Shown here: positions 1 through 52,434 of the stretch, one piece after another | How positions within the stretch are numbered: the first letter of the stretch is position 1 | Layout: every line of letters begins with the position of its first letter | Source: a virus | Taxonomy: Duplodnaviria; Caudoviricetes | Reading direction: 5' to 3' (one strand) | Virus record (IMG/VR): IMGVR_UViG_3300036791_000368 | Coordinates: 1 to 52,434 of that record | Length of the DNA stretch: 52,434 bases | Notes under the pieces: generated by a model | The model's input: the letters and a program-made list of their open reading frames with translations, nothing else | Databases searched by the model: none | What the model was told of the DNA's origin: nothing | Program-made: the position numbers and the translations under genes

Positions 1-25
1 GAGAATTGAAAAAGCAACAAAGTAG

Positions 26-113
26 CTAAACAAAGTGTGGTTGCTAACCAAAGTGGTTAGCAACCACACTTTTGTTTAGAACTTCTCTCGAAAGAGAAGT
101 TCTAAACAAAAGT
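26..113. repeat. Two overlapping long inverted repeats at the left end
   Basis: Perfect 19-bp arms 32-50/54-72 (loop AAG), extendable to 26-79 with one bulge. Perfect 21-bp arms 68-88/93-113 (loop CGAA). Confidence 0.95.
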
Positions 114-150
114 TCATATTGCGGTCCCCGCTGGTGCGCACCACGCGCAC

Positions 151-293
151 GTGGTGAGCCCCACCTGCCCTAAAGTAGGGCATCTAAAAACCGGGGTGAG
201 TTGGGCCGGACAAGTCCGTCCAAATCACCCCGCCACAACTCACCGGGGTCCGGAAGGTCGGTCGCCCGGCACTCAGGCAGGTCGGTCGCCCGG
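151..293. repeat. GC-rich repeat region
   Basis: AGGTCGGTCGCCCGG occurs at 255-269 and 279-293. 151-183 resembles 1003-1034 (GTGGTGAGCCC..CTGCCC.AAA.T.GGGCA). Confidence 0.8.
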
Positions 294-341
294 ACAAAAA
301 GCTGAGCTAGGGTCCGGACGCCGTGATTTGGGCCGGCGCAA

Positions 342-393
342 AATATGACGCAAGATGACGCTTGATTTGTCCTGAGGTCCTGCGTTATAATAG
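342..393 (+). promoter_or_regulatory. Repeated phage promoter copy 1
   Basis: TTGATT 362-367, 18-bp spacer, TATAAT 386-391. Confidence 0.85.
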
Positions 394-442
394 ATGTATG
401 ATGATAAATATTCATCAGGAAACAAAAAAAGGAGCCAGTAAC

Positions 443-583
443 ATGCACGCAACACGGGAAGCGGAACTCAGTCGGGCACCGTGGTTACGGTACGACACGC
501 CCGTCCCAGAAGAGGTGTACGACACCCTGACGCAGGCCGAACTGTGGGTGGCACGTCACCACGACGCCAGGAAGGAGGCGTAA
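443..583 (+). CDS. Hypothetical early protein (46 aa)
   Basis: AAGGAG RBS, directly after promoter 1, TAATG-coupled to the next gene. Confidence 0.7.
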   Translation: MHATREAELSRAPWLRYDTPVPEEVYDTLTQAELWVARHHDARKEA

Positions 584-759
584 TGAGGGAACACCTAGCA
601 CACGTCTGGATACCGGACGACAAGGATGACCAAGCCGTCAACGTCATATGGGACAACGGACGGTTGGTGATCAGCACACACCGCCTGCCGGGCGAGTTGG
701 ACATCGACATCGTTGACGGTCGGGGTAACACCCACGAGTGCTTCAGGAAGGGGGTGTAA
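583..759 (+). CDS. Hypothetical early protein
   Basis: AGGAGG RBS, TAATG overlap at both ends. Confidence 0.7.
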   Translation: MREHLAHVWIPDDKDDQAVNVIWDNGRLVISTHRLPGELDIDIVDGRGNTHECFRKGV

Positions 760-923
760 TGAATAGCGTCCAGGCCTTTTGGCACTTCCTGTACACATTG
801 CAGCACGCCACTTCGCAGGCAATGGCGGAGGACGGCAGCAGCGTGCGGTACGGCGGCAATGCCTTGCAGGCATTCGTCGTAGCACTGCACGAGCACCTGC
901 AGTTCGTCTGGATCGACAACTAA
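759..923 (+). CDS. Hypothetical early protein
   Basis: TAATG coupling with the upstream gene. Confidence 0.65.
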   Translation: MNSVQAFWHFLYTLQHATSQAMAEDGSSVRYGGNALQAFVVALHEHLQFVWIDN

Positions 924-1139
924 GCCGGAAGGTGAAGGTGAGTAACGTGTAAGCGACCCCGCAGGACACCACATACGCTTCAGGACGCTGATGGGCAACC
1001 ATGTGGTGAGCCCACTCTGCCCAAAATTGGGGCAACTTTCACGCGCGCCGGGCGGATTAGGGGGTCCGGCCAGCTGGAGATAGTGGGCCGGTCAAACCGG
1101 CTGGCAGGACATAATCACCACAGGGTCAGGAAAACCTCT

Positions 1140-1545
1140 AATCCTGACTAAATAGTTCCGTTATTATAAAGGTACAGGATTACCTTAAAGTAGTCACCTA
1201 TTAGGCAAATAAAAAAAACACGACGTAATATAAGAGTCAGGAGTTCCCAAAACTAGGGCCTTACGGTAGTTTTTGGGTACTTGTCGGGGGAAGATTTATA
1301 CATATATTACTGATATAATATAGTCCTAATATATATATATCCTGATATTTAAGCGGAAATCCCGTCACGAGTGACGGCCGGGGATTCCTAACATATTACG
1401 GCATATTATATGTGTTATTACCGTAATATATTACTAATCGTTACATAACATATTACGACATAGGTAATATATGTGACCGTAATATATTACTTATCCTGAC
1501 AGAAGAGAGGGAGATTACCTGACTCTTTACGTAAAAGCCGCAGTC
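1140..1545. other. AT-rich non-coding region with palindromes; candidate replication origin or control region
   Basis: No ORF of 60 aa or more. Palindrome GTAATATATTAC at 1423-1434 and 1479-1490. TAACATATTACG at 1389-1400 and 1446-1457. Hairpin CCGTCAC-GA-GTGACGG near 1362-1377. Confidence 0.5.
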
Positions 1546-1549
1546 TCCT

Positions 1550-1600
1550 AATAGCACCAAATAGGACTCTAGATTTGTCCTATGACAATGCTATATAATA
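1550..1600 (+). promoter_or_regulatory. Repeated phage promoter copy 2
   Basis: AATAGCAC box, TAGATT 1570-1575, 18-bp spacer, TATAAT 1594-1599. Confidence 0.85.
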
Positions 1601-1635
1601 TCATTATACCAAAAAATAAAGGAGCAGGTATAAAC

Positions 1636-1872
1636 ATGTCAGAGGAAGAGACGGAGCAGGACTTCAAAAAGATCCACGTCCACCACTGGAAGACGGACGA
1701 CGTGGAACCAATGGACGAGTTCGATCTCGTCTGGAATGAGGTTTACGACCAGATCGGAGAGGAAGACGAACACTTCGTTCAGTACATCCTCGTGTGGTCC
1801 CGAGACGGAGTCGGAGACCCTAAAGAGTGGTTCGAACTTCGAGTACCGAAGCATCTCCCGACAAGTTCGTAA
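1636..1872 (+). CDS. Acidic hypothetical protein
   Basis: AAGGAG RBS, after promoter 2. Confidence 0.75.
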   Translation: MSEEETEQDFKKIHVHHWKTDDVEPMDEFDLVWNEVYDQIGEEDEHFVQYILVWSRDGVGDPKEWFELRVPKHLPTSS

Positions 1873-1888
1873 GAAAGGTAGAAACAAT

Positions 1889-2044
1889 ATGTATTACGGC
1901 ATGGAACAAATAGAGGTGGACAACCGAGACTCGTTGACCACCTGGTTACGTTTCCCGAACGGGATCATCCTCGAGGTCACATTGCAGGATCTTCAGGATC
2001 TCATCCAGAACATGAATGACAACGCCGTCAAGGAAGAAAGGTAG
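1889..2044 (+). CDS. Hypothetical protein
   Basis: GAAAGG RBS, ATG at 1889, fills the gap. Confidence 0.6.
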   Translation: MYYGMEQIEVDNRDSLTTWLRFPNGIILEVTLQDLQDLIQNMNDNAVKEER

Positions 2045-2049
2045 ACCCT

Positions 2050-2415
2050 GTGGAGAACAACGGCAACCACAACGACGACGCTTCTGAGTACTGGGACCCT
2101 AAGGAATTTGTGCGTGACGACGTCATTACGGACTGGGAGGGGTTTACCAGTCCAGAAGAGATGAGTCAGCACATCGGGTGGATCCGGCGCTTGGTTACCG
2201 ACCACCCGGAATCGCCGGCGGTGTCATTCGTTGCGGATCTGACACTACACTGGGTTCACGAGAACATGGACCAGGCGGATAACAGCCCAACTGAGGCAGA
2301 AACAATAGAGATGTACTACGCGATCCTGAACGTCTTTGATGGCGGAAGTTTCATGAAGTCCGGAATCGATTGGCGGGGCGAGGCACCTTCAAATAGCACC
2401 ATAGAGGACGCTTGA
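2050..2415 (+). CDS. Acidic hypothetical protein
   Basis: ORF with RBS; its stop lies in the -35 hexamer of promoter 3. Confidence 0.75.
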   Translation: MENNGNHNDDASEYWDPKEFVRDDVITDWEGFTSPEEMSQHIGWIRRLVTDHPESPAVSFVADLTLHWVHENMDQADNSPTEAETIEMYYAILNVFDGGSFMKSGIDWRGEAPSNSTIEDA

Positions 2416-2443
2416 TTTGTCCCTAGGGTCTGCTTGATAATAG
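2392..2443 (+). promoter_or_regulatory. Repeated phage promoter copy 3
   Basis: AATAGCAC box, TTGATT 2412-2417, 18-bp spacer, GATAAT 2436-2441. Confidence 0.8.
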
Positions 2444-2481
2444 TAGTATGATCGAGATTTTGAGAAGGGAGGTGAAGAAAT

Positions 2482-2763
2482 ATGACTGACACAGATACGC
2501 TTACCGGATACGGTGTGCACACGCTGGCGAACAAGGCACTCGTCGTTGAGGGCCTGGAGAAGATCCCGCCGCAAATGGTGTACTCGTACATCCGTAACAA
2601 GCTGATCCCGACCGTTTTGGTTGGGACTCAGACTCGCGTGACTCGTGAGGCCGCGGAAACGTGGGTGGCAAAGTTTGTTGCCAACCGCGTTCGGCGCGCC
2701 AATGAGGCACTGGAAGTCGAGGCCCCGGCTGAGACTGACGAGTTGGTGGATGAGGTCGGCTAA
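2482..2763 (+). CDS. Xis/MerR-like winged-HTH DNA-binding protein (paralogue 1)
   Basis: IPPQMVYSYIRNKLIPTV...TRVTREAAETW fits the excisionase-like HTH pattern; GGAGGTGA RBS. Confidence 0.65.
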   Translation: MTDTDTLTGYGVHTLANKALVVEGLEKIPPQMVYSYIRNKLIPTVLVGTQTRVTREAAETWVAKFVANRVRRANEALEVEAPAETDELVDEVG

Positions 2764-2818
2764 GGCACTCATCGTCAGCACAGCGACCGAAGGCGCCACA
2801 AGTGGGACTAAGTTCCCT

Positions 2819-2900
2819 ACCGAAACACAATGTGTTTCGGTGGCTTGTGTAGGTCGGCAGGTTAACTCCTTTTCCTGTCGGCCTACACAAGCTACCGAAA
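2819..2900 (+). promoter_or_regulatory. Overlapping RNA hairpins upstream of an RBS
   Basis: 27-bp stem 2835-2861/2874-2900 whose three non-Watson-Crick pairs are all G-U on the + strand. Competing 11-bp stem at 2819-2841. Confidence 0.7.
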
Positions 2901-2914
2901 GAAAGGAGGTGAGA

Positions 2915-3094
2915 ATGTATAAGTGGACGAAGACGTACGCAGTGAACACGAAGTTCAGTGACCCTGTGGAAATCGGGCAAATCATTGAGGTTGACGCGGC
3001 TTCTGGTAGTTCCAAGCAGAAGGTGCTGTCAGTCACAGTGCGCCGCAACCAAAAGGGTGACGAGTACAAGACAGTCATCGTTGAGGCTGTCTGA
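2915..3094 (+). CDS. Hypothetical protein (59 aa)
   Basis: AAGGAGGTGA RBS, ATG at 2915. Confidence 0.75.
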   Translation: MYKWTKTYAVNTKFSDPVEIGQIIEVDAASGSSKQKVLSVTVRRNQKGDEYKTVIVEAV

Positions 3095-3319
3095 ACAGGA
3101 AAAGGAGAAGAACATTGCTGCACCAATTGCTGCATCAAGCAGTTACGGTGTACCATTTGCCTGTCAAGCACATTACGTGCTGGAAAACAGGTCCAAACAC
3201 GGCAAGTTGCTGGCTCTGGGGCGATCACCATTTCCGGGCGATTTCTGAAGCCACCCGAACACGCAACACCTGGAAAGGCATCTTCAGTTAGCCTTCAACA
3301 ACCAGGAAAGGAGGTGAAC

Positions 3320-3544
3320 ATGAAAATAAAGCCGTGGTGTAGTCATCACTTGACCGCACTCCAGTGTGAGCCGGAAGACACTGATTGCCTGCGCCTAATC
3401 GAGAACGGTTGGTATCAGGTCGACCTCGGCGCTTGGTGGTGTCCACAAAATCAGCAGAACCAGAAAACTGGCGCCGAAGACGAAGCAGGTGAAGAGTTCG
3501 GCGAATGTCGCTGGGCTTGGACGGTCTTGTCCTTGTCGCTCTAG
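3320..3544 (+). CDS. Cys/Trp-containing hypothetical protein
   Basis: AAGGAGGTGA RBS. Confidence 0.7.
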   Translation: MKIKPWCSHHLTALQCEPEDTDCLRLIENGWYQVDLGAWWCPQNQQNQKTGAEDEAGEEFGECRWAWTVLSLSL

Positions 3545-3596
3545 GAAGGTGGAAGAGCTCCGGCTCTTCTCCCTGCCTAAATTGGGTCCTGAGCAA

Positions 3597-3648
3597 AATA
3601 GCACCAAATCGCACTCTTGATTTGTCCTTATGTCCTGCGTTATAATAG
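3597..3648 (+). promoter_or_regulatory. Repeated phage promoter copy 4
   Basis: AATAGCAC then AATCGCAC boxes, TTGATT 3617-3622, TATAAT 3641-3646. Confidence 0.85.
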
Positions 3649-3676
3649 AAGTAAGAGAGAGAAAAGGAGGTGAGAA

Positions 3677-3883
3677 ATGGATGATGAAAAGATGCGGATC
3701 ATTGATGAGATTGTGAACAATCCTGAAGTACAGGAAAAGGTGCACGCACAATTGCGGAAAGAGTTCCAGTGCTCTGACGGCACAATTGATGAGATCCTGG
3801 GATCAATGCCGGAAGGAGATAATGAGCCGGCGCTGTACGCACGGTACTACGAACTGTTGCAGGGCTACTGCGACAACGCCTGA
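3677..3883 (+). CDS. Hypothetical protein
   Basis: AAGGAGGTGA RBS, after promoter 4. Confidence 0.75.
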   Translation: MDDEKMRIIDEIVNNPEVQEKVHAQLRKEFQCSDGTIDEILGSMPEGDNEPALYARYYELLQGYCDNA

Positions 3884-3918
3884 TCAAAATCAGGCAACAA
3901 ACCGGAAGGGAGGTGAAC

Positions 3919-4149
3919 GTGAAACACAAAAACCGGAACGGGATAAAAGTGACTTGTTACTGGTGCAAGAACGACAACCACCAGTCCTGCAGCAATGAGG
4001 ACCCAGACCTCAGTGAGTACGTGTACTGCCATTGTGAGTGCCAACCTCCCTGTGGAGAGCCAAACTGTGACAAGGCCGTTCGCCTAACAAAACGAGCACC
4101 AGGAACCGTAACCAAATGGAAGCACGACGACCCCAGGTGGGAGCGGTAA
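3919..4149 (+). CDS. Cys-rich putative zinc-binding protein
   Basis: CYWC..HQSC..CHCEC..C..C; GGAGGTGA RBS. Confidence 0.7.
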   Translation: MKHKNRNGIKVTCYWCKNDNHQSCSNEDPDLSEYVYCHCECQPPCGEPNCDKAVRLTKRAPGTVTKWKHDDPRWER

Positions 4150-4153
4150 CAAA

Positions 4154-4206
4154 AATAGCACCCAAATCGCACGCTTGATTTGTCCTAAGTACCTCAGTTA
4201 TAATAG
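4154..4206 (+). promoter_or_regulatory. Repeated phage promoter copy 5
   Basis: AATAGCAC and AATCGCAC boxes, TTGATT 4175-4180, TATAAT 4199-4204. Confidence 0.85.
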
Positions 4207-4237
4207 AGGTAGAGAGAGCAAGAGAAAAGGAGCAAAA

Positions 4238-4780
4238 ATGGACAGAGACGAACGGCTAGCAAAGATTGCAGCAATCGTCTGCCCGGTCTGCAACGCACGG
4301 CCCAATGAACCGTGCGACGATGGGGTGGAAGGCATTGAGCCGTATTTCCATCTTGGCCGAGGACGTGTTGCCGACGCTTTGTACGGCGAAGATAGCGGAA
4401 AAGTCAGCAACTCGGAGATGGACGGTATGAGAATGCCGATCAGCATCTTTGGCCCACCAGATACCGAGGGCAAGGTAGTAACAATTCCAGTTCAGTGGTT
4501 GATCGATTTGGTCAACGTCAAGGATTTGTCCCGGGGTACGTTAGGAATGGTACTTGATTCCGAGTCCGTAGTGGAACTCATGGATCGTACACCGTTCAAC
4601 GTCGGTGGATTCTTCAGGATGACAGAGGACGGAGACATCGAACGATTGGAAGGATCAGAACTAGAAGCGCCCGATTTCATGATGTTGGGCGACGCAGTCC
4701 GTAACGGTATGGAAGAGCTTCAGGAGATAGAACGCAAGTGGAGCGAGACGGAAGACCAAGCGTTCGGAAGGGGGGAGTAA
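4238..4780 (+). CDS. Protein with N-terminal C3H zinc finger
   Basis: CPVCNARPNEPC...FHLGR; AAGGAG RBS. Confidence 0.75.
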   Translation: MDRDERLAKIAAIVCPVCNARPNEPCDDGVEGIEPYFHLGRGRVADALYGEDSGKVSNSEMDGMRMPISIFGPPDTEGKVVTIPVQWLIDLVNVKDLSRGTLGMVLDSESVVELMDRTPFNVGGFFRMTEDGDIERLEGSELEAPDFMMLGDAVRNGMEELQEIERKWSETEDQAFGRGE

Positions 4781-5028
4781 TGAACGACAAGGAAGCGCTT
4801 GAAGAAGCGTACAATGAACGAGAGCGGCAGTACAGGAAAATAGCCCGCTCAAGGTTCTGCGGGAAGTGCGGAGCGGAAGTAGGAGCACCATGTGTTTCCG
4901 GAAATGGAAAGAAGCAGGCACGCTTCCATGCCGACCGGATTTCATCGATTCCCAAAGAGATACCGGAGCTAATGCGGATCAACGCACGAATCGACCGGCT
5001 GCAAGAACGAGTGTACGGGAAGAGGTAG
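4780..5028 (+). CDS. C3H zinc-finger protein related to the upstream gene
   Basis: CGKCGAEVGAPC...FHADR has the same spacing as the finger in 4238-4780. Confidence 0.75.
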   Translation: MNDKEALEEAYNERERQYRKIARSRFCGKCGAEVGAPCVSGNGKKQARFHADRISSIPKEIPELMRINARIDRLQERVYGKR

Positions 5029-5033
5029 GAAAG

Positions 5034-5243
5034 ATGACACGATACCACGTGTTCACAACTACAGAGTTCATTGACGCTGATACCCCAGCGGAAGCGTGTG
5101 GGAAGTTTCTAGAGGTAATCAACAAGTTGCTGATCATCGTTGAGGAACAGACAGAGGTCAGTGAGAAGGCTCCTTACGGATTCATCATTCATGAGTTCCC
5201 CGGTGACCCTGATGACCCAGGTCAAAACAAAAATCGCACCTAA
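5034..5243 (+). CDS. Hypothetical protein
   Basis: GAGGT RBS; its stop lies within promoter 6. Confidence 0.65.
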   Translation: MTRYHVFTTTEFIDADTPAEACGKFLEVINKLLIIVEEQTEVSEKAPYGFIIHEFPGDPDDPGQNKNRT

Positions 5244-5283
5244 TAGCACTCTTGATTTGTCCCTCGGACATGCTATATAATAG
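5232..5283 (+). promoter_or_regulatory. Repeated phage promoter copy 6
   Basis: AATCGCAC and AATAGCAC boxes, TTGATT 5252-5257, TATAAT 5276-5281. Confidence 0.85.
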
Positions 5284-5311
5284 AAGTATGAATGAGGAAA
5301 AAGGAGAGCAA

Positions 5312-5479
5312 ATGAACCCTTGCAGCGAGCCAGACGGTAATGAGTTGGTAGACGATGTGCCAGCTCATGTGCTGATGCTTCGAGAGACAGGGCAATGCCC
5401 TTGGTGCGGTGAGACAGAGTTGAAGTACAACACCAGGATGGACCCAATCAGTCCAGACTTCGACATCAGGAGCTGGTAG
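5312..5479 (+). CDS. Small CPxCG-motif protein
   Basis: AAGGAG RBS; CPWCG. Confidence 0.65.
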   Translation: MNPCSEPDGNELVDDVPAHVLMLRETGQCPWCGETELKYNTRMDPISPDFDIRSW

Positions 5480-5488
5480 GAGGCGAAT

Positions 5489-5701
5489 ATGGAACCTATG
5501 TTTGGCTACGTCATGAAGAAGGGCGCCAAGACGTTACACGTCTGGTGTGATGGCTACGGAGGCAGCGGTGGACGCAAGCCTGTGTCACTGACAGTCTGCG
5601 GGCTATCAATCGAAGGCGGACTTCGCTACAAGACAGCCCCGCCCGAAGCACTTGCGAAGGCGGGCGTCAAGGTGTGCAGGCGCTGTAAGCCTGACCAATA
5701 A
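5489..5701 (+). CDS. Small putative zinc-binding protein
   Basis: H...CG...CRRC; AGGAGG RBS. Confidence 0.7.
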   Translation: MEPMFGYVMKKGAKTLHVWCDGYGGSGGRKPVSLTVCGLSIEGGLRYKTAPPEALAKAGVKVCRRCKPDQ

Positions 5702-5752
5702 ATAGCACCTAAGAGGACGCTTGATTTTCCATTGGGTCTTGCTATATAATAG
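5701..5752 (+). promoter_or_regulatory. Repeated phage promoter copy 7
   Basis: AATAGCAC box, TTGATT 5721-5726, TATAAT 5745-5750. Confidence 0.85.
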
Positions 5753-5786
5753 AAGTATCATCAAACAAGAGAGGAAAGGAAACATC

Positions 5787-6164
5787 ATGTCGGAACAAGA
5801 AATAGTAATTCCCGAGCCTGAGGAGGTGACACCTGAGCAGCTCCAGGAGGAGCTTACCACAGGGTCAAACCTTCGTGGCATCGGCCTTGAGCAGGAGGGA
5901 GACATCGAGCGCATGCAGGAGCAGCTCGAGCACGGTGTCATCAACCCAATCCTGCTCGCGAGGTACATCAGCGTTCGTCCGCAGATGATTTACCAAGCCA
6001 TCCGCGACGGAAAGCTGACCGCAGTTGACTTCAACAACACCCAGAAGAAGTTCATCCGCATCGAGGAGGCGATCAGGTACGCCAGTCGTTACCTCAACAG
6101 GAAGCAGCAGCGCGACCTGGAGAAGCTCCGGGAAGAAGCCATCCTGAAGCAGCAGGCCAGTTAG
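5787..6164 (+). CDS. Xis/MerR-like winged-HTH DNA-binding protein (paralogue 2)
   Basis: INPILLARYISVRPQMIYQAIRDGKL...KFIRIEEA; acidic N-terminus. Confidence 0.7.
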   Translation: MSEQEIVIPEPEEVTPEQLQEELTTGSNLRGIGLEQEGDIERMQEQLEHGVINPILLARYISVRPQMIYQAIRDGKLTAVDFNNTQKKFIRIEEAIRYASRYLNRKQQRDLEKLREEAILKQQAS

Positions 6165-6184
6165 TTGTTCAACCTACTAAAGGT

Positions 6185-6220
6185 ACCAGGACGCCGAGGA
6201 GGAATCTTCGGCGTCCTGGT
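6185..6220 (+). terminator. GC-rich hairpin after the HTH gene
   Basis: ACCAGGACGCCGA...TCGGCGTCCTGGT inverted repeat. Confidence 0.5.
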
Positions 6221-6230
6221 TACTGGCGCG

Positions 6231-6362
6231 ATGTTCTTTTGGTTCGGGTTGTTCAGTCTGGCTGCAGGCTTCATTGGGCAGGCAATCGTTGTCTTCCTCG
6301 TACCATTACTGGTGGTCATACTTGTTGTAGCGAAGCTGATTGGGAAACTTAAGGCCAAATAG
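6231..6362 (+). CDS. Small membrane protein
   Basis: Hydrophobic stretch with a basic C-terminus; start uncertain (ORF open from 6165). Confidence 0.5.
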   Translation: MFFWFGLFSLAAGFIGQAIVVFLVPLLVVILVVAKLIGKLKAK

Positions 6363-6398
6363 GCTCCTTGATTTCCAGTTTTGACTCCGTTATAATAG
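6358..6398 (+). promoter_or_regulatory. Repeated phage promoter copy 8
   Basis: TTGATT 6368-6373, 17-bp spacer, TATAAT 6391-6396. Confidence 0.8.
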
Positions 6399-6472
6399 AT
6401 GTATGCAAGAAAGAAAGGAGGACACCTATGACTCCAGATTGACTTGTCCGTACTCAAACATTGGAGTGACGT

Positions 6473-6880
6473 GTGAACGTCGTTGCCTTGTTGATCATGG
6501 TCATGACAGGCATGACAGGTCATCAATCCCACCCGTTACCGGCACTCCCAACCACTACCACCACAGTAGCACCGACAACGACGTCGACCACGGCAGTTGC
6601 GACAACGACAACAACGTCGCCACCGTCGTCTCCGGTAGAGGTACCTGCATCAGTTATGCAGGCATGGGAGAAAGTTGCCATGTGCGAAGAAGGAGGTAAC
6701 TGGAACGTGAGAGGGTCCAAGTACTCAGGTGGACTCGGGATCTCAAACGTCAACTGGGTAGCATACGGAGGAACACAGTATGCATCTAACGCAGCGGACG
6801 CGACACCAGAAGAACAGGTGACCGTCGCTGAACGGATTCAAACCAGCCCGCCTGATCAGTACGGGTGCGCGAGCTGGTAA
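6473..6880 (+). CDS. rpf: Secreted resuscitation-promoting factor (Rpf)-like transglycosylase
   Basis: Hydrophobic N-terminus, Thr/Pro linker, then WEKVAMCEEGGNW...YSGGLGI...W.AYGG...A..ATPEEQV.VAERI, the Rpf core with the catalytic Glu. Confidence 0.88.
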   Translation: MNVVALLIMVMTGMTGHQSHPLPALPTTTTTVAPTTTSTTAVATTTTTSPPSSPVEVPASVMQAWEKVAMCEEGGNWNVRGSKYSGGLGISNVNWVAYGGTQYASNAADATPEEQVTVAERIQTSPPDQYGCASW

Positions 6881-6882
6881 GA

Positions 6883-6978
6883 ACTAGTCACGATCCACTA
6901 CGGGGTTGTGGTTGTGACTAGCAGTCGGTGTGTAGGGCCTGTGTTACTTATCCCTAGGAGCCAGGCCCTGCACCCGGC
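6883..6978 (+). promoter_or_regulatory. Two hairpins between rpf and the next RBS
   Basis: CTAGTCAC...GTGACTAG and GTGTAGGGCCTG...CAGGCCCTGCAC (G-U compatible), followed by AGGAGGTGA. Confidence 0.55.
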
Positions 6979-6997
6979 ATCGGAGAGGAGGTGAAGA

Positions 6998-7171
6998 ATG
7001 GGTAAATGGTATGAGGACTACAGCAACATCGTGTTACTGGCACGATGGATGGTCGAGCACGGTCGTACAGCACAAAACGTAGCAGACATGGTTGAGAAGC
7101 CTTGGCACTGGTACGCTGAGTACGGAGCAGCTAAGTGGCAAGCACAACAGGAGGCCGCAGCTGCCAGTTGA
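6998..7171 (+). CDS. Hypothetical protein (57 aa, not in ORF track)
   Basis: AGGAGGTGA RBS; MGKWYEDYSNIVLLARWMVEHGRTAQNVADMVEKPWHW... Confidence 0.75.
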   Translation: MGKWYEDYSNIVLLARWMVEHGRTAQNVADMVEKPWHWYAEYGAAKWQAQQEAAAAS

Positions 7172-7400
7172 ACGGTTTGGTAGAGAACCAGACTGGTGTC
7201 AAGTAAGAGGGACCAACAGTTGGCACCTGATTAACGCCAGAAGGCCTACAGTTCGCAGAACATTCATCACGGCTTGCGGAGTGGTAGTACCTGTCTCGGT
7301 GAAGCGGTACGACGTGTATTGGCCTTGGGAGATACCAAGTGCTTGTCGACACTGTAAGAAGGTCCTAGACAACTGGATGGAAGAGAGGATGAGCTCGTGA
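7161..7400 (+). CDS. Putative zinc-binding protein
   Basis: H...TACG...CRHC; start uncertain. Confidence 0.55.
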   Translation: MPVERFGREPDWCQVRGTNSWHLINARRPTVRRTFITACGVVVPVSVKRYDVYWPWEIPSACRHCKKVLDNWMEERMSS

Positions 7401-7693
7401 AGAAGAAGTACAAGAAGTACCTGAAGTGGTTCGCGAAGACCGAACTTGCTGAGATGGACCGTCTAAGTGTAATCGAGTTATTTGACATAGACGATCTCCA
7501 CGACTTCGCACGCGAGAAGGGATACAAGTACAGTCCAGACGACTTACTTTTTCACGGATGGTCGGTACAGAAAGTACTCGACTACGGGTTCACAGAAGAG
7601 GAGCTACTAACATCCTGTCGCTATCCTGAACTAGAAGAAGGACAGCTAGAGCTCCTTGAGCAAATGGTTGAGGGAACGAACGATGCCAACTAA
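7397..7693 (+). CDS. Hypothetical protein
   Basis: GTGA overlap with the upstream gene. Confidence 0.7.
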   Translation: MKKKYKKYLKWFAKTELAEMDRLSVIELFDIDDLHDFAREKGYKYSPDDLLFHGWSVQKVLDYGFTEEELLTSCRYPELEEGQLELLEQMVEGTNDAN

Positions 7694-8213
7694 GTATCAG
7701 GAGTACGAACAGGCGGTCCTAGACATGATGTGGAGCGAGTGTCAGCTGCATCCAGATGACGAAGATGAGTACGTCTGGATAGGAGGCCTGACTCGAAGGA
7801 TCCATGATCTTTTCCCTATCGGTGTGAATGCAGGCAGTATCTTAAAGGCGTTGAAAGACTCAGGTGCAATTCAAGAACTTAGCCGAGGCGGAGGACAAAC
7901 GCCGTCTGTCTACTGGTTACGTAGACGTAACCTTGCAGTCGACGACGACGGCCAACCTATAGAGGTCAAGGCGCATCCATACTCCGTATCCAAACAAGAG
8001 GCAGAGGCACAAAGTTATGCAGGGCTGAACTATCGACTACATAACCTAGAAAAGTTCCTGCCTATGTTGCTGGAGATCGCTACCGAACGTTCAGGTGCGC
8101 CATCGCCAGCCGAGCAGATCGCTGCAGCATTCGACGAGGCGGCTTCGGGTAGCATTAAGGATCAACTGCAGGCACTTCTGCCCGAAGAAAATAGCACACA
8201 AGAGGACACTTGA
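7683..8213 (+). CDS. Hypothetical protein, possible winged-helix
   Basis: ILKALKDSGAIQELSRGGGQTPSVYWL resembles a recognition helix plus wing; its stop lies in promoter 9. Confidence 0.7.
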   Translation: MPTKYQEYEQAVLDMMWSECQLHPDDEDEYVWIGGLTRRIHDLFPIGVNAGSILKALKDSGAIQELSRGGGQTPSVYWLRRRNLAVDDDGQPIEVKAHPYSVSKQEAEAQSYAGLNYRLHNLEKFLPMLLEIATERSGAPSPAEQIAAAFDEAASGSIKDQLQALLPEENSTQEDT

Positions 8214-8240
8214 TTGTCATCTATGACATGCTATATAATA
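8190..8240 (+). promoter_or_regulatory. Repeated phage promoter copy 9
   Basis: AATAGCAC box, TTGATT 8210-8215, TATAAT 8234-8239. Confidence 0.85.
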
Positions 8241-8270
8241 TAAGTATGATCAAAGAGAAAGGATACAACA

Positions 8271-8450
8271 TTGGTATACATAACTAATGCGGAGGTGGCG
8301 GAGCACGACGTCAAGGAGTTCCTCGAGAAGGAACTGCCTGAGAAGTGCGGCGTCGAACACACGCACATCGAAGACAACCTCGCCACTGTGTTGATGACAG
8401 ACGGGAGTAGGCTGGTTGTCATGCTTCACACTAGTGGCCCAGAACTATGA
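8271..8450 (+). CDS. Hypothetical protein (59 aa, TTG start, not in ORF track)
   Basis: GAAAGGA RBS; ATGA overlap with the next gene. Confidence 0.6.
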   Translation: MVYITNAEVAEHDVKEFLEKELPEKCGVEHTHIEDNLATVLMTDGSRLVVMLHTSGPEL

Positions 8451-8641
8451 TCAAGTGGCAAGAAGTAACTGAGGGGACGGCGAACCTAGAACAAGTCCTC
8501 AAGGAGGTTAGTCTCGTACTGACACCCTACCAGTTCGTAGTACTGAACGAAGTCATTCGTGAGTATACCCACGACAAGGGTTGCGACTCTCGAATCTATG
8601 AGGTGCTCAAGAACATTCAGTTCGACTTCGTGAAGAAATGA
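8447..8641 (+). CDS. Hypothetical protein
   Basis: Translationally coupled ORF. Confidence 0.65.
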   Translation: MIKWQEVTEGTANLEQVLKEVSLVLTPYQFVVLNEVIREYTHDKGCDSRIYEVLKNIQFDFVKK

Positions 8642-8859
8642 ACGCTGACATGACAGTAGCAGAGGCCACGCTCGTCTGGAACAACCTCAATAGCATGACT
8701 GAGGAAGACTTCGGAGGCTCTTACCCCATCGAGGTAATCGAGCAGGTATGTGAGGCAGCCTGCGTACTAGGTTTAATGTGCAAGTCGTCTATTGACGGTG
8801 AGGTAAACTATAGCCTCACGGAGAAAGGCCGGAACAGAAAACGAGGTGAAGATGCATAA
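8638..8859 (+). CDS. Hypothetical protein, possible winged-helix
   Basis: Coupled ORF ending YSLTEKGR. Confidence 0.65.
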   Translation: MNADMTVAEATLVWNNLNSMTEEDFGGSYPIEVIEQVCEAACVLGLMCKSSIDGEVNYSLTEKGRNRKRGEDA

Positions 8860-9055
8860 GATCCAAACAATGGCGTGTCCCATGTGTGACGAGCAACCAA
8901 CCGTCGAGCTAACGGACGAGGAGTACGAAGCACTGAAATCAGGTACACTGATCCAGAAAGCGATGCCTACACGGTCAGCAGACTTCCGCGAGAAGTTCCT
9001 CTCGGGCTACTGCGGTAAGTGTTGGGACATTGTCTTCCCGCCAGAGGAGGAGTAA
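8852..9055 (+). CDS. C4 zinc-ribbon protein
   Basis: CPMC...CGKC; GAGGTGA RBS. Confidence 0.75.
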   Translation: MHKIQTMACPMCDEQPTVELTDEEYEALKSGTLIQKAMPTRSADFREKFLSGYCGKCWDIVFPPEEE

Positions 9056-9228
9056 TGGACGTACGAGACTTTTTCAAGTGCCAAGCGAGCATAGACAGAG
9101 GCGAGAAGTGTCTATCGTGTGAGGCTGACTGGCAAGAGGTGCCGGGAGAGTCGGGACGTTCTCTATTCCATACTGAAGACTGTGCGTACCTAGCCGCAGA
9201 GCGAGTGAGTCAGGAGTATGATGTCTGA
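9055..9228 (+). CDS. Small putative zinc-binding protein
   Basis: CLSC...HTEDC; TAATG coupling. Confidence 0.7.
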   Translation: MDVRDFFKCQASIDRGEKCLSCEADWQEVPGESGRSLFHTEDCAYLAAERVSQEYDV

Positions 9229-9910
9229 TCGTCGATTCATGCCCGACAAAGTACGCAGACCTCGAGACGAAATGGTACTGGCGGTCGCACAACTTGAAAT
9301 AGCTGGACTGACAGTAGCTGGTAGTTGGAGACGACAGAAGGACACAATAGGCGACCTCGACATACTTGTACCGAACGTCTATAACATGGTGACAGCGGTA
9401 CATACTGCACAACTGTTCTTCGGCTACGAGGAGATCCGCGGCGGTGCTATGAAGTCAGAAGGCATAGCGACGTACAAAGATGCACCACTCCTCCTGAACT
9501 TCTGGTACGTACCAAATGAACTTGCCTGGGCGGGCATGTTATTGTTCGCCACAGGGCCACACGATCTGAACATCATGATGCGTGCGAAGGCCAAAGCACA
9601 AGGCAAAACACTTTCGCAGTACGGACTTTTCCAAGACGATGTTCAACTCGACAACGGCCTTGAGGAGGACCAAATCTTCGACCTCCTCGGCATTGTCTAC
9701 CTTACCCCTGTGGAGCGTGAGACGTGGCGGGACTATTTGATCAGGACGCCGAGCCCGAATATCGAGGTACAAGTCCCGAGCTCGGATGGAGTACACGCCT
9801 ATACCGTCACGCTGAAAGACGGGAAAGGTTTCGACTGTACTTGCAAAGGGTTCGCCTACAGGAACTCCTGCCGCCATCTCCGGGAAGCCGAGGAGCTTGG
9901 CAATGGATAA
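9221..9910 (+). CDS. polX: Minimal family X DNA polymerase-like nucleotidyltransferase fused to a SWIM zinc finger
   Basis: AGSWRR..TIGDLDILV; LFATGPHDLNIMMR; LSQYGLF; EEDQIFDLLGIVYLTPVERE; C-terminal CTC-x8-CRH. Confidence 0.85.
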   Translation: MSDRRFMPDKVRRPRDEMVLAVAQLEIAGLTVAGSWRRQKDTIGDLDILVPNVYNMVTAVHTAQLFFGYEEIRGGAMKSEGIATYKDAPLLLNFWYVPNELAWAGMLLFATGPHDLNIMMRAKAKAQGKTLSQYGLFQDDVQLDNGLEEDQIFDLLGIVYLTPVERETWRDYLIRTPSPNIEVQVPSSDGVHAYTVTLKDGKGFDCTCKGFAYRNSCRHLREAEELGNG

Positions 9911-10012
9911 AGGACTGGTGGTGGAAGCATACCCACGACCCGTACGATTGGATGGAGGAGTGCCCAGAGCTGGTACCTCCACCACGCCTTGTACACAGTA
10001 CCAAACATTCCA

Positions 10013-10054
10013 AATAGCACCCTAGATTTTCCATATGGAGCTGCTATATAATAG
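10013..10054 (+). promoter_or_regulatory. Repeated phage promoter copy 10
   Basis: AATAGCAC box, TAGATT 10023-10028, TATAAT 10047-10052. Confidence 0.85.
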
Positions 10055-10086
10055 TAGTAATAACAAAGAGAAAGGAGGTGAATATA

Positions 10087-10461
10087 ATGACCAACACAGC
10101 AGACGGCATGGAGGAAGTTCATGCAGAAGACCTGGACGATGACGAAGAGGGTGGACCAAAGCCCGCTTCGATCGGACGGAACTTCCAGGAGCTTCCCGAG
10201 GGCTACCTGACGCTCGTGGGTTTTGCGAAGTACCTGCAGAAGCCACGCTCCCAGGGTGGACGGTACGTGATCGTAAAGCCGCAGGTGCTTTACAGCACGG
10301 CCAAGAACACCAAGTCGTTCCCTGTTGAGACTCATGTTGATGGTCGACAGATCATCAACGTCGAGAAGGGTCTCGAGTGGTGGGACGAGAAGGAGCAGCG
10401 CAAGGCCGACCGCGCCGCCGAACAGGCTTCGCAGCCAGAGCCTGAAGAGGAAGCCGGTTAG
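10087..10461 (+). CDS. Xis/MerR-like winged-HTH DNA-binding protein (paralogue 3)
   Basis: YLTLVGFAKYL...VKPQVLYSTAK...GRQIINVEKGLEWW; acidic termini. Confidence 0.6.
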   Translation: MTNTADGMEEVHAEDLDDDEEGGPKPASIGRNFQELPEGYLTLVGFAKYLQKPRSQGGRYVIVKPQVLYSTAKNTKSFPVETHVDGRQIINVEKGLEWWDEKEQRKADRAAEQASQPEPEEEAG

Positions 10462-10549
10462 TGAGGCGAGGGGAACCAGTGGAAAAGGTTCCCCTCCTCA
10501 CTTGGGTGCTCCAGTGGATGTAACCGGCGCTGGAGCACCCTAGTGAGGA
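10459..10549 (+). promoter_or_regulatory. Overlapping RNA hairpins upstream of an RBS
   Basis: Stem 10460-10477/10487-10502 competes with the 22-bp stem 10495-10516/10528-10549; AGGAGGTGA follows. Confidence 0.7.
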
Positions 10550-10564
10550 CGAGAGGAGGTGAAC

Positions 10565-10756
10565 ATGAAGAATGGAGAGTTGATCGCACTGTTGAGTGAT
10601 TGGGATGTCGACCTAGAAGTCGAGATCGAAATCGTCAACGAGACTGACTTTGACGTAGATGACGGCGACACACTTAACATAGTCAAAGATCAGACGGGAG
10701 TCAAGTACAACAAACTCTACATCGTCGCCGAAGCAACAGATCCAGACAACGACTAA
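10565..10756 (+). CDS. Acidic hypothetical protein
   Basis: Strong RBS. Confidence 0.75.
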   Translation: MKNGELIALLSDWDVDLEVEIEIVNETDFDVDDGDTLNIVKDQTGVKYNKLYIVAEATDPDND

Positions 10757-10775
10757 CGGGAAACGGAAAGGGACA

Positions 10776-11015
10776 ATGGCTGCAAAAACTGAACAAACCA
10801 AAGGGAAGAAAGTAACCTGCGACATCTGCAATAAGCAGTTCGTCGAAGGCTACATCGGAACCCACAAGCGAAGGCAACACGGAGTAGCCGGAGGACAATC
10901 CGGCATAGTACGAAACGGAAACAAGTCCACGTTCACAGACTTCAAACGAGTCAAGGATATGATCTTGTTGGAGGACAGCAAAGGTCAAATGTGGATCGCG
11001 GAGCGAATCAAGTGA
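10776..11015 (+). CDS. C2H2 zinc-finger protein
   Basis: CDICNKQFVEGYIGTHKRRQH. Confidence 0.75.
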   Translation: MAAKTEQTKGKKVTCDICNKQFVEGYIGTHKRRQHGVAGGQSGIVRNGNKSTFTDFKRVKDMILLEDSKGQMWIAERIK

Positions 11016-11344
11016 GGGGCGACGCGCAGGAGAAACTTGAGATACACGAACTGACGGACAAGTTCCTCACATGTAGGATGCTTGGACACTCGTGGGATGA
11101 CAACCCTCATGGGGAAGTCGACAGCGAGTTGTTCAGAGTGAGTCACGGAGCAGTAGCACTACGGTGCGTACGGTGTCGGACAGAGCGGTTCGATTACCTG
11201 GACAACACAATGCAAGTGTTCCAACGGTACTACAAGTACCCAAAACGATACACCACAATCCCAGGCTACACGCGACCTGACGTGCGCACTGAGATGCTGA
11301 GTCGGTCGCTACTGATCAGACGGAGGCGCAACGGTAAACGATGA
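11012..11344 (+). CDS. Putative zinc-binding protein
   Basis: CRMLGHSW...CVRC. Confidence 0.7.
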   Translation: MRGDAQEKLEIHELTDKFLTCRMLGHSWDDNPHGEVDSELFRVSHGAVALRCVRCRTERFDYLDNTMQVFQRYYKYPKRYTTIPGYTRPDVRTEMLSRSLLIRRRRNGKR

Positions 11345-11556
11345 AGATTGACTTCGTATCTAACTTCTTAGGCGAAGCGATCGTGTGGAGAACAGAAAGC
11401 CAAAGTAGGCCAGGCATGTTCCACTACACGTCCAAGCTTCGAGCAGGTGGCATAGTCTGCTCCTGTGAGGGGTGGCAGTACAACGGTTACTGCAAGCACA
11501 TGGAGAACCTTCCTGCGGAGAAGGTTGAAGCGGCCATGAAGGCTTGGCATGATTGA
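11341..11556 (+). CDS. SWIM zinc-finger protein
   Basis: CSC-x8-CKH, immediately upstream of an SNF2 helicase (a known SWIM-SNF2 association). Confidence 0.8.
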   Translation: MKIDFVSNFLGEAIVWRTESQSRPGMFHYTSKLRAGGIVCSCEGWQYNGYCKHMENLPAEKVEAAMKAWHD

Positions 11557-12901
11557 ACTCTTCCCTTTCCAGAAGGAGGATGTCGAGTACCTCGACGGTA
11601 AGGTGAGCGCACTCATCGCCAATGAAATGGGAACAGGAAAGACCTACGAGGCGATCGCTAGAGACCAAAGGTTCCGTAACGGTCGACCAGGAGCTACGTT
11701 AGTAATAGCACCACTCACTATCCTCGAGGACGTCTGGAAGAAACACTTCGAAGAGCTGACCGACCTCAAGGTTGTCGCTCTGGATCCGAAAGACCGAAAG
11801 CGCTCGTGGGCTTACTGGCACGCGATTGCCGGCGACGTGTTTATCGTTCACTGGGAAGCTCTGAGACTGATGCCTGAGTTGCAGGAGGTACAGTGGCTCC
11901 ACGTGATCGCTGATGAGGTCCACAGGGCTAAGAATCGAAAGGCGCAACAGACTAAGGCCCTGAAGACGATTAAGCGTGTCAGGTATAAGACAGCAATGTC
12001 AGGTACCCCTGTTGTCAATAGACCAGACGAGATGTGGAGCATCCTGAACTGGCTGTACCCAAAGACCTATACTTCGTACTGGCGCTTCTTCAATAGGTAC
12101 GTTGCGACCGAGACTAAGTACTTCCGAGGACGTACAGTACGAGTGATAACAGGTCCAAAGAATCTAGAAGCCATGCACGAGGAGCTCGAACCATTCTACG
12201 TCAGGCGTCGCAAAGAGGAAGTGCTTCCTGACTTACCAGATAAGTACTACACCGAGATCAAAGTCGACTTAACACCAACGCAGCGTCGAGCATACGATAC
12301 AATGCGGAAGGAGATGATAGCCTGGATCGGTAACCAGGAGCAAGAAGTCTTAGCAGCCCCTGTGGTGATAGCACAGCTCATCCGGTTGCAGCAGTTCGCC
12401 GTCGCCTTCGCAGAGTACGACGGAGACCATATCAGGTTATCAGAACCAAGTTCCAAGCTCGACGCACTCATGGAGGTCTTAGATGAATCGGAAGAGTCGA
12501 TTGTGGTCTTCAGTCGATTCAAGCAACTTGTCAACCTTGCATCGCGACGTCTCGATTCGGCGTCCATTTCGTATGTTACCCTTACAGGTGATACGGGTCA
12601 AGCCGTACGCAGGCTCAACGTCGACCGGTTCCAGAAGGGTGACGTACGCGTTTTCGTTGGGACTCTCGGAGCTGGCGGTATCGGTATCACACTCACGCGA
12701 GCAAGTACGGTATGCTTTCTCGATCGTGATTGGTCACCGGCCCTTAACCTCCAAGCGGAAGACCGACTCCACCGAATCGGACAAACCAACGCCGTTCAAG
12801 TCATCGACATCGTAGCACGCAATACGGTTGATGCAGGTAAGAAACAAATGCTTGAACTGAAGAAGAGTTGGATTCGAGCCATCTTAGGCGATCCAAAATA
12901 G
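11549..12901 (+). CDS. SNF2-family SF2 helicase
   Basis: EMGTGKT, DEVH, SGTP, GIGITLT and QAEDRLHRIGQ motifs. Confidence 0.95.
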   Translation: MIELFPFQKEDVEYLDGKVSALIANEMGTGKTYEAIARDQRFRNGRPGATLVIAPLTILEDVWKKHFEELTDLKVVALDPKDRKRSWAYWHAIAGDVFIVHWEALRLMPELQEVQWLHVIADEVHRAKNRKAQQTKALKTIKRVRYKTAMSGTPVVNRPDEMWSILNWLYPKTYTSYWRFFNRYVATETKYFRGRTVRVITGPKNLEAMHEELEPFYVRRRKEEVLPDLPDKYYTEIKVDLTPTQRRAYDTMRKEMIAWIGNQEQEVLAAPVVIAQLIRLQQFAVAFAEYDGDHIRLSEPSSKLDALMEVLDESEESIVVFSRFKQLVNLASRRLDSASISYVTLTGDTGQAVRRLNVDRFQKGDVRVFVGTLGAGGIGITLTRASTVCFLDRDWSPALNLQAEDRLHRIGQTNAVQVIDIVARNTVDAGKKQMLELKKSWIRAILGDPK

Positions 12902-12948
12902 CACCCAAATGAACCCTTGATTTTCCCCTATGTTCCCATATATAATAG
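12897..12948 (+). promoter_or_regulatory. Repeated phage promoter copy 11
   Basis: AATAGCAC box, TTGATT 12917-12922, TATAAT 12941-12946. Confidence 0.85.
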
Positions 12949-12997
12949 AAAGTATAAAAGTAAAAACTTTTATACAGGAACAGAAAGGAAATAAACA

Positions 12998-13414
12998 GTG
13001 GTAGATTTTATCCCAGTCGACCCTCGAGAGATCAGCAACAGGTCAGGAGGCCACCGCGGGCGGGTTAGCTACCCGCTGTTGAAGGGCTTCATGGAGTCGG
13101 GGCACCTAGTCGTGAAGTTGGATCTCGAAGGGTCTCAGCAAACAACTGTGGCGCTGCGTTCTATGTTGACGGCGTACATCAAGTCGCATGACTTGCCCGT
13201 CACGGTCTTTCAGCGCGACGGTGACATGTACCTAGCACGTCTCGACAAAGAGATGATGGAAGACGGTACGATCATCGACATCGAAGACTGGCGTGCACCA
13301 GTAGCGTCAAAGGGGACAGGTAGTGGCTCGCAGGTCAACGCCGAGCCCACTCCGATCTCGATGACAGAAGTCAACAAGCGGTACGAAGAGGAAAGGAGTC
13401 AACTGACTAAGTGA
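12998..13414 (+). CDS. Hypothetical protein
   Basis: GAAAGGA RBS, after promoter 11. Confidence 0.75.
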   Translation: MVDFIPVDPREISNRSGGHRGRVSYPLLKGFMESGHLVVKLDLEGSQQTTVALRSMLTAYIKSHDLPVTVFQRDGDMYLARLDKEMMEDGTIIDIEDWRAPVASKGTGSGSQVNAEPTPISMTEVNKRYEEERSQLTK

Positions 13415-14049
13415 GGGTACTCGTTGTATGCGCCAAGCGTTACAACGGTCACGAGTTGTGGACGGCTCTCGGAGTTATGACCCAGCGAGGTCATGAGTTC
13501 GAAGTCGTCTCCCAAGACACACTAGTCCGCGACGAGATCACTCTTCGACCAAACACCATCGATCGCGTACTGTACCAAGTAGGTACACGGGAACTGACGG
13601 ACCGATTCGACGCTCTGATGTTCGTATCTGGCAACATGCAGGACACAGAAGCATACTGGACTGACGGTCATGCTCTAGCACTCGTGGAAGGGAACGGAGA
13701 CCGACCTACTGCTGCCATCTGTTGTTCCGTACCTACAATCAGGCACGCAGCAGTTGGGAAACGTGTATCCTACTTTCCTCTCCTACGCTCTAGACAGTTA
13801 CTAAGCGAGGCCGGAGCTATCCTAAATCCGGTTAGCGTAACCGCAGACGAGAACATCGTGACCGCAGAACACCAAATGGGATCTCAACGGTGGGCTCGTG
13901 TCTTCTGTAACATCCTCGAAGGTAAAGACTCTGATGTTGGCCTAGTAGAGTCTAACTTTCCTACACCTAGCCGAGAGCGTCGCCCTGTGGCCGCAGTGGA
14001 AAGACTCAAGCGACCTTCGGATAGAATCAAGATCAGGAAACCAAAATAG
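13411..14049 (+). CDS. DJ-1/PfpI family protein
   Basis: MRVLVV..YNGHEL; FDALMFVSG; nucleophile elbow TAAICCS; VTADENIVTA. Confidence 0.8.
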   Translation: MRVLVVCAKRYNGHELWTALGVMTQRGHEFEVVSQDTLVRDEITLRPNTIDRVLYQVGTRELTDRFDALMFVSGNMQDTEAYWTDGHALALVEGNGDRPTAAICCSVPTIRHAAVGKRVSYFPLLRSRQLLSEAGAILNPVSVTADENIVTAEHQMGSQRWARVFCNILEGKDSDVGLVESNFPTPSRERRPVAAVERLKRPSDRIKIRKPK

Positions 14050-14061
14050 AAAGAGGAACAA

Positions 14062-14922
14062 TTGAATAACGATCCATTCCCTTTGACACAATGCAAGACC
14101 CTTAAGTCCGTCGACTTCGCGAAGCTGAACAAGCAGCGCTTCGTAATGGAACCAAAGATCGACGGTTGGCGACTCCAAGTGGAGGTAGATGAGGCTGACG
14201 TTCAGGCTTGGACACGAACTAACCATAACGCAACAGGTAAACTTCCAATGGTTGAGAATCACCTCGCTGTAGCCTTCATCCCTGAAGGTACGCGGCTCGA
14301 TGGCGAGGTTGTTTACCTTGACAGTAACGGAGATCCGGACTTCAACTTTACTAGTCGGTGTATGGGAAGTGGAGTCGACGTATGCGTCGACAAGCAACAG
14401 CTTGAGGAACGATACCTATCGTACGTTGTGTTCGATATCCTACGTCTAGGCGATCGAGACCTTAGAGCCCAGCCATACGAAGAGCGGCGGAGCATCCTGG
14501 AAAAGCTGCTGAAGGGTTATAGTCCCTACGTACCAGTAATCGAAGTTGGTGCAGCGACTGAAGAGGCTCACGCTAAGAACATCAACAAGTACGGCGAGGG
14601 ATCTATTCTCAAAGACCTGTCAGCACCCTATGCTGGCAAGCGTCACAAGTCATGGCTTAAATGGAAAGCGGACGAAACGATGGACGTTCGTATCGTCGGC
14701 TACAAAGAAGGACAAGGAAAGTACAATGGTCTCATTGGAGCCATCACCTTCGTAGCAGGTGACGGTACGTTCGGCAACTGTAGTGGGATGGATGACGATA
14801 CGCGGGTACACATCTCGGACCACAGGGGCAGTTTGATCGGGAAGACCATTGAGGTGAAGCACTACGGTAAGCTCGTCGACGGTTGGCGGCACCCTCAGTT
14901 CATCCGATTCCGAGATGAGTAA
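14062..14922 (+). CDS. lig: ATP-dependent DNA ligase
   Basis: EPKIDGWR (motif I), LDGEVV, VFDIL, EGSILK, WLKWK and an OB-fold C-terminus. Confidence 0.95.
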   Translation: MNNDPFPLTQCKTLKSVDFAKLNKQRFVMEPKIDGWRLQVEVDEADVQAWTRTNHNATGKLPMVENHLAVAFIPEGTRLDGEVVYLDSNGDPDFNFTSRCMGSGVDVCVDKQQLEERYLSYVVFDILRLGDRDLRAQPYEERRSILEKLLKGYSPYVPVIEVGAATEEAHAKNINKYGEGSILKDLSAPYAGKRHKSWLKWKADETMDVRIVGYKEGQGKYNGLIGAITFVAGDGTFGNCSGMDDDTRVHISDHRGSLIGKTIEVKHYGKLVDGWRHPQFIRFRDE

Positions 14923-15145
14923 TAGCGAGAGTGCAGGACAGTTGCAGGCTAAGATCTGCACCTGTGGTCGCTACTTCGACGAAGAGGGTCTACGCGCCTC
15001 ATGGGTTGGGAAGCCGTTTCCTAAGGGAAGTACGCACCACTTCGACACCCTACCGTGCCACGATGGTGACTGCGACGAGACATCGTGTCCCGACTACGGA
15101 GTAGTGAGTTGGGCCAAGAAGATGCGGGACAGAACGACTGGCTGA
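14915..15145 (+). CDS. Cys-rich hypothetical protein
   Basis: CTCG...CH..C...C. Confidence 0.6.
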   Translation: MSNSESAGQLQAKICTCGRYFDEEGLRASWVGKPFPKGSTHHFDTLPCHDGDCDETSCPDYGVVSWAKKMRDRTTG

Positions 15146-15169
15146 GGCTTGCGGACGTAACCAGAACAC

Positions 15170-15243
15170 GGCGACGTGGCTGAGATGGTACAAAGCGGGG
15201 GTCTGCAAAACCCTTTATGACGGTTCGAGTCCGTCCGTCGCCT
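15170..15243 (+). tRNA. tRNA-Cys(GCA)
   Basis: Acceptor GGCGACG/CGTCGCC. D stem GCT/AGC. Anticodon arm GGGGT-CTGCAAA-ACCCT with GCA at 15205-15207. T arm GACGG-TTCGAGT-CCGTC. U discriminator; CCA not encoded. Confidence 0.95.
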
Positions 15244-15257
15244 CAAAAATTTCCGAT

Positions 15258-15296
15258 CAGCACCCTTGATTTCCATCTTTGCCTTCGTTATAATAG
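15258..15296 (+). promoter_or_regulatory. Repeated phage promoter copy 12
   Basis: AGCACCC then TTGATT 15266-15271, 17-bp spacer, TATAAT 15289-15294. Confidence 0.8.
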
Positions 15297-15332
15297 TAGT
15301 ATACAAATCTTTCTAACGGAACGGGTAACAGG

Positions 15333-16322
15333 TTGCAGATCATACGTACAAGCGACAGATCGTATTTCAAACGGTGTCGTGTGCTTTGGGATTATACAAG
15401 TAAGATCCGACAGAACTACGAACCAATTCAACGTATCGAGGCGCTAGACTTCGGTACAGCAATGCACAAGGCCCTAGAGGCTTATTACCAACCTACGACG
15501 TGGGGCAACCAAGGCCTGAAGGAGGCGAACACCCTTCAGGCCTTTAATAATGCCATCAAGGATATAGGGATAAAGGTACGAATAGGACCTCTAGAGTTCG
15601 AGGAACGTTGGAACGAGCTACGTCAGTTAGGTCTGGACATGCTCGTTTTTTATTTTGCCTATGCACAAAACCATGATGCCTTTACTCCTACGTTTGTAGA
15701 GATCGAGTTCGAGGTACCTATACCAGGAATGGATGGTGTAGTCTACCAAGGTCGTATCGACTTGATAGCCGACGACGAATACGGCTACTGGATCATTGAC
15801 CACAAGACGACGGCACAGTTCGGTGGTACGGAATGGTTGGCTCTAGATGACCAGTGTAGTTCGTATGCCTGGGCTATCTGGATGAAGCTAGGACTCCAAG
15901 TGCGTGGTGTTATCTTCAACGAGCTTCGGAAGAAGGCACCCTCGAAGCCTAGGGTACTGCTGAGTGGCCAGCTTAGCGTCGCTAAGAATCAAGATACAAC
16001 CTACGAAACGTACCTACAGGCCATCCGCGATGGTGGCTATAAGGAAGAAGCCTATCGTGACTTCCTGGACTACCTCAAGATGAACCAGAGGGAGTTCGTT
16101 CGTAGGACAAGGATCGTCTTTAGGCCTGAGACGCTTGCGATCGTTGAAAAGCGAATCCAGTTGGAAGCGCACGAGATGCTGGACAACCCAAGCATCTACC
16201 CAACACCTTCGAGGATGAACTGTAACGGTTGTTCGTTCTTTGCACCTTGTCTAGCTCTGCATGAAGGAAGAGATCCAGAAACAATCCTTGACGAAAACTA
16301 TGAACGGAGGGCAAATGCCTGA
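15333..16322 (+). CDS. PD-(D/E)XK (RecB/Cas4-like) exonuclease
   Basis: FGTAMHKALE, EIEF, GRIDLI, IIDHKT; one N-terminal Cys plus CxxCxxxxxC. Confidence 0.9.
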   Translation: MQIIRTSDRSYFKRCRVLWDYTSKIRQNYEPIQRIEALDFGTAMHKALEAYYQPTTWGNQGLKEANTLQAFNNAIKDIGIKVRIGPLEFEERWNELRQLGLDMLVFYFAYAQNHDAFTPTFVEIEFEVPIPGMDGVVYQGRIDLIADDEYGYWIIDHKTTAQFGGTEWLALDDQCSSYAWAIWMKLGLQVRGVIFNELRKKAPSKPRVLLSGQLSVAKNQDTTYETYLQAIRDGGYKEEAYRDFLDYLKMNQREFVRRTRIVFRPETLAIVEKRIQLEAHEMLDNPSIYPTPSRMNCNGCSFFAPCLALHEGRDPETILDENYERRANA

Positions 16323-16551
16323 TAAAGAAGAACTAGACCGACGCTTTACGTATCACCCACCAGACGCCGCGACTCGTGAGCTCCACGACGAGTGGCGTAA
16401 GCACGAGCGGTGGTACGCCGATCACATTAACGACCTTCCTGGAGGAGAAACAAGAGAGAAGTCGCTTGCTTTCACGGCACTAGAGGAAGCAACATTTTGG
16501 GTTCATGCCCACATCGCACGCAATCTCCATCCAAAGGAGAACAGTGCCTGA
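16315..16551 (+). CDS. Acb2/Tad1-like hairpin-domain protein (candidate anti-defence sponge)
   Basis: RFTYHPP...REKSLAFTALEEATFWVHAHIARN matches the pattern I recall for this domain family. Confidence 0.65.
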   Translation: MPDKEELDRRFTYHPPDAATRELHDEWRKHERWYADHINDLPGGETREKSLAFTALEEATFWVHAHIARNLHPKENSA

Positions 16552-17341
16552 GGCAAGAGACCTACTAGATGCACCTACACCCATACCCGCACCAGTGCTT
16601 ACACCAGACACAATAGCGGGTCTACGTATCGTATCGCCAGAGGCATACGAGTGGATCAAGCTGCTGGTGTATGGAGAACCTGGTGTTGGCAAGACACGCT
16701 TCGCAGGGTCAGCAGTACTAGTACCAGAGATGCAGCCAGTACTAGTACTAGACTTCGAGGGCGGTACGCTTTCACTACAGGACATGTCTGACATCAACAT
16801 CGTACGATTGACCTCTTGGGAGAAGGTCGATAGGTTGTACGGTAGCTTGTATGACAAGAACCCATACAAGACGATCGTTGTGGACAGCTTGTCCGAACTA
16901 CAGAAGTTCTCTATGTCAGAGATCATGAGGCAAGTAGTACAGAAGGACTCAGAGCGTGACCCTGACATCGCGTCACTACGTGAGTGGGGCAAGAGCAGTG
17001 AGCAAGTACGACGTTTCGTTAGAGCGTTTCGTGACCTACAGTGCAACGTAATATTCACAGCCCTCAACAGTGAGGACCGAGACGAGCGTACGAACACAAT
17101 CAAATCCAGACCAGGACTGCCAGGTAAGTTGAAGGGCGAAGTGTCTGGATACGTCGACATCGTGTTGTATATGTATAGAAAGGAGATACGAGTAGACGGA
17201 AATAGAAAGATACAAACACTGGTGCTAACCCAAGGAACGGAAAGACAACAAGCAAAAGACCGAAGTGGTAAGCTGCCTGAGCTCCTCGAAGCACCAACAA
17301 TGCAGGACGTTTACAACTACATCAGAGGAAGGGATTCATGA
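16544..17341 (+). CDS. AAA ATPase, Sak4-like recombination protein
   Basis: GEPGVGKT, LDFEGG, VVDSLSE; lies between the exonuclease and SSB. Confidence 0.85.
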   Translation: MPEARDLLDAPTPIPAPVLTPDTIAGLRIVSPEAYEWIKLLVYGEPGVGKTRFAGSAVLVPEMQPVLVLDFEGGTLSLQDMSDINIVRLTSWEKVDRLYGSLYDKNPYKTIVVDSLSELQKFSMSEIMRQVVQKDSERDPDIASLREWGKSSEQVRRFVRAFRDLQCNVIFTALNSEDRDERTNTIKSRPGLPGKLKGEVSGYVDIVLYMYRKEIRVDGNRKIQTLVLTQGTERQQAKDRSGKLPELLEAPTMQDVYNYIRGRDS

Positions 17342-17781
17342 GACTTAACCTAACCGACATCGACGACCGATCTTTTGAGCCACTGCCTGCAGGCAGATAC
17401 ATCCTGAAGGTCACCGGCTATGAGATGCGCGAGGTGAAGAACGACGGTAAGGTACCAAAGGGTACGCCCATGATCAACTGGGAGTTCACCGTCATCTCCG
17501 ACAACGGTGGGGATACCAAGTACGAGAACCGTAAGTTGTGGATGAATACAGTGATCCATGAACGGTCTCTTTTCAACCTCAAGGCGTTACTACGAGCGAG
17601 TGGCTCATTCTCACCCGAGCAGCTGGATGGGGAACTTGACTTCGAACCTGAAGACATCGTAGGGTCTGAGGTTGTCGCCGTCGTAGCTCAGCGACAGTAC
17701 AACGGTGACATGGTGAACGATGTCAAGCGCATCGTCAAGTTGGAAGAAGACAGTGAGGCTGCGAGCTCACTCTTGCCATAA
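17338..17781 (+). CDS. Single-stranded DNA-binding protein (DUF669-like)
   Basis: FEPLPAGRY..KV, acidic tail, position in the recombination module. Confidence 0.75.
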   Translation: MRLNLTDIDDRSFEPLPAGRYILKVTGYEMREVKNDGKVPKGTPMINWEFTVISDNGGDTKYENRKLWMNTVIHERSLFNLKALLRASGSFSPEQLDGELDFEPEDIVGSEVVAVVAQRQYNGDMVNDVKRIVKLEEDSEAASSLLP

Positions 17782-17842
17782 TCAGATCCTCGGGGGTAGG
17801 CGAAGGGCGTCTACCCCTGAGGCATACGAAGGGGATCTGATT
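17780..17842 (+). terminator. Branched/overlapping hairpin after ssb
   Basis: AATCAGATCC...GGATCTGATT, with competing CCTCGGGGGTAG...CTACCCCTGAGG. Confidence 0.5.
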
Positions 17843-18221
17843 GGTTACTGCCCAGTTTGTTGCCTATATTAAGAAAACACCTACCTGCTGGATATGGACA
17901 GGCACAGTAAGTACTGATGGCTACGGACACTATCGGAATAGACCGGCACATCGCGTAGCATACGAGCTGTACAAAGGGAAAATACCAGAGGGACTTCAGA
18001 TTGACCATGTATGTCGTAATGTTCTCTGTGTCAATCCCGACCATCTTGAGACGGTAACACTCCAGGAAAACCTACGACGTGCACCAGTCCGAGGCGGGCC
18101 ACGATGGAGATGCTGTATCCTTGGCCACGAGTTTACCCCTGAGAACACGTATGTCAGCCCGCGTGGTCTCAGAGTCTGTAAGGAATGCAGGAGGAATCGT
18201 AACACCCATAAGCGTAGTTAG
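17841..18221 (+). CDS. HNH homing endonuclease
   Basis: CWIWTG, AHRVAYE, IDHVCRNVLCVNPDHL, C-terminal CKEC. Confidence 0.92.
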   Translation: MVTAQFVAYIKKTPTCWIWTGTVSTDGYGHYRNRPAHRVAYELYKGKIPEGLQIDHVCRNVLCVNPDHLETVTLQENLRRAPVRGGPRWRCCILGHEFTPENTYVSPRGLRVCKECRRNRNTHKRS

Positions 18222-18236
18222 AGGGGGGGATAGATA

Positions 18237-20417
18237 TTGGCTGCTGTCCCTATTCTCGTTCTCTCCGAAGAGACTGCACTTCGGAGAGAAACATTCTTCA
18301 GAGTCGTATTCGATAGGGCACCTTCAGGTTACCTCTGTATCGCACGACGCGTGGCGGGCAAAGGTGCGTTTGAGGAACAGTTCTTTCGATGGCCAGATGA
18401 TCTAGAGGCGCTTAGCGAATACATAAACGAATCGGTAATGAACCATGATGTCTGGTTCTGTCCGATGTTGTTTGATGCTCCTGCCAGAAAGAAGGAGCAT
18501 GTCGACATCTGTCCTTCAGTTTGGGCCGACTTAGATACTTGTACGCCTGACCTACTACTCATCCCGCCTACAGTAGTTATCGAGTCTAGCTCCAAGCGGT
18601 ATCAGGCTCTCTGGCTACTCGACCCTCCAGTAGAACCACTCGAGGCAGAAGATGCTTCGAAGAAGGTAGCGTACTTCCACGCTGAGCAAGGAGCAGACAA
18701 GTCCGGTTGGGATCTTACCCAGCTGCTACGAGTACCGTTCACACTCAACTACAAGTACGTACCACCTGCAACAGTCACAGTAAGCGGAGCAGGCGATCCT
18801 GTTAACATAGTTGACTTCGCTGTCTACCCTGTGGTAACTGAAGACGTCTCAGCGATGTGGCCGTTTCCGGATTCGATAGAGGATTCGCAAACGCTTCTAG
18901 ACCGATATAAGAACGACATCGACCAATCGGTCTGGCCTCTACTACAACTAGAGCCACGAGACGATTGGTCAAAGGCGCTCTGGAACCTAGAGATGTTACT
19001 AAGCGAGTCGTCGCTATCACGTGAAGACATCTTTAGCATCGTACGCGATGCGAAGTGTAATAAGTACAAACGCGATGGCAGAAGTGAGAAGCTACTGTGG
19101 CGTGAAGTATGTAAAGCCTGGGCGAAGGTTCGTGAACGTAGTGAGGTCATAGAGAGTGCAACAGCATTTAAGAATCCTGATCTACTGTCTGATGGTGACA
19201 TGCAAGCAGTACAGAAGGATAGAACCTTCATAGAGGAATATGTCGACTGGGCTAAGGGTGTCGGCGATGCTGCAGAGGTATATCACCATGCAGGCGCGTT
19301 CATGTGTCTAAGTTGTATACTAGCTGGGTCAGTTCAACTACAGACGTCGTTCGGTCCAATAGCTCCTAACATGTGGTTCCTATTGTTAGCTGATACCACG
19401 TTGACAAGGAAGTCAACTGCACTAGACTTAGCAGTCGACCTTATTGTCGAAGTAGATGCTGACATTGTCCTTGCGACGGATGGTTCTATCGAAGGCTTGT
19501 TCTCAGCACTAGCAACAAGACCAGGAAGACCTAGTCTGTTCTTGCGTGACGAGTTCAGTGGCTTCATCGAAGTCATAACCAAACGGGACTACTATGCAGG
19601 TATGCCTGAGACGCTGACTAAGATGTATGACGGGCGATATCAGAAACGTCAACTGCGTAGGGAAGTGATCGAGGTTAGGGATCCTGTACTCTGCTTGTTC
19701 GCTGGAGGTATCAAGAGTAAGATACTGTGGCTGTTAGGTGATGAGTTCGTTTACTCAGGGTTCCTACCACGATTCGTCTTCGTCACAGCAAAGTCGAACC
19801 TAGGTAAGTTGAGGCCGTTAGGTCCGCCTAATGATCGAACGATCTCTGGTCGTGAGATGTTAGTAGCTAAACTAGCCACTATCAAGACTCGATACCAAAG
19901 TGAAGTCGAAGTCAAAGCAGGAAGCATCAAGGTTCCAGTACGTGCTCTACATGACGTACAGTTAACTCCAGACGCATGGAGACTGTACAACAATATGGAA
20001 CTGAAGCTACTAGAGTCAGGTATCAAAAGTACTGTACAGGATATGTTGACACCAACGATGGACCGACTAGCTAAGTCAGGACTGAAGGCTTCGATACTGA
20101 TTGCAGCTAGCAGAGTACCTAACAGTCGGGTAACTGTTACTGAAGGTGATGTTCTAAAGGCGTTTCAGTACGTCACACAGTGGCGTGAGTTTGCAATGGA
20201 GGTGATGGCTGGTATTGGAATGAGTCAACAGGAGAAGCAGATCGAGGTCCTCTTCAGCGCCATTAAGCGTAACCCTGGTGTTACGCGAAGTGAATTGATG
20301 AGGAACTACCATCTGACCAAGCGAGAAGCCGACTCAACGTTCGATACACTAGAACAGCGAGGGTTGATTGCACGAGTGAAGACTAAGGGAACCGAACGTC
20401 TAACAGCGATCCTATAA
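18237..20417 (+). CDS. Primase-helicase (RepB-like primase plus DUF3987-like helicase)
   Basis: VWADLD, ESSSKRYQALW, LLRVPFTLNYK; TRKSTAL, RDEFSG, SGFLPRF; C-terminal winged helix. Confidence 0.85.
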   Translation: MAAVPILVLSEETALRRETFFRVVFDRAPSGYLCIARRVAGKGAFEEQFFRWPDDLEALSEYINESVMNHDVWFCPMLFDAPARKKEHVDICPSVWADLDTCTPDLLLIPPTVVIESSSKRYQALWLLDPPVEPLEAEDASKKVAYFHAEQGADKSGWDLTQLLRVPFTLNYKYVPPATVTVSGAGDPVNIVDFAVYPVVTEDVSAMWPFPDSIEDSQTLLDRYKNDIDQSVWPLLQLEPRDDWSKALWNLEMLLSESSLSREDIFSIVRDAKCNKYKRDGRSEKLLWREVCKAWAKVRERSEVIESATAFKNPDLLSDGDMQAVQKDRTFIEEYVDWAKGVGDAAEVYHHAGAFMCLSCILAGSVQLQTSFGPIAPNMWFLLLADTTLTRKSTALDLAVDLIVEVDADIVLATDGSIEGLFSALATRPGRPSLFLRDEFSGFIEVITKRDYYAGMPETLTKMYDGRYQKRQLRREVIEVRDPVLCLFAGGIKSKILWLLGDEFVYSGFLPRFVFVTAKSNLGKLRPLGPPNDRTISGREMLVAKLATIKTRYQSEVEVKAGSIKVPVRALHDVQLTPDAWRLYNNMELKLLESGIKSTVQDMLTPTMDRLAKSGLKASILIAASRVPNSRVTVTEGDVLKAFQYVTQWREFAMEVMAGIGMSQQEKQIEVLFSAIKRNPGVTRSELMRNYHLTKREADSTFDTLEQRGLIARVKTKGTERLTAIL

Positions 20418-20425
20418 GGAGGAAC

Positions 20426-21097
20426 ATGGAAACTGGTATAGTCATCTTGTCAGGAGGCATGGATTCAACTACGCTAGCGTACTACCTGCACAAGATGTAT
20501 GAGTTTGACTGGCACTACCTGTCGTTTGATTACGGACAACGACACGTAAAGGAACTAAGTTATGCTGCGGCAACCGCAGAGACTTTGGGTGCTAGACATG
20601 ACGTCATCAATCTACAGCAGATCGGTAAGCTCATGGAGTCGTCTGAAAGCGTCCTTGTGAACCTTGACATGAAGGTACCAGAAGGACATTACGCAGAGGA
20701 GTCGATGAAGGCAACAGTAGTACCGAATCGAAACTCGATCATGCTGGCTATAGCGTGTGGTGTTGCGGTAGCTGAGCAAGCTACGTTCGTCGCAGCAGGT
20801 ATGCACGCAGGAGATCACTTCATCTATCCAGACTGCAGACCAGAGTTCGTAACTGCATTTGAACAAGCAGAGGCACTTGCGAACGATGGGTTCTGGGAAG
20901 CTCGACTCTACACACCGTTCATCGAATTAACCAAAACGACCATCGTAGGTGTGGGAGAAGAGTTCGGAGTACCATGGAACGGTACGTGGTCATGCTACGT
21001 TGGTGGAGCTAAGCATTGTGGCAAGTGCGGAACTTGTAACGAACGACGTGAAGCATTCTCGTTGGCAGGCGTAGTAGATCCGACTGAGTATGAATAA
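20426..21097 (+). CDS. queC: 7-cyano-7-deazaguanine synthase
   Basis: SGGMDS, YGQRH, VPNRN, YPDCR, SCY..CGKCGTC. Confidence 0.97.
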   Translation: METGIVILSGGMDSTTLAYYLHKMYEFDWHYLSFDYGQRHVKELSYAAATAETLGARHDVINLQQIGKLMESSESVLVNLDMKVPEGHYAEESMKATVVPNRNSIMLAIACGVAVAEQATFVAAGMHAGDHFIYPDCRPEFVTAFEQAEALANDGFWEARLYTPFIELTKTTIVGVGEEFGVPWNGTWSCYVGGAKHCGKCGTCNERREAFSLAGVVDPTEYE

Positions 21098-21254
21098 GAC
21101 ACAGTGGACATCGTGGTGTAGTCAGCACAACTGCCGTCCTGAGGATTGCTGGGATATACATAATCCAACACACGGAAAGATCCGGACTAAGACAAAAGAA
21201 GAAACAGAAGAGGAGGTGAAGCAGCGACATGCAAACATTAAAGGTGCGCCATAA
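21090..21254 (+). CDS. Small Cys/His protein (54 aa, not in ORF track)
   Basis: WCSQHNCRPEDCWDIH; fills the queC-queD gap. Confidence 0.45.
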   Translation: MNKTQWTSWCSQHNCRPEDCWDIHNPTHGKIRTKTKEETEEEVKQRHANIKGAP

Positions 21255-21666
21255 CATAGAAGTAGCACACAGACTGAGCCTGCTGAAGGGGAAGTGCGAA
21301 CATATTCACGGGCACAGTATGTGGACAGTCGTGGAGTTTGAAGGGCCTGTGAACCCTAAGGGTGTGTTACTGGGTCTAGACTTCCACGATGTAAAGGCTG
21401 TATACAGACACCACCTGGATACAGTCTACGATCATCACTTGCTACTTAACGACCAGGATCCGCTACTAACTATGTTGGGTACGAATGCCTACGAGCTGTA
21501 CTACCCAGGACTCAAGACCTGCGACGGAGATCCTACGACAGAGAACATCGCCAAGTGGATAGGTGTATGGGCTCTAAGTGAGTTCGACACAAGTGGGTTA
21601 GCCCGAGTCAAAGTGGAGGTCTGGGAGACGCAGGTGAATAGCGCAACGTGGGAGGTAAGCGCATGA
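21229..21666 (+). CDS. queD: 6-carboxy-5,6,7,8-tetrahydropterin synthase
   Basis: AHRL..KCEHIHGHS, DHHLLLN, PTTENIA, VWET. Confidence 0.95.
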   Translation: MQTLKVRHNIEVAHRLSLLKGKCEHIHGHSMWTVVEFEGPVNPKGVLLGLDFHDVKAVYRHHLDTVYDHHLLLNDQDPLLTMLGTNAYELYYPGLKTCDGDPTTENIAKWIGVWALSEFDTSGLARVKVEVWETQVNSATWEVSA

Positions 21667-22349
21667 AGAAGTTCAAAGTCAACGAGGTGTATTCAAGCAT
21701 TCAGGGTGAGGGACCACGTGTAGGTACACCTACGATCTTCGCCCGGTTCTCAGGATGCAACATGAGGTGTCCGGCTTGGCCTTGTGATACACCATATGCA
21801 ATCTATCCTGACATATGGAAGCATGATCCAACAATGGACGTCGGAGAAGTTGTAGCCAAGATCAACGAGCATCCAGGAACAAATGTCTGCATAACAGGCG
21901 GCGAACCGACAATGCAGCCAGAAGAACTACTCGAGGAACTAGTAGAGATTCTGACTGGTCAAGGCTACACAGTCGACATGTTCACGAACGGTTCCTTGAA
22001 ACAGTTTCCTGATTGGATAGCACTGGACCCTGTTGTAGTGATCATGGACTGGAAGCTAGAAGGATCAGGAGAAGCTGAACGAGGCCTAGACGTACGAACA
22101 CAGAACGTCAAGATGCTGCGACGGAAGGATGCTATTAAGTTCGTAGTCGCAAGTGAGGATGACCTCGAGGAAGCATTCACCCTGTGGAAAGATATGAAGG
22201 GCGTCCCCGTAGAGTTCTACGTAGGCGCTGCGTGGAACCTATTCGCAGAAGCAGACCTGGTTAACTGGATACTTGAACGGAACGTACCATGGAAGCTAAA
22301 TGTACAGATACATAAGTACATCTTCCCAGATAAGGATAGAGGAATATGA
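21663..22349 (+). CDS. queE: 7-carboxy-7-deazaguanine synthase (radical SAM)
   Basis: SIQGEG, RFSGCNMRCPAWPCDT (CX3CX4C variant), TGGEP, QIHK. Confidence 0.95.
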   Translation: MKKFKVNEVYSSIQGEGPRVGTPTIFARFSGCNMRCPAWPCDTPYAIYPDIWKHDPTMDVGEVVAKINEHPGTNVCITGGEPTMQPEELLEELVEILTGQGYTVDMFTNGSLKQFPDWIALDPVVVIMDWKLEGSGEAERGLDVRTQNVKMLRRKDAIKFVVASEDDLEEAFTLWKDMKGVPVEFYVGAAWNLFAEADLVNWILERNVPWKLNVQIHKYIFPDKDRGI

Positions 22350-22675
22350 TTAGTTGGGAATACCTAGCAGGGTTCATCGATGGCGAAGGCTGTATCAAAT
22401 GCTACAGGTCTGGTGGTGAGTATAAGAACCTAGAACGAAAGAAGTTACGTCCTCGAATAACAATCGGTCAGAAGGATCGTGAAGTTCTTGACGAGATACA
22501 AACGTTCCTAGGTACTAATCTGAAGGTCACGCTTAGCTACGACTGTCACTACCTTCAAATCTGTTCGGTATACCACGTACGTAGAATACTCACCAACATT
22601 CTACCGTACCTGGTTGTTAAGCGTAAGGACGCTGAAGAGGCACTAGCACTACTAGGGGTTGAAAGGGGTATTTGA
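22346..22675 (+). mobile_element. Free-standing single-motif LAGLIDADG endonuclease
   Basis: YLAGFIDGEGCI, ITIGQKDREVLDEIQ, ILPYLVVKR. Confidence 0.85.
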
Positions 22676-23244
22676 TGGGGAGAGGCGAGGCATACATAGC
22701 CGGTCAAGACAACTCAACGGACTGTATCGCAACCTTTCTGACTCGAGAAGTACGAACACTATCAAAGGAAGCACAGACGAATACACCGCGAAGGTTCGTT
22801 GAAGCCTTCCGTGAGTTGATGGGTAAGAACGACGAAGACTGGAAGTTTACTACGTTCCAGTCTGACTGCGACGAGATGGTGCTAGTTCGTGAGATCAAGT
22901 TCGTATCGATGTGCGAACATCACTTGTTACCGTTCCTAGGTCAGGCGCATGTAGGTTATATTCCACAGGGGCAGATAGCGGGGCTTAGCAAGATCGCTCG
23001 AGCAGTACGGTGGAAAGCGCGAGGTATATGGGCTCAGGAGAATCTCACAATGGCGATAGCCTCTTTCCTAGAGCAGTCACTGGAGCCTCGGGGTGTTGCT
23101 GTAGTACTAGAGGCTGAGCATACATGTATGGCTATACGAGGTGTTAAAGCAGACGGCACAAAGACTACGACATCGGCTATGCGTGGCGCGTTCAGAGAAG
23201 AAGGTAACTATGCACGAGCAGAGTTCTTGGGTCTCCTACGATGA
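22675..23244 (+). CDS. folE: GTP cyclohydrolase I
   Basis: TPRR, SMCEHHLLPF, GLSKIAR, QENLT, AEHTCMAIRGV. Confidence 0.97.
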   Translation: MGRGEAYIAGQDNSTDCIATFLTREVRTLSKEAQTNTPRRFVEAFRELMGKNDEDWKFTTFQSDCDEMVLVREIKFVSMCEHHLLPFLGQAHVGYIPQGQIAGLSKIARAVRWKARGIWAQENLTMAIASFLEQSLEPRGVAVVLEAEHTCMAIRGVKADGTKTTTSAMRGAFREEGNYARAEFLGLLR

Positions 23245-23495
23245 GTGAGTTCCGAGCGTTCAGACTAGAGCGCCTAGAGGACGAGACAGGCGTGTCCGGT
23301 ACAGGGTTTGTGGCCGAGGGTGTGCAGTTCTCAGACGGCACCGTAGCGCTACGTTGGATGACCGAGTGGCCGACAAGCGTAGTGTTTCACGACCGCGGCA
23401 TCGAAGCAGTCAAAGCAGTACACGGACATAATGGCAAGACGCGCATCGTCTGGTCTTGGGACTACGGACCAGACGATGCAAAGGAGGAGACATGA
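23241..23495 (+). CDS. Hypothetical protein
   Basis: DETGVSGTGFVAEGVQFSDG...HGHNG, a pattern I recall from actinophage proteins. Confidence 0.75.
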   Translation: MSEFRAFRLERLEDETGVSGTGFVAEGVQFSDGTVALRWMTEWPTSVVFHDRGIEAVKAVHGHNGKTRIVWSWDYGPDDAKEET

Positions 23496-23605
23496 CGGGC
23501 TCCTACTATACCAACCTTCATCAGGGACTCGGGATTATCCTTTTCGGCGCAGTCGGATTGATTGCTTTCGCGCTCCTGTTTCTCCAGATGTGGAGGTCTA
23601 AATGA
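23492..23605 (+). CDS. Small membrane protein (37 aa, not in ORF track)
   Basis: AGGAGG RBS, single hydrophobic helix, ATGA overlap at both ends. Confidence 0.6.
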   Translation: MTGSYYTNLHQGLGIILFGAVGLIAFALLFLQMWRSK

Positions 23606-23904
23606 GGTCGATTGAGGACTACATCCAAGAGATGGAAGAAGACTCGCGCAGGTGGTTCGATATTGAGGAGGGATGGGATATCACGACTCTAGTGTTAGGC
23701 CTAGCAGGCGAGACCGGAGAGGTTTGCGACCTGATCAAGAAGTGGCGTCGAGGTAGTTTGACGTACCAGGACATCGAAGCAAACCTGCAAACGGAACTCA
23801 TTGATGTGTTCCACTACTGGTGCCTACTAATAGGTCTACTGAAGATCGACGTAGACGAAGTATATCGAGCCAAGAGGGAGTTTAACATTGCCAGATTCGA
23901 ATGA
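23602..23904 (+). CDS. mazG: MazG-like nucleotide pyrophosphohydrolase
   Basis: GLAGETGEVCDLIKK...ELIDVFHY. Confidence 0.9.
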   Translation: MRSIEDYIQEMEEDSRRWFDIEEGWDITTLVLGLAGETGEVCDLIKKWRRGSLTYQDIEANLQTELIDVFHYWCLLIGLLKIDVDEVYRAKREFNIARFE

Positions 23905-24154
23905 CCCCGTAAACCACCCTCCGCATTACAATGCCCATCCAAGTGGTATTGAGTGTATCACTATCGTGGAGCACTTCAACTTCAACATAGGTAATGCCAT
24001 TAAGTACCTGTGGCGGCAAGGACTAAAAGCGAACTCGTTGGAGGACTTGGAGAAGGCTGTCTGGTATATCAACCGTGAAATAGAAAGGAGGACTAAGGAT
24101 GGAGTCGGCGCTGATCGTACCGTTGTCAATGATGGACCGAACGGAGAACTTTGA
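23888..24154 (+). CDS. DUF3310-like protein
   Basis: DPVNHPPHY, GNAIKYLWR, EDLEKAVWY. Confidence 0.85.
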   Translation: MPDSNDPVNHPPHYNAHPSGIECITIVEHFNFNIGNAIKYLWRQGLKANSLEDLEKAVWYINREIERRTKDGVGADRTVVNDGPNGEL

Positions 24155-24794
24155 CTACCATATGATCCTGCCTCAAATGGCGACTAACGAGCAGTACTAT
24201 AACTTCTATGCGAACGTTGAAGGTTTCAAGATACTCGACAACGGAGCTGCTGAAGGTCACTGGATTCGCTCTGAGGACTTACTATACTTAGCATGGAACC
24301 TTCAAGTAGACGAAGTGATAGCTCCTGACGTATTAGGAGACATGTCTGCTACACTTCGACTCTTGAAAGGGTTTATGTATGTAGGTCAGTCTTACAGGGT
24401 GATGGCAGTACTGCACGCTGAGACGTGGAAAGAGTTCAATACCATCTTCAATGCAGCCATAGACCTAAACGTAGTAAGTGTAGCACTGCCTCGAATGTTG
24501 GCAGAGACACTAGGGCCTATGGCTAGACTACGAGGTGCAGAGCTCATACGGAAGTACTCGCCTATACCTATCCACGCACTAGGATGTACAAACAGGATCG
24601 TAGAAGCGTTAGACCTGAAGCACCAAGGAATAGTTCGTGGCATTGACTCGTCTGCCCCTGTGGTGTTGGGTCTACAAGGACGGGACCTTGCACAAACATA
24701 TACAACAAAGAGGCCGAAGGACTTCTTCGACCTACCAGAAACGCCTCAAGCGTTACGAAACCTAAACTTGTTCAGACGTTGGTGCAGTACATGA
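24099..24794 (+). CDS. TGT-fold protein, putative divergent DpdA deazaguanine DNA transglycosylase
   Basis: ILDNG (compare TGT DSG), APDV, MAVLH, IHALG, GIDSS in TGT motif order; located between the que cluster and DNA polymerase. Confidence 0.65.
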   Translation: MESALIVPLSMMDRTENFDYHMILPQMATNEQYYNFYANVEGFKILDNGAAEGHWIRSEDLLYLAWNLQVDEVIAPDVLGDMSATLRLLKGFMYVGQSYRVMAVLHAETWKEFNTIFNAAIDLNVVSVALPRMLAETLGPMARLRGAELIRKYSPIPIHALGCTNRIVEALDLKHQGIVRGIDSSAPVVLGLQGRDLAQTYTTKRPKDFFDLPETPQALRNLNLFRRWCST

Positions 24795-27085
24795 GACGTC
24801 ATCCGTTAGCGAGATGTGAAGACTGCAGTTTGAATAACGACCACAGTGTGTTCGTCCCATCATTTGGGCCAATAGAGAACCCGGAGGTGATTATAGTTGG
24901 AGAAGGACCAGGAGTTCAAGAAGCACGAAGAGGCATTCCTTTTGTTGGCCCAAGCGGCAAATTACTGGACGTCGTACTCAGAGGCCATGGATTTAGCCGA
25001 GACAAAGCTTACATCACTAATGCCTGCCTTTGCAGGTCAAAGGATAATGCTACGCCTACTGCAAGAGATGTCGCAGCATGCAACCCAAGATTGCACAGCG
25101 AGGTGGCAGAGGCTACAAAAAATGGAGCATCCATCATCACACTCGGCAACGTCGCCGCCGGAGCTATCTTTGATACAAAAGTCGGCATCACAACCTTCAG
25201 AGTCGGGCCGGCACGTCAAACCCACCTCTACCCCGGAGTCAGAGTAGTACCCACAATACACCCAGCCTACGTACTAAGAATGCCAGACGCATTCCCGATG
25301 CTCGTAGACGATATAGGAAAGGTAAGAGCGAGTGCAGACATACGATGGGAAGCCCCAGTCTTTAAAGTCTTTGATGAAGGGCCTATCGCTTTGCGCGCAT
25401 TGTCCGAGTTGCGCAAGAGATCTGGTGACGTGGTCGTTGACATCGAAGTCGGAGCGGAGAAGGATGAAGAGTTCGTCCATCCAGATCGATATCAGCTGCT
25501 GTGCGTTGGACTCTGTTACGCTCCTGGACGTGCAATCGTTATTGGTGAGACCGCGTTACAAGACACCAGAGTGCGGAGTATGCTCGGTGATCTCCTTAGA
25601 GATGAGGGGGTACGAGTCATCGCGCACAATGGAAAGTTTGATCTCGCGGGCCTCGAGCACGTTATCGGTAAAACCAAGCTCGGCTTCGACACTATGCTCG
25701 CCAGCTACGCAGTCGACGAACGGCAAGGAACCCATGGACTTAAGTACTTAGCAAGAGAGAAGTTAGGTGCACCTAACTACAGCCTCGAGATCCATAAGTA
25801 CTTGAAGAAGAAGGGCGACAACTTCGCACACATACCTAAAGAGGTACTGCATAAGTACAACGCGTACGACGTAGTATGTACGTTTGCTCTGAAGGATATG
25901 TACGAAGACCAAATGAAACGAGAGGGTGTTACTCGTGTACACGATATGTTGGTACGAGCGAGCGACATGCTTATGGCGGCCGAGATGCGTGGACTACGAA
26001 TTGACTTGCAGCATACAGAACGGATTGCTGACGACTTCATATCCGAGTTGTACCGTCTGGAGAAGCAACTGTCGCGATGGGTGAATAACCCTCGTAGCCC
26101 ACTTCAAGTCAAAGCATCCTTGAAGGAGTTGGAGATCGATGTTTCAAGTACGAACGTAGATACGTTAAACAGGATCCTAACGCTTTCGAAGAACGAAGAG
26201 GTTCATGAGTTCGTAAAGTTGCTACTAGAGCATCGTCGACAGACTAAACTCTACGGCACATATGTTAAGGGCACCCTTCGAAGGTTGTACAAAGGTAGAG
26301 TGCACCCCACCTTCTTGCTTCACGGAACTACCACAGGGCGATTGAGCTGTCGCAATCCAAATCTACAGAACGTTCCGCGTGAGTCAAGAATCAAGAAAAT
26401 GTTCGTACCGTCAGAAGGGAAGACCTTTGTCCAAGCCGACTTCAAAGCTGCCGAAATACGTGTCATGGCTTGCGAAGCTAAGGATGAGTACCTCCGCCAG
26501 CTCTTCGCCGACGGCCGTGACATTCACAGTGAAGTTGCTACTCGATTCTTCGGGTCCAACTTTACTAAGGATCAACGTGTACGTGCGAAAGCCGTCGTCT
26601 TTGGACTTTCGTATGGACGAGAAGAATACTCGTTGGCACAGGAGTATGGATGGTCAGTAGCTGAAGCACGAAAGTACATCGATGCATTCTTCGAACTGAT
26701 CCCAGACGTTGTGAAGTGGCGTGAGGGTATCAAGCAGCAGATCCTACACGGTGAAGAAGATCTGACAACAGCGTTTGGTAGGCACCGTCACATCTGGTTA
26801 GTAACAAACGACAATAAGAATGAAGTAGTGAAAGAGGGTCTAGCCTTTGTACCTCAAAGTACTGCTTCTGATATATGTCTTAATGCTGCTATGGTGCTAC
26901 ACGAGCAGTATGGATTAGACATTCGTCTACTAGTGCATGACAGCATTCTGGTAGAGACCGACACCCCTGCGGAGACAGGACAACTGATGAGCGAGGTGAT
27001 GCCTAGGGTAGCAGCTGAAGTATATAGTGACTACGTACCGTTCCCAGTCGACATTACTAGTGGAGAAAGTTGGGGAAGCTTGTGA
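24791..27085 (+). CDS. polA: Family A DNA polymerase with N-terminal uracil-DNA-glycosylase-like domain and 3'-5' exonuclease
   Basis: UDG family 4: CEDC, VGEGPG..E...PFVG, TNACLC, HPAYVLR. Exonuclease: DIE, HNGKFD, YNAYD. Polymerase: TTGRLS, NLQNVP, DFKAAEIR, RAKAVVFGLSYG, VHDS. Confidence 0.95.
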   Translation: MRRHPLARCEDCSLNNDHSVFVPSFGPIENPEVIIVGEGPGVQEARRGIPFVGPSGKLLDVVLRGHGFSRDKAYITNACLCRSKDNATPTARDVAACNPRLHSEVAEATKNGASIITLGNVAAGAIFDTKVGITTFRVGPARQTHLYPGVRVVPTIHPAYVLRMPDAFPMLVDDIGKVRASADIRWEAPVFKVFDEGPIALRALSELRKRSGDVVVDIEVGAEKDEEFVHPDRYQLLCVGLCYAPGRAIVIGETALQDTRVRSMLGDLLRDEGVRVIAHNGKFDLAGLEHVIGKTKLGFDTMLASYAVDERQGTHGLKYLAREKLGAPNYSLEIHKYLKKKGDNFAHIPKEVLHKYNAYDVVCTFALKDMYEDQMKREGVTRVHDMLVRASDMLMAAEMRGLRIDLQHTERIADDFISELYRLEKQLSRWVNNPRSPLQVKASLKELEIDVSSTNVDTLNRILTLSKNEEVHEFVKLLLEHRRQTKLYGTYVKGTLRRLYKGRVHPTFLLHGTTTGRLSCRNPNLQNVPRESRIKKMFVPSEGKTFVQADFKAAEIRVMACEAKDEYLRQLFADGRDIHSEVATRFFGSNFTKDQRVRAKAVVFGLSYGREEYSLAQEYGWSVAEARKYIDAFFELIPDVVKWREGIKQQILHGEEDLTTAFGRHRHIWLVTNDNKNEVVKEGLAFVPQSTASDICLNAAMVLHEQYGLDIRLLVHDSILVETDTPAETGQLMSEVMPRVAAEVYSDYVPFPVDITSGESWGSL

Positions 27086-27528
27086 GAGGAAAGAGTGCAG
27101 AAGTCGGTAACCGTTATAAAAACCAGAACGGTTACTGGGGTACACGTACAGAAGATGGATGGGTGGCCGACCACCGATTCATTATGGAAACACACCTAGA
27201 GCGAAGCCTAGAAAAGGGTGAAAAGGTCGAGTTTGTTGATGGTGACAAGGACAACCTTAACCTAAGTAACCTTCGACTCGTGGGTTCTCCTATCGTACCG
27301 TTTAAGGATCGATTTGGTGCAGACGTAGTCGGAGGCTGTCGAGTACGAATATCTCGAGATGAGAATCAACGACCTTCAAGGGGTACATGGTCACGATATC
27401 GAAACAAGCTGGGCGAGGTCTTATTTGTTAAGGCCGAAGACCACGAAGCGTGTGTTAAGCTTGACGGTAAGGAGGACCCAACATGGTTTGCCGACTACGA
27501 ACTGGTAGTACTTGATGAAGCACACTAA
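27082..27528 (+). CDS. Protein with a degenerate HNH-like N-terminal domain
   Basis: HRFIMETHLER...VEFVDGDKDNLNLSNL, lacking the usual catalytic His. Confidence 0.65.
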   Translation: MRGKSAEVGNRYKNQNGYWGTRTEDGWVADHRFIMETHLERSLEKGEKVEFVDGDKDNLNLSNLRLVGSPIVPFKDRFGADVVGGCRVRISRDENQRPSRGTWSRYRNKLGEVLFVKAEDHEACVKLDGKEDPTWFADYELVVLDEAH

Positions 27529-27754
27529 AGTCCGTGGTAGGCCTAAGGGCTCGATAAAGAGAGACCTGCATCCTGAAACGAAAAGATGCTCCGCTCCAAA
27601 TCATGACGGCGATCGAGAGCTGTCTATAGACAACTTCTACTTCGATAAGAATCGTTTACGTTTCAAGTCCTGGTGCAAACGCTGTATACTCAACCCAGAA
27701 GCTAAAAGGTACCAGAGAGTGTTTGAACGAGAGTTTCCAGTAGATGAAGAATAG
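27515..27754 (+). CDS. Putative zinc-binding protein
   Basis: KRC..H...NFY...SWCKRC. Confidence 0.65.
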   Translation: MKHTKVRGRPKGSIKRDLHPETKRCSAPNHDGDRELSIDNFYFDKNRLRFKSWCKRCILNPEAKRYQRVFEREFPVDEE

Positions 27755-27836
27755 ACCGTTTTGCCCCATTAAAGATCACAGCAAATAAATGGGGAAAATC
27801 AGTCTATACCTCTTAGAATCGCATTGTCAATATAAG

Positions 27837-27894
27837 AGACTTGCGTGCCCCAAAAAATCGAGGAGTAATCTATTTTTTTGGGGCACGCAGGTCT
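27837..27894. terminator. 21-bp stem-loop in an AT-rich intergenic gap
   Basis: AGACTTGCGTGCCCCAAAAAA / TTTTTTGGGGCACGCAGGTCT; a weaker hairpin lies at about 27759-27798. Confidence 0.6.
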
Positions 27895-27918
27895 AACTAA
27901 AGAGCTTCAGGAGTCATT

Positions 27919-28389
27919 ATGGTATACGCAATAGCACTTGACCCGGGCGGAACAACGGGCGTAGCAATCGTCAGAGACCCTGATCAACCATGGAGCATAG
28001 TCGTAGACCAGCTAACAGGTGATCACTACATGGAGCTGTTCCGAATGCTCTACACATTAGAGCCGGAGTACATCATATGCGAGTCGTTTGAGAACCGCGG
28101 TCAGAGCAATACGCTACTGACTTCGATGGAGTATATCGGCGTAGTGAAGCTGTACATACAGCGGACCGGTACTATCGGGGTATGGCAGTCAGCTTCCACA
28201 GGGAAGGCTTTCTGGACAGATGCAGCGCTCAAGAAGTATGGTCTATACGTACCTGGTCTAAAGCACGCAAGAGACGCTATACGCCACTACGCTGCGTGGC
28301 AAACCTTTGCAAATAAAGACCGCAGCCTCTTACAGGACTCAGCGGTCGGGTCGTCCGTAGTAGTTCGCGGAGCCGAAGCAATAGACTGA
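27919..28389 (+). CDS. RuvC-like Holliday junction resolvase
   Basis: IALDPGGTTGVA, IICESF, HARDAIRH. Confidence 0.8.
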   Translation: MVYAIALDPGGTTGVAIVRDPDQPWSIVVDQLTGDHYMELFRMLYTLEPEYIICESFENRGQSNTLLTSMEYIGVVKLYIQRTGTIGVWQSASTGKAFWTDAALKKYGLYVPGLKHARDAIRHYAAWQTFANKDRSLLQDSAVGSSVVVRGAEAID

Positions 28390-29121
28390 ACCTTCGTCAG
28401 CAACGATTCGGTAACCGTTATTGCCGACACCAGCGATGCCTACAATGGCATGACCTTTCGGAACAACGTTCGGACTGTTCGGTGCACCTTTGAACTGCGC
28501 GTCACCAAATGCGTAGACAGCGCCGTCAGGCTTAACGATCCAGTAACCGTTACCACTTGCAGTGTTTGCGATCATGTCTTCTCCTCCCTGTGGGATTGAT
28601 GGTGTTGTAGTTCCTTCTCGAGCCTCCGTGATGACACGCTCCCAAGGGAAGCTTGGTCCTGGATCCCAATGGCCGCCACCCGACGCACCTAGATCTACGT
28701 GGCCGCAAACTCCCGCTGCTCCGCCTTGAGCTTCGGAGCTAGACAGCTTACGTATTGGAATGCCGAAAGCGGAAGCTTCCTCTGCAATCCAAGCTGCGCA
28801 GTTCGACAGCATCGTCGGGTGGCGACTCCATTCGTCGGGAGACCATGCAGCGAAGGCGCACAGTTCAGTTGAATCGCTGTACGGGTTCGCATTAGCTTGA
28901 GTCCAAGCCTTACTGGTCCTCGCAACGTACTCTCCAATGGTCCCTGGTGTATCGTCGATGCCAGTCTGTGAGGACACACCTGACGCAGGGTTCTGGAAGA
29001 ACGATCCTAACGACTGGTATGTCGTCGCACCCTCAGCTGTGTGGATGACAATCAAACGTACACTAGACCCTCGCGAGCTGTAGTTCGGTGACGGAATAAT
29101 ATGACGGTTAAGCGGCATCAT
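28339..29121 (-). CDS. Endolysin: N-acetylmuramoyl-L-alanine amidase plus C-terminal cell-wall-binding repeats
   Basis: IVIHTAEG, AWT, ELC, GHVD..HWDPG; repeats GYWIVKPDGAVYAFGDA and GYRIVADEGSVYCFGSA. Confidence 0.92.
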   Translation of the reverse strand: MMPLNRHIIPSPNYSSRGSSVRLIVIHTAEGATTYQSLGSFFQNPASGVSSQTGIDDTPGTIGEYVARTSKAWTQANANPYSDSTELCAFAAWSPDEWSRHPTMLSNCAAWIAEEASAFGIPIRKLSSSEAQGGAAGVCGHVDLGASGGGHWDPGPSFPWERVITEAREGTTTPSIPQGGEDMIANTASGNGYWIVKPDGAVYAFGDAQFKGAPNSPNVVPKGHAIVGIAGVGNNGYRIVADEGSVYCFGSANYYGRPDR

Positions 29122-29233
29122 TTCCCCTTGGTGGCGGAGCTCCCGGTGTCCCGTCATCTTCTAGAGACTCGGCAGGCTCCTCTCTTGGCTCTGGTTCCGG
29201 CTCTGGCCATTGTGTTCGCTCTATACGTTCCAT
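29108..29233 (-). CDS. Small Pro/Glu-rich protein (41 aa, not in ORF track)
   Basis: AAGGAG RBS; MERIERTQWPEPEPEPREEP... Confidence 0.45.
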   Translation of the reverse strand: MERIERTQWPEPEPEPREEPAESLEDDGTPGAPPPRGNDAA

Positions 29234-29244
29234 ACTGCTCCTTT

Positions 29245-29754
29245 CTAGTTCCCGTCAGCGAGAAACCTAATACCAGATACTGACTGCCACCACGTATAGC
29301 CGGTAGTAGTCGTGCTGCAGTTCGCCGTAACAACAGTACCATCGGGCACAATGTCTACCCGACCTGGTCCACCGGACGCTGCTTGGTTGGATTGTTGTTG
29401 TGAAAAGAGAAGTCGATTTGCTGGGCGGAACCCGCTAGGTAACGTGCAGATCGTAGGACCACTGCCCCCGCCAGCTACGCTAGTATTGATGCACGAACAA
29501 AGTCCTCTCAGATACACCCATCCTAGACTGTCCTTCATGTACTGACCAGCACGCCATCCACTACCAAAATCGGTAAAGGCGCTGGTGTACGGAAGCCCAG
29601 CCCATACGCCGGCTTTGGGACCCACACCAGCTGGACCAATAGCTCCAGCCGCACCAGCTGTACCTATGCTACCTGGGCCACCTGGCGGACCTTGAGCACC
29701 AGGTACAGCAATGAAAGCTCCGGTCGCGACGTCCCAGTACTTGAGGAGAGGCAT
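29245..29754 (-). CDS. Collagen-repeat fibre protein, family A paralogue 3
   Basis: LKYWDVATGA, Gly-X-Y run, GWVYLRGL, TLPSGFRPA. Confidence 0.85.
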   Translation of the reverse strand: MPLLKYWDVATGAFIAVPGAQGPPGGPGSIGTAGAAGAIGPAGVGPKAGVWAGLPYTSAFTDFGSGWRAGQYMKDSLGWVYLRGLCSCINTSVAGGGSGPTICTLPSGFRPANRLLFSQQQSNQAASGGPGRVDIVPDGTVVTANCSTTTTGYTWWQSVSGIRFLADGN

Positions 29755-29755
29755 A

Positions 29756-30259
29756 TCAACCTCCATCCGCTAGGAACTGAATACCGGAAAGTTGTACCCA
29801 CGGGTTGGTTGCGGCAAAGGCTGTTGTAGTGAACACTACACCTCCATCGCTTTGAACCTGCAGACGCCCCGGTCCCTGACCGTACGTCGCGTACCCACCA
29901 ATAACAATCGGGAACAACTCCCACGCAGCAGGACGAAACCCACTAGGTAAAGTTGTGATGATCGGCCCAGTACTTGAGTACGCAACCGATCCACTTAGCT
30001 GAGCAAGTCCGCGGATAAAGACCCACCCTTGGCTGTCTTTCATGTACTGGACGGGATTGAACGAATTCCCATAGTTCGACCAACCCGCCCCAAAAGAAAC
30101 CTGTACCCAAGCACCTAAAGATGCTGAAGAACCTGACGGACCTTGAGCTCCAGCCGCTCCTGGTGGCCCAGTCGGACCTTGCACACCTTGGGGGCCAGGT
30201 ATAGATGGCAACGAGATGAAAGCTCCAGTAGCGACGTCCCAGTACTTGAGGAGCGTCAT
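29756..30259 (-). CDS. Collagen-repeat fibre protein, family A paralogue 2
   Basis: LKYWDVATGA, Gly-X-Y run, GWVFIRGL, TLPSGFRPA. Confidence 0.85.
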   Translation of the reverse strand: MTLLKYWDVATGAFISLPSIPGPQGVQGPTGPPGAAGAQGPSGSSASLGAWVQVSFGAGWSNYGNSFNPVQYMKDSQGWVFIRGLAQLSGSVAYSSTGPIITTLPSGFRPAAWELFPIVIGGYATYGQGPGRLQVQSDGGVVFTTTAFAATNPWVQLSGIQFLADGG

Positions 30260-30260
30260 C

Positions 30261-30767
30261 TCAGCTTCCATCCGCTATGAACTGGATATCAGAGAGCGAA
30301 GCAAAGGTAGCCGCAACCGTGGCTTGCGTAGTTGAGTTGTTGAGCACTACCGTACCGTCAGACAGTACATGAACACGACTAGGGTAGCCTTGAGTTGATA
30401 CCGACCGAACAAGGCTCTGGAAGAGCTCACCGTTCGCTGGTCGGAACCCACTAGGCAAAGTCGCTATAAGGCTGGTCGCATCAGTAGCTATCGCGGAGGT
30501 GCTCGTAACAAGGCCGCGCAGGTAGACGATACCCATCGCGTCCTTAGCGTACTGCCCAGGCCTCCAACCACTACCATAGTCTGACCACGTAGCAGCGTAG
30601 GGTAATGCAGTCCACGTCAAAGAACTACTGTAGGAAGGGCCCTGTGGACCAGGCGCTCCAGCTGGACCCGCTTGTCCTGCTGGACCTTGTATTCCTTGTG
30701 GGCCAGGTGCTCCGGGTATAGTGATGTACGCTCCAGTTGCTACGTCCCAGTATTTAAGCTGCGACAT
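30261..30767 (-). CDS. Collagen-repeat fibre protein, family A paralogue 1
   Basis: LKYWDVATGA, Gly-X-Y run, GIVYLRGL, TLPSGFRPA. Confidence 0.85.
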   Translation of the reverse strand: MSQLKYWDVATGAYITIPGAPGPQGIQGPAGQAGPAGAPGPQGPSYSSSLTWTALPYAATWSDYGSGWRPGQYAKDAMGIVYLRGLVTSTSAIATDATSLIATLPSGFRPANGELFQSLVRSVSTQGYPSRVHVLSDGTVVLNNSTTQATVAATFASLSDIQFIADGS

Positions 30768-30777
30768 AATACCTTTC

Positions 30778-31347
30778 CTAGTTCACGGACAGAAGGTGTA
30801 CTGAGAAGTTCCACAGGGAGACGTACCCCGCTGGGCAGACACCAGCTTGACCTGTACCGTTGTAGTAGGCAATGGCAAGGGTGTCTCCTGCGACGCAGGC
30901 TACCTGGTCGTTGACTTCCGCTTCCCACGCCGTCGATGTGATAGCCGTCTGCGCTGCGCGGGCATACTCCGAGCTATTTTTCATAATCACGATATACGCC
31001 TGACCACCAGCGTTGTTGAAACCGATGTATACCCTACCGACCGCAAGGTATACACCTGGTATGGGTGCAGTAAACGTCCCCGCACCTATGTTCAACAAAC
31101 CGTAGGCGTCATACACCGTTTGGTTGTAAGTGCTGGTGTACGTAGTCGCTGTTGCGGGAATGTTCTGCTGTACATTGGTGTTCGCCTTTGCACGGATGAC
31201 ATCTCGCGCACGTCTCCATGCACCACTAGCTACTCCGTTCTTCGCAACCCACACGTCACCGTTCGGATCGGTATAGGTCTGGACTGTCGTACCCGTCGTA
31301 ACCGGTGGAGGTAGAGGAACAATAGTGGCGTACGTAGCGATAGTCAT
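30778..31347 (-). CDS. C1q-like head protein, family B paralogue 3 (no collagen)
   Basis: LPPPVTTGTTVQTYTD..GDVWVAKNGV..GAWRRARDV; GTFTAPIPGVY. Confidence 0.8.
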   Translation of the reverse strand: MTIATYATIVPLPPPVTTGTTVQTYTDPNGDVWVAKNGVASGAWRRARDVIRAKANTNVQQNIPATATTYTSTYNQTVYDAYGLLNIGAGTFTAPIPGVYLAVGRVYIGFNNAGGQAYIVIMKNSSEYARAAQTAITSTAWEAEVNDQVACVAGDTLAIAYYNGTGQAGVCPAGYVSLWNFSVHLLSVN

Positions 31348-32771
31348 CAGCCCGTCCCCAGATAGTCAACAGTGGCGAATGTCGAGTTCGCGTTCGTACC
31401 ACCCGCAATAGCTGTTCCAGCCGACTCAACAACAGTAAGATAGTCACCAGCTGCACAATAGACACTGCCGGAACCTATCGGCGTTGGATAGAGACCGGCC
31501 GGCATAACAGTGGAAAAACCTTGTGCAGACAGAGAGCCATTCTTGTAGACATCTAGCTGGTACCAGTTAGTGCCTCCAGCTGTTGATAGTACAAGGCCTC
31601 GAGTTTGCAGGTGGTACCAACCAGCAACAATCGCAGAGAACTGTCCTGTCGCAGTCGAATACACACCGTAAACATCTCGATCAATCGTGTCGAAGACCAA
31701 CACCGCGGCTGCTGTAGTCCAGTTGAAAGCTGCGTTGCGCCATACGCGCGCGTGCAATACATCTCGTGCACGCTTCCATGCCCCAGCGTTGACACCGTTC
31801 TTGGCTACCCATACGTCGCCTAGTGCGTCGGTGAAGGTCTGAATCGTAGTCCCAGAGGTGACCGGCGCGGGAAGGTTGGGCGTGCGTGCATCGACGTAGC
31901 TCTTGTTGGCGTAGTCAGCGGGGTTGATCGGAGCCGGAGCCTGAGCCGATCCAATGATGATCACGTTGACGTTGTTCGGCATGTTCTGTGCGACGCGTAC
32001 CTGAAGGTGGTTGGCGTCTTGCACCGAGATCTGAGCAGAGACCATCTGGTTCGTCACTGCGTCCCACATCTGCACCACTGGGGTCGTGGTGCCGAGGTTG
32101 TGTGTGATCGTGTATGGTGACGAAGCAACCGTAGGCGAGGTCAAGGTCTGCATGTACGTGAACGGGTACGCTATAGGAGCTGGGTTGGTACCTGTATCTA
32201 CCCAGAGCAAACCCTCTGGAGGCGCGATAGTAGGCGCAGAGGGGTTCGGAGCAGTAGCAGCTACGTCGACATACGCTGCACCAGGCGCACCAGCAGGTCC
32301 GGCAGCACCAGGTGGTCCTGTTGAACCCGCTGGTCCTGTTGCTCCAGGTGGACCAGGTACCGTAGAGGCTGGTCCTGCCGGTCCAGGCGGACCAGTTGAT
32401 CCTGCGTTACCTGGTGGTCCAGTCGGTCCTTGTGGTCCCTGATCTCCTGCAACTTCAACAACCTCGATCGGCGGGATAGCAGAGATACCACTAACACTGA
32501 TGTGCGTTGGAGGAGCAGTGACTACGTTGACGGGTGTAGCTTGCGTAACGGTTACACTCACTGCCTCGACGGGAGCGAGGTTTACGTTGCCTACGCCAAT
32601 CACGTAGTTTGGCGGTATACCTGTAAGGTTTACGTAGTTCGGTGGTACCGTTACTGCGACAGTTGGTGGAGGTGCTATGATAGCACTGACGTGAGTTGTC
32701 GTCGTCTCTGCTTCGACGATGACCGTACTGGCATCAGTGACCGCTACGATGATGTCGGAGCCGTTGCTCAT
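31347..32771 (-). CDS. Collagen plus C1q-like fibre protein, family B paralogue 2
   Basis: Long Gly-X-Y run, ITHNLGT domain, shared GDVWVAKNGV motif, FDTIDRD..GQFSA..GWY. Confidence 0.85.
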   Translation of the reverse strand: MSNGSDIIVAVTDASTVIVEAETTTTHVSAIIAPPPTVAVTVPPNYVNLTGIPPNYVIGVGNVNLAPVEAVSVTVTQATPVNVVTAPPTHISVSGISAIPPIEVVEVAGDQGPQGPTGPPGNAGSTGPPGPAGPASTVPGPPGATGPAGSTGPPGAAGPAGAPGAAYVDVAATAPNPSAPTIAPPEGLLWVDTGTNPAPIAYPFTYMQTLTSPTVASSPYTITHNLGTTTPVVQMWDAVTNQMVSAQISVQDANHLQVRVAQNMPNNVNVIIIGSAQAPAPINPADYANKSYVDARTPNLPAPVTSGTTIQTFTDALGDVWVAKNGVNAGAWKRARDVLHARVWRNAAFNWTTAAAVLVFDTIDRDVYGVYSTATGQFSAIVAGWYHLQTRGLVLSTAGGTNWYQLDVYKNGSLSAQGFSTVMPAGLYPTPIGSGSVYCAAGDYLTVVESAGTAIAGGTNANSTFATVDYLGTG

Positions 32772-33466
32772 CCTGTTCCTTCATAGTTGAGGGATCCGTA
32801 AGAAGCGTCAGCACGACCAGTTGTTGTCGTGAATGCTGTACCACAGCCGTAGAGAGCACCTAGTGTATCGTTGGCGTTACATCTTTGCACATCATTAACC
32901 GCTATTGTCAGCTGGTTTGTATATCCGCTGTGCAGACTACCAAAAGCTGTTTGTGCTCCATTCAACGTACTTATGAACTGACACCACTGTCCGGCAGCGG
33001 TAGGAGAATATGCTACCAGGAAGGTATAGCGATAAAGTCCTGGTATTGGCACCTTAAGATTGGGAGCTACAAACATGCCGTAAGGGTCATCCTGAGCGGT
33101 ATCAAAGGGAAATGCAGCTTGTCCAATGGTCATGGAGAAGCCAGCATTGCGGTAGATACGTGCATACAGCACATCTCTTGCACGCTTCCACGCCCCACCA
33201 CTTACACCATTTTTAGCGACCCATACATCACCCAGCTGGTCGGTGTACGTCTGGATGGTAGTGCCAGTAGTGACTGGTGGAGGAAGCGTCACATAGGAAG
33301 GTCCTGATGGTCCTACTGGTCCCTGGGGCCCTACTGGCCCTACTGACCCAGGTGGGCCAGCTGGTCCTTGCGCTCCTGGCGGTCCTGCTGCTCCAGCAAT
33401 CGAGACGACGGTGATACCCCAGAAGTTCTCCTGGACAACCGAGACAGTATAGTCCTGTACGGTCAA
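32768..33466 (-). CDS. Collagen plus C1q-like fibre protein, family B paralogue 1
   Basis: Gly-X-Y run, shared GDVWVAKNGV motif, FPFDT..VPIPGLY. Confidence 0.85.
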   Translation of the reverse strand: MTVQDYTVSVVQENFWGITVVSIAGAAGPPGAQGPAGPPGSVGPVGPQGPVGPSGPSYVTLPPPVTTGTTIQTYTDQLGDVWVAKNGVSGGAWKRARDVLYARIYRNAGFSMTIGQAAFPFDTAQDDPYGMFVAPNLKVPIPGLYRYTFLVAYSPTAAGQWCQFISTLNGAQTAFGSLHSGYTNQLTIAVNDVQRCNANDTLGALYGCGTAFTTTTGRADASYGSLNYEGTG

Positions 33467-33801
33467 GGCATTCCTTCCTCCGTTACGTCAGCTGTCACGG
33501 TGACTGTACCTGCGACGACTGTCGTGACACCGTTAGGACCGTCGAGCTCCAAATCCCAAACGCCGTTGAAGCACGTGTCGCTAAGTGTCGCGGATAGCTT
33601 TACGTCTACGATGTTCGGTGTGCTTACCGTGCACGCCATCTCTATCGGCCCAGCTATACCAGGTCCCTTACGGATCTGTGCCTTCGCGGTTACCCCCGTT
33701 AGATCCACAGGGGTCGTCATCGCAGTATCTTGCCAGAGTTTAAACTGCCAGTCGTATGAGTCACCTTGGTAGATCTGTAGGTTGAAATTACCTGGTGCCA
33801 T
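33463..33801 (-). CDS. Tail fibre adaptor-like virion protein
   Basis: LQIYQGDS..PVDLTG.TAKAQIR pattern, upstream of the fibre genes. Confidence 0.7.
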   Translation of the reverse strand: MAPGNFNLQIYQGDSYDWQFKLWQDTAMTTPVDLTGVTAKAQIRKGPGIAGPIEMACTVSTPNIVDVKLSATLSDTCFNGVWDLELDGPNGVTTVVAGTVTVTADVTEEGMP

Positions 33802-33813
33802 TGCTACCTCCTT

Positions 33814-34983
33814 TCACAGCTTCTTGGCTATCTGCAAGTGCTTCTTCTCCTCTGTGGATATGCGACGTAGCAACGAACCCATTCGAGGTCCGACTGTTAC
33901 AGTCACAGATTCTTCACCTGCATCATCACCGAGGAAAATATCAATCTCAGATACACGTCCGGTAAAGTTCTCGTCTAGACGTCCGTGGTTAATAATGACA
34001 TCTACGATATCACCTAACCAAAGTATGTCAGGATTCCACCAACCCATCGTCAACGTTAAAGTGTACGAAGGTATCGAAGCGGCACGCACAACTAGGTCGC
34101 CTAGTGCGGCGGCATCATTGGTTGCTTGAACTAGGATGTTAGTATTGCTGTCGATAGCTTCCCAACGGCTGCGAATAGCGAAGTTCGCCTCGTACAATAC
34201 ATTGGTTACGATATCGACATAAGACACAAGTGCAGCTCCGCCACTTGTAGGTTGACCACCAGTATAGCGGATCAGGTTCGCGTACTTAGTGGCGTCTAGC
34301 GTACGTTGTGCTGCCATTACGTTGTCACCATACACCAGTGTCAGGCCCTGAGCAGTACCACGTCCGAGCTGGTTGTAGATACCTTCAGATGGTATGGGCC
34401 AGGTGTTGAACTTCAGGTTAGCATCGATGTTCCAGTCGAAGCCTTGGTTGAGTGTAGCTAGAGACTCGACGTCGCCACCAACAATCGAACCTGCCGTCGC
34501 TGTATAGGTTCGCTGTACAGAGGCAGGCGTGACACCTCTCGTTATACCAAACGCGCCAGGCAGTCTCGTCTCGGATGTATTGATTAGACTCCAGGCAATG
34601 TCTGACTGATCCTGATTCGTAAAGACAACATCTGGATCCGTTACGATTCTGTAAGCTAGCATGCCTCGATAGTCTACTGCCGAGAATTGTACCGTATGTT
34701 GATCTGGTTCACCTCCAGCAGCTATACCACCAGGGGAGCCGAGTATGTCATTCGAAGCACCGAAACGTCCACGGTACATCAGTTTCGTGTCTCGGTAGAC
34801 AATACAGTCAGTATCTAGTTCATCAATCATACCAGCTTGATCATCCATGGCATTCATGGTGAAGCTAACTGTACAAGTATCCATCAAGAAGAACATGAGC
34901 TGTCGCGACGTAGCGTTGGTAATCTCGCCAATAGCATTACCCTGCGCATCTGCGACGATCATGTGCCAAGCTGCGGTAGCCAT
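33814..34983 (-). CDS. Minor tail protein (baseplate hub-like)
   Basis: Position after Dit; LGDIVDV...GRVSEI C-terminus. Confidence 0.75.
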   Translation of the reverse strand: MATAAWHMIVADAQGNAIGEITNATSRQLMFFLMDTCTVSFTMNAMDDQAGMIDELDTDCIVYRDTKLMYRGRFGASNDILGSPGGIAAGGEPDQHTVQFSAVDYRGMLAYRIVTDPDVVFTNQDQSDIAWSLINTSETRLPGAFGITRGVTPASVQRTYTATAGSIVGGDVESLATLNQGFDWNIDANLKFNTWPIPSEGIYNQLGRGTAQGLTLVYGDNVMAAQRTLDATKYANLIRYTGGQPTSGGAALVSYVDIVTNVLYEANFAIRSRWEAIDSNTNILVQATNDAAALGDLVVRAASIPSYTLTLTMGWWNPDILWLGDIVDVIINHGRLDENFTGRVSEIDIFLGDDAGEESVTVTVGPRMGSLLRRISTEEKKHLQIAKKL

Positions 34984-36050
34984 TATAACTTGATCAGAGG
35001 TACAACGCCGATAACGGGTGGGACGATCTGAAACGATGCAGGACTCGGGTTACCTAAAGTTACCGACCCGTGGACATTCGCAGCGCCGACGGCTGTAGAA
35101 GTTTGCGCCGTCATGTCGTAGGCAGGTGCGTGGTTCGCCGGAGAGCCTGAGGCATTGGAGTAAATGGTACTCGGTGAGTAGTAGGTCATGAACCCTGACG
35201 TCCCTGCAGTAGCCCCGTGACTGTGACCAGAGTCGCTAATACTGAGTCCAGCAGACAACTGTGGTATGTGTTGAGTTCCTAGCGTCGCAGACTGTGCACC
35301 ACCAACAGCACCCATTGGCAAGTTGATCGCACCACCAAAGAACACCGGAAGTAGACCACGAACGTCTGGTACGTTGAAAGTCGTAGAGTTGTCCCCAACG
35401 CCAAAGCGTGTACCCCACATCGCGAATAACGCAGCACCGGCACCTGTACGAGAGATCGCACGACCATCACCTACAGTCCAACCTGGTGGAGGACTCGTCG
35501 AGTCACCGAGCCACGGCTGGAGTGCACCAGACGGTTGCGGGAACGCAAGTACTCCCGGACGACTATCAGTGATCATAGCGTTAGTAACCGATGATGCAAG
35601 AGGCCCTACGAGAATCTGCGCTAGTAGTACGGAACTAGGTGCTAGCGTAGGAGGACTCTGCGAACCCGTAGTAGCTGGAGTACCAGTAACAATCTTAATC
35701 TGGAAGTCGTTGTTGCCACCACCGATGACGTTGTCGTCACGTACCTGTACGACGACGTTATCAATACGCGACTGGCCCGCTGGAGGTGAAGCAGTAACCG
35801 ATGGGTTCACGACAGTATCCGACCAGCAGATGTAGGAGCCTTGATTCGGTGCATCCGTACCGACAACTGAGATGCGCCCCGGCGCAATGTCTACAGACAT
35901 ACCAGGTGTACCTGCGTGCTGCGAGACAAGATAGGCACCAGAGCCCGATAGCAATAGCGAGGTGCTCCGTGTAACGTCTTGGAGGAACAGTCTGTCGTAC
36001 TGTGCTGGGTATGAACCCTCTTGCATATACGTTGGCGGGTAAAGTGCCAT
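34983..36050 (-). CDS. Minor tail protein with tail-collar domain
   Basis: PPGWTVGDGRAISR...ALFAMWGTRFGVGDNSTTFNVPDVRG. Confidence 0.85.
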   Translation of the reverse strand: MALYPPTYMQEGSYPAQYDRLFLQDVTRSTSLLLSGSGAYLVSQHAGTPGMSVDIAPGRISVVGTDAPNQGSYICWSDTVVNPSVTASPPAGQSRIDNVVVQVRDDNVIGGGNNDFQIKIVTGTPATTGSQSPPTLAPSSVLLAQILVGPLASSVTNAMITDSRPGVLAFPQPSGALQPWLGDSTSPPPGWTVGDGRAISRTGAGAALFAMWGTRFGVGDNSTTFNVPDVRGLLPVFFGGAINLPMGAVGGAQSATLGTQHIPQLSAGLSISDSGHSHGATAGTSGFMTYYSPSTIYSNASGSPANHAPAYDMTAQTSTAVGAANVHGSVTLGNPSPASFQIVPPVIGVVPLIKL

Positions 36051-36059
36051 CGATACCTC

Positions 36060-36947
36060 CTATAGGTACGCGTCGTTCCAGAGGACGACACAACTGGCTG
36101 GTAGCGCAGCGGCGTCTGCGCTGAACCTGAAGTAGTTACTGCCTGGAGCCATTGGCGTCCAGACCGTATTGATGAAGTCGAGGTTGGCGTAGCGTGACGA
36201 CCCATCCGCACCGCCAAGCATCACCGTTCGAGCATGAGTATCGATCTCTAGCATGTCAGTCGTTAGGAGTGAAATCAAGACCTTGACCTCTCCTACGACG
36301 ACGTCGTTCGGCCGGTACCGTAGCTGGATCACCGGATTCGTACACGGACCATAAAATTGGTAAATCGGCCACGTCTTATACGTCCCATCAGTATTAGCTA
36401 CAGCAGTTCCGGGGTCTCGTACAGGTGGTGGATAGGTGATATTGTACTTGCGAGGGTATATACGACCGGGAGCGGGAAGGAAGAGTGACTGCAGGGTGAT
36501 CGACTGCTGTTGACAGTCGTGTGCCTCTGGATCAGCCTTGAACTGGATCTGGAACGCTAAGGCTGTTGGTGAGCTCGCCATCCGTGTCCACTGTGAGACA
36601 CGAAGGTTACGAAGCTCGTGCTGAGGCATATCATCGTCTATGTTGTAGCGTAGCTTGAACCGCCCCTGAGGATCGAGAAAAGGTTGTAGTAGCTGCCAGT
36701 TGTTGGAACGAGACGAACCAGGAATGTTGAAACACTTACCGGTAATACTTACGACTCGCTGGGCAAAGAACTGCGTAACGTCTTGAACACCATCACTAGA
36801 CGCGTTGTTGTATACGACTTCTCGAACTGCAGGTGCACCCAAATCCTTCTGCGAGATAGCGATGCCGTTGTTCTGCCAGTTGTTTAGGTCTAGCTTTAGA
36901 GTTGGCGGTGGACCATCTGACGTCTCAAGTAAGAAGGATCTAGTCAT
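36060..36947 (-). CDS. Distal tail protein (Dit-like)
   Basis: Directly after the tape measure gene; WP...GP..NP and PGSN motifs. Confidence 0.75.
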   Translation of the reverse strand: MTRSFLLETSDGPPPTLKLDLNNWQNNGIAISQKDLGAPAVREVVYNNASSDGVQDVTQFFAQRVVSITGKCFNIPGSSRSNNWQLLQPFLDPQGRFKLRYNIDDDMPQHELRNLRVSQWTRMASSPTALAFQIQFKADPEAHDCQQQSITLQSLFLPAPGRIYPRKYNITYPPPVRDPGTAVANTDGTYKTWPIYQFYGPCTNPVIQLRYRPNDVVVGEVKVLISLLTTDMLEIDTHARTVMLGGADGSSRYANLDFINTVWTPMAPGSNYFRFSADAAALPASCVVLWNDAYL

Positions 36948-39900
36948 CACCCTGCCTTTCTCTGCGCCATGTAGAAGTCTGCCATATTCATGAACGCTTT
37001 CATGTCCGTCTGGTCCTGGAACGTAACGTGCTCAATGGTGATCATCGGGCCATTGTAGCCACCCATTGGCGATACGTATTCATTTCTCCCTGTGGTATTG
37101 AGAGCCATCGTAAGGCCTGGGGGAAGAACACCACCAGCGTCATACCAACCAAACTTCTGTTCGTGTGTCCAAGCTCCTTGCGGTGATCCGTAACGCTGAG
37201 TGATGTAGTTGAGCATAGCTCGAATCTGGCCCTGCGGTGACAGGTCACCACCGTACTGTGCATACCACGATGGTCCAGTGATACCTTGTGCAAGACCGTA
37301 CGCACCTGAACTTGGGTTCCTCGCGTTCGGGTCAAAGTTTGCCTCACGCTTCTCGACGTTATACAACGCTGTCCATTCTGCCCCAGTCCAACCACGAGCA
37401 GCGGCTGCAGCCTGCATCTGTGCTTGAATGCTGCCAGTTGCTGCTCCAGCGGGAGCAGCACCTCCACCTAGTCCTAGAGCGCCTGCAATACCAGAAAGGA
37501 GACTTCCGAATCCACTTAGCACATGCCCCGAGAGGCTGTTTGCTAGAGAGATACCTCCCGATAGGATGCTGTTGAAGAGGTTTGTCGCCGATGTTACACC
37601 ACCAGCGATCGGACCCAAGATTATACCGATACCCGGAACCTTCGCTAGTTGTGTTAGGATCTCACCTGGTATCTGATCTAGAGAGATAAGCCCCTTCGCG
37701 ACCATGTGCGCGAGGGCAGTTGGTAGATCGCCAAAGATTTTCTTCGCCACGTCTACCCAGTTTCGAGACATTAGTCCCTGGATGAAGCCTTCGATTGTGT
37801 TCCTACCTAGCTCAGCCATCACGGTTGAGGGCGACTTGATTCCGAAGAAGTGTAAGACAGCATTGATGATTGGCTGCACGATGTTGTTGTTGACCCAGTT
37901 CCAAACGTCCTTCAACGCATCGGTGATTCCATTGAAGAGTCCTGAGATGACATCCTTACCGACTTGTACTAGCCATGTGATAGCTTTACCCGTAAATTCC
38001 ACCGCATCCTTGATGGCGGTTGGGAAGCCCGTAAAGAACTTCCAGATCACGTTGTCCCATATCCAGGTGATTCCAGTCCAAAGACCTTGGAGGATATCCT
38101 TACCTGCCTGCAACAGCCAGCCCGGAGCATCCAAGAACACGTTCTTGACTACCTTCGGAATGTTAGAGAAGAAAGGCCAGATTATATTATTCCAAACCCA
38201 CTTCAATCCGTCCCAGAGACCGTTAAGGATATCTTTACCAACCTGCAGTAACCAGCTAGGAGCACCCTCAAACACACTGGCGATATCATTACCGAGATCC
38301 TTGATCCAGCCCCAAGCGACATCCCAGGTATCCTTCATGTCTTTCCACAGGCCTTTGAAGAAGGTTAACAATCCTCTCCAGTGCCCTATGATTGTAAGAG
38401 GTATGCCAATGAACGGAAGGAAGATGTCAACCGCAACCAGAGCAAACGTATGTCCATCTTTCTTGATGGTCTCCCAGAGGTCCTTGAAGAAGGTAATCAG
38501 TCCTCGCCAGTGTAGAGCAATGAATACAGGGATTGCGATGAACGGCAAGGAGAAGGCGAGCCAGCCTAGGATTACCGTGCCCATCCATCCGTGCATCCAG
38601 TGCCAAAAGTCTTCGAAGGGTGTCTTGACATCTCTCCACAACTTCTCGAAGAACCCTACGATCCCCTTCCAGTGCAACGCGATCTCCAACGGTATACCAA
38701 GGAAGGGATCTAGGACGACAAGAAGGGCTGCGATAGCCTGTCCCCAACTACCATGCATCCACTTCCAGAAGTCGTCGAACCACTGCTTAACCGTAGACCA
38801 GTGCTTCACGATCTCGTAGGCTGCAAGCCCTAGTAAGGCAAGGGCTAGAAGAATCTCTCCTACACCAGTCGCATCAAGCGAGATACCGATAGCTTCTAGT
38901 CCGGCCGAGATAGCAATAAGACCGTTTGCAATAATCGGCCACAATATCTCTGTACTCAAATAGAACAACGCTTTACCTAGACCCTCGAGAGCCTTAACAA
39001 CAGTCGGTAGTAGTCCCATCTTGTTGAAGATAAACGCAAAGGCTGCTACGTCAGCAAGGATAGGCCCTATAAGAGGAATCTTGAGAATCGCGTCGATGAT
39101 CTTGACGATGATTGTTAGGGCATTGGTAAACGCTGGACCGAATGCCAACTCGATCTGACCGAAGGTACCGATGACTGTCGGGAGCAACTTCAGCATTGCG
39201 ATCAACTCGTTCTTGTGTGCCTCGAACAAGTTGTGTACCGCTGCTTTTCCTGACGTCGAGGTTAGGTAGTCATGTAGCTGTTGGAGCATACCCGTAAGAG
39301 TCTTCGCGAAAGCCTGACCTTGTCCAGCTGAGAGGTTGAAGAACTGATAAATGTCCTTGAACATTATATCGAAGAGACCTAACCACGTATGGAACAGACT
39401 GAAGAGGTTGTCAAACTCTTTATGCCACTTCTCGGTGCCAGCAGGTGTGTTGAACTTAGTTACCAGTTTGTCGATTGTAGTAAGAAAGCCTCCAGTGTGC
39501 TGTGCAGCGTAGTCAAGCATCTTAATAATGAGCTCGACACCCTGTACGAAGATATGCATCGCAGTCGGCAAATGCTCCTGGAACATCTTCTCGAAGTCGG
39601 TGAAGATTTTGAGTCCTGGCCCCTGCATCCACGTAAACAGAGGCTGTAACGCCTTCTGAATGATCAGCATATTCTCACTGGCGTACTTGCCGATGATCGG
39701 GAGGAACTTCTCGCCAACCTGGACCATCTGCGTGAGGATCTCAGCACCAGTCTTCTCCGCAGGACCCGTCAGCTGATCGAACATGTTCTTGAACTGAGTT
39801 GTGGTCGTGTTGAGTGCGATGATGGCAGGGGCAGCAACAGCCGGGAACTGACTAACGGCGTAGTTCAGGGCGTTCTGTGCGTGCACCGCCTCTGTGCTAC

Positions 39901-40564
39901 CCGCACCGTAGACGGCGATCGCCTTATTGAGTGCGTCGAGCGCAGTAGCATACTTCTGTGCGTCACCTACCGCCTGACCGAGACCAGCTAGGTCCGTACC
40001 CATTCCAACACCAGCTGTAGCTAAGGCACCAGCACCAAGAATGCCGCCACCAATAGCACCACCAACAGCTGAACCAGCGATACCCAAGCCTGACGTAAGT
40101 ATACGCTCTGGTCCTAGACCTGCTAACCAACCCGCACCCCCAAGCTTAGGAAGTACGTTCAATGCACCAAGACCAGGTATTCTTCCGAATATGTTACCGC
40201 CTCCGCCTCCGCCTCCCCCACCACCCATGAAGGCTCCGGCAAGTAAGCTACCTATACCGGCACCGCCTCCACCACCGCCGGCAGCAGCAGCATCAGCAAC
40301 TGCCCCCGTCGCTGCAGCAGACGAGGCACCAGTATCAATACCTACTTTAGCCGTGAGATCAGCCGCCGCCAAAGCTGACTGCATCATCGCGATGGTCGCA
40401 CCTAGCTGCGCCAGCGCGGTACTGCTATCGAGGTTTAGTCTTTCGACTAAGGGGTCCTTAGTGATACCCTTAGCCCAAGTCATTGCCTCTTCTAGGCCTT
40501 GGATAAAGGGATCCTTATCAACTGTAAGGTCGGCCTCTATGCTGCCTGCGTTGAACTCAGCCAC
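36947..40564 (-). CDS. Tape measure protein with C-terminal lytic transglycosylase
   Basis: 1205 aa, Trp-periodic repeats, FGIKSPS; EANFDPNARNPSSGAYGLAQ...YITQRYG. Confidence 0.93.
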   Translation of the reverse strand: MAEFNAGSIEADLTVDKDPFIQGLEEAMTWAKGITKDPLVERLNLDSSTALAQLGATIAMMQSALAAADLTAKVGIDTGASSAAATGAVADAAAAGGGGGGAGIGSLLAGAFMGGGGGGGGGGNIFGRIPGLGALNVLPKLGGAGWLAGLGPERILTSGLGIAGSAVGGAIGGGILGAGALATAGVGMGTDLAGLGQAVGDAQKYATALDALNKAIAVYGAGSTEAVHAQNALNYAVSQFPAVAAPAIIALNTTTTQFKNMFDQLTGPAEKTGAEILTQMVQVGEKFLPIIGKYASENMLIIQKALQPLFTWMQGPGLKIFTDFEKMFQEHLPTAMHIFVQGVELIIKMLDYAAQHTGGFLTTIDKLVTKFNTPAGTEKWHKEFDNLFSLFHTWLGLFDIMFKDIYQFFNLSAGQGQAFAKTLTGMLQQLHDYLTSTSGKAAVHNLFEAHKNELIAMLKLLPTVIGTFGQIELAFGPAFTNALTIIVKIIDAILKIPLIGPILADVAAFAFIFNKMGLLPTVVKALEGLGKALFYLSTEILWPIIANGLIAISAGLEAIGISLDATGVGEILLALALLGLAAYEIVKHWSTVKQWFDDFWKWMHGSWGQAIAALLVVLDPFLGIPLEIALHWKGIVGFFEKLWRDVKTPFEDFWHWMHGWMGTVILGWLAFSLPFIAIPVFIALHWRGLITFFKDLWETIKKDGHTFALVAVDIFLPFIGIPLTIIGHWRGLLTFFKGLWKDMKDTWDVAWGWIKDLGNDIASVFEGAPSWLLQVGKDILNGLWDGLKWVWNNIIWPFFSNIPKVVKNVFLDAPGWLLQAGKDILQGLWTGITWIWDNVIWKFFTGFPTAIKDAVEFTGKAITWLVQVGKDVISGLFNGITDALKDVWNWVNNNIVQPIINAVLHFFGIKSPSTVMAELGRNTIEGFIQGLMSRNWVDVAKKIFGDLPTALAHMVAKGLISLDQIPGEILTQLAKVPGIGIILGPIAGGVTSATNLFNSILSGGISLANSLSGHVLSGFGSLLSGIAGALGLGGGAAPAGAATGSIQAQMQAAAAARGWTGAEWTALYNVEKREANFDPNARNPSSGAYGLAQGITGPSWYAQYGGDLSPQGQIRAMLNYITQRYGSPQGAWTHEQKFGWYDAGGVLPPGLTMALNTTGRNEYVSPMGGYNGPMITIEHVTFQDQTDMKAFMNMADFYMAQRKAG

Positions 40565-40820
40565 CGTCGATCACCGTAAAGCCTGATTCGCGGAACTCCT
40601 CCATACTAGCCCCTGTGGGATCGAGCTCCCACTCGTCAGACTCACCTCCCTTAATCAGTTCCTCCTGCAGCATCCCCTCAACATACACCTGTCTCACCCA
40701 CCAAGGAGTGTCCAACCACTCTCGATGCGACATACCTAGGTGTCGTCTTGCTACGTATAGAAGTACTCGTTCTTGAGGCCCGCCACTTAGGAACTCGTAG
40801 CGAGCCTCACTCCTTCCGGG
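40557..40820 (-). CDS. Tail assembly chaperone frameshift extension (not in ORF track)
   Basis: Open -1 frame overlapping the chaperone stop: ...YEFLSGGPQERVLLYVARRHLGMSHREWLDTPWWVRQVYVEG...DGG*. Candidate slip site CCCGGAA (40820-40814). Confidence 0.6.
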   Translation of the reverse strand, partial: PGRSEARYEFLSGGPQERVLLYVARRHLGMSHREWLDTPWWVRQVYVEGMLQEELIKGGESDEWELDPTGASMEEFRESGFTVIDGG

Positions 40821-41179
40821 ACTAGTAGCATTCCTACTACCCAGCCGAGGAAGGCTTGTCGCGCACGATAAGGTAACGCGTGCAACTCGTCAAACGAAGG
40901 CTGATTCGAACACACGTCCGCTACTAGATGTAGCGACTTCTCATCCGTCTCCGTTGTATCCTGATTAAGATACTCGGACAGTCTCTTTGCAAACAGTGTG
41001 GGATCATCCTGTGCAGGCTTATCAGGGCTATCTTCTACATCTCCAAGCATCTCGCCAAGTGCTTGACGAAAGGCTTGAATCTGAATAGCAGAAGGCTCCG
41101 GAATGATACCACTCCCAGCGTACGGCATGAAGTTGTATTCGAGTACTCCTACCTCTTCGGTTAGATTGAACGTGCTCAA
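40787..41179 (-). CDS. Tail assembly chaperone
   Basis: Between major tail and tape measure genes; TTG start with GGAGGT RBS. Confidence 0.8.
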   Translation of the reverse strand: MSTFNLTEEVGVLEYNFMPYAGSGIIPEPSAIQIQAFRQALGEMLGDVEDSPDKPAQDDPTLFAKRLSEYLNQDTTETDEKSLHLVADVCSNQPSFDELHALPYRARQAFLGWVVGMLLVPEGVRLATSS

Positions 41180-41190
41180 GGTTCTACCTC

Positions 41191-42102
41191 CTATGAATGT
41201 GGTGCTGTGAAGTCGTAGATCTGGATAGCCGAAATCGGACATACTGACTGAAAGTCAGCCGTGTACATACGCTTCGCAGCAGCACGACGGAACGCACCAC
41301 TTGCGTTCGCCAAACAAGTCGTCACTGGAACATACAGCCACCTCGGATACCCAAGACGGTTGGCCATGATCAGCGCAACAGCGTACTGCAGGATGGTATC
41401 CGTCGGATTCAGCTGGGTGTACCCAGGAACCGTCAGTGATGGTGCAGACGCTATAGCCAACATGTTGTAGGCCATCGCGAGCGTACTCGAAATGTCTTCA
41501 GACAACGCACCTGAGACGGTCAACGACTGTGTCGTCATTTCCATTGCAACTGGTGATGACTGCTCTTCAATGTTGATCGCCTGCGTCGACTTGTTCGATG
41601 CAAACGTCCAACCTTGGTCCGTGGCTCCTACTGGGGTCCACAGGGGTTGAGTGAGAGTCAGCGTACCACCAGTAATGCCTGTTGGTACCTGAGACCACGT
41701 ACCGCCCATCAGCCGCTCAGCAAGTGCGATCGAGAATGGCGTTCCAACTGCAGTCAAAGGACCACCGGTAACGCTCACCTCGGACGGCAGTGCTGGACCA
41801 CCAGCTGCAGCAGGAAATGTTGACAGTGCTGCCACAATCGCAGTCGCTAGCTGTGCTGCTGTAGCACTCCACTGAACCGGTGCTGTTGCATATGGTGTCC
41901 CAGCTACCGTGTACGTCATTATGAATGTACCAGCAGTCAAAGCACCAGACGTACTCAACGTTGCTGAAGCCCACGGTGCGAGTGAGAACGGATCTGTCAT
42001 CACCGCAGAAGCCGGGGGCGGCATCGGTGTGTTCGCAGGTGCAACCAAGCACGCAGCTTGACCAACAACGACGTTGTTGGTGTTGTACAATTGCCCAATC
42101 AT
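41191..42102 (-). CDS. Major tail protein
   Basis: Position; WTPVGATDQG; internal accessory domain. Confidence 0.8.
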   Translation of the reverse strand: MIGQLYNTNNVVVGQAACLVAPANTPMPPPASAVMTDPFSLAPWASATLSTSGALTAGTFIMTYTVAGTPYATAPVQWSATAAQLATAIVAALSTFPAAAGGPALPSEVSVTGGPLTAVGTPFSIALAERLMGGTWSQVPTGITGGTLTLTQPLWTPVGATDQGWTFASNKSTQAINIEEQSSPVAMEMTTQSLTVSGALSEDISSTLAMAYNMLAIASAPSLTVPGYTQLNPTDTILQYAVALIMANRLGYPRWLYVPVTTCLANASGAFRRAAAKRMYTADFQSVCPISAIQIYDFTAPHS

Positions 42103-42344
42103 GTACTACTCACCTCCTCGACAAGTAGAATGTTCGCGTCAGCAGCCGCTGCGTACACAGCGTCAACTAACTCTGCTGGAACGGACGTAGGGTTCGTTCC
42201 TACGGTAACCACGTTGGTACCGTCGTTGACGGTCAGTCCTACTACGTAGGGCTGATCGACGATCTTCAACACCGCGTCAGTACTACGTCCCGCGGGCGGC
42301 GAGGCCGAAGCTGCTTCTTTCGGTGCGTCTTCGTTGTTAGGCAT
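42099..42344 (-). CDS. Small virion-associated protein
   Basis: GGAGGTGA RBS; within the head-tail block. Confidence 0.65.
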   Translation of the reverse strand: MPNNEDAPKEAASASPPAGRSTDAVLKIVDQPYVVGLTVNDGTNVVTVGTNPTSVPAELVDAVYAAAADANILLVEEVSST

Positions 42345-42353
42345 ATTCACCTC

Positions 42354-42785
42354 CTATTGTGTAACGTATTCGACTTCGAACACGTAGTTGCACGTGAAAT
42401 GGTAACGGTCTCCGTTATCCTTCATCATGAGAGCAGGAGCACCTCCTGAACGATATACGGTTAGCCACCACTTCCCATTGACGTTCTGCGACACCTGAAA
42501 GTCGTAAACCAAAGCCAAATCGATATCGCCAGCCAACTGCTCAGCTGTCTCGTAGTCCATCTGCGGTCCAACAGTTCGAATCTGCATGGGAGCTTTGTCA
42601 AACAGCATCTCGCTGTCGAAACCTCCACCAGGACCAGGCCCAATGATGACCATTGTGTTTGGTGTTAGGTCTTGTGCATCGAGATTAACACCAGGTCCCG
42701 GATCGAAGACAGGTAGCGGATCGTATCCTTTCGCCTGTAGTTTAGGCGTTAGGTACTCAACTACGTCAAGGTAGTTTAAACCCAC
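42354..42785 (-). CDS. Tail terminator-like protein
   Basis: Position; QIRTVG..DYETAEQLA; RYHFTCNY. Confidence 0.7.
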   Translation of the reverse strand: MGLNYLDVVEYLTPKLQAKGYDPLPVFDPGPGVNLDAQDLTPNTMVIIGPGPGGGFDSEMLFDKAPMQIRTVGPQMDYETAEQLAGDIDLALVYDFQVSQNVNGKWWLTVYRSGGAPALMMKDNGDRYHFTCNYVFEVEYVTQ

Positions 42786-43260
42786 GTACCCTCCTTTGAG
42801 GCTTCACAACATCAGGACTTATTAGATCGCTGACTATGTCGTGTATCCTGTCTAGCTCCTCGTCAGACAGACGTGGAACTAGTGGAGGCCGATCGTATAC
42901 CACTACGCCATTCTCTTCTACTGACGGATGTGCAGACCCTCGTAGGGTACCTACTTCAACTGGAGCTAGAACCGCTGACTCACGAGCCAGTGCCTCCATA
43001 TCTACAATCATGCCCAGTCGTGGTCCACCTTCCTGTAGAGTGTGATCAGCAATACGCTCCATGAAGCTATAGAGACCCGTGAAGAGTGCAGTAGACAAAT
43101 ATTGCGCTTGTCCACCATGAGGATGAATCCATCCTAACTCTTCATGTTGACGATGCGCATAGGCTTGGTCGAATTCAACCTTACCTACAAGCGAACCGTC
43201 TCCCACTGAGTCTAGCAGAGCCTCTATACGACCGTAAAAGGAACTTTCCTCAATAGCCAT
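42766..43260 (-). CDS. Tail completion/neck protein (HK97 gp10-like)
   Basis: YAHRQHE, GGQAQYL, APVEVGTLRGS. Confidence 0.7.
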   Translation of the reverse strand: MAIEESSFYGRIEALLDSVGDGSLVGKVEFDQAYAHRQHEELGWIHPHGGQAQYLSTALFTGLYSFMERIADHTLQEGGPRLGMIVDMEALARESAVLAPVEVGTLRGSAHPSVEENGVVVYDRPPLVPRLSDEELDRIHDIVSDLISPDVVKPQRRVRGFKLP

Positions 43261-43759
43261 GGCGCGGATCTATCCAGTAGTAGGTACTGGAGCGGATTAT
43301 AGGCCAACCTATGGGCCAACCTCCTCGACCATATAGGTCGAACTGCCAGGGGTAGAACATAGTCATAGGAATTGGATTTATAACCGAACCTTCGTACACG
43401 TCTGACGTTGGCAGCTGTGTGCTCGGCAGCGCCGTAGTTCCGTTAAAGATACCCGCAAGTCTCCCAAGTGCTAGCTGATAGCGCAGTAGTACAGGATCCA
43501 TTGGCGTAAAGTCTTTCGACTTACGCCACGTACAGGTAGCTAGGAATGCAGCAACATCACGCGTCCAGTAGATAACCATATCTGGTACACTATCGGTGGG
43601 CAAATACGGCCCACCAACGTACGTATCAACAACCGAAGACGCCTCGCTAATTGCGTCCTGGATCGTCTGGTCATCCATGTCAGCAGCAGTGTTGGTTCCT
43701 GATGTCTCCCCGTCTTGTACAAGAGCATTGCGGACATCCGTCACGGTGCAGTAGGTCAC
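43250..43759 (-). CDS. Head-tail adaptor (Mu gp36-like)
   Basis: YCTVTDV, IQDAISEASSVVDTYV, RYQLA. Confidence 0.75.
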   Translation of the reverse strand: MTYCTVTDVRNALVQDGETSGTNTAADMDDQTIQDAISEASSVVDTYVGGPYLPTDSVPDMVIYWTRDVAAFLATCTWRKSKDFTPMDPVLLRYQLALGRLAGIFNGTTALPSTQLPTSDVYEGSVINPIPMTMFYPWQFDLYGRGGWPIGWPIIRSSTYYWIDPRHGY

Positions 43760-44007
43760 GGCTTAGCCTTCTCTGGCTCACCCCCCGACGGCGGCGAAGC
43801 TTGCTCAGTCTCCGCCTTCTTCGCTTCCTTGGTGTCCATAATCGCGCCCGCGTCTTTCAAGACTTGAATGCGATCATCGTCAACGTCGGCCAGATCAGTT
43901 GTGTCGCCCTTGTGGAGCTCCTCAACCTTCTTCGGTCGACCGTCAGCGTACTCGCCAGCTTCCTTGACTACGTGGTCAAGGGTATCGGCCATTACTGTGT
44001 ACGTCAT
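43756..44007 (-). CDS. Small virion-associated protein
   Basis: Follows the capsid gene; strong RBS. Confidence 0.7.
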   Translation of the reverse strand: MTYTVMADTLDHVVKEAGEYADGRPKKVEELHKGDTTDLADVDDDRIQVLKDAGAIMDTKEAKKAETEQASPPSGGEPEKAKP

Positions 44008-44016
44008 TTCACCTCC

Positions 44017-44934
44017 TTATAGACCTGTCAAGATGACAGCGGCAAACGGCTGGTCAAGACCCGTCGCCGAACGACGGTTGGTGTCCGACCTCCACGTACG
44101 CCGTGGTTGGTCGCGGTACAACGGTGTAGCTTGCAACGGCTCCTCATCGGAGTAGAAGCCAACCGTACCACGCTCCAAGACGATTCCAGAGCTGTCAGGC
44201 AATACACCACCCGACTTTGTGACCAACACATCTAGGTTCAGCACCTTCTGTGGCATCGTGCCAGTGTACAACAAGTTCTCATCCGCCAAGTTGCCTTGGA
44301 AGATATTGTTGAACTGGACGCTGCTCAGTAGGTTGAACTTCTGAAGTTCCGTGATGATCAACGTGTCGGCGTTGAAGTTCAGGAAGTTCTGTGGCTGCTG
44401 ACCAGTAACAGCGTTGTTCACCAGTCGCGTCGCCTTCAGGATGTCCTGACGGATATTCGTTGACGTAGCCCACGCCGTTCCAACCGCGAACGTTGGAACA
44501 CTCGGATTCGACAGAAAGAGGTTGAAGAACACTGTATCCCAGTCACGAATCAGTGTGTTTCTTATCTGCGTTGTCTGAATGTTGACCATGTCCATCTTGT
44601 TCCGCATCCGCATCTCGTCTGAGATCAGAAGGGACAAGCCGCGGTCAGCGGTTGCAGCAACTGTCGGAATGCCCAAGCTCGTCTGAGCAAACATGTACTC
44701 ACCGAACTCCTGACGAAGCGCTGCAGCTGTGTTAGCAAACAGCGGCGTCGACTGGTAGTACTCGACGAGGCCAGAGTTGTTTCCTCCTGCATTCCGAAGA
44801 ACCGAGTCCGTGATGAACTGGTTCGCCGCAATTTGCAGGATACGCCTTGGAATAACAGTTGGGTTGTTGATGAGATCGTTTACTGTTATCCTTGGGCCAT
44901 CTGACGATGCCTGGATTGGCATTATTGCACTCAT
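44017..44934 (-). CDS. Major capsid protein
   Basis: 305 aa, after protease and decoration genes; GPRITVNDLINNP; ends DQPFAAVILTGL. Confidence 0.88.
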   Translation of the reverse strand: MSAIMPIQASSDGPRITVNDLINNPTVIPRRILQIAANQFITDSVLRNAGGNNSGLVEYYQSTPLFANTAAALRQEFGEYMFAQTSLGIPTVAATADRGLSLLISDEMRMRNKMDMVNIQTTQIRNTLIRDWDTVFFNLFLSNPSVPTFAVGTAWATSTNIRQDILKATRLVNNAVTGQQPQNFLNFNADTLIITELQKFNLLSSVQFNNIFQGNLADENLLYTGTMPQKVLNLDVLVTKSGGVLPDSSGIVLERGTVGFYSDEEPLQATPLYRDQPRRTWRSDTNRRSATGLDQPFAAVILTGL

Positions 44935-44950
44935 GGTTTCTCACCTCCTC

Positions 44951-45385
44951 CTAACTGATATCGAGATTCACGGCGCCTACGGCGCCTAGCGCTACTCCGG
45001 CGGGTTCAAAACAAATGCCGACAACCTGACGAGCGTCAGGAGCAGCACCTGCTGGAGCAACTTGTCCGTTAGCCGCGGTGATCAACCGCTGACCAAATGT
45101 CGCAGCAGCTGCGTACGTCAAGGGGTAAACGCCCTCGTTGGCAACAGCTACTGTGTTTGGGTACGGTGCCAAGTTGACTGACACCGGTGCCCCTGGTACC
45201 GTTGGCACCTGACTCGTTGACGCAGGTAGTGCATCAGTAAGTGCAACACCAACACACACATTTGAACCTGCGGCTGAAGGCTGTACCCCTCCGGCTGCTC
45301 CGTCGACAAGCTGTCCACCTGCGACTTGAGCTAGGACCGTAAAGGTTACAGGACCCTCGGTAAAACGTGGAGTTATTGCAGGCAT
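44951..45385 (-). CDS. Capsid decoration/cement protein
   Basis: Ala/Gly/Val-rich, GVALTDA; between scaffold and capsid genes. Confidence 0.75.
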   Translation of the reverse strand: MPAITPRFTEGPVTFTVLAQVAGGQLVDGAAGGVQPSAAGSNVCVGVALTDALPASTSQVPTVPGAPVSVNLAPYPNTVAVANEGVYPLTYAAAATFGQRLITAANGQVAPAGAAPDARQVVGICFEPAGVALGAVGAVNLDIS

Positions 45386-45401
45386 TCTACATCACCTCCT
45401 T

Positions 45402-46418
45402 CTATTGCTTGGCCCAGGCTTCGAGAAGCGCTGCTTCGCGATCGGCCTCGGAGTCTTTGTCCGAGAACCCTTGACCGCGCTCAGTCGCCATCTCGATAAA
45501 GCCTGTGGTCTCCTCGAGGATGTCCCGAAGTACCTTGGCTACGTCGATGGTATCTCCACCATGATTGCTCAAGTCGATAACCGGAGCCTGAGGCAGCTCG
45601 AGAACTGGCTTCGCCAGCATGACCAACGCAGGCGGAACGCCCTTGTCAATCCATTGCCGCGCCTCGTTGGCAAATTCCTGCCTCGCCAACTTGAGTTCCA
45701 GCTCTTCGATCCGCTGTAGGTTCGGATCTGTTACTGGTTGATCAGGCACCAAATCCATGAGGATCTCCTCCTCAGTCGGTAGGTTCGACAAGTCCGGAGC
45801 ACCTGGAACCGTATTTGGTTCTGGGTGCGCCGGTGGATCGGTGTCGCTAGACGAAGTCTCCACTGGTGGAGCTTCGTCCTTCGTCTGTGACATTTGCACC
45901 TCCTCGGTTGTCATATCGACTGTGTCGCCTACCTCCTCGGATAGCGACACCTCTTGCCAGGACGTCATACCCGTTACCCTTGGGTCTAACGTTCCCAACA
46001 CATGTTGAATCGCACGGGGAAACTTTGCCCCGTCCGCTCGATCTAGTCCTTCAATGATGCGTGCCGAGACTCCCAAGTTCGGGTTCTTCCGCACCAGGTC
46101 CGCAGCATCCTCGGTTAGGTCAAGGAGTACATCAAGGCCCTTATCGGTAACCTCCATGCCCTTTACCTCACCTCTGAAGCGCTCAGGATCCATTGTGTGG
46201 CTATTGTCGTCTTTGGCCAACAGAAACGCTACCTGATCGAACGCCCTCCCTCGAAACGAGGAAGCTAAGTCCGAAAGGTACTGATCGTCGAAACTGATCT
46301 TACGTCCCTTGTAGTTGATGGTTCCCCGCGGAAGCAGTTGCTTTCTCCACAGGGTGCTAGATAGTTCAACTGCCTCTTGCCGGTCCAGCGGAGCTAGTAA
46401 TGCGAACTCGCCGGCCAT
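45402..46418 (-). CDS. Capsid maturation protease/scaffold
   Basis: DNSH, GVSARI, HVLGTLDP; acidic coiled C-terminus. Confidence 0.8.
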   Translation of the reverse strand: MAGEFALLAPLDRQEAVELSSTLWRKQLLPRGTINYKGRKISFDDQYLSDLASSFRGRAFDQVAFLLAKDDNSHTMDPERFRGEVKGMEVTDKGLDVLLDLTEDAADLVRKNPNLGVSARIIEGLDRADGAKFPRAIQHVLGTLDPRVTGMTSWQEVSLSEEVGDTVDMTTEEVQMSQTKDEAPPVETSSSDTDPPAHPEPNTVPGAPDLSNLPTEEEILMDLVPDQPVTDPNLQRIEELELKLARQEFANEARQWIDKGVPPALVMLAKPVLELPQAPVIDLSNHGGDTIDVAKVLRDILEETTGFIEMATERGQGFSDKDSEADREAALLEAWAKQ

Positions 46419-46419
46419 A

Positions 46420-46842
46420 TCACACCTCCTTCACTAGGTCTACTACGTTACCCCACTCGTCGAACCTCCAAGAGAGTGACTTGGATGCAGACTGCGCATG
46501 TGCGCGTGCACGCTTCGCATCCCATTCAGCCATTGCCTTAGCAGCTGCAGCCTGAACATCGGGGTGAATCTTACCAGGATGCTTACCTGCTTTTCCTCCG
46601 CCTACCGCCGTCTCGCCACCTACTGGAATTCCCTTCGACCACTTCCGCACAATACCAACGGCTAACTGAATAGCCTCCGAAACGTTCTTAGCTCGACCGG
46701 ACTTTATCATCTCATGTGCTACGTGCTGAATGTAAGCAGGCAACATCATACCCTTAACATGCCAAAGACCAGGCCCTGAAGGCTTACCAAAAGGCTCAGG
46801 AACCGTTGAGGCTGTTGGAGTCTCGACAGTGAGCTCAAGCAT
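46420..46842 (-). CDS. Hypothetical head-module protein
   Basis: GPGLW..LPAYIQHVAH..AIQLAVGIVRKW; between portal and protease genes. Confidence 0.65.
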   Translation of the reverse strand: MLELTVETPTASTVPEPFGKPSGPGLWHVKGMMLPAYIQHVAHEMIKSGRAKNVSEAIQLAVGIVRKWSKGIPVGGETAVGGGKAGKHPGKIHPDVQAAAAKAMAEWDAKRARAHAQSASKSLSWRFDEWGNVVDLVKEV

Positions 46843-48307
46843 TTGTCGACGCTCCTGCTTGAGGCTGACCAAGAGTCTGTGGTACGTTGCCTGCCTCCTG
46901 CTGAGCCTGCGCTGCGACTTGTGCACCAACATCTGCTGTCGCTCCGAGGCGCTGCTGTTGGCTCATTGGCTGAAAGTCCTTGAATGACTGCTCAATCACG
47001 TCTGTATTTATACCAAGTTCGTCAGCAACCAACAACGTTAGCTGTTCGACAAACTCAATTGGTACGTTCATCGACTGGGACTGAGCAATCGTCTGTAGCA
47101 GACCGAACGCCGACTGCACGTCCTGCTCTTCAAGAGGTCCGACAGCAAACTGAGGAATCTGAACTGCCTTACCTTTATTCCACCTAACAAGGTCCGTGAT
47201 CAGTCCCTGAGTAACTGTTGTTGATAGTTCTGTACTGTACGCCTTTAGCATCGTCATGAAGAAGGCGATCTGTGACTGCGAAAGACCATATGACCCACGA
47301 GTTCCAGTACCCATTCCGGCCCCCGTGCCCATAGCGCGTCCGGCTAGGTCTGTGAACCCCGCAAGCAATGACAAAGCCGAATCGCTATCTAGATAAGCAA
47401 TGGCTGCCTGGAACTCGTGGGAACCTGCACTGCCAGGTGCTAGAGGAATGATCTCTGTGACCCATTCCTTAGGCAGGCCCGCAACACCTGCATTCTTCAA
47501 GGCAGCGATCGCTTGTGCCGCTTTCTTAGCGGCTGGATCACCATTAGCAAGCACGATTGTGCGTGGTAGCGACATCGTCTCGCAATAGGTGTACCACAAG
47601 AACTTGAGCTTCTCCTTGATCCTGTAGTTATGATACGGGATTTGTAGGTCCGAGATGCCCTTAACTGGATTACGATGCTGTCCGTGTATGTACACAAGAG
47701 CATATGGAAGGGTAATCGACACTTGCAAAGGTTGTCCTAGGACCCACTGCGTGAAGCCCATAAGGTCGCCATTTACCCTTTGACGCAACATCGTACAGGT
47801 CTCTGCAGGCCTAAAGGCGACCTTGTCATACACGACCTGATTCTTTTCGTCCTGCTTAAACACCTTCTCGTGGTACGAACGTCGAAAAGTGAACGCACTC
47901 GTCATCTGAGCAATGACGGTTTCCATCGGTGTTGACATGCCTCCCGACGGTGTATCCTTACGCAATATCTCCTCGACCCACTGTGCTGTCTCATGATCGT
48001 CGTTGCCTTCGCCCGGTACGATATGCCAACCAGCGCCTATGATCGGCATCGACAACACCTGCTCTAGGGATTTTGCCTTGCCATCGTGGTCCAGCATCTC
48101 TTGCAACTGTCCTACGTTGGGCTCCCGGTAATCGTAAACGAGGCCTACGTTCTCCGGGAGCCCTGGTTGGAAAGCGAAGAGGAGATCACCCGCAAGATAG
48201 TCAAAGGTTGTACCCTTTTCCAGGTCCATAACAGGTCTGGCTTCAGGGTCAATAGGAGGTACAGTAGTTGAAGGTGTCGGAGTAACCGGGTTAGGAGGAA
48301 GACTCAC
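46835..48307 (-). CDS. Portal protein (Mu gp29/DUF935-like)
   Basis: 490 aa directly after TerL; GSYGLS. Confidence 0.85.
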   Translation of the reverse strand: MSLPPNPVTPTPSTTVPPIDPEARPVMDLEKGTTFDYLAGDLLFAFQPGLPENVGLVYDYREPNVGQLQEMLDHDGKAKSLEQVLSMPIIGAGWHIVPGEGNDDHETAQWVEEILRKDTPSGGMSTPMETVIAQMTSAFTFRRSYHEKVFKQDEKNQVVYDKVAFRPAETCTMLRQRVNGDLMGFTQWVLGQPLQVSITLPYALVYIHGQHRNPVKGISDLQIPYHNYRIKEKLKFLWYTYCETMSLPRTIVLANGDPAAKKAAQAIAALKNAGVAGLPKEWVTEIIPLAPGSAGSHEFQAAIAYLDSDSALSLLAGFTDLAGRAMGTGAGMGTGTRGSYGLSQSQIAFFMTMLKAYSTELSTTVTQGLITDLVRWNKGKAVQIPQFAVGPLEEQDVQSAFGLLQTIAQSQSMNVPIEFVEQLTLLVADELGINTDVIEQSFKDFQPMSQQQRLGATADVGAQVAAQAQQEAGNVPQTLGQPQAGASTNA

Positions 48308-49935
48308 CTATACTCCTCCACATACTCAGACTCGCCACCGTATTCAGTAACATACGCTTCTCCAGAGTCAACGCCGTGGAACCAAAGAGACATGACGACT
48401 GCATCAGCCGTATCGGGCGACCGTCGTAGTCGCTTTTTTGTAGCCTCTTTCGGTTCCACGGCGATTTTCGCCCCCGCACCTATGCGCCAACGAGGCGCGA
48501 TCAGGTCTCCAATCAGCTGATCATCAGGCGGCAGACACAGCCTGGTGGCAGGATTACTTGGGTCAAGCATCTCCCGAAGATTCCACCAGGCTGCGCTGCG
48601 CGTATTGGGGAAAGAAAATTCGCCATGAGCATCCATCATGGAGGTCTTGGCTGCTGAGTTGAACGACAATACCTCCTTGTCTTCCTCTCGCAACCGGTCG
48701 ACAACGCCTGCACCGATACCGATGACGTCGACGATCGCAAGTGTTGAGCCGTAGTTGTCCATTCGTCTGGCCAAACGGAGGGCGGTTGTCTGAGTGTCTT
48801 GCTGTCCAACGCGGTCGACACTGAGCACAACATATCCAACGCGCTCACAGACAGCCGTTTCATCGTCGCCAAAACGAGCAACGTCACACGAGAAAACGCG
48901 GGACCCGAGAAGCTCTTCCACAGGGAGACCGGACTCTTTGAAGGCATACCACCGCTCCACGGCTTGTTGTACCCAAGTCAGAGGAATCACACCATTTGAG
49001 TGCGAATCCTGCGGGAAACATGCTCTTACACGTGATTCCCATAGGGGTGTCGTCTGCCAAGCACCGTCAGAATCACGGTAAACGCCCCAGTCGAGCATAC
49101 GTTCTGCGACCCAAAGTGGAGACAGTAGAAGCTGTGACAGGTCAAACGGGATCTTTTCATGGCTAAAACCGATGTGATTCTCTACCATATACCCGTACAA
49201 ATCGCCTGTTTGGTTAGGAATATTGGAGACAACCTTGACCTCATCCTCGGAAAAGTTCGGGGATAATAGGCCATCTAGCACGACAACATTCCAGCCAGAT
49301 CCCGGTAGACACATGCGTGCGAACTCACTATTGGCATCATCTGGGTTACCGATCGCCAGTACACGCGCATTCTCGTTGGTTGCCAGGGCATCCACTGCCG
49401 TCCAAAGCTGCTCAGGGATCCCAGCAGCTTCATCGACCAAGATCAGAGGATAACGACAGTGGATGCCCTGGAAACCCGCTTCGTCATAGTCGGCTGGCTT
49501 ACGTCCATAGCCTACAAGCTCCTTACCAATCTTCCACTCTGGGATCCGTCCCATGTTAATCTGGCCTTGAAGGCCCAGTTTACGGTGCAACTTCTCAATC
49601 TCCCTCCACAGAACAGCGGAAACCTGCGCACTTGTAGGTGCGGTAGACACAACAAATGCCTCACCTAACTCGTGCTCTTCTATCCACTGACATGCAACAG
49701 CGGCCGCAAGAAACGATTTACCGAGATCGTGTGCCGAGGGAACTACCGTATAGCGGAACTTCCTGATCGTGGCTAGGACACGTTGCTGTCCTAAAGTTAG
49801 GTGAATCTTGCTCTTACGGAACCAAGCTTGAGGCTCCTTGGGTGGTCCGAACCACTCATCTGCGACGGAATGAATGAGCTGATGCGCCTCCGAAGGCCGT
49901 TTTGGTGGAAAGAAGGTCGACATCAGCTCATTCAC
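48304..49935 (-). CDS. terL: Terminase large subunit
   Basis: AHDLGKS, ILVDEA, IGNP, DVARFGDD, SPDTADA. Confidence 0.93.
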   Translation of the reverse strand: MNELMSTFFPPKRPSEAHQLIHSVADEWFGPPKEPQAWFRKSKIHLTLGQQRVLATIRKFRYTVVPSAHDLGKSFLAAAVACQWIEEHELGEAFVVSTAPTSAQVSAVLWREIEKLHRKLGLQGQINMGRIPEWKIGKELVGYGRKPADYDEAGFQGIHCRYPLILVDEAAGIPEQLWTAVDALATNENARVLAIGNPDDANSEFARMCLPGSGWNVVVLDGLLSPNFSEDEVKVVSNIPNQTGDLYGYMVENHIGFSHEKIPFDLSQLLLSPLWVAERMLDWGVYRDSDGAWQTTPLWESRVRACFPQDSHSNGVIPLTWVQQAVERWYAFKESGLPVEELLGSRVFSCDVARFGDDETAVCERVGYVVLSVDRVGQQDTQTTALRLARRMDNYGSTLAIVDVIGIGAGVVDRLREEDKEVLSFNSAAKTSMMDAHGEFSFPNTRSAAWWNLREMLDPSNPATRLCLPPDDQLIGDLIAPRWRIGAGAKIAVEPKEATKKRLRRSPDTADAVVMSLWFHGVDSGEAYVTEYGGESEYVEEYR

Positions 49936-49942
49936 TCACTCG

Positions 49943-50446
49943 TTAGACCGGCGCCACGTAGTCGGGCGGCTGGAATGGTGGCAGGTTGCCAAACACGAAC
50001 GCCTTGAGCGCTTCCTTCTGCTCGTCGCTCAGTCCCGGCGGCAGTACGATCGGGTGCTCGGGGTACACAGGCCAGTAGATCGGGTGTTCAGGGTGAGCGT
50101 CGTTGTCGGGCGGCGGTACCGGGACGTAAATCGGTGGCATCACCCAGGGTGGCAACTCATTGTCGACCCCTGGTTGGGCACCTGGCAGTGTGTTGTCAAT
50201 GCCGGGCTGGTCACCTGGCAACGTGTTGTCGATCCACTCAGGTGGTACACCGCCCCAGAAGCCTGGTGGACTACCTGGTGGCGGCACCGGAATGTAAATC
50301 GGTGGTGACGGACGTGGATCATTCGGACCCCAAATGCTGAGCGGTGGCTCGATCGGAATGTAGATCGGTGGCATGGGGTGATCGTCTTCGTCAGCCGAAA
50401 CCAACATAGTTCCCTCGACTACAACGTTAACCTTCTTCAGTGGCAT
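49943..50446 (-). CDS. Proline-rich repeat protein
   Basis: Repeats PPIY(I/V)P, (I/V)DN(T/E)LP three times, PEHPI twice. Confidence 0.7.
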   Translation of the reverse strand: MPLKKVNVVVEGTMLVSADEDDHPMPPIYIPIEPPLSIWGPNDPRPSPPIYIPVPPPGSPPGFWGGVPPEWIDNTLPGDQPGIDNTLPGAQPGVDNELPPWVMPPIYVPVPPPDNDAHPEHPIYWPVYPEHPIVLPPGLSDEQKEALKAFVFGNLPPFQPPDYVAPV

Positions 50447-50486
50447 ACTGCTCCTCTCATCATGTTGCTCTCATTGGTCGGGTTTG

Positions 50487-50675
50487 TCATTCAGATCCAT
50501 GATCCTTCCCGTTTGTGGGAAGAGTAACAAGAATAATTGCCAGTCCGCCTAGAAGGCCGACCGTTCCGAGTAACTCAGTGCTGATCGACTGATTCTGCGT
50601 GAGTACGATGAGCGACAATGTAAGCGTGCCTACTCCCAATAGGATAAGGTAGGCGACGCGGCGCGCCCTGGTCAT
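50487..50675 (-). CDS. Two-TM membrane protein, holin candidate
   Basis: Two hydrophobic helices, charged termini. Confidence 0.6.
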   Translation of the reverse strand: MTRARRVAYLILLGVGTLTLSLIVLTQNQSISTELLGTVGLLGGLAIILVTLPTNGKDHGSE

Positions 50676-50709
50676 TCATTTTCCACAGGGTGTTGGAGTC
50701 ATAGGTGCC

Positions 50710-51180
50710 TCATGCTGGTAGTGCGAGGGTGAAGGGTAACGTGTTGCCAATCACGTTGTCCCCAGCGTCCAGGACGGATATCGCCGAGCTTGCATCGCCT
50801 GACGTGTCGGTGACACCAGAGGGTATGGCGAACACGATCTGCGTGTCGGTCTGCGTCCAAAAAGCACTACCCGCAAGTACAACCGACCCATCCGGGAGTA
50901 GAATCGACGCTACTCCCATCAAGCCTGTCCCCGTTATCGTGATCAGGTCGCCTGCCCATCCTGACCCTGGTACAACACTCTGCAGATCCGGACCAGTGGA
51001 AGCAATGGTTGACCACGTACCCACGTTGTGAGGCGTGTTTGGGTCCCATCTGAGCCCTGCTTCTCGGTCTTCCCATACTGGACCAGGGCCTGGATCGGGA
51101 GACTGTGTGACTGTGTCCCACGCTTGCATCTCCGGGTCCCATAGGTGTCCCGTCGAGTAGCGGACCCAAACAGGCATCAT
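50710..51180 (-). CDS. IPT/TIG-like domain protein
   Basis: LQSVVPGSGWAGDLITITGTGL...TDTQIVFAIP. Confidence 0.65.
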   Translation of the reverse strand: MMPVWVRYSTGHLWDPEMQAWDTVTQSPDPGPGPVWEDREAGLRWDPNTPHNVGTWSTIASTGPDLQSVVPGSGWAGDLITITGTGLMGVASILLPDGSVVLAGSAFWTQTDTQIVFAIPSGVTDTSGDASSAISVLDAGDNVIGNTLPFTLALPA

Positions 51181-51214
51181 GAGGCCTTTGATCCACAGGG
51201 GCTAGTTGTTACAG

Positions 51215-51430
51215 TCATAGGTCGATCACTTCCCGCACGAAGAGTCCAACACCGAGAGCGATACTGGCCCACGCCAAGTATGACTCATTCGGGAAGTGAT
51301 CACTGACCAGTACAAGGATCCCTAGTGCAATCCCTGCTAACGCGGCCAGTATGGTAATGAAAATGGCCATACGCCGAGTCTGTGCACTCACCTGGACGGT
51401 CCTAAGCCTCACTTCACTGGTTTCGCTCAC
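51215..51430 (-). CDS. Two-TM membrane protein, holin candidate
   Basis: GTG start with AAGGAGGT RBS; two hydrophobic helices. Confidence 0.6.
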   Translation of the reverse strand: MSETSEVRLRTVQVSAQTRRMAIFITILAALAGIALGILVLVSDHFPNESYLAWASIALGVGLFVREVIDL

Positions 51431-51572
51431 GTAGTTACCTCCTTCACTTCCGGAAGGTCGTCGATGTATGGCGGTTGAACCTGCCACTCGAGACTAAGTA
51501 CCTCGAACTGGAGGGGAAACGGTGGGAGCCATGGACTGACAGGAACGGTGCCATCACTCCCGTCACCGCTCG

Positions 51573-52022
51573 TCACGCCGCCTCATCTTCAGGTGGGTGG
51601 GGCGGTGTGTCTGTAGAGTTGGCGTCAATCACGGCCAACTCAAGGAGCGTCTCCCTAGCTAGTTGACGCACGTCTGCACTGTTCGGGTCGAAGCCGTACC
51701 TGAGGCCTAAAGACCGGACGGTGCTGAATAGTGCCTGCCCAACCATCTTTGTCTGGGCCTGCTGCAACTTTACGTCAGCGTCAAGGCCATTCACCAACGT
51801 TGTCTCGACGATGTAACGCGATGCGTCGAAGCGAATCCGGTCATTCTGACTATAGGCTGCGAGGTGGCAAATACTTTGTGCAGCAATCAACGCGTGCTCT
51901 CGAAGTATACGGGACGTCGCGGCCGCAGCATCGCCACCGTCAAGCTGTGCCTCGAAGACCAGAGAGTCGAGGGCTGCCCGCGGATCCCACTGCTCTTCTG
52001 GTACTCGCACGTCATCGGACAC
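51573..52022 (-). CDS. Probable terminase small subunit
   Basis: First gene of the late arm, helical, DRIRFDASRYIVE; assignment mainly positional. Confidence 0.55.
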   Translation of the reverse strand: MSDDVRVPEEQWDPRAALDSLVFEAQLDGGDAAAATSRILREHALIAAQSICHLAAYSQNDRIRFDASRYIVETTLVNGLDADVKLQQAQTKMVGQALFSTVRSLGLRYGFDPNSADVRQLARETLLELAVIDANSTDTPPHPPEDEAA

Positions 52023-52049
52023 ACGTAACTCCCATAGATTCCTCTACTT

Positions 52050-52086
52050 CTATTATATATTAGTCCAATCGGAATATCAAGAGGTT
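52050..52086 (-). promoter_or_regulatory. Late-arm promoter related to the repeated element
   Basis: Minus strand TTGATA (52080-52075), 17-bp spacer, TATAAT (52057-52052), then AGAAGTA as in several + strand copies. Confidence 0.8.
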
Positions 52087-52101
52087 CACTAAAAATCCAT
52101 G

Positions 52102-52231
52102 ATGCCAGCTGAAATCATGGATTTATTTTCTATATGCCAGCCGAAATCATGAATCAATTCCGTATGCCGGCGGAATTGATGGATTTATTTTTTCAGATCC
52201 TCTATGCCGGCTGAAAGCATGGATTTATTTT
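52102..52231. repeat. Four imperfect ~28-bp direct repeats
   Basis: Approximately ATGCCRGCNGAAATCATGGATTTATTTT, starting at 52102, 52134, 52164 and 52204. Confidence 0.9.
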
Positions 52232-52310
52232 CGGGGAGCCAGGCCGCGTGAACCCGCCGGTCCCCTCTTTTTGACCCGGGGGTGTAATCTCTTGTAAGTT
52301 GGTGTGTTTT

Positions 52311-52348
52311 ATGAACTTCGTGAACTACATAAACTTCATGAACTACAT
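52311..52348. repeat. 9-bp tandem repeat, four copies
   Basis: ATGAACTTC GTGAACTAC ATAAACTTC ATGAACTAC AT. Confidence 0.85.
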
Positions 52349-52434
52349 TAAGTTGATGTATTTAATATTTAACATAAGCTATTAGTTGTCTAAGAGTTGA
52401 TCGTTTTCGCTTGACTTCGATCGATAGAACGTAG

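What the first reader, a model, noticed from the sequence alone, without database searches (positions are those of the whole stretch)
1118..51200. Genome-wide over-represented asymmetric octamer CCACAGGG: candidate undescribed DNA signal system
Seen (by eye, a minimum): CCACAGGG at 1118, 5857, 9549, 11920, 14820, 22963, 26331, 28196, 30811, 33705, 41638, 46347, 48918, 50683, 51193. Its reverse complement CCCTGTGG at 2046, 2962, 4048, 9706, 12358, 13983, 18827, 22180, 24656, 28586, 30640, 37088, 40611. That is 28 sites, about one per 1.9 kb, against roughly 2 expected for an 8-mer on both strands of 52 kb at near-even composition. I noticed only four CCACAGG hits lacking the last G (14961, 24007, 38345, 45502), so enrichment is specific to the full word. 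The 5' flank is T in 16 and A in 8 of 28. Most sites are inside unrelated genes, in both orientations regardless of transcription direction, so a peptide motif does not explain them. Known: Chi sites, uptake sequences, matS/NBS sites and mycobacteriophage stoperators are dispersed selected words; stoperators are oriented with transcription, unlike these; TCCACA resembles the DnaA-box core. Inference: a selected protein-recognition site, for example a Chi-like self signal against a host helicase-nuclease, a DNA-coating or segregation site for a phage HTH or zinc-finger protein, or a DnaA-type decoy.
Basis: partly seen in the sequence, partly recalled or inferred. Interest (0 to 1): 0.85.

Follow-up and report, generated by a model that had tools for sequence, protein, structure and literature searches.

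The report
Phage-wide DNA word, probable priming signal
An uncultured soil phage and its relatives keep one eight-letter DNA word about every 2 kb on either strand, and sister words mark every cultured phage tested that has the same kind of primase, so it is probably the phage's own signal for where DNA copying starts.

Summary
CCACAGGG occurs 28 times (about 1-2 expected) at the stated places, in both orientations and all codon phases. Selection keeps it: 22 coding copies against 3.9 +/- 1.8 in synonymous-codon shuffles, and 14 of 20 aligned copies survive in a relative of 79% identity, against 21% of all 8-mers. It is not a host word: none of the sampled Acidimicrobiia (121) or Actinomycetota (201) genomes is enriched. 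It is not tied to the phage's 7-deazaguanine genes, because a relative without them has 25 copies. The word, or dialects of it, marks a large uncultured phage clade that shares one replication module. Eight of 8 cultured phages with the same RepB'-like primase domain (hosts in three phyla) have a CACA-core word among their most enriched words; 0 of 5 controls do. The complement of the word (CCCTGTGG) contains GTG, the start triplet of the three characterised primases of this type. The window's 726-aa primase-helicase folds like RepB'. Best reading (about 0.4): a genome-wide recognition and start word for the phage's own primase. This is unproven: the primase cannot be separated from the co-inherited polymerase, and some relatives lack any sharp word. 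This scan had noted similar lineage-specific words in other phages, with other letters and no reader identified.

The parts
1118..1125 (+). word copy (non-coding)
2046..2053 (-). word copy (non-coding)
2962..2969 (-). word copy
4048..4055 (-). word copy (non-coding)
5857..5864 (+). word copy
9549..9556 (+). word copy, kept in G1
9706..9713 (-). word copy
11920..11927 (+). word copy, kept in G1
12358..12365 (-). word copy, kept in G1 and G5
13983..13990 (-). word copy, kept in G1
14820..14827 (+). word copy, kept in G1
18827..18834 (-). word copy, kept in G1
22180..22187 (-). word copy
22963..22970 (+). word copy (in folE), kept in G1
24656..24663 (-). word copy, kept in G1
26331..26338 (+). 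word copy
28196..28203 (+). word copy, kept in G1
28586..28593 (-). word copy
30640..30647 (-). word copy (in a collagen-like Pro-Gln-Gly-Pro stretch)
30811..30818 (+). word copy
33705..33712 (+). word copy, kept in G1
37088..37095 (-). word copy, kept in G1
40611..40618 (-). word copy (non-coding), kept in G1
41638..41645 (+). word copy, kept in G1
46347..46354 (+). word copy, kept in G1
48918..48925 (+). word copy
50683..50690 (+). word copy (non-coding)
51193..51200 (+). word copy (non-coding)
18237..20417 (+). Candidate reader: 726-aa RepB'-like AEP primase (catalytic plus helix-bundle domains, about residues 1-302) fused to an MCM/D5-like AAA+ helicase and a C-terminal winged helix
   Evidence: Pfam DUF3987 plus weak RepB_primase. 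AlphaFold model with pLDDT 85.5. Best PDB fold match is RepB' primase 3h20 (E=6.4e-9) and 3h25_A (TM 0.69 on the target), then MCM helicases and MarR-like winged helices.
24779..27085 (+). UDG-domain/family A DNA polymerase, co-inherited with the primase; it cannot be separated from the primase as the gene that travels with the word

Best explanation
CCACAGGG, read on the other strand as 5'-CCCTGTGG-3', is a selected, genome-wide recognition word of a phage lineage. It is read by a protein of the phage's own replication module. The most likely reader is the RepB'-type primase domain of the primase-helicase (18237-20417). In this model the helicase exposes single strands. The primase domain (catalytic plus helix-bundle) recognises the word, whose core is the GTG triplet at which primases of this type begin. 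The primase then starts a primer there. Copies on both strands about every 2 kb would let either strand be primed anywhere in the genome. The 10-20-fold lower density in host DNA would bias priming towards phage DNA. SHOWN: the enrichment, the selection, the absence from host genomes, the spread of the word and its dialects with the replication module across host phyla, and the RepB' fold of the protein. INFERRED: that the primase (and not the co-inherited polymerase or another module protein) reads the word, that it reads all eight letters, and that the word serves priming.
For: (1) The word belongs to the phage, not the host. It is enriched in all 7 structural-gene relatives (0.24-0.53 per kb) and in all 9 loci whose PolA is at least 60% identical (0.34-0.89 per kb). 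It is not enriched in any of 121 Acidimicrobiia or 201 Actinomycetota genomes. (2) It is under selection. Positions also turn over: only 1 of 4 aligned sites is shared with G5, although G5 has 25 copies. (3) It spreads with the replication module. Of 58 IMG/VR loci of at least 9 kb found through the primase (45-84% identity, GC 0.37-0.61), CCACAGGG is the top 8-mer in 19, and CCACAGG has z>=4 in 31. Dialects occur: ACCACAGG, TCCACAGG, CCCACAGG, and an 11-mer AGACCACAGGG in G322 and G324 (12 and 17 hits with at most 1 mismatch, against 3 and 1 for the reversed control). G131 carries GACCACA, 35 copies against 3 for the reversed control. (4) Cultured phages with the RepB'-like primase N-domain show the same pattern. 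The best NCACAN 6-mer ranks, out of 2080: Amigo 1, Yappy 1, Jojan60 1, Cozz 1, Serbin 1, Maco2 1, CPAS-15 3 (its top word is TCCACA) and Chepli 8 (its top 8-mer is GGCCACAC, 28 against 2.9 expected). Controls without that domain rank as follows: Lysidious 313, Henoccus 457, Martha 291, DeepSoil15 521 and T7 182. Counting a rank within the top 8 as positive (a cut-off chosen after seeing the ranks), this is 8 of 8 against 0 of 5, Fisher p=0.0008. The same word occurs in phages of different host phyla: CCACA in phages of Serratia, Clostridium, Gordonia, Mycobacteroides and Microbacterium, and GCACAG in phages of Curtobacterium and Stenotrophomonas. (5) There is a natural swap. Henoccus shares SNF2, PD-(D/E)XK, AAA_24, TerL, portal and capsid genes with the window, but not the primase or PolA, and it has no CACA word. 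Cozz, Serbin, Chepli, Maco2 and CPAS-15 share only the N-terminal primase part and not the helicase/winged-helix part, and they still have the word. (6) All dialects share TGTG on the complementary strand. RepB' starts its primer at the T of a GTG triplet and binds 6 nt of ssDNA specifically (PMC8567376, passages). The pRN1 primase primes only on GTG, through its helix bundle (PMC2965215, passages). The NrS-1 primase uses GTGG/GTGA and an 8-nt site (PMC8718748, passages). (7) The window's protein folds as RepB'. (8) Some cultured phages show strand polarity that depends on position and not on transcription. In the structural arm the counts are Serbin 27 against 3, Chepli 21 against 6 and Cozz 24 against 13, while the replication arms are unbiased. 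This fits a reader that reads one strand.
Against: There is no biochemical evidence. Of the 58 primase-bearing loci, 14 have no CCACAGG enrichment (z<1.5), and G132 and G134 have no sharp word at all, so the primase family is not sufficient. The window's family shows no replication-type polarity: the runs and two-arc tests are not significant, and there are only 125 anti against 91 same over 8 genomes. The characterised primases of this type need only GTG, so reading eight letters is an assumption. G5 has a 12.9-kb stretch without the 8-mer. GTG is short: a random 8-mer holds GTG or CAC with a chance of roughly one in six (my estimate).
Confidence: 0.4

Rival explanations
1. The copies are double-strand binding sites for another protein of the shared replication module, or for the winged helix at the C-terminus of the primase-helicase. 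In the latter case they would be dispersed helicase-loading sites, like origin iterons spread over the genome.
For: The word is strict and, in the window's family, orientation-independent. Its density is 2.4-fold higher in non-coding DNA: 6 sites in about 10% of the DNA. The protein ends in a MarR-like winged helix. In G322 and G324 the motif extends to 11 bp, about one helical turn.
Against: Five cultured phages that lack the window-type C-terminal part still carry CACA words. The arm-specific strand polarity in Serbin, Chepli, Cozz and Maco2 is not expected for a symmetric double-strand function. One-mismatch variants are not enriched, which is unusual for transcription-factor-like sites. 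No other conserved DNA-binding protein was found among the genes shared by W, G1 and G5.
Confidence: 0.2
2. The word is a Chi-like signal. It would tame a helicase-nuclease, either the host's AdnAB/RecBCD or a phage-encoded pair such as SNF2 helicase plus PD-(D/E)XK nuclease, so that DNA carrying the word is spared or recombined.
For: It is a strict, dispersed, selected 8-mer, as Chi is. Both orientations would be needed if ends arise anywhere. Chi-rich phages exist (PMC12315714, abstract). The phage encodes a PD-(D/E)XK nuclease and an SNF2 helicase.
Against: No sampled Acidimicrobiia or Actinomycetota genome is enriched. At host densities of one site per 15-40 kb, an 8-mer could hardly serve host repair. 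The same words occur in phages of three host phyla. The phage has a Rec module, unlike Chi-rich lambdoid phages. Henoccus shares the SNF2 and PD-(D/E)XK genes but has no CACA word. No polarity towards the genome ends was found.
Confidence: 0.1
3. The word is the target of a site-specific nick or base modification, for example the phage's 7-deazaguanine system or a nickase working with the phage ligase.
For: The complement of the word holds TGT.
Against: G5 lacks the que genes, the 231-aa protein and the ligase (tblastn E<=1e-4), yet it has 25 copies. Loci with the que genes but no word also exist, such as G132, L092 and L109. Known DpdA motifs are 2-3 nt long (GA, GGC; abstracts of PMC10484667 and PMC7544227 as listed). 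Targets of modification are not expected to be enriched.
Confidence: 0.07
4. The word is a decoy for a host DNA-binding protein, such as DnaA or a response regulator, which the phage titrates.
For: TCCACA equals the 3' part of the DnaA box (box recalled from memory). In 16 of 28 copies the word is preceded by T.
Against: The upstream positions do not fit a DnaA box, and the invariant GGG lies outside it. Dialects change the flanks, and the same words occur in phages of three host phyla, which does not fit one host protein.
Confidence: 0.04
5. The word has no function and is a by-product of mutation bias, codon use or repeated peptides.
For: One copy lies in a collagen-like Pro-Gln-Gly-Pro stretch.
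Against: Copies fall in all phases and both orientations. Synonymous shuffles give 3.9 copies against 22 observed. There is 3-fold excess conservation. One-mismatch neighbours are at background.
Confidence: 0.02

Closest known systems
Template recognition sequences of helix-bundle AEP primases: RepB' of RSF1010 (GTG in ssiA/ssiB), pRN1 ORF904 (GTG), phage NrS-1 primase-polymerase (GTGG/GTGA and an 8-nt site)
   Same: The complement of the word, and of every dialect found, contains GTG. The phage encodes a protein with the RepB' fold, both catalytic and helix-bundle domains. The word is strict and sequence-specific, and an 8-nt site has a precedent in NrS-1 (PMC8718748, passages).
   Different: In this phage the site would be 8 nt (up to 11 in some relatives), written 20-30 times across the genome on both strands and kept by selection. 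RepB' uses two hairpin-bearing 40-nt sites in one origin, and the NrS-1 authors suggest that its 8-nt site marks a specific start. No ssiA-like hairpin accompanies the word (contexts). Priming at the word has not been shown.
Chi sites and Chi-rich phages (E. coli phage LLS and other lambdoid phages; PMC12315714)
   Same: A strict octamer scattered through a phage genome far above chance, apparently kept by selection.
   Different: Chi is a host word that is enriched and polar in the host chromosome. This word is at or below the reversed control in most host-like genomes. Chi-rich phages lack recombination genes, and this phage has them. In LLS the Chi sites cluster at the ends (section heading seen in the outline); no end polarity is seen in this phage.
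Stoperators of cluster A mycobacteriophages (recalled from memory, not checked in a paper here)
   Same: Some 25-35 copies of an asymmetric short site through a roughly 50-kb actinophage genome.
   Different: Stoperators (as recalled) are 13 bp, point with transcription, sit mostly between genes and are read by the prophage repressor. These copies are 8 bp, lie in either orientation and are mostly inside genes. I recognised no integrase or repressor among the genes I annotated.
DNA uptake sequences (DUS/USS) and other host-genome-wide words
   Same: A hyper-abundant strict word, independent of reading frame.
   Different: Those words saturate the host chromosome. This one is confined to phages.
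Lineage-specific 8-mers noted earlier in this scan in other uncultured phages (e1-5906287, e1-5854007, e1-5916837, e1-3084733 and others)
   Same: The same kind of observation: a selected word with dialects in sister lineages and an unknown reader.
   Different: The letters and the phage groups differ. In this case the word family can be tied to one replication module and to cultured phages, which gives a named candidate reader.

Membership tests
Primase recognition/initiation site of a RepB'/pRN1-type AEP primase | The site contains the GTG triplet at which these primases start | tested here: met
   The complement CCCTGTGG holds GTG. So do all dialects: TGTGGTC, GTGTGCC, CCTGTGC, GTGTGG, ATGTGGA. 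The triplet comes from PMC8567376, PMC2965215 and PMC8718748 (passages).
Primase recognition/initiation site of a RepB'/pRN1-type AEP primase | The genome encodes a primase of that type, with catalytic and helix-bundle domains | tested here: met
   The model has pLDDT 85.5. The best PDB fold hit is RepB' 3h20 (E=6.4e-9, 330 columns), and 3h25_A has TM 0.69 on the target. The Pfam RepB_primase score is 23.9 bits, just under the 24.3 cut-off.
Primase recognition/initiation site of a RepB'/pRN1-type AEP primase | The word goes with the primase across genomes | tested here: inconclusive
   Eight of 8 cultured carriers against 0 of 5 controls, and Henoccus acts as a natural swap. However, PolA is always co-inherited, and 14 of 58 loci plus G132 and G134 have the primase without a sharp word.
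Primase recognition/initiation site of a RepB'/pRN1-type AEP primase | Strand bias that follows fork direction | tested here: inconclusive
   No such bias in W, G1 or G5. It is weak over 8 genomes: 125 against 91. It is strong in the structural arms of Serbin (27 against 3) and Chepli (21 against 6). Origins and fork directions are unknown.
Primase recognition/initiation site of a RepB'/pRN1-type AEP primase | Primers start at the site in vitro or in vivo | not testable with these tools
   This needs biochemistry or nascent-strand mapping.
Chi site | Over-represented in the host chromosome | tested here: not met
   Host-like genomes have 0.025-0.074 per kb, against 0.53 per kb in the phage. 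The reversed control word is commoner in 4 of the 5 nearest genomes.
Chi site | Polar with respect to DNA ends or replication | tested here: not met
   W has 15 runs of orientation against 14.9 expected, and the two-arc test gives P=0.84.
Chi site | Recognised by RecBCD/AddAB/AdnAB | not testable with these tools
   Biochemical.
Stoperator (cluster A mycobacteriophage) | Oriented with transcription and mostly intergenic (features recalled from memory) | tested here: not met
   16 copies are anti and 12 are same, combining the 20 genic sites with my own reading of the other 8. Under the fuller gene model, 22 of 28 lie inside genes.
DnaA box | Match to the whole 9-bp box (recalled from memory) | tested here: not met
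   Only 6 of 9 positions can match. Position -2 is T or C in 21 of 28, where the box has a purine.
DpdA (7-deazaguanine) target motif | The word depends on the presence of the modification genes | tested here: not met
   G5 lacks queC/D/E, folE and the 231-aa protein but has 25 copies.
DNA uptake sequence | Saturates the host genome | tested here: not met

The most novel reading that the evidence does not exclude
Phages with RepB'-type primases write their primase's extended recognition word, a GTG-centred 6-11-mer, throughout their own genomes. Word and primase drift together into dialects. The word therefore acts as a phage-private 'prime here' code that host DNA largely lacks. If so, primase specificity could be read directly from a phage genome, and replication could be aimed at self DNA.
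Probability: 0.33. Interest if true: 0.82.

Novelty: new variant of a known kind. Interest (0 to 1): 0.72.

Why it matters
Sequence-specific primases are known, but I found no report of a phage genome shaped by selection to carry its primase's site every few kilobases, or of word dialects that follow a primase family across host phyla. The searches were made, in a library limited to open-access PMC and bioRxiv. If the reading holds, three things follow. It would explain at least part of a recurring class of unexplained lineage-specific 8-mers in uncultured phages. It would give a way to predict primase specificity and perhaps origins from sequence alone. It would also point to a means by which a phage directs replication to its own DNA. 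The same pattern occurs in cultured, harmless-host phages (Arthrobacter phage Amigo, Gordonia phage Cozz, Microbacterium phage Chepli), so the idea can be tested at the bench now.

Tried and rejected
Host-word (Chi/KOPS/DUS-type) reading: rejected after pattern counts in 5 + 121 + 201 genomes (the samples overlap in part). The phylum sample includes 8 genomes flagged UNPUBLISHED (G247, G136, G297, G180, G152, G273, G212, G218). The statement 'none of 201 is enriched' rests in part on them, but none of them is singled out.

Link to 7-deazaguanine: rejected.

Early-region HTH or zinc-finger proteins as reader: rejected because they are not conserved in G5. Small proteins may, however, escape tblastn at E<=1e-4.

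SNF2 helicase presence or absence as a discriminator: it looked promising but failed once whole records were read.

Tree mapping of word status on 10 proteins: 2-5 changes on every tree, so no discrimination.

Orientation switch points: runs of 6 '+' then 6 '-' in G5 and 6 '+' then 3 '-' in W caught my eye, but the runs and two-arc permutation tests are not significant.

Even spacing: weak in W (CV 0.66, P=0.015) and G1 (P=0.036), absent in G5, so it is not relied on.

PDB sequence search with the primase gave only chance-level hits. The fold search was needed.

Pfam and PHROGs left 51573-52022, 49943-50446, 12998-13414 and 24099-24794 unexplained. I did not verify that 24099-24794 is a DpdA.

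Public runs: 3 soil-metagenome runs hold the stretch or part of it, all kept only as assembled contigs. Nicks, ends and modified bases could therefore not be examined, and I did not lay them.

Literature: the exact word returned only unrelated hits. No paper on the cultured phages' words was found. Supplements of phage-genome papers could mention such repeats.

Left out of counts: loci under 9 kb (22 of 80) were dropped before the counts. G1 was left out of the pooled orientation count because it is not independent of W.

Full report
OBSERVATION. The window is a whole IMG/VR virus contig (52,434 bp, 'linear', 87% complete by CheckV). Dinucleotide shuffles give 1.72 +/- 1.29 (max 6), and a third-order Markov model gives 1.07. 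No other 8-mer comes close. Every CACAGGG is preceded by C. Only 4 of 32 CCACAGG lack the last G. One-mismatch neighbours are at background. The base before the word is T in 16 and A in 8.

SELECTION. Under my own ORF-based gene model (86 genes, 90% coding), 22 sites lie wholly in coding DNA, in all three phases and both orientations, and 6 lie in the roughly 10% that is non-coding. Synonymous-codon shuffles that keep every protein give 3.9 +/- 1.8 copies (max 8 of 300) within genes and 3.2 +/- 1.6 genome-wide. Against relative G1 (79% identity over 35,643 aligned bases), 14 of 20 aligned sites keep all eight letters, against 21% of all aligned 8-mers (p=3.6e-6). Against the distant relative G5 only 1 of 4 aligned sites is shared, yet G5 has 25 copies. 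What is maintained is therefore density, with turnover of positions.

THE PHAGE. The left arm (+ strand) carries many small early genes and then a replication module:
- PolX-like/SWIM protein
- SNF2 helicase
- DJ-1/PfpI protein
- ATP-dependent ligase
- PD-(D/E)XK nuclease
- AAA_24 ATPase
- DUF669 protein
- HNH nuclease
- a 726-aa primase-helicase
- QueC, QueD and QueE
- a LAGLIDADG endonuclease
- FolE
- MazG
- a 231-aa protein with no family hit
- a UDG-domain family A polymerase
- a second HNH nuclease
- a RuvC-like resolvase

The right arm (- strand) carries lysis and structural genes. The nearest cultured phages have only about 38% capsid identity. The stand-alone Rpf gene (Pfam hit) finds 6 relatives in the species-genome collection, all in Acidimicrobiaceae or Acidimicrobiales MAGs, the best at 73%. 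The host is therefore probably an Acidimicrobiia member.

NOT A HOST WORD. The five genomes nearest by Rpf hold 0.025-0.056 copies per kb, and in four of them the reversed control word is commoner. None of 121 genomes sampled across the class (max about 0.066 per kb) or 201 across the phylum (max about 0.074 per kb) is enriched. The phage has 0.53 per kb. Chi-, KOPS- or DUS-like mimicry of a host word is therefore unlikely. The phage also has its own recombination genes, unlike the Chi-rich lambdoid phages of PMC12315714 (abstract).

NOT THE 7-DEAZAGUANINE SYSTEM. G5 lacks queC/D/E, folE, the 231-aa protein, DJ-1, the ligase and every early small gene of the window (tblastn E<=1e-4). It still has 25 copies, and the word is its top 8-mer.

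A CLADE-WIDE WORD WITH DIALECTS. All relatives found through portal and capsid are enriched: G001 has 21 copies in 51 kb and G005 has 25 in 55 kb, and five fragments have 0.24-0.53 per kb. The reversed control gives 0-1. All 9 loci whose PolA is at least 60% identical are enriched, and the 9 more distant ones are not.

The primase belongs to a large family: 1,685 proteins at E<1e-5 among the 8,000 candidates scored. A profile of 30 members brought in 80 IMG/VR loci, the best of 343 relatives. Of the 58 that are at least 9 kb long (primase identity 45-84%, GC 0.37-0.61), CCACAGGG is the top 8-mer in 19. CCACAGG has z>=4 in 31, z<1.5 in 14, and values in between in 13. Dialects differ in the flanks: A, T or C before the word. 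In G322 and G324 the motif extends to the 11-mer AGACCACAGGG. A sister record, G131 (PolA 39% identical), has GACCACA 35 times, against 3 for the reversed control, in both orientations and several phases. All these phages share the same replication genes.

CULTURED PHAGES. No cultured phage has more than about 32% identity to the primase. Those that carry a RepB'-like primase N-domain nevertheless all show the same phenomenon with sister words:
- Arthrobacter phage Amigo: GCACAC, 81 against 22 expected.
- Curtobacterium phage Yappy: CTGTGC, 86 against 33.
- Stenotrophomonas virus Jojan60: CTGTGC, 76 against 33.
- Gordonia phage Cozz: CCACAC, 71 against 24.
- Serratia phage Serbin: CCACAC, 62 against 14.
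- Mycobacterium phage Maco2: CCACAC, 68 against 23.
- Clostridium phage CPAS-15: TCCACA, 50 against 14.
- Microbacterium phage Chepli: GGCCACAC, 28 against 2.9.

In six of the eight, an NCACAN word is the single most enriched of 2,080 6-mers. In Amigo the copies lie in both orientations and several phases. Five controls without that domain (Lysidious, Henoccus, Martha, DeepSoil15, T7) rank their best NCACAN word at 182-521.

Henoccus is informative. It shares SNF2, PD-(D/E)XK, AAA_24, terminase, portal and capsid with the window, but not the primase or polymerase, and it has no such word. Cozz, Serbin, Chepli, Maco2 and CPAS-15 share only the N-terminal primase part. The same word occurs in phages of Pseudomonadota, Bacillota and Actinomycetota hosts, and it follows the phage module's tree and not the host. 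Primase and polymerase trees are congruent, so these two genes cannot be separated.

WHY THE PRIMASE. The complement of every dialect holds TGTG, and hence GTG. RepB' of RSF1010 starts its primer at the T of a GTG triplet and binds six nucleotides of ssDNA specifically (PMC8567376, passages). The pRN1 primase primes only on GTG, and this needs its helix bundle (PMC2965215, passages). The NrS-1 primase-polymerase uses GTGG/GTGA and an 8-nt site (PMC8718748, passages). An AlphaFold model of the window's protein (pLDDT 85.5) matches RepB' best: 3h20 at E=6.4e-9, and 3h25_A, the catalytic domain with initiator DNA, at TM 0.69 on the target. MCM-type helicases match the middle part and a MarR-like winged helix matches the end.

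In Serbin, Chepli, Cozz and Maco2 the word is strongly one-stranded in the structural arm (27 against 3, 21 against 6, 24 against 13, 39 against 16) but not in the replication arm. This bias depends on position and not on transcription, as a strand-reading replication signal would. For comparison, in T7 one of the primase pentamers named in the abstract of PMC12839067, TGGTC, ranks 13th of 512 (141 against 84).

WHAT SPEAKS AGAINST IT. The window's own family shows no clear polarity: the runs and two-arc tests are not significant, and over eight genomes there are 125 'anti' against 91 'same', with similar proportions in both arms. A quarter of the primase-bearing loci, and G132 and G134, have no sharp word. 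The known primases of this type need only three letters. Nothing here is biochemical. I therefore put the primase reading at about 0.4, a double-strand site for a module protein at 0.2, a Chi-like signal at 0.1, and the other rivals lower.

NOVELTY. Searches of the held library found no description of this word, of its dialects in the cultured phages, or of genome-wide enrichment of a primase site. Earlier notes of this scan describe similar lineage-specific 8-mers in other uncultured phages with no reader identified. One of them (e1-5916837) pointed me to the NrS-1 primase paper.

Noticed in passing
window 342-15296 (for example TATAATAGA 8 copies, CTATTATA 10 copies): A second family of enriched A+T-rich words (TATAAT-like with fixed flanks) marks the early region. 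It recurs in G1, G135, G325, G328 and G329 as TATAATA/ATTATA words, and it fits the repeated promoter noted in e1-6349828.
   Followed up: no
window 22346-22675: A LAGLIDADG endonuclease gene sits between queE and folE. It has no counterpart in G1 or G5 (tblastn), so it is probably a recently inserted homing endonuclease.
   Followed up: partly
window 27919-28389: The 156-aa protein of unknown family (phrog_1981) matches genes annotated as RuvC-like resolvase in Arthrobacter and Micrococcus phages (29-33% identity).
   Followed up: partly
window 6473-6880: The stand-alone Rpf (PF06737, 62 bits) is 73% identical over its core to an Acidimicrobiaceae MAG gene. All 6 relatives found lie in Acidimicrobiaceae or Acidimicrobiales MAGs, which is the best host clue.
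   Followed up: yes
L151 (Streptomyces phage Henoccus, 1-50000): TGTAAA occurs 39 times against 0.3 expected, CGTTTA 38 times and GTAAAC 40 times. This is a different and very strong repeated word in a cultured phage that has another primase family.
   Followed up: no
L129 (Amigo), G132, L058: AGCCTTAG or CAGCCTTAG is enriched in three otherwise distant members of the module family (7 against 0.3 in Amigo; 8 against 0.9 in G132). It may be a shared regulatory site.
   Followed up: no
L158 (Mycobacterium phage DeepSoil15): GGATCC occurs 80 times against 22.5 expected, and AACAGG 75 times against 20.8. These are unexplained enriched words in a control phage.
   Followed up: no
G5 (L009-L011) 15297-28218: A 12.9-kb stretch covering the tail-to-terminase genes has no copy of the 8-mer, although the rest of G5 is as dense as the window.
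   Followed up: no
L101, L102, L115: Loci of the word-negative sister clade share another mildly enriched word, ACGGTAAG (5 copies each against about 0.3-0.4 expected). It may be a replacement dialect without TGTG.
   Followed up: no
window 24779-27085: The family A polymerase carries an N-terminal uracil-DNA-glycosylase-superfamily domain (Pfam UDG, E=9e-27), conserved in G1 and G5.
   Followed up: no
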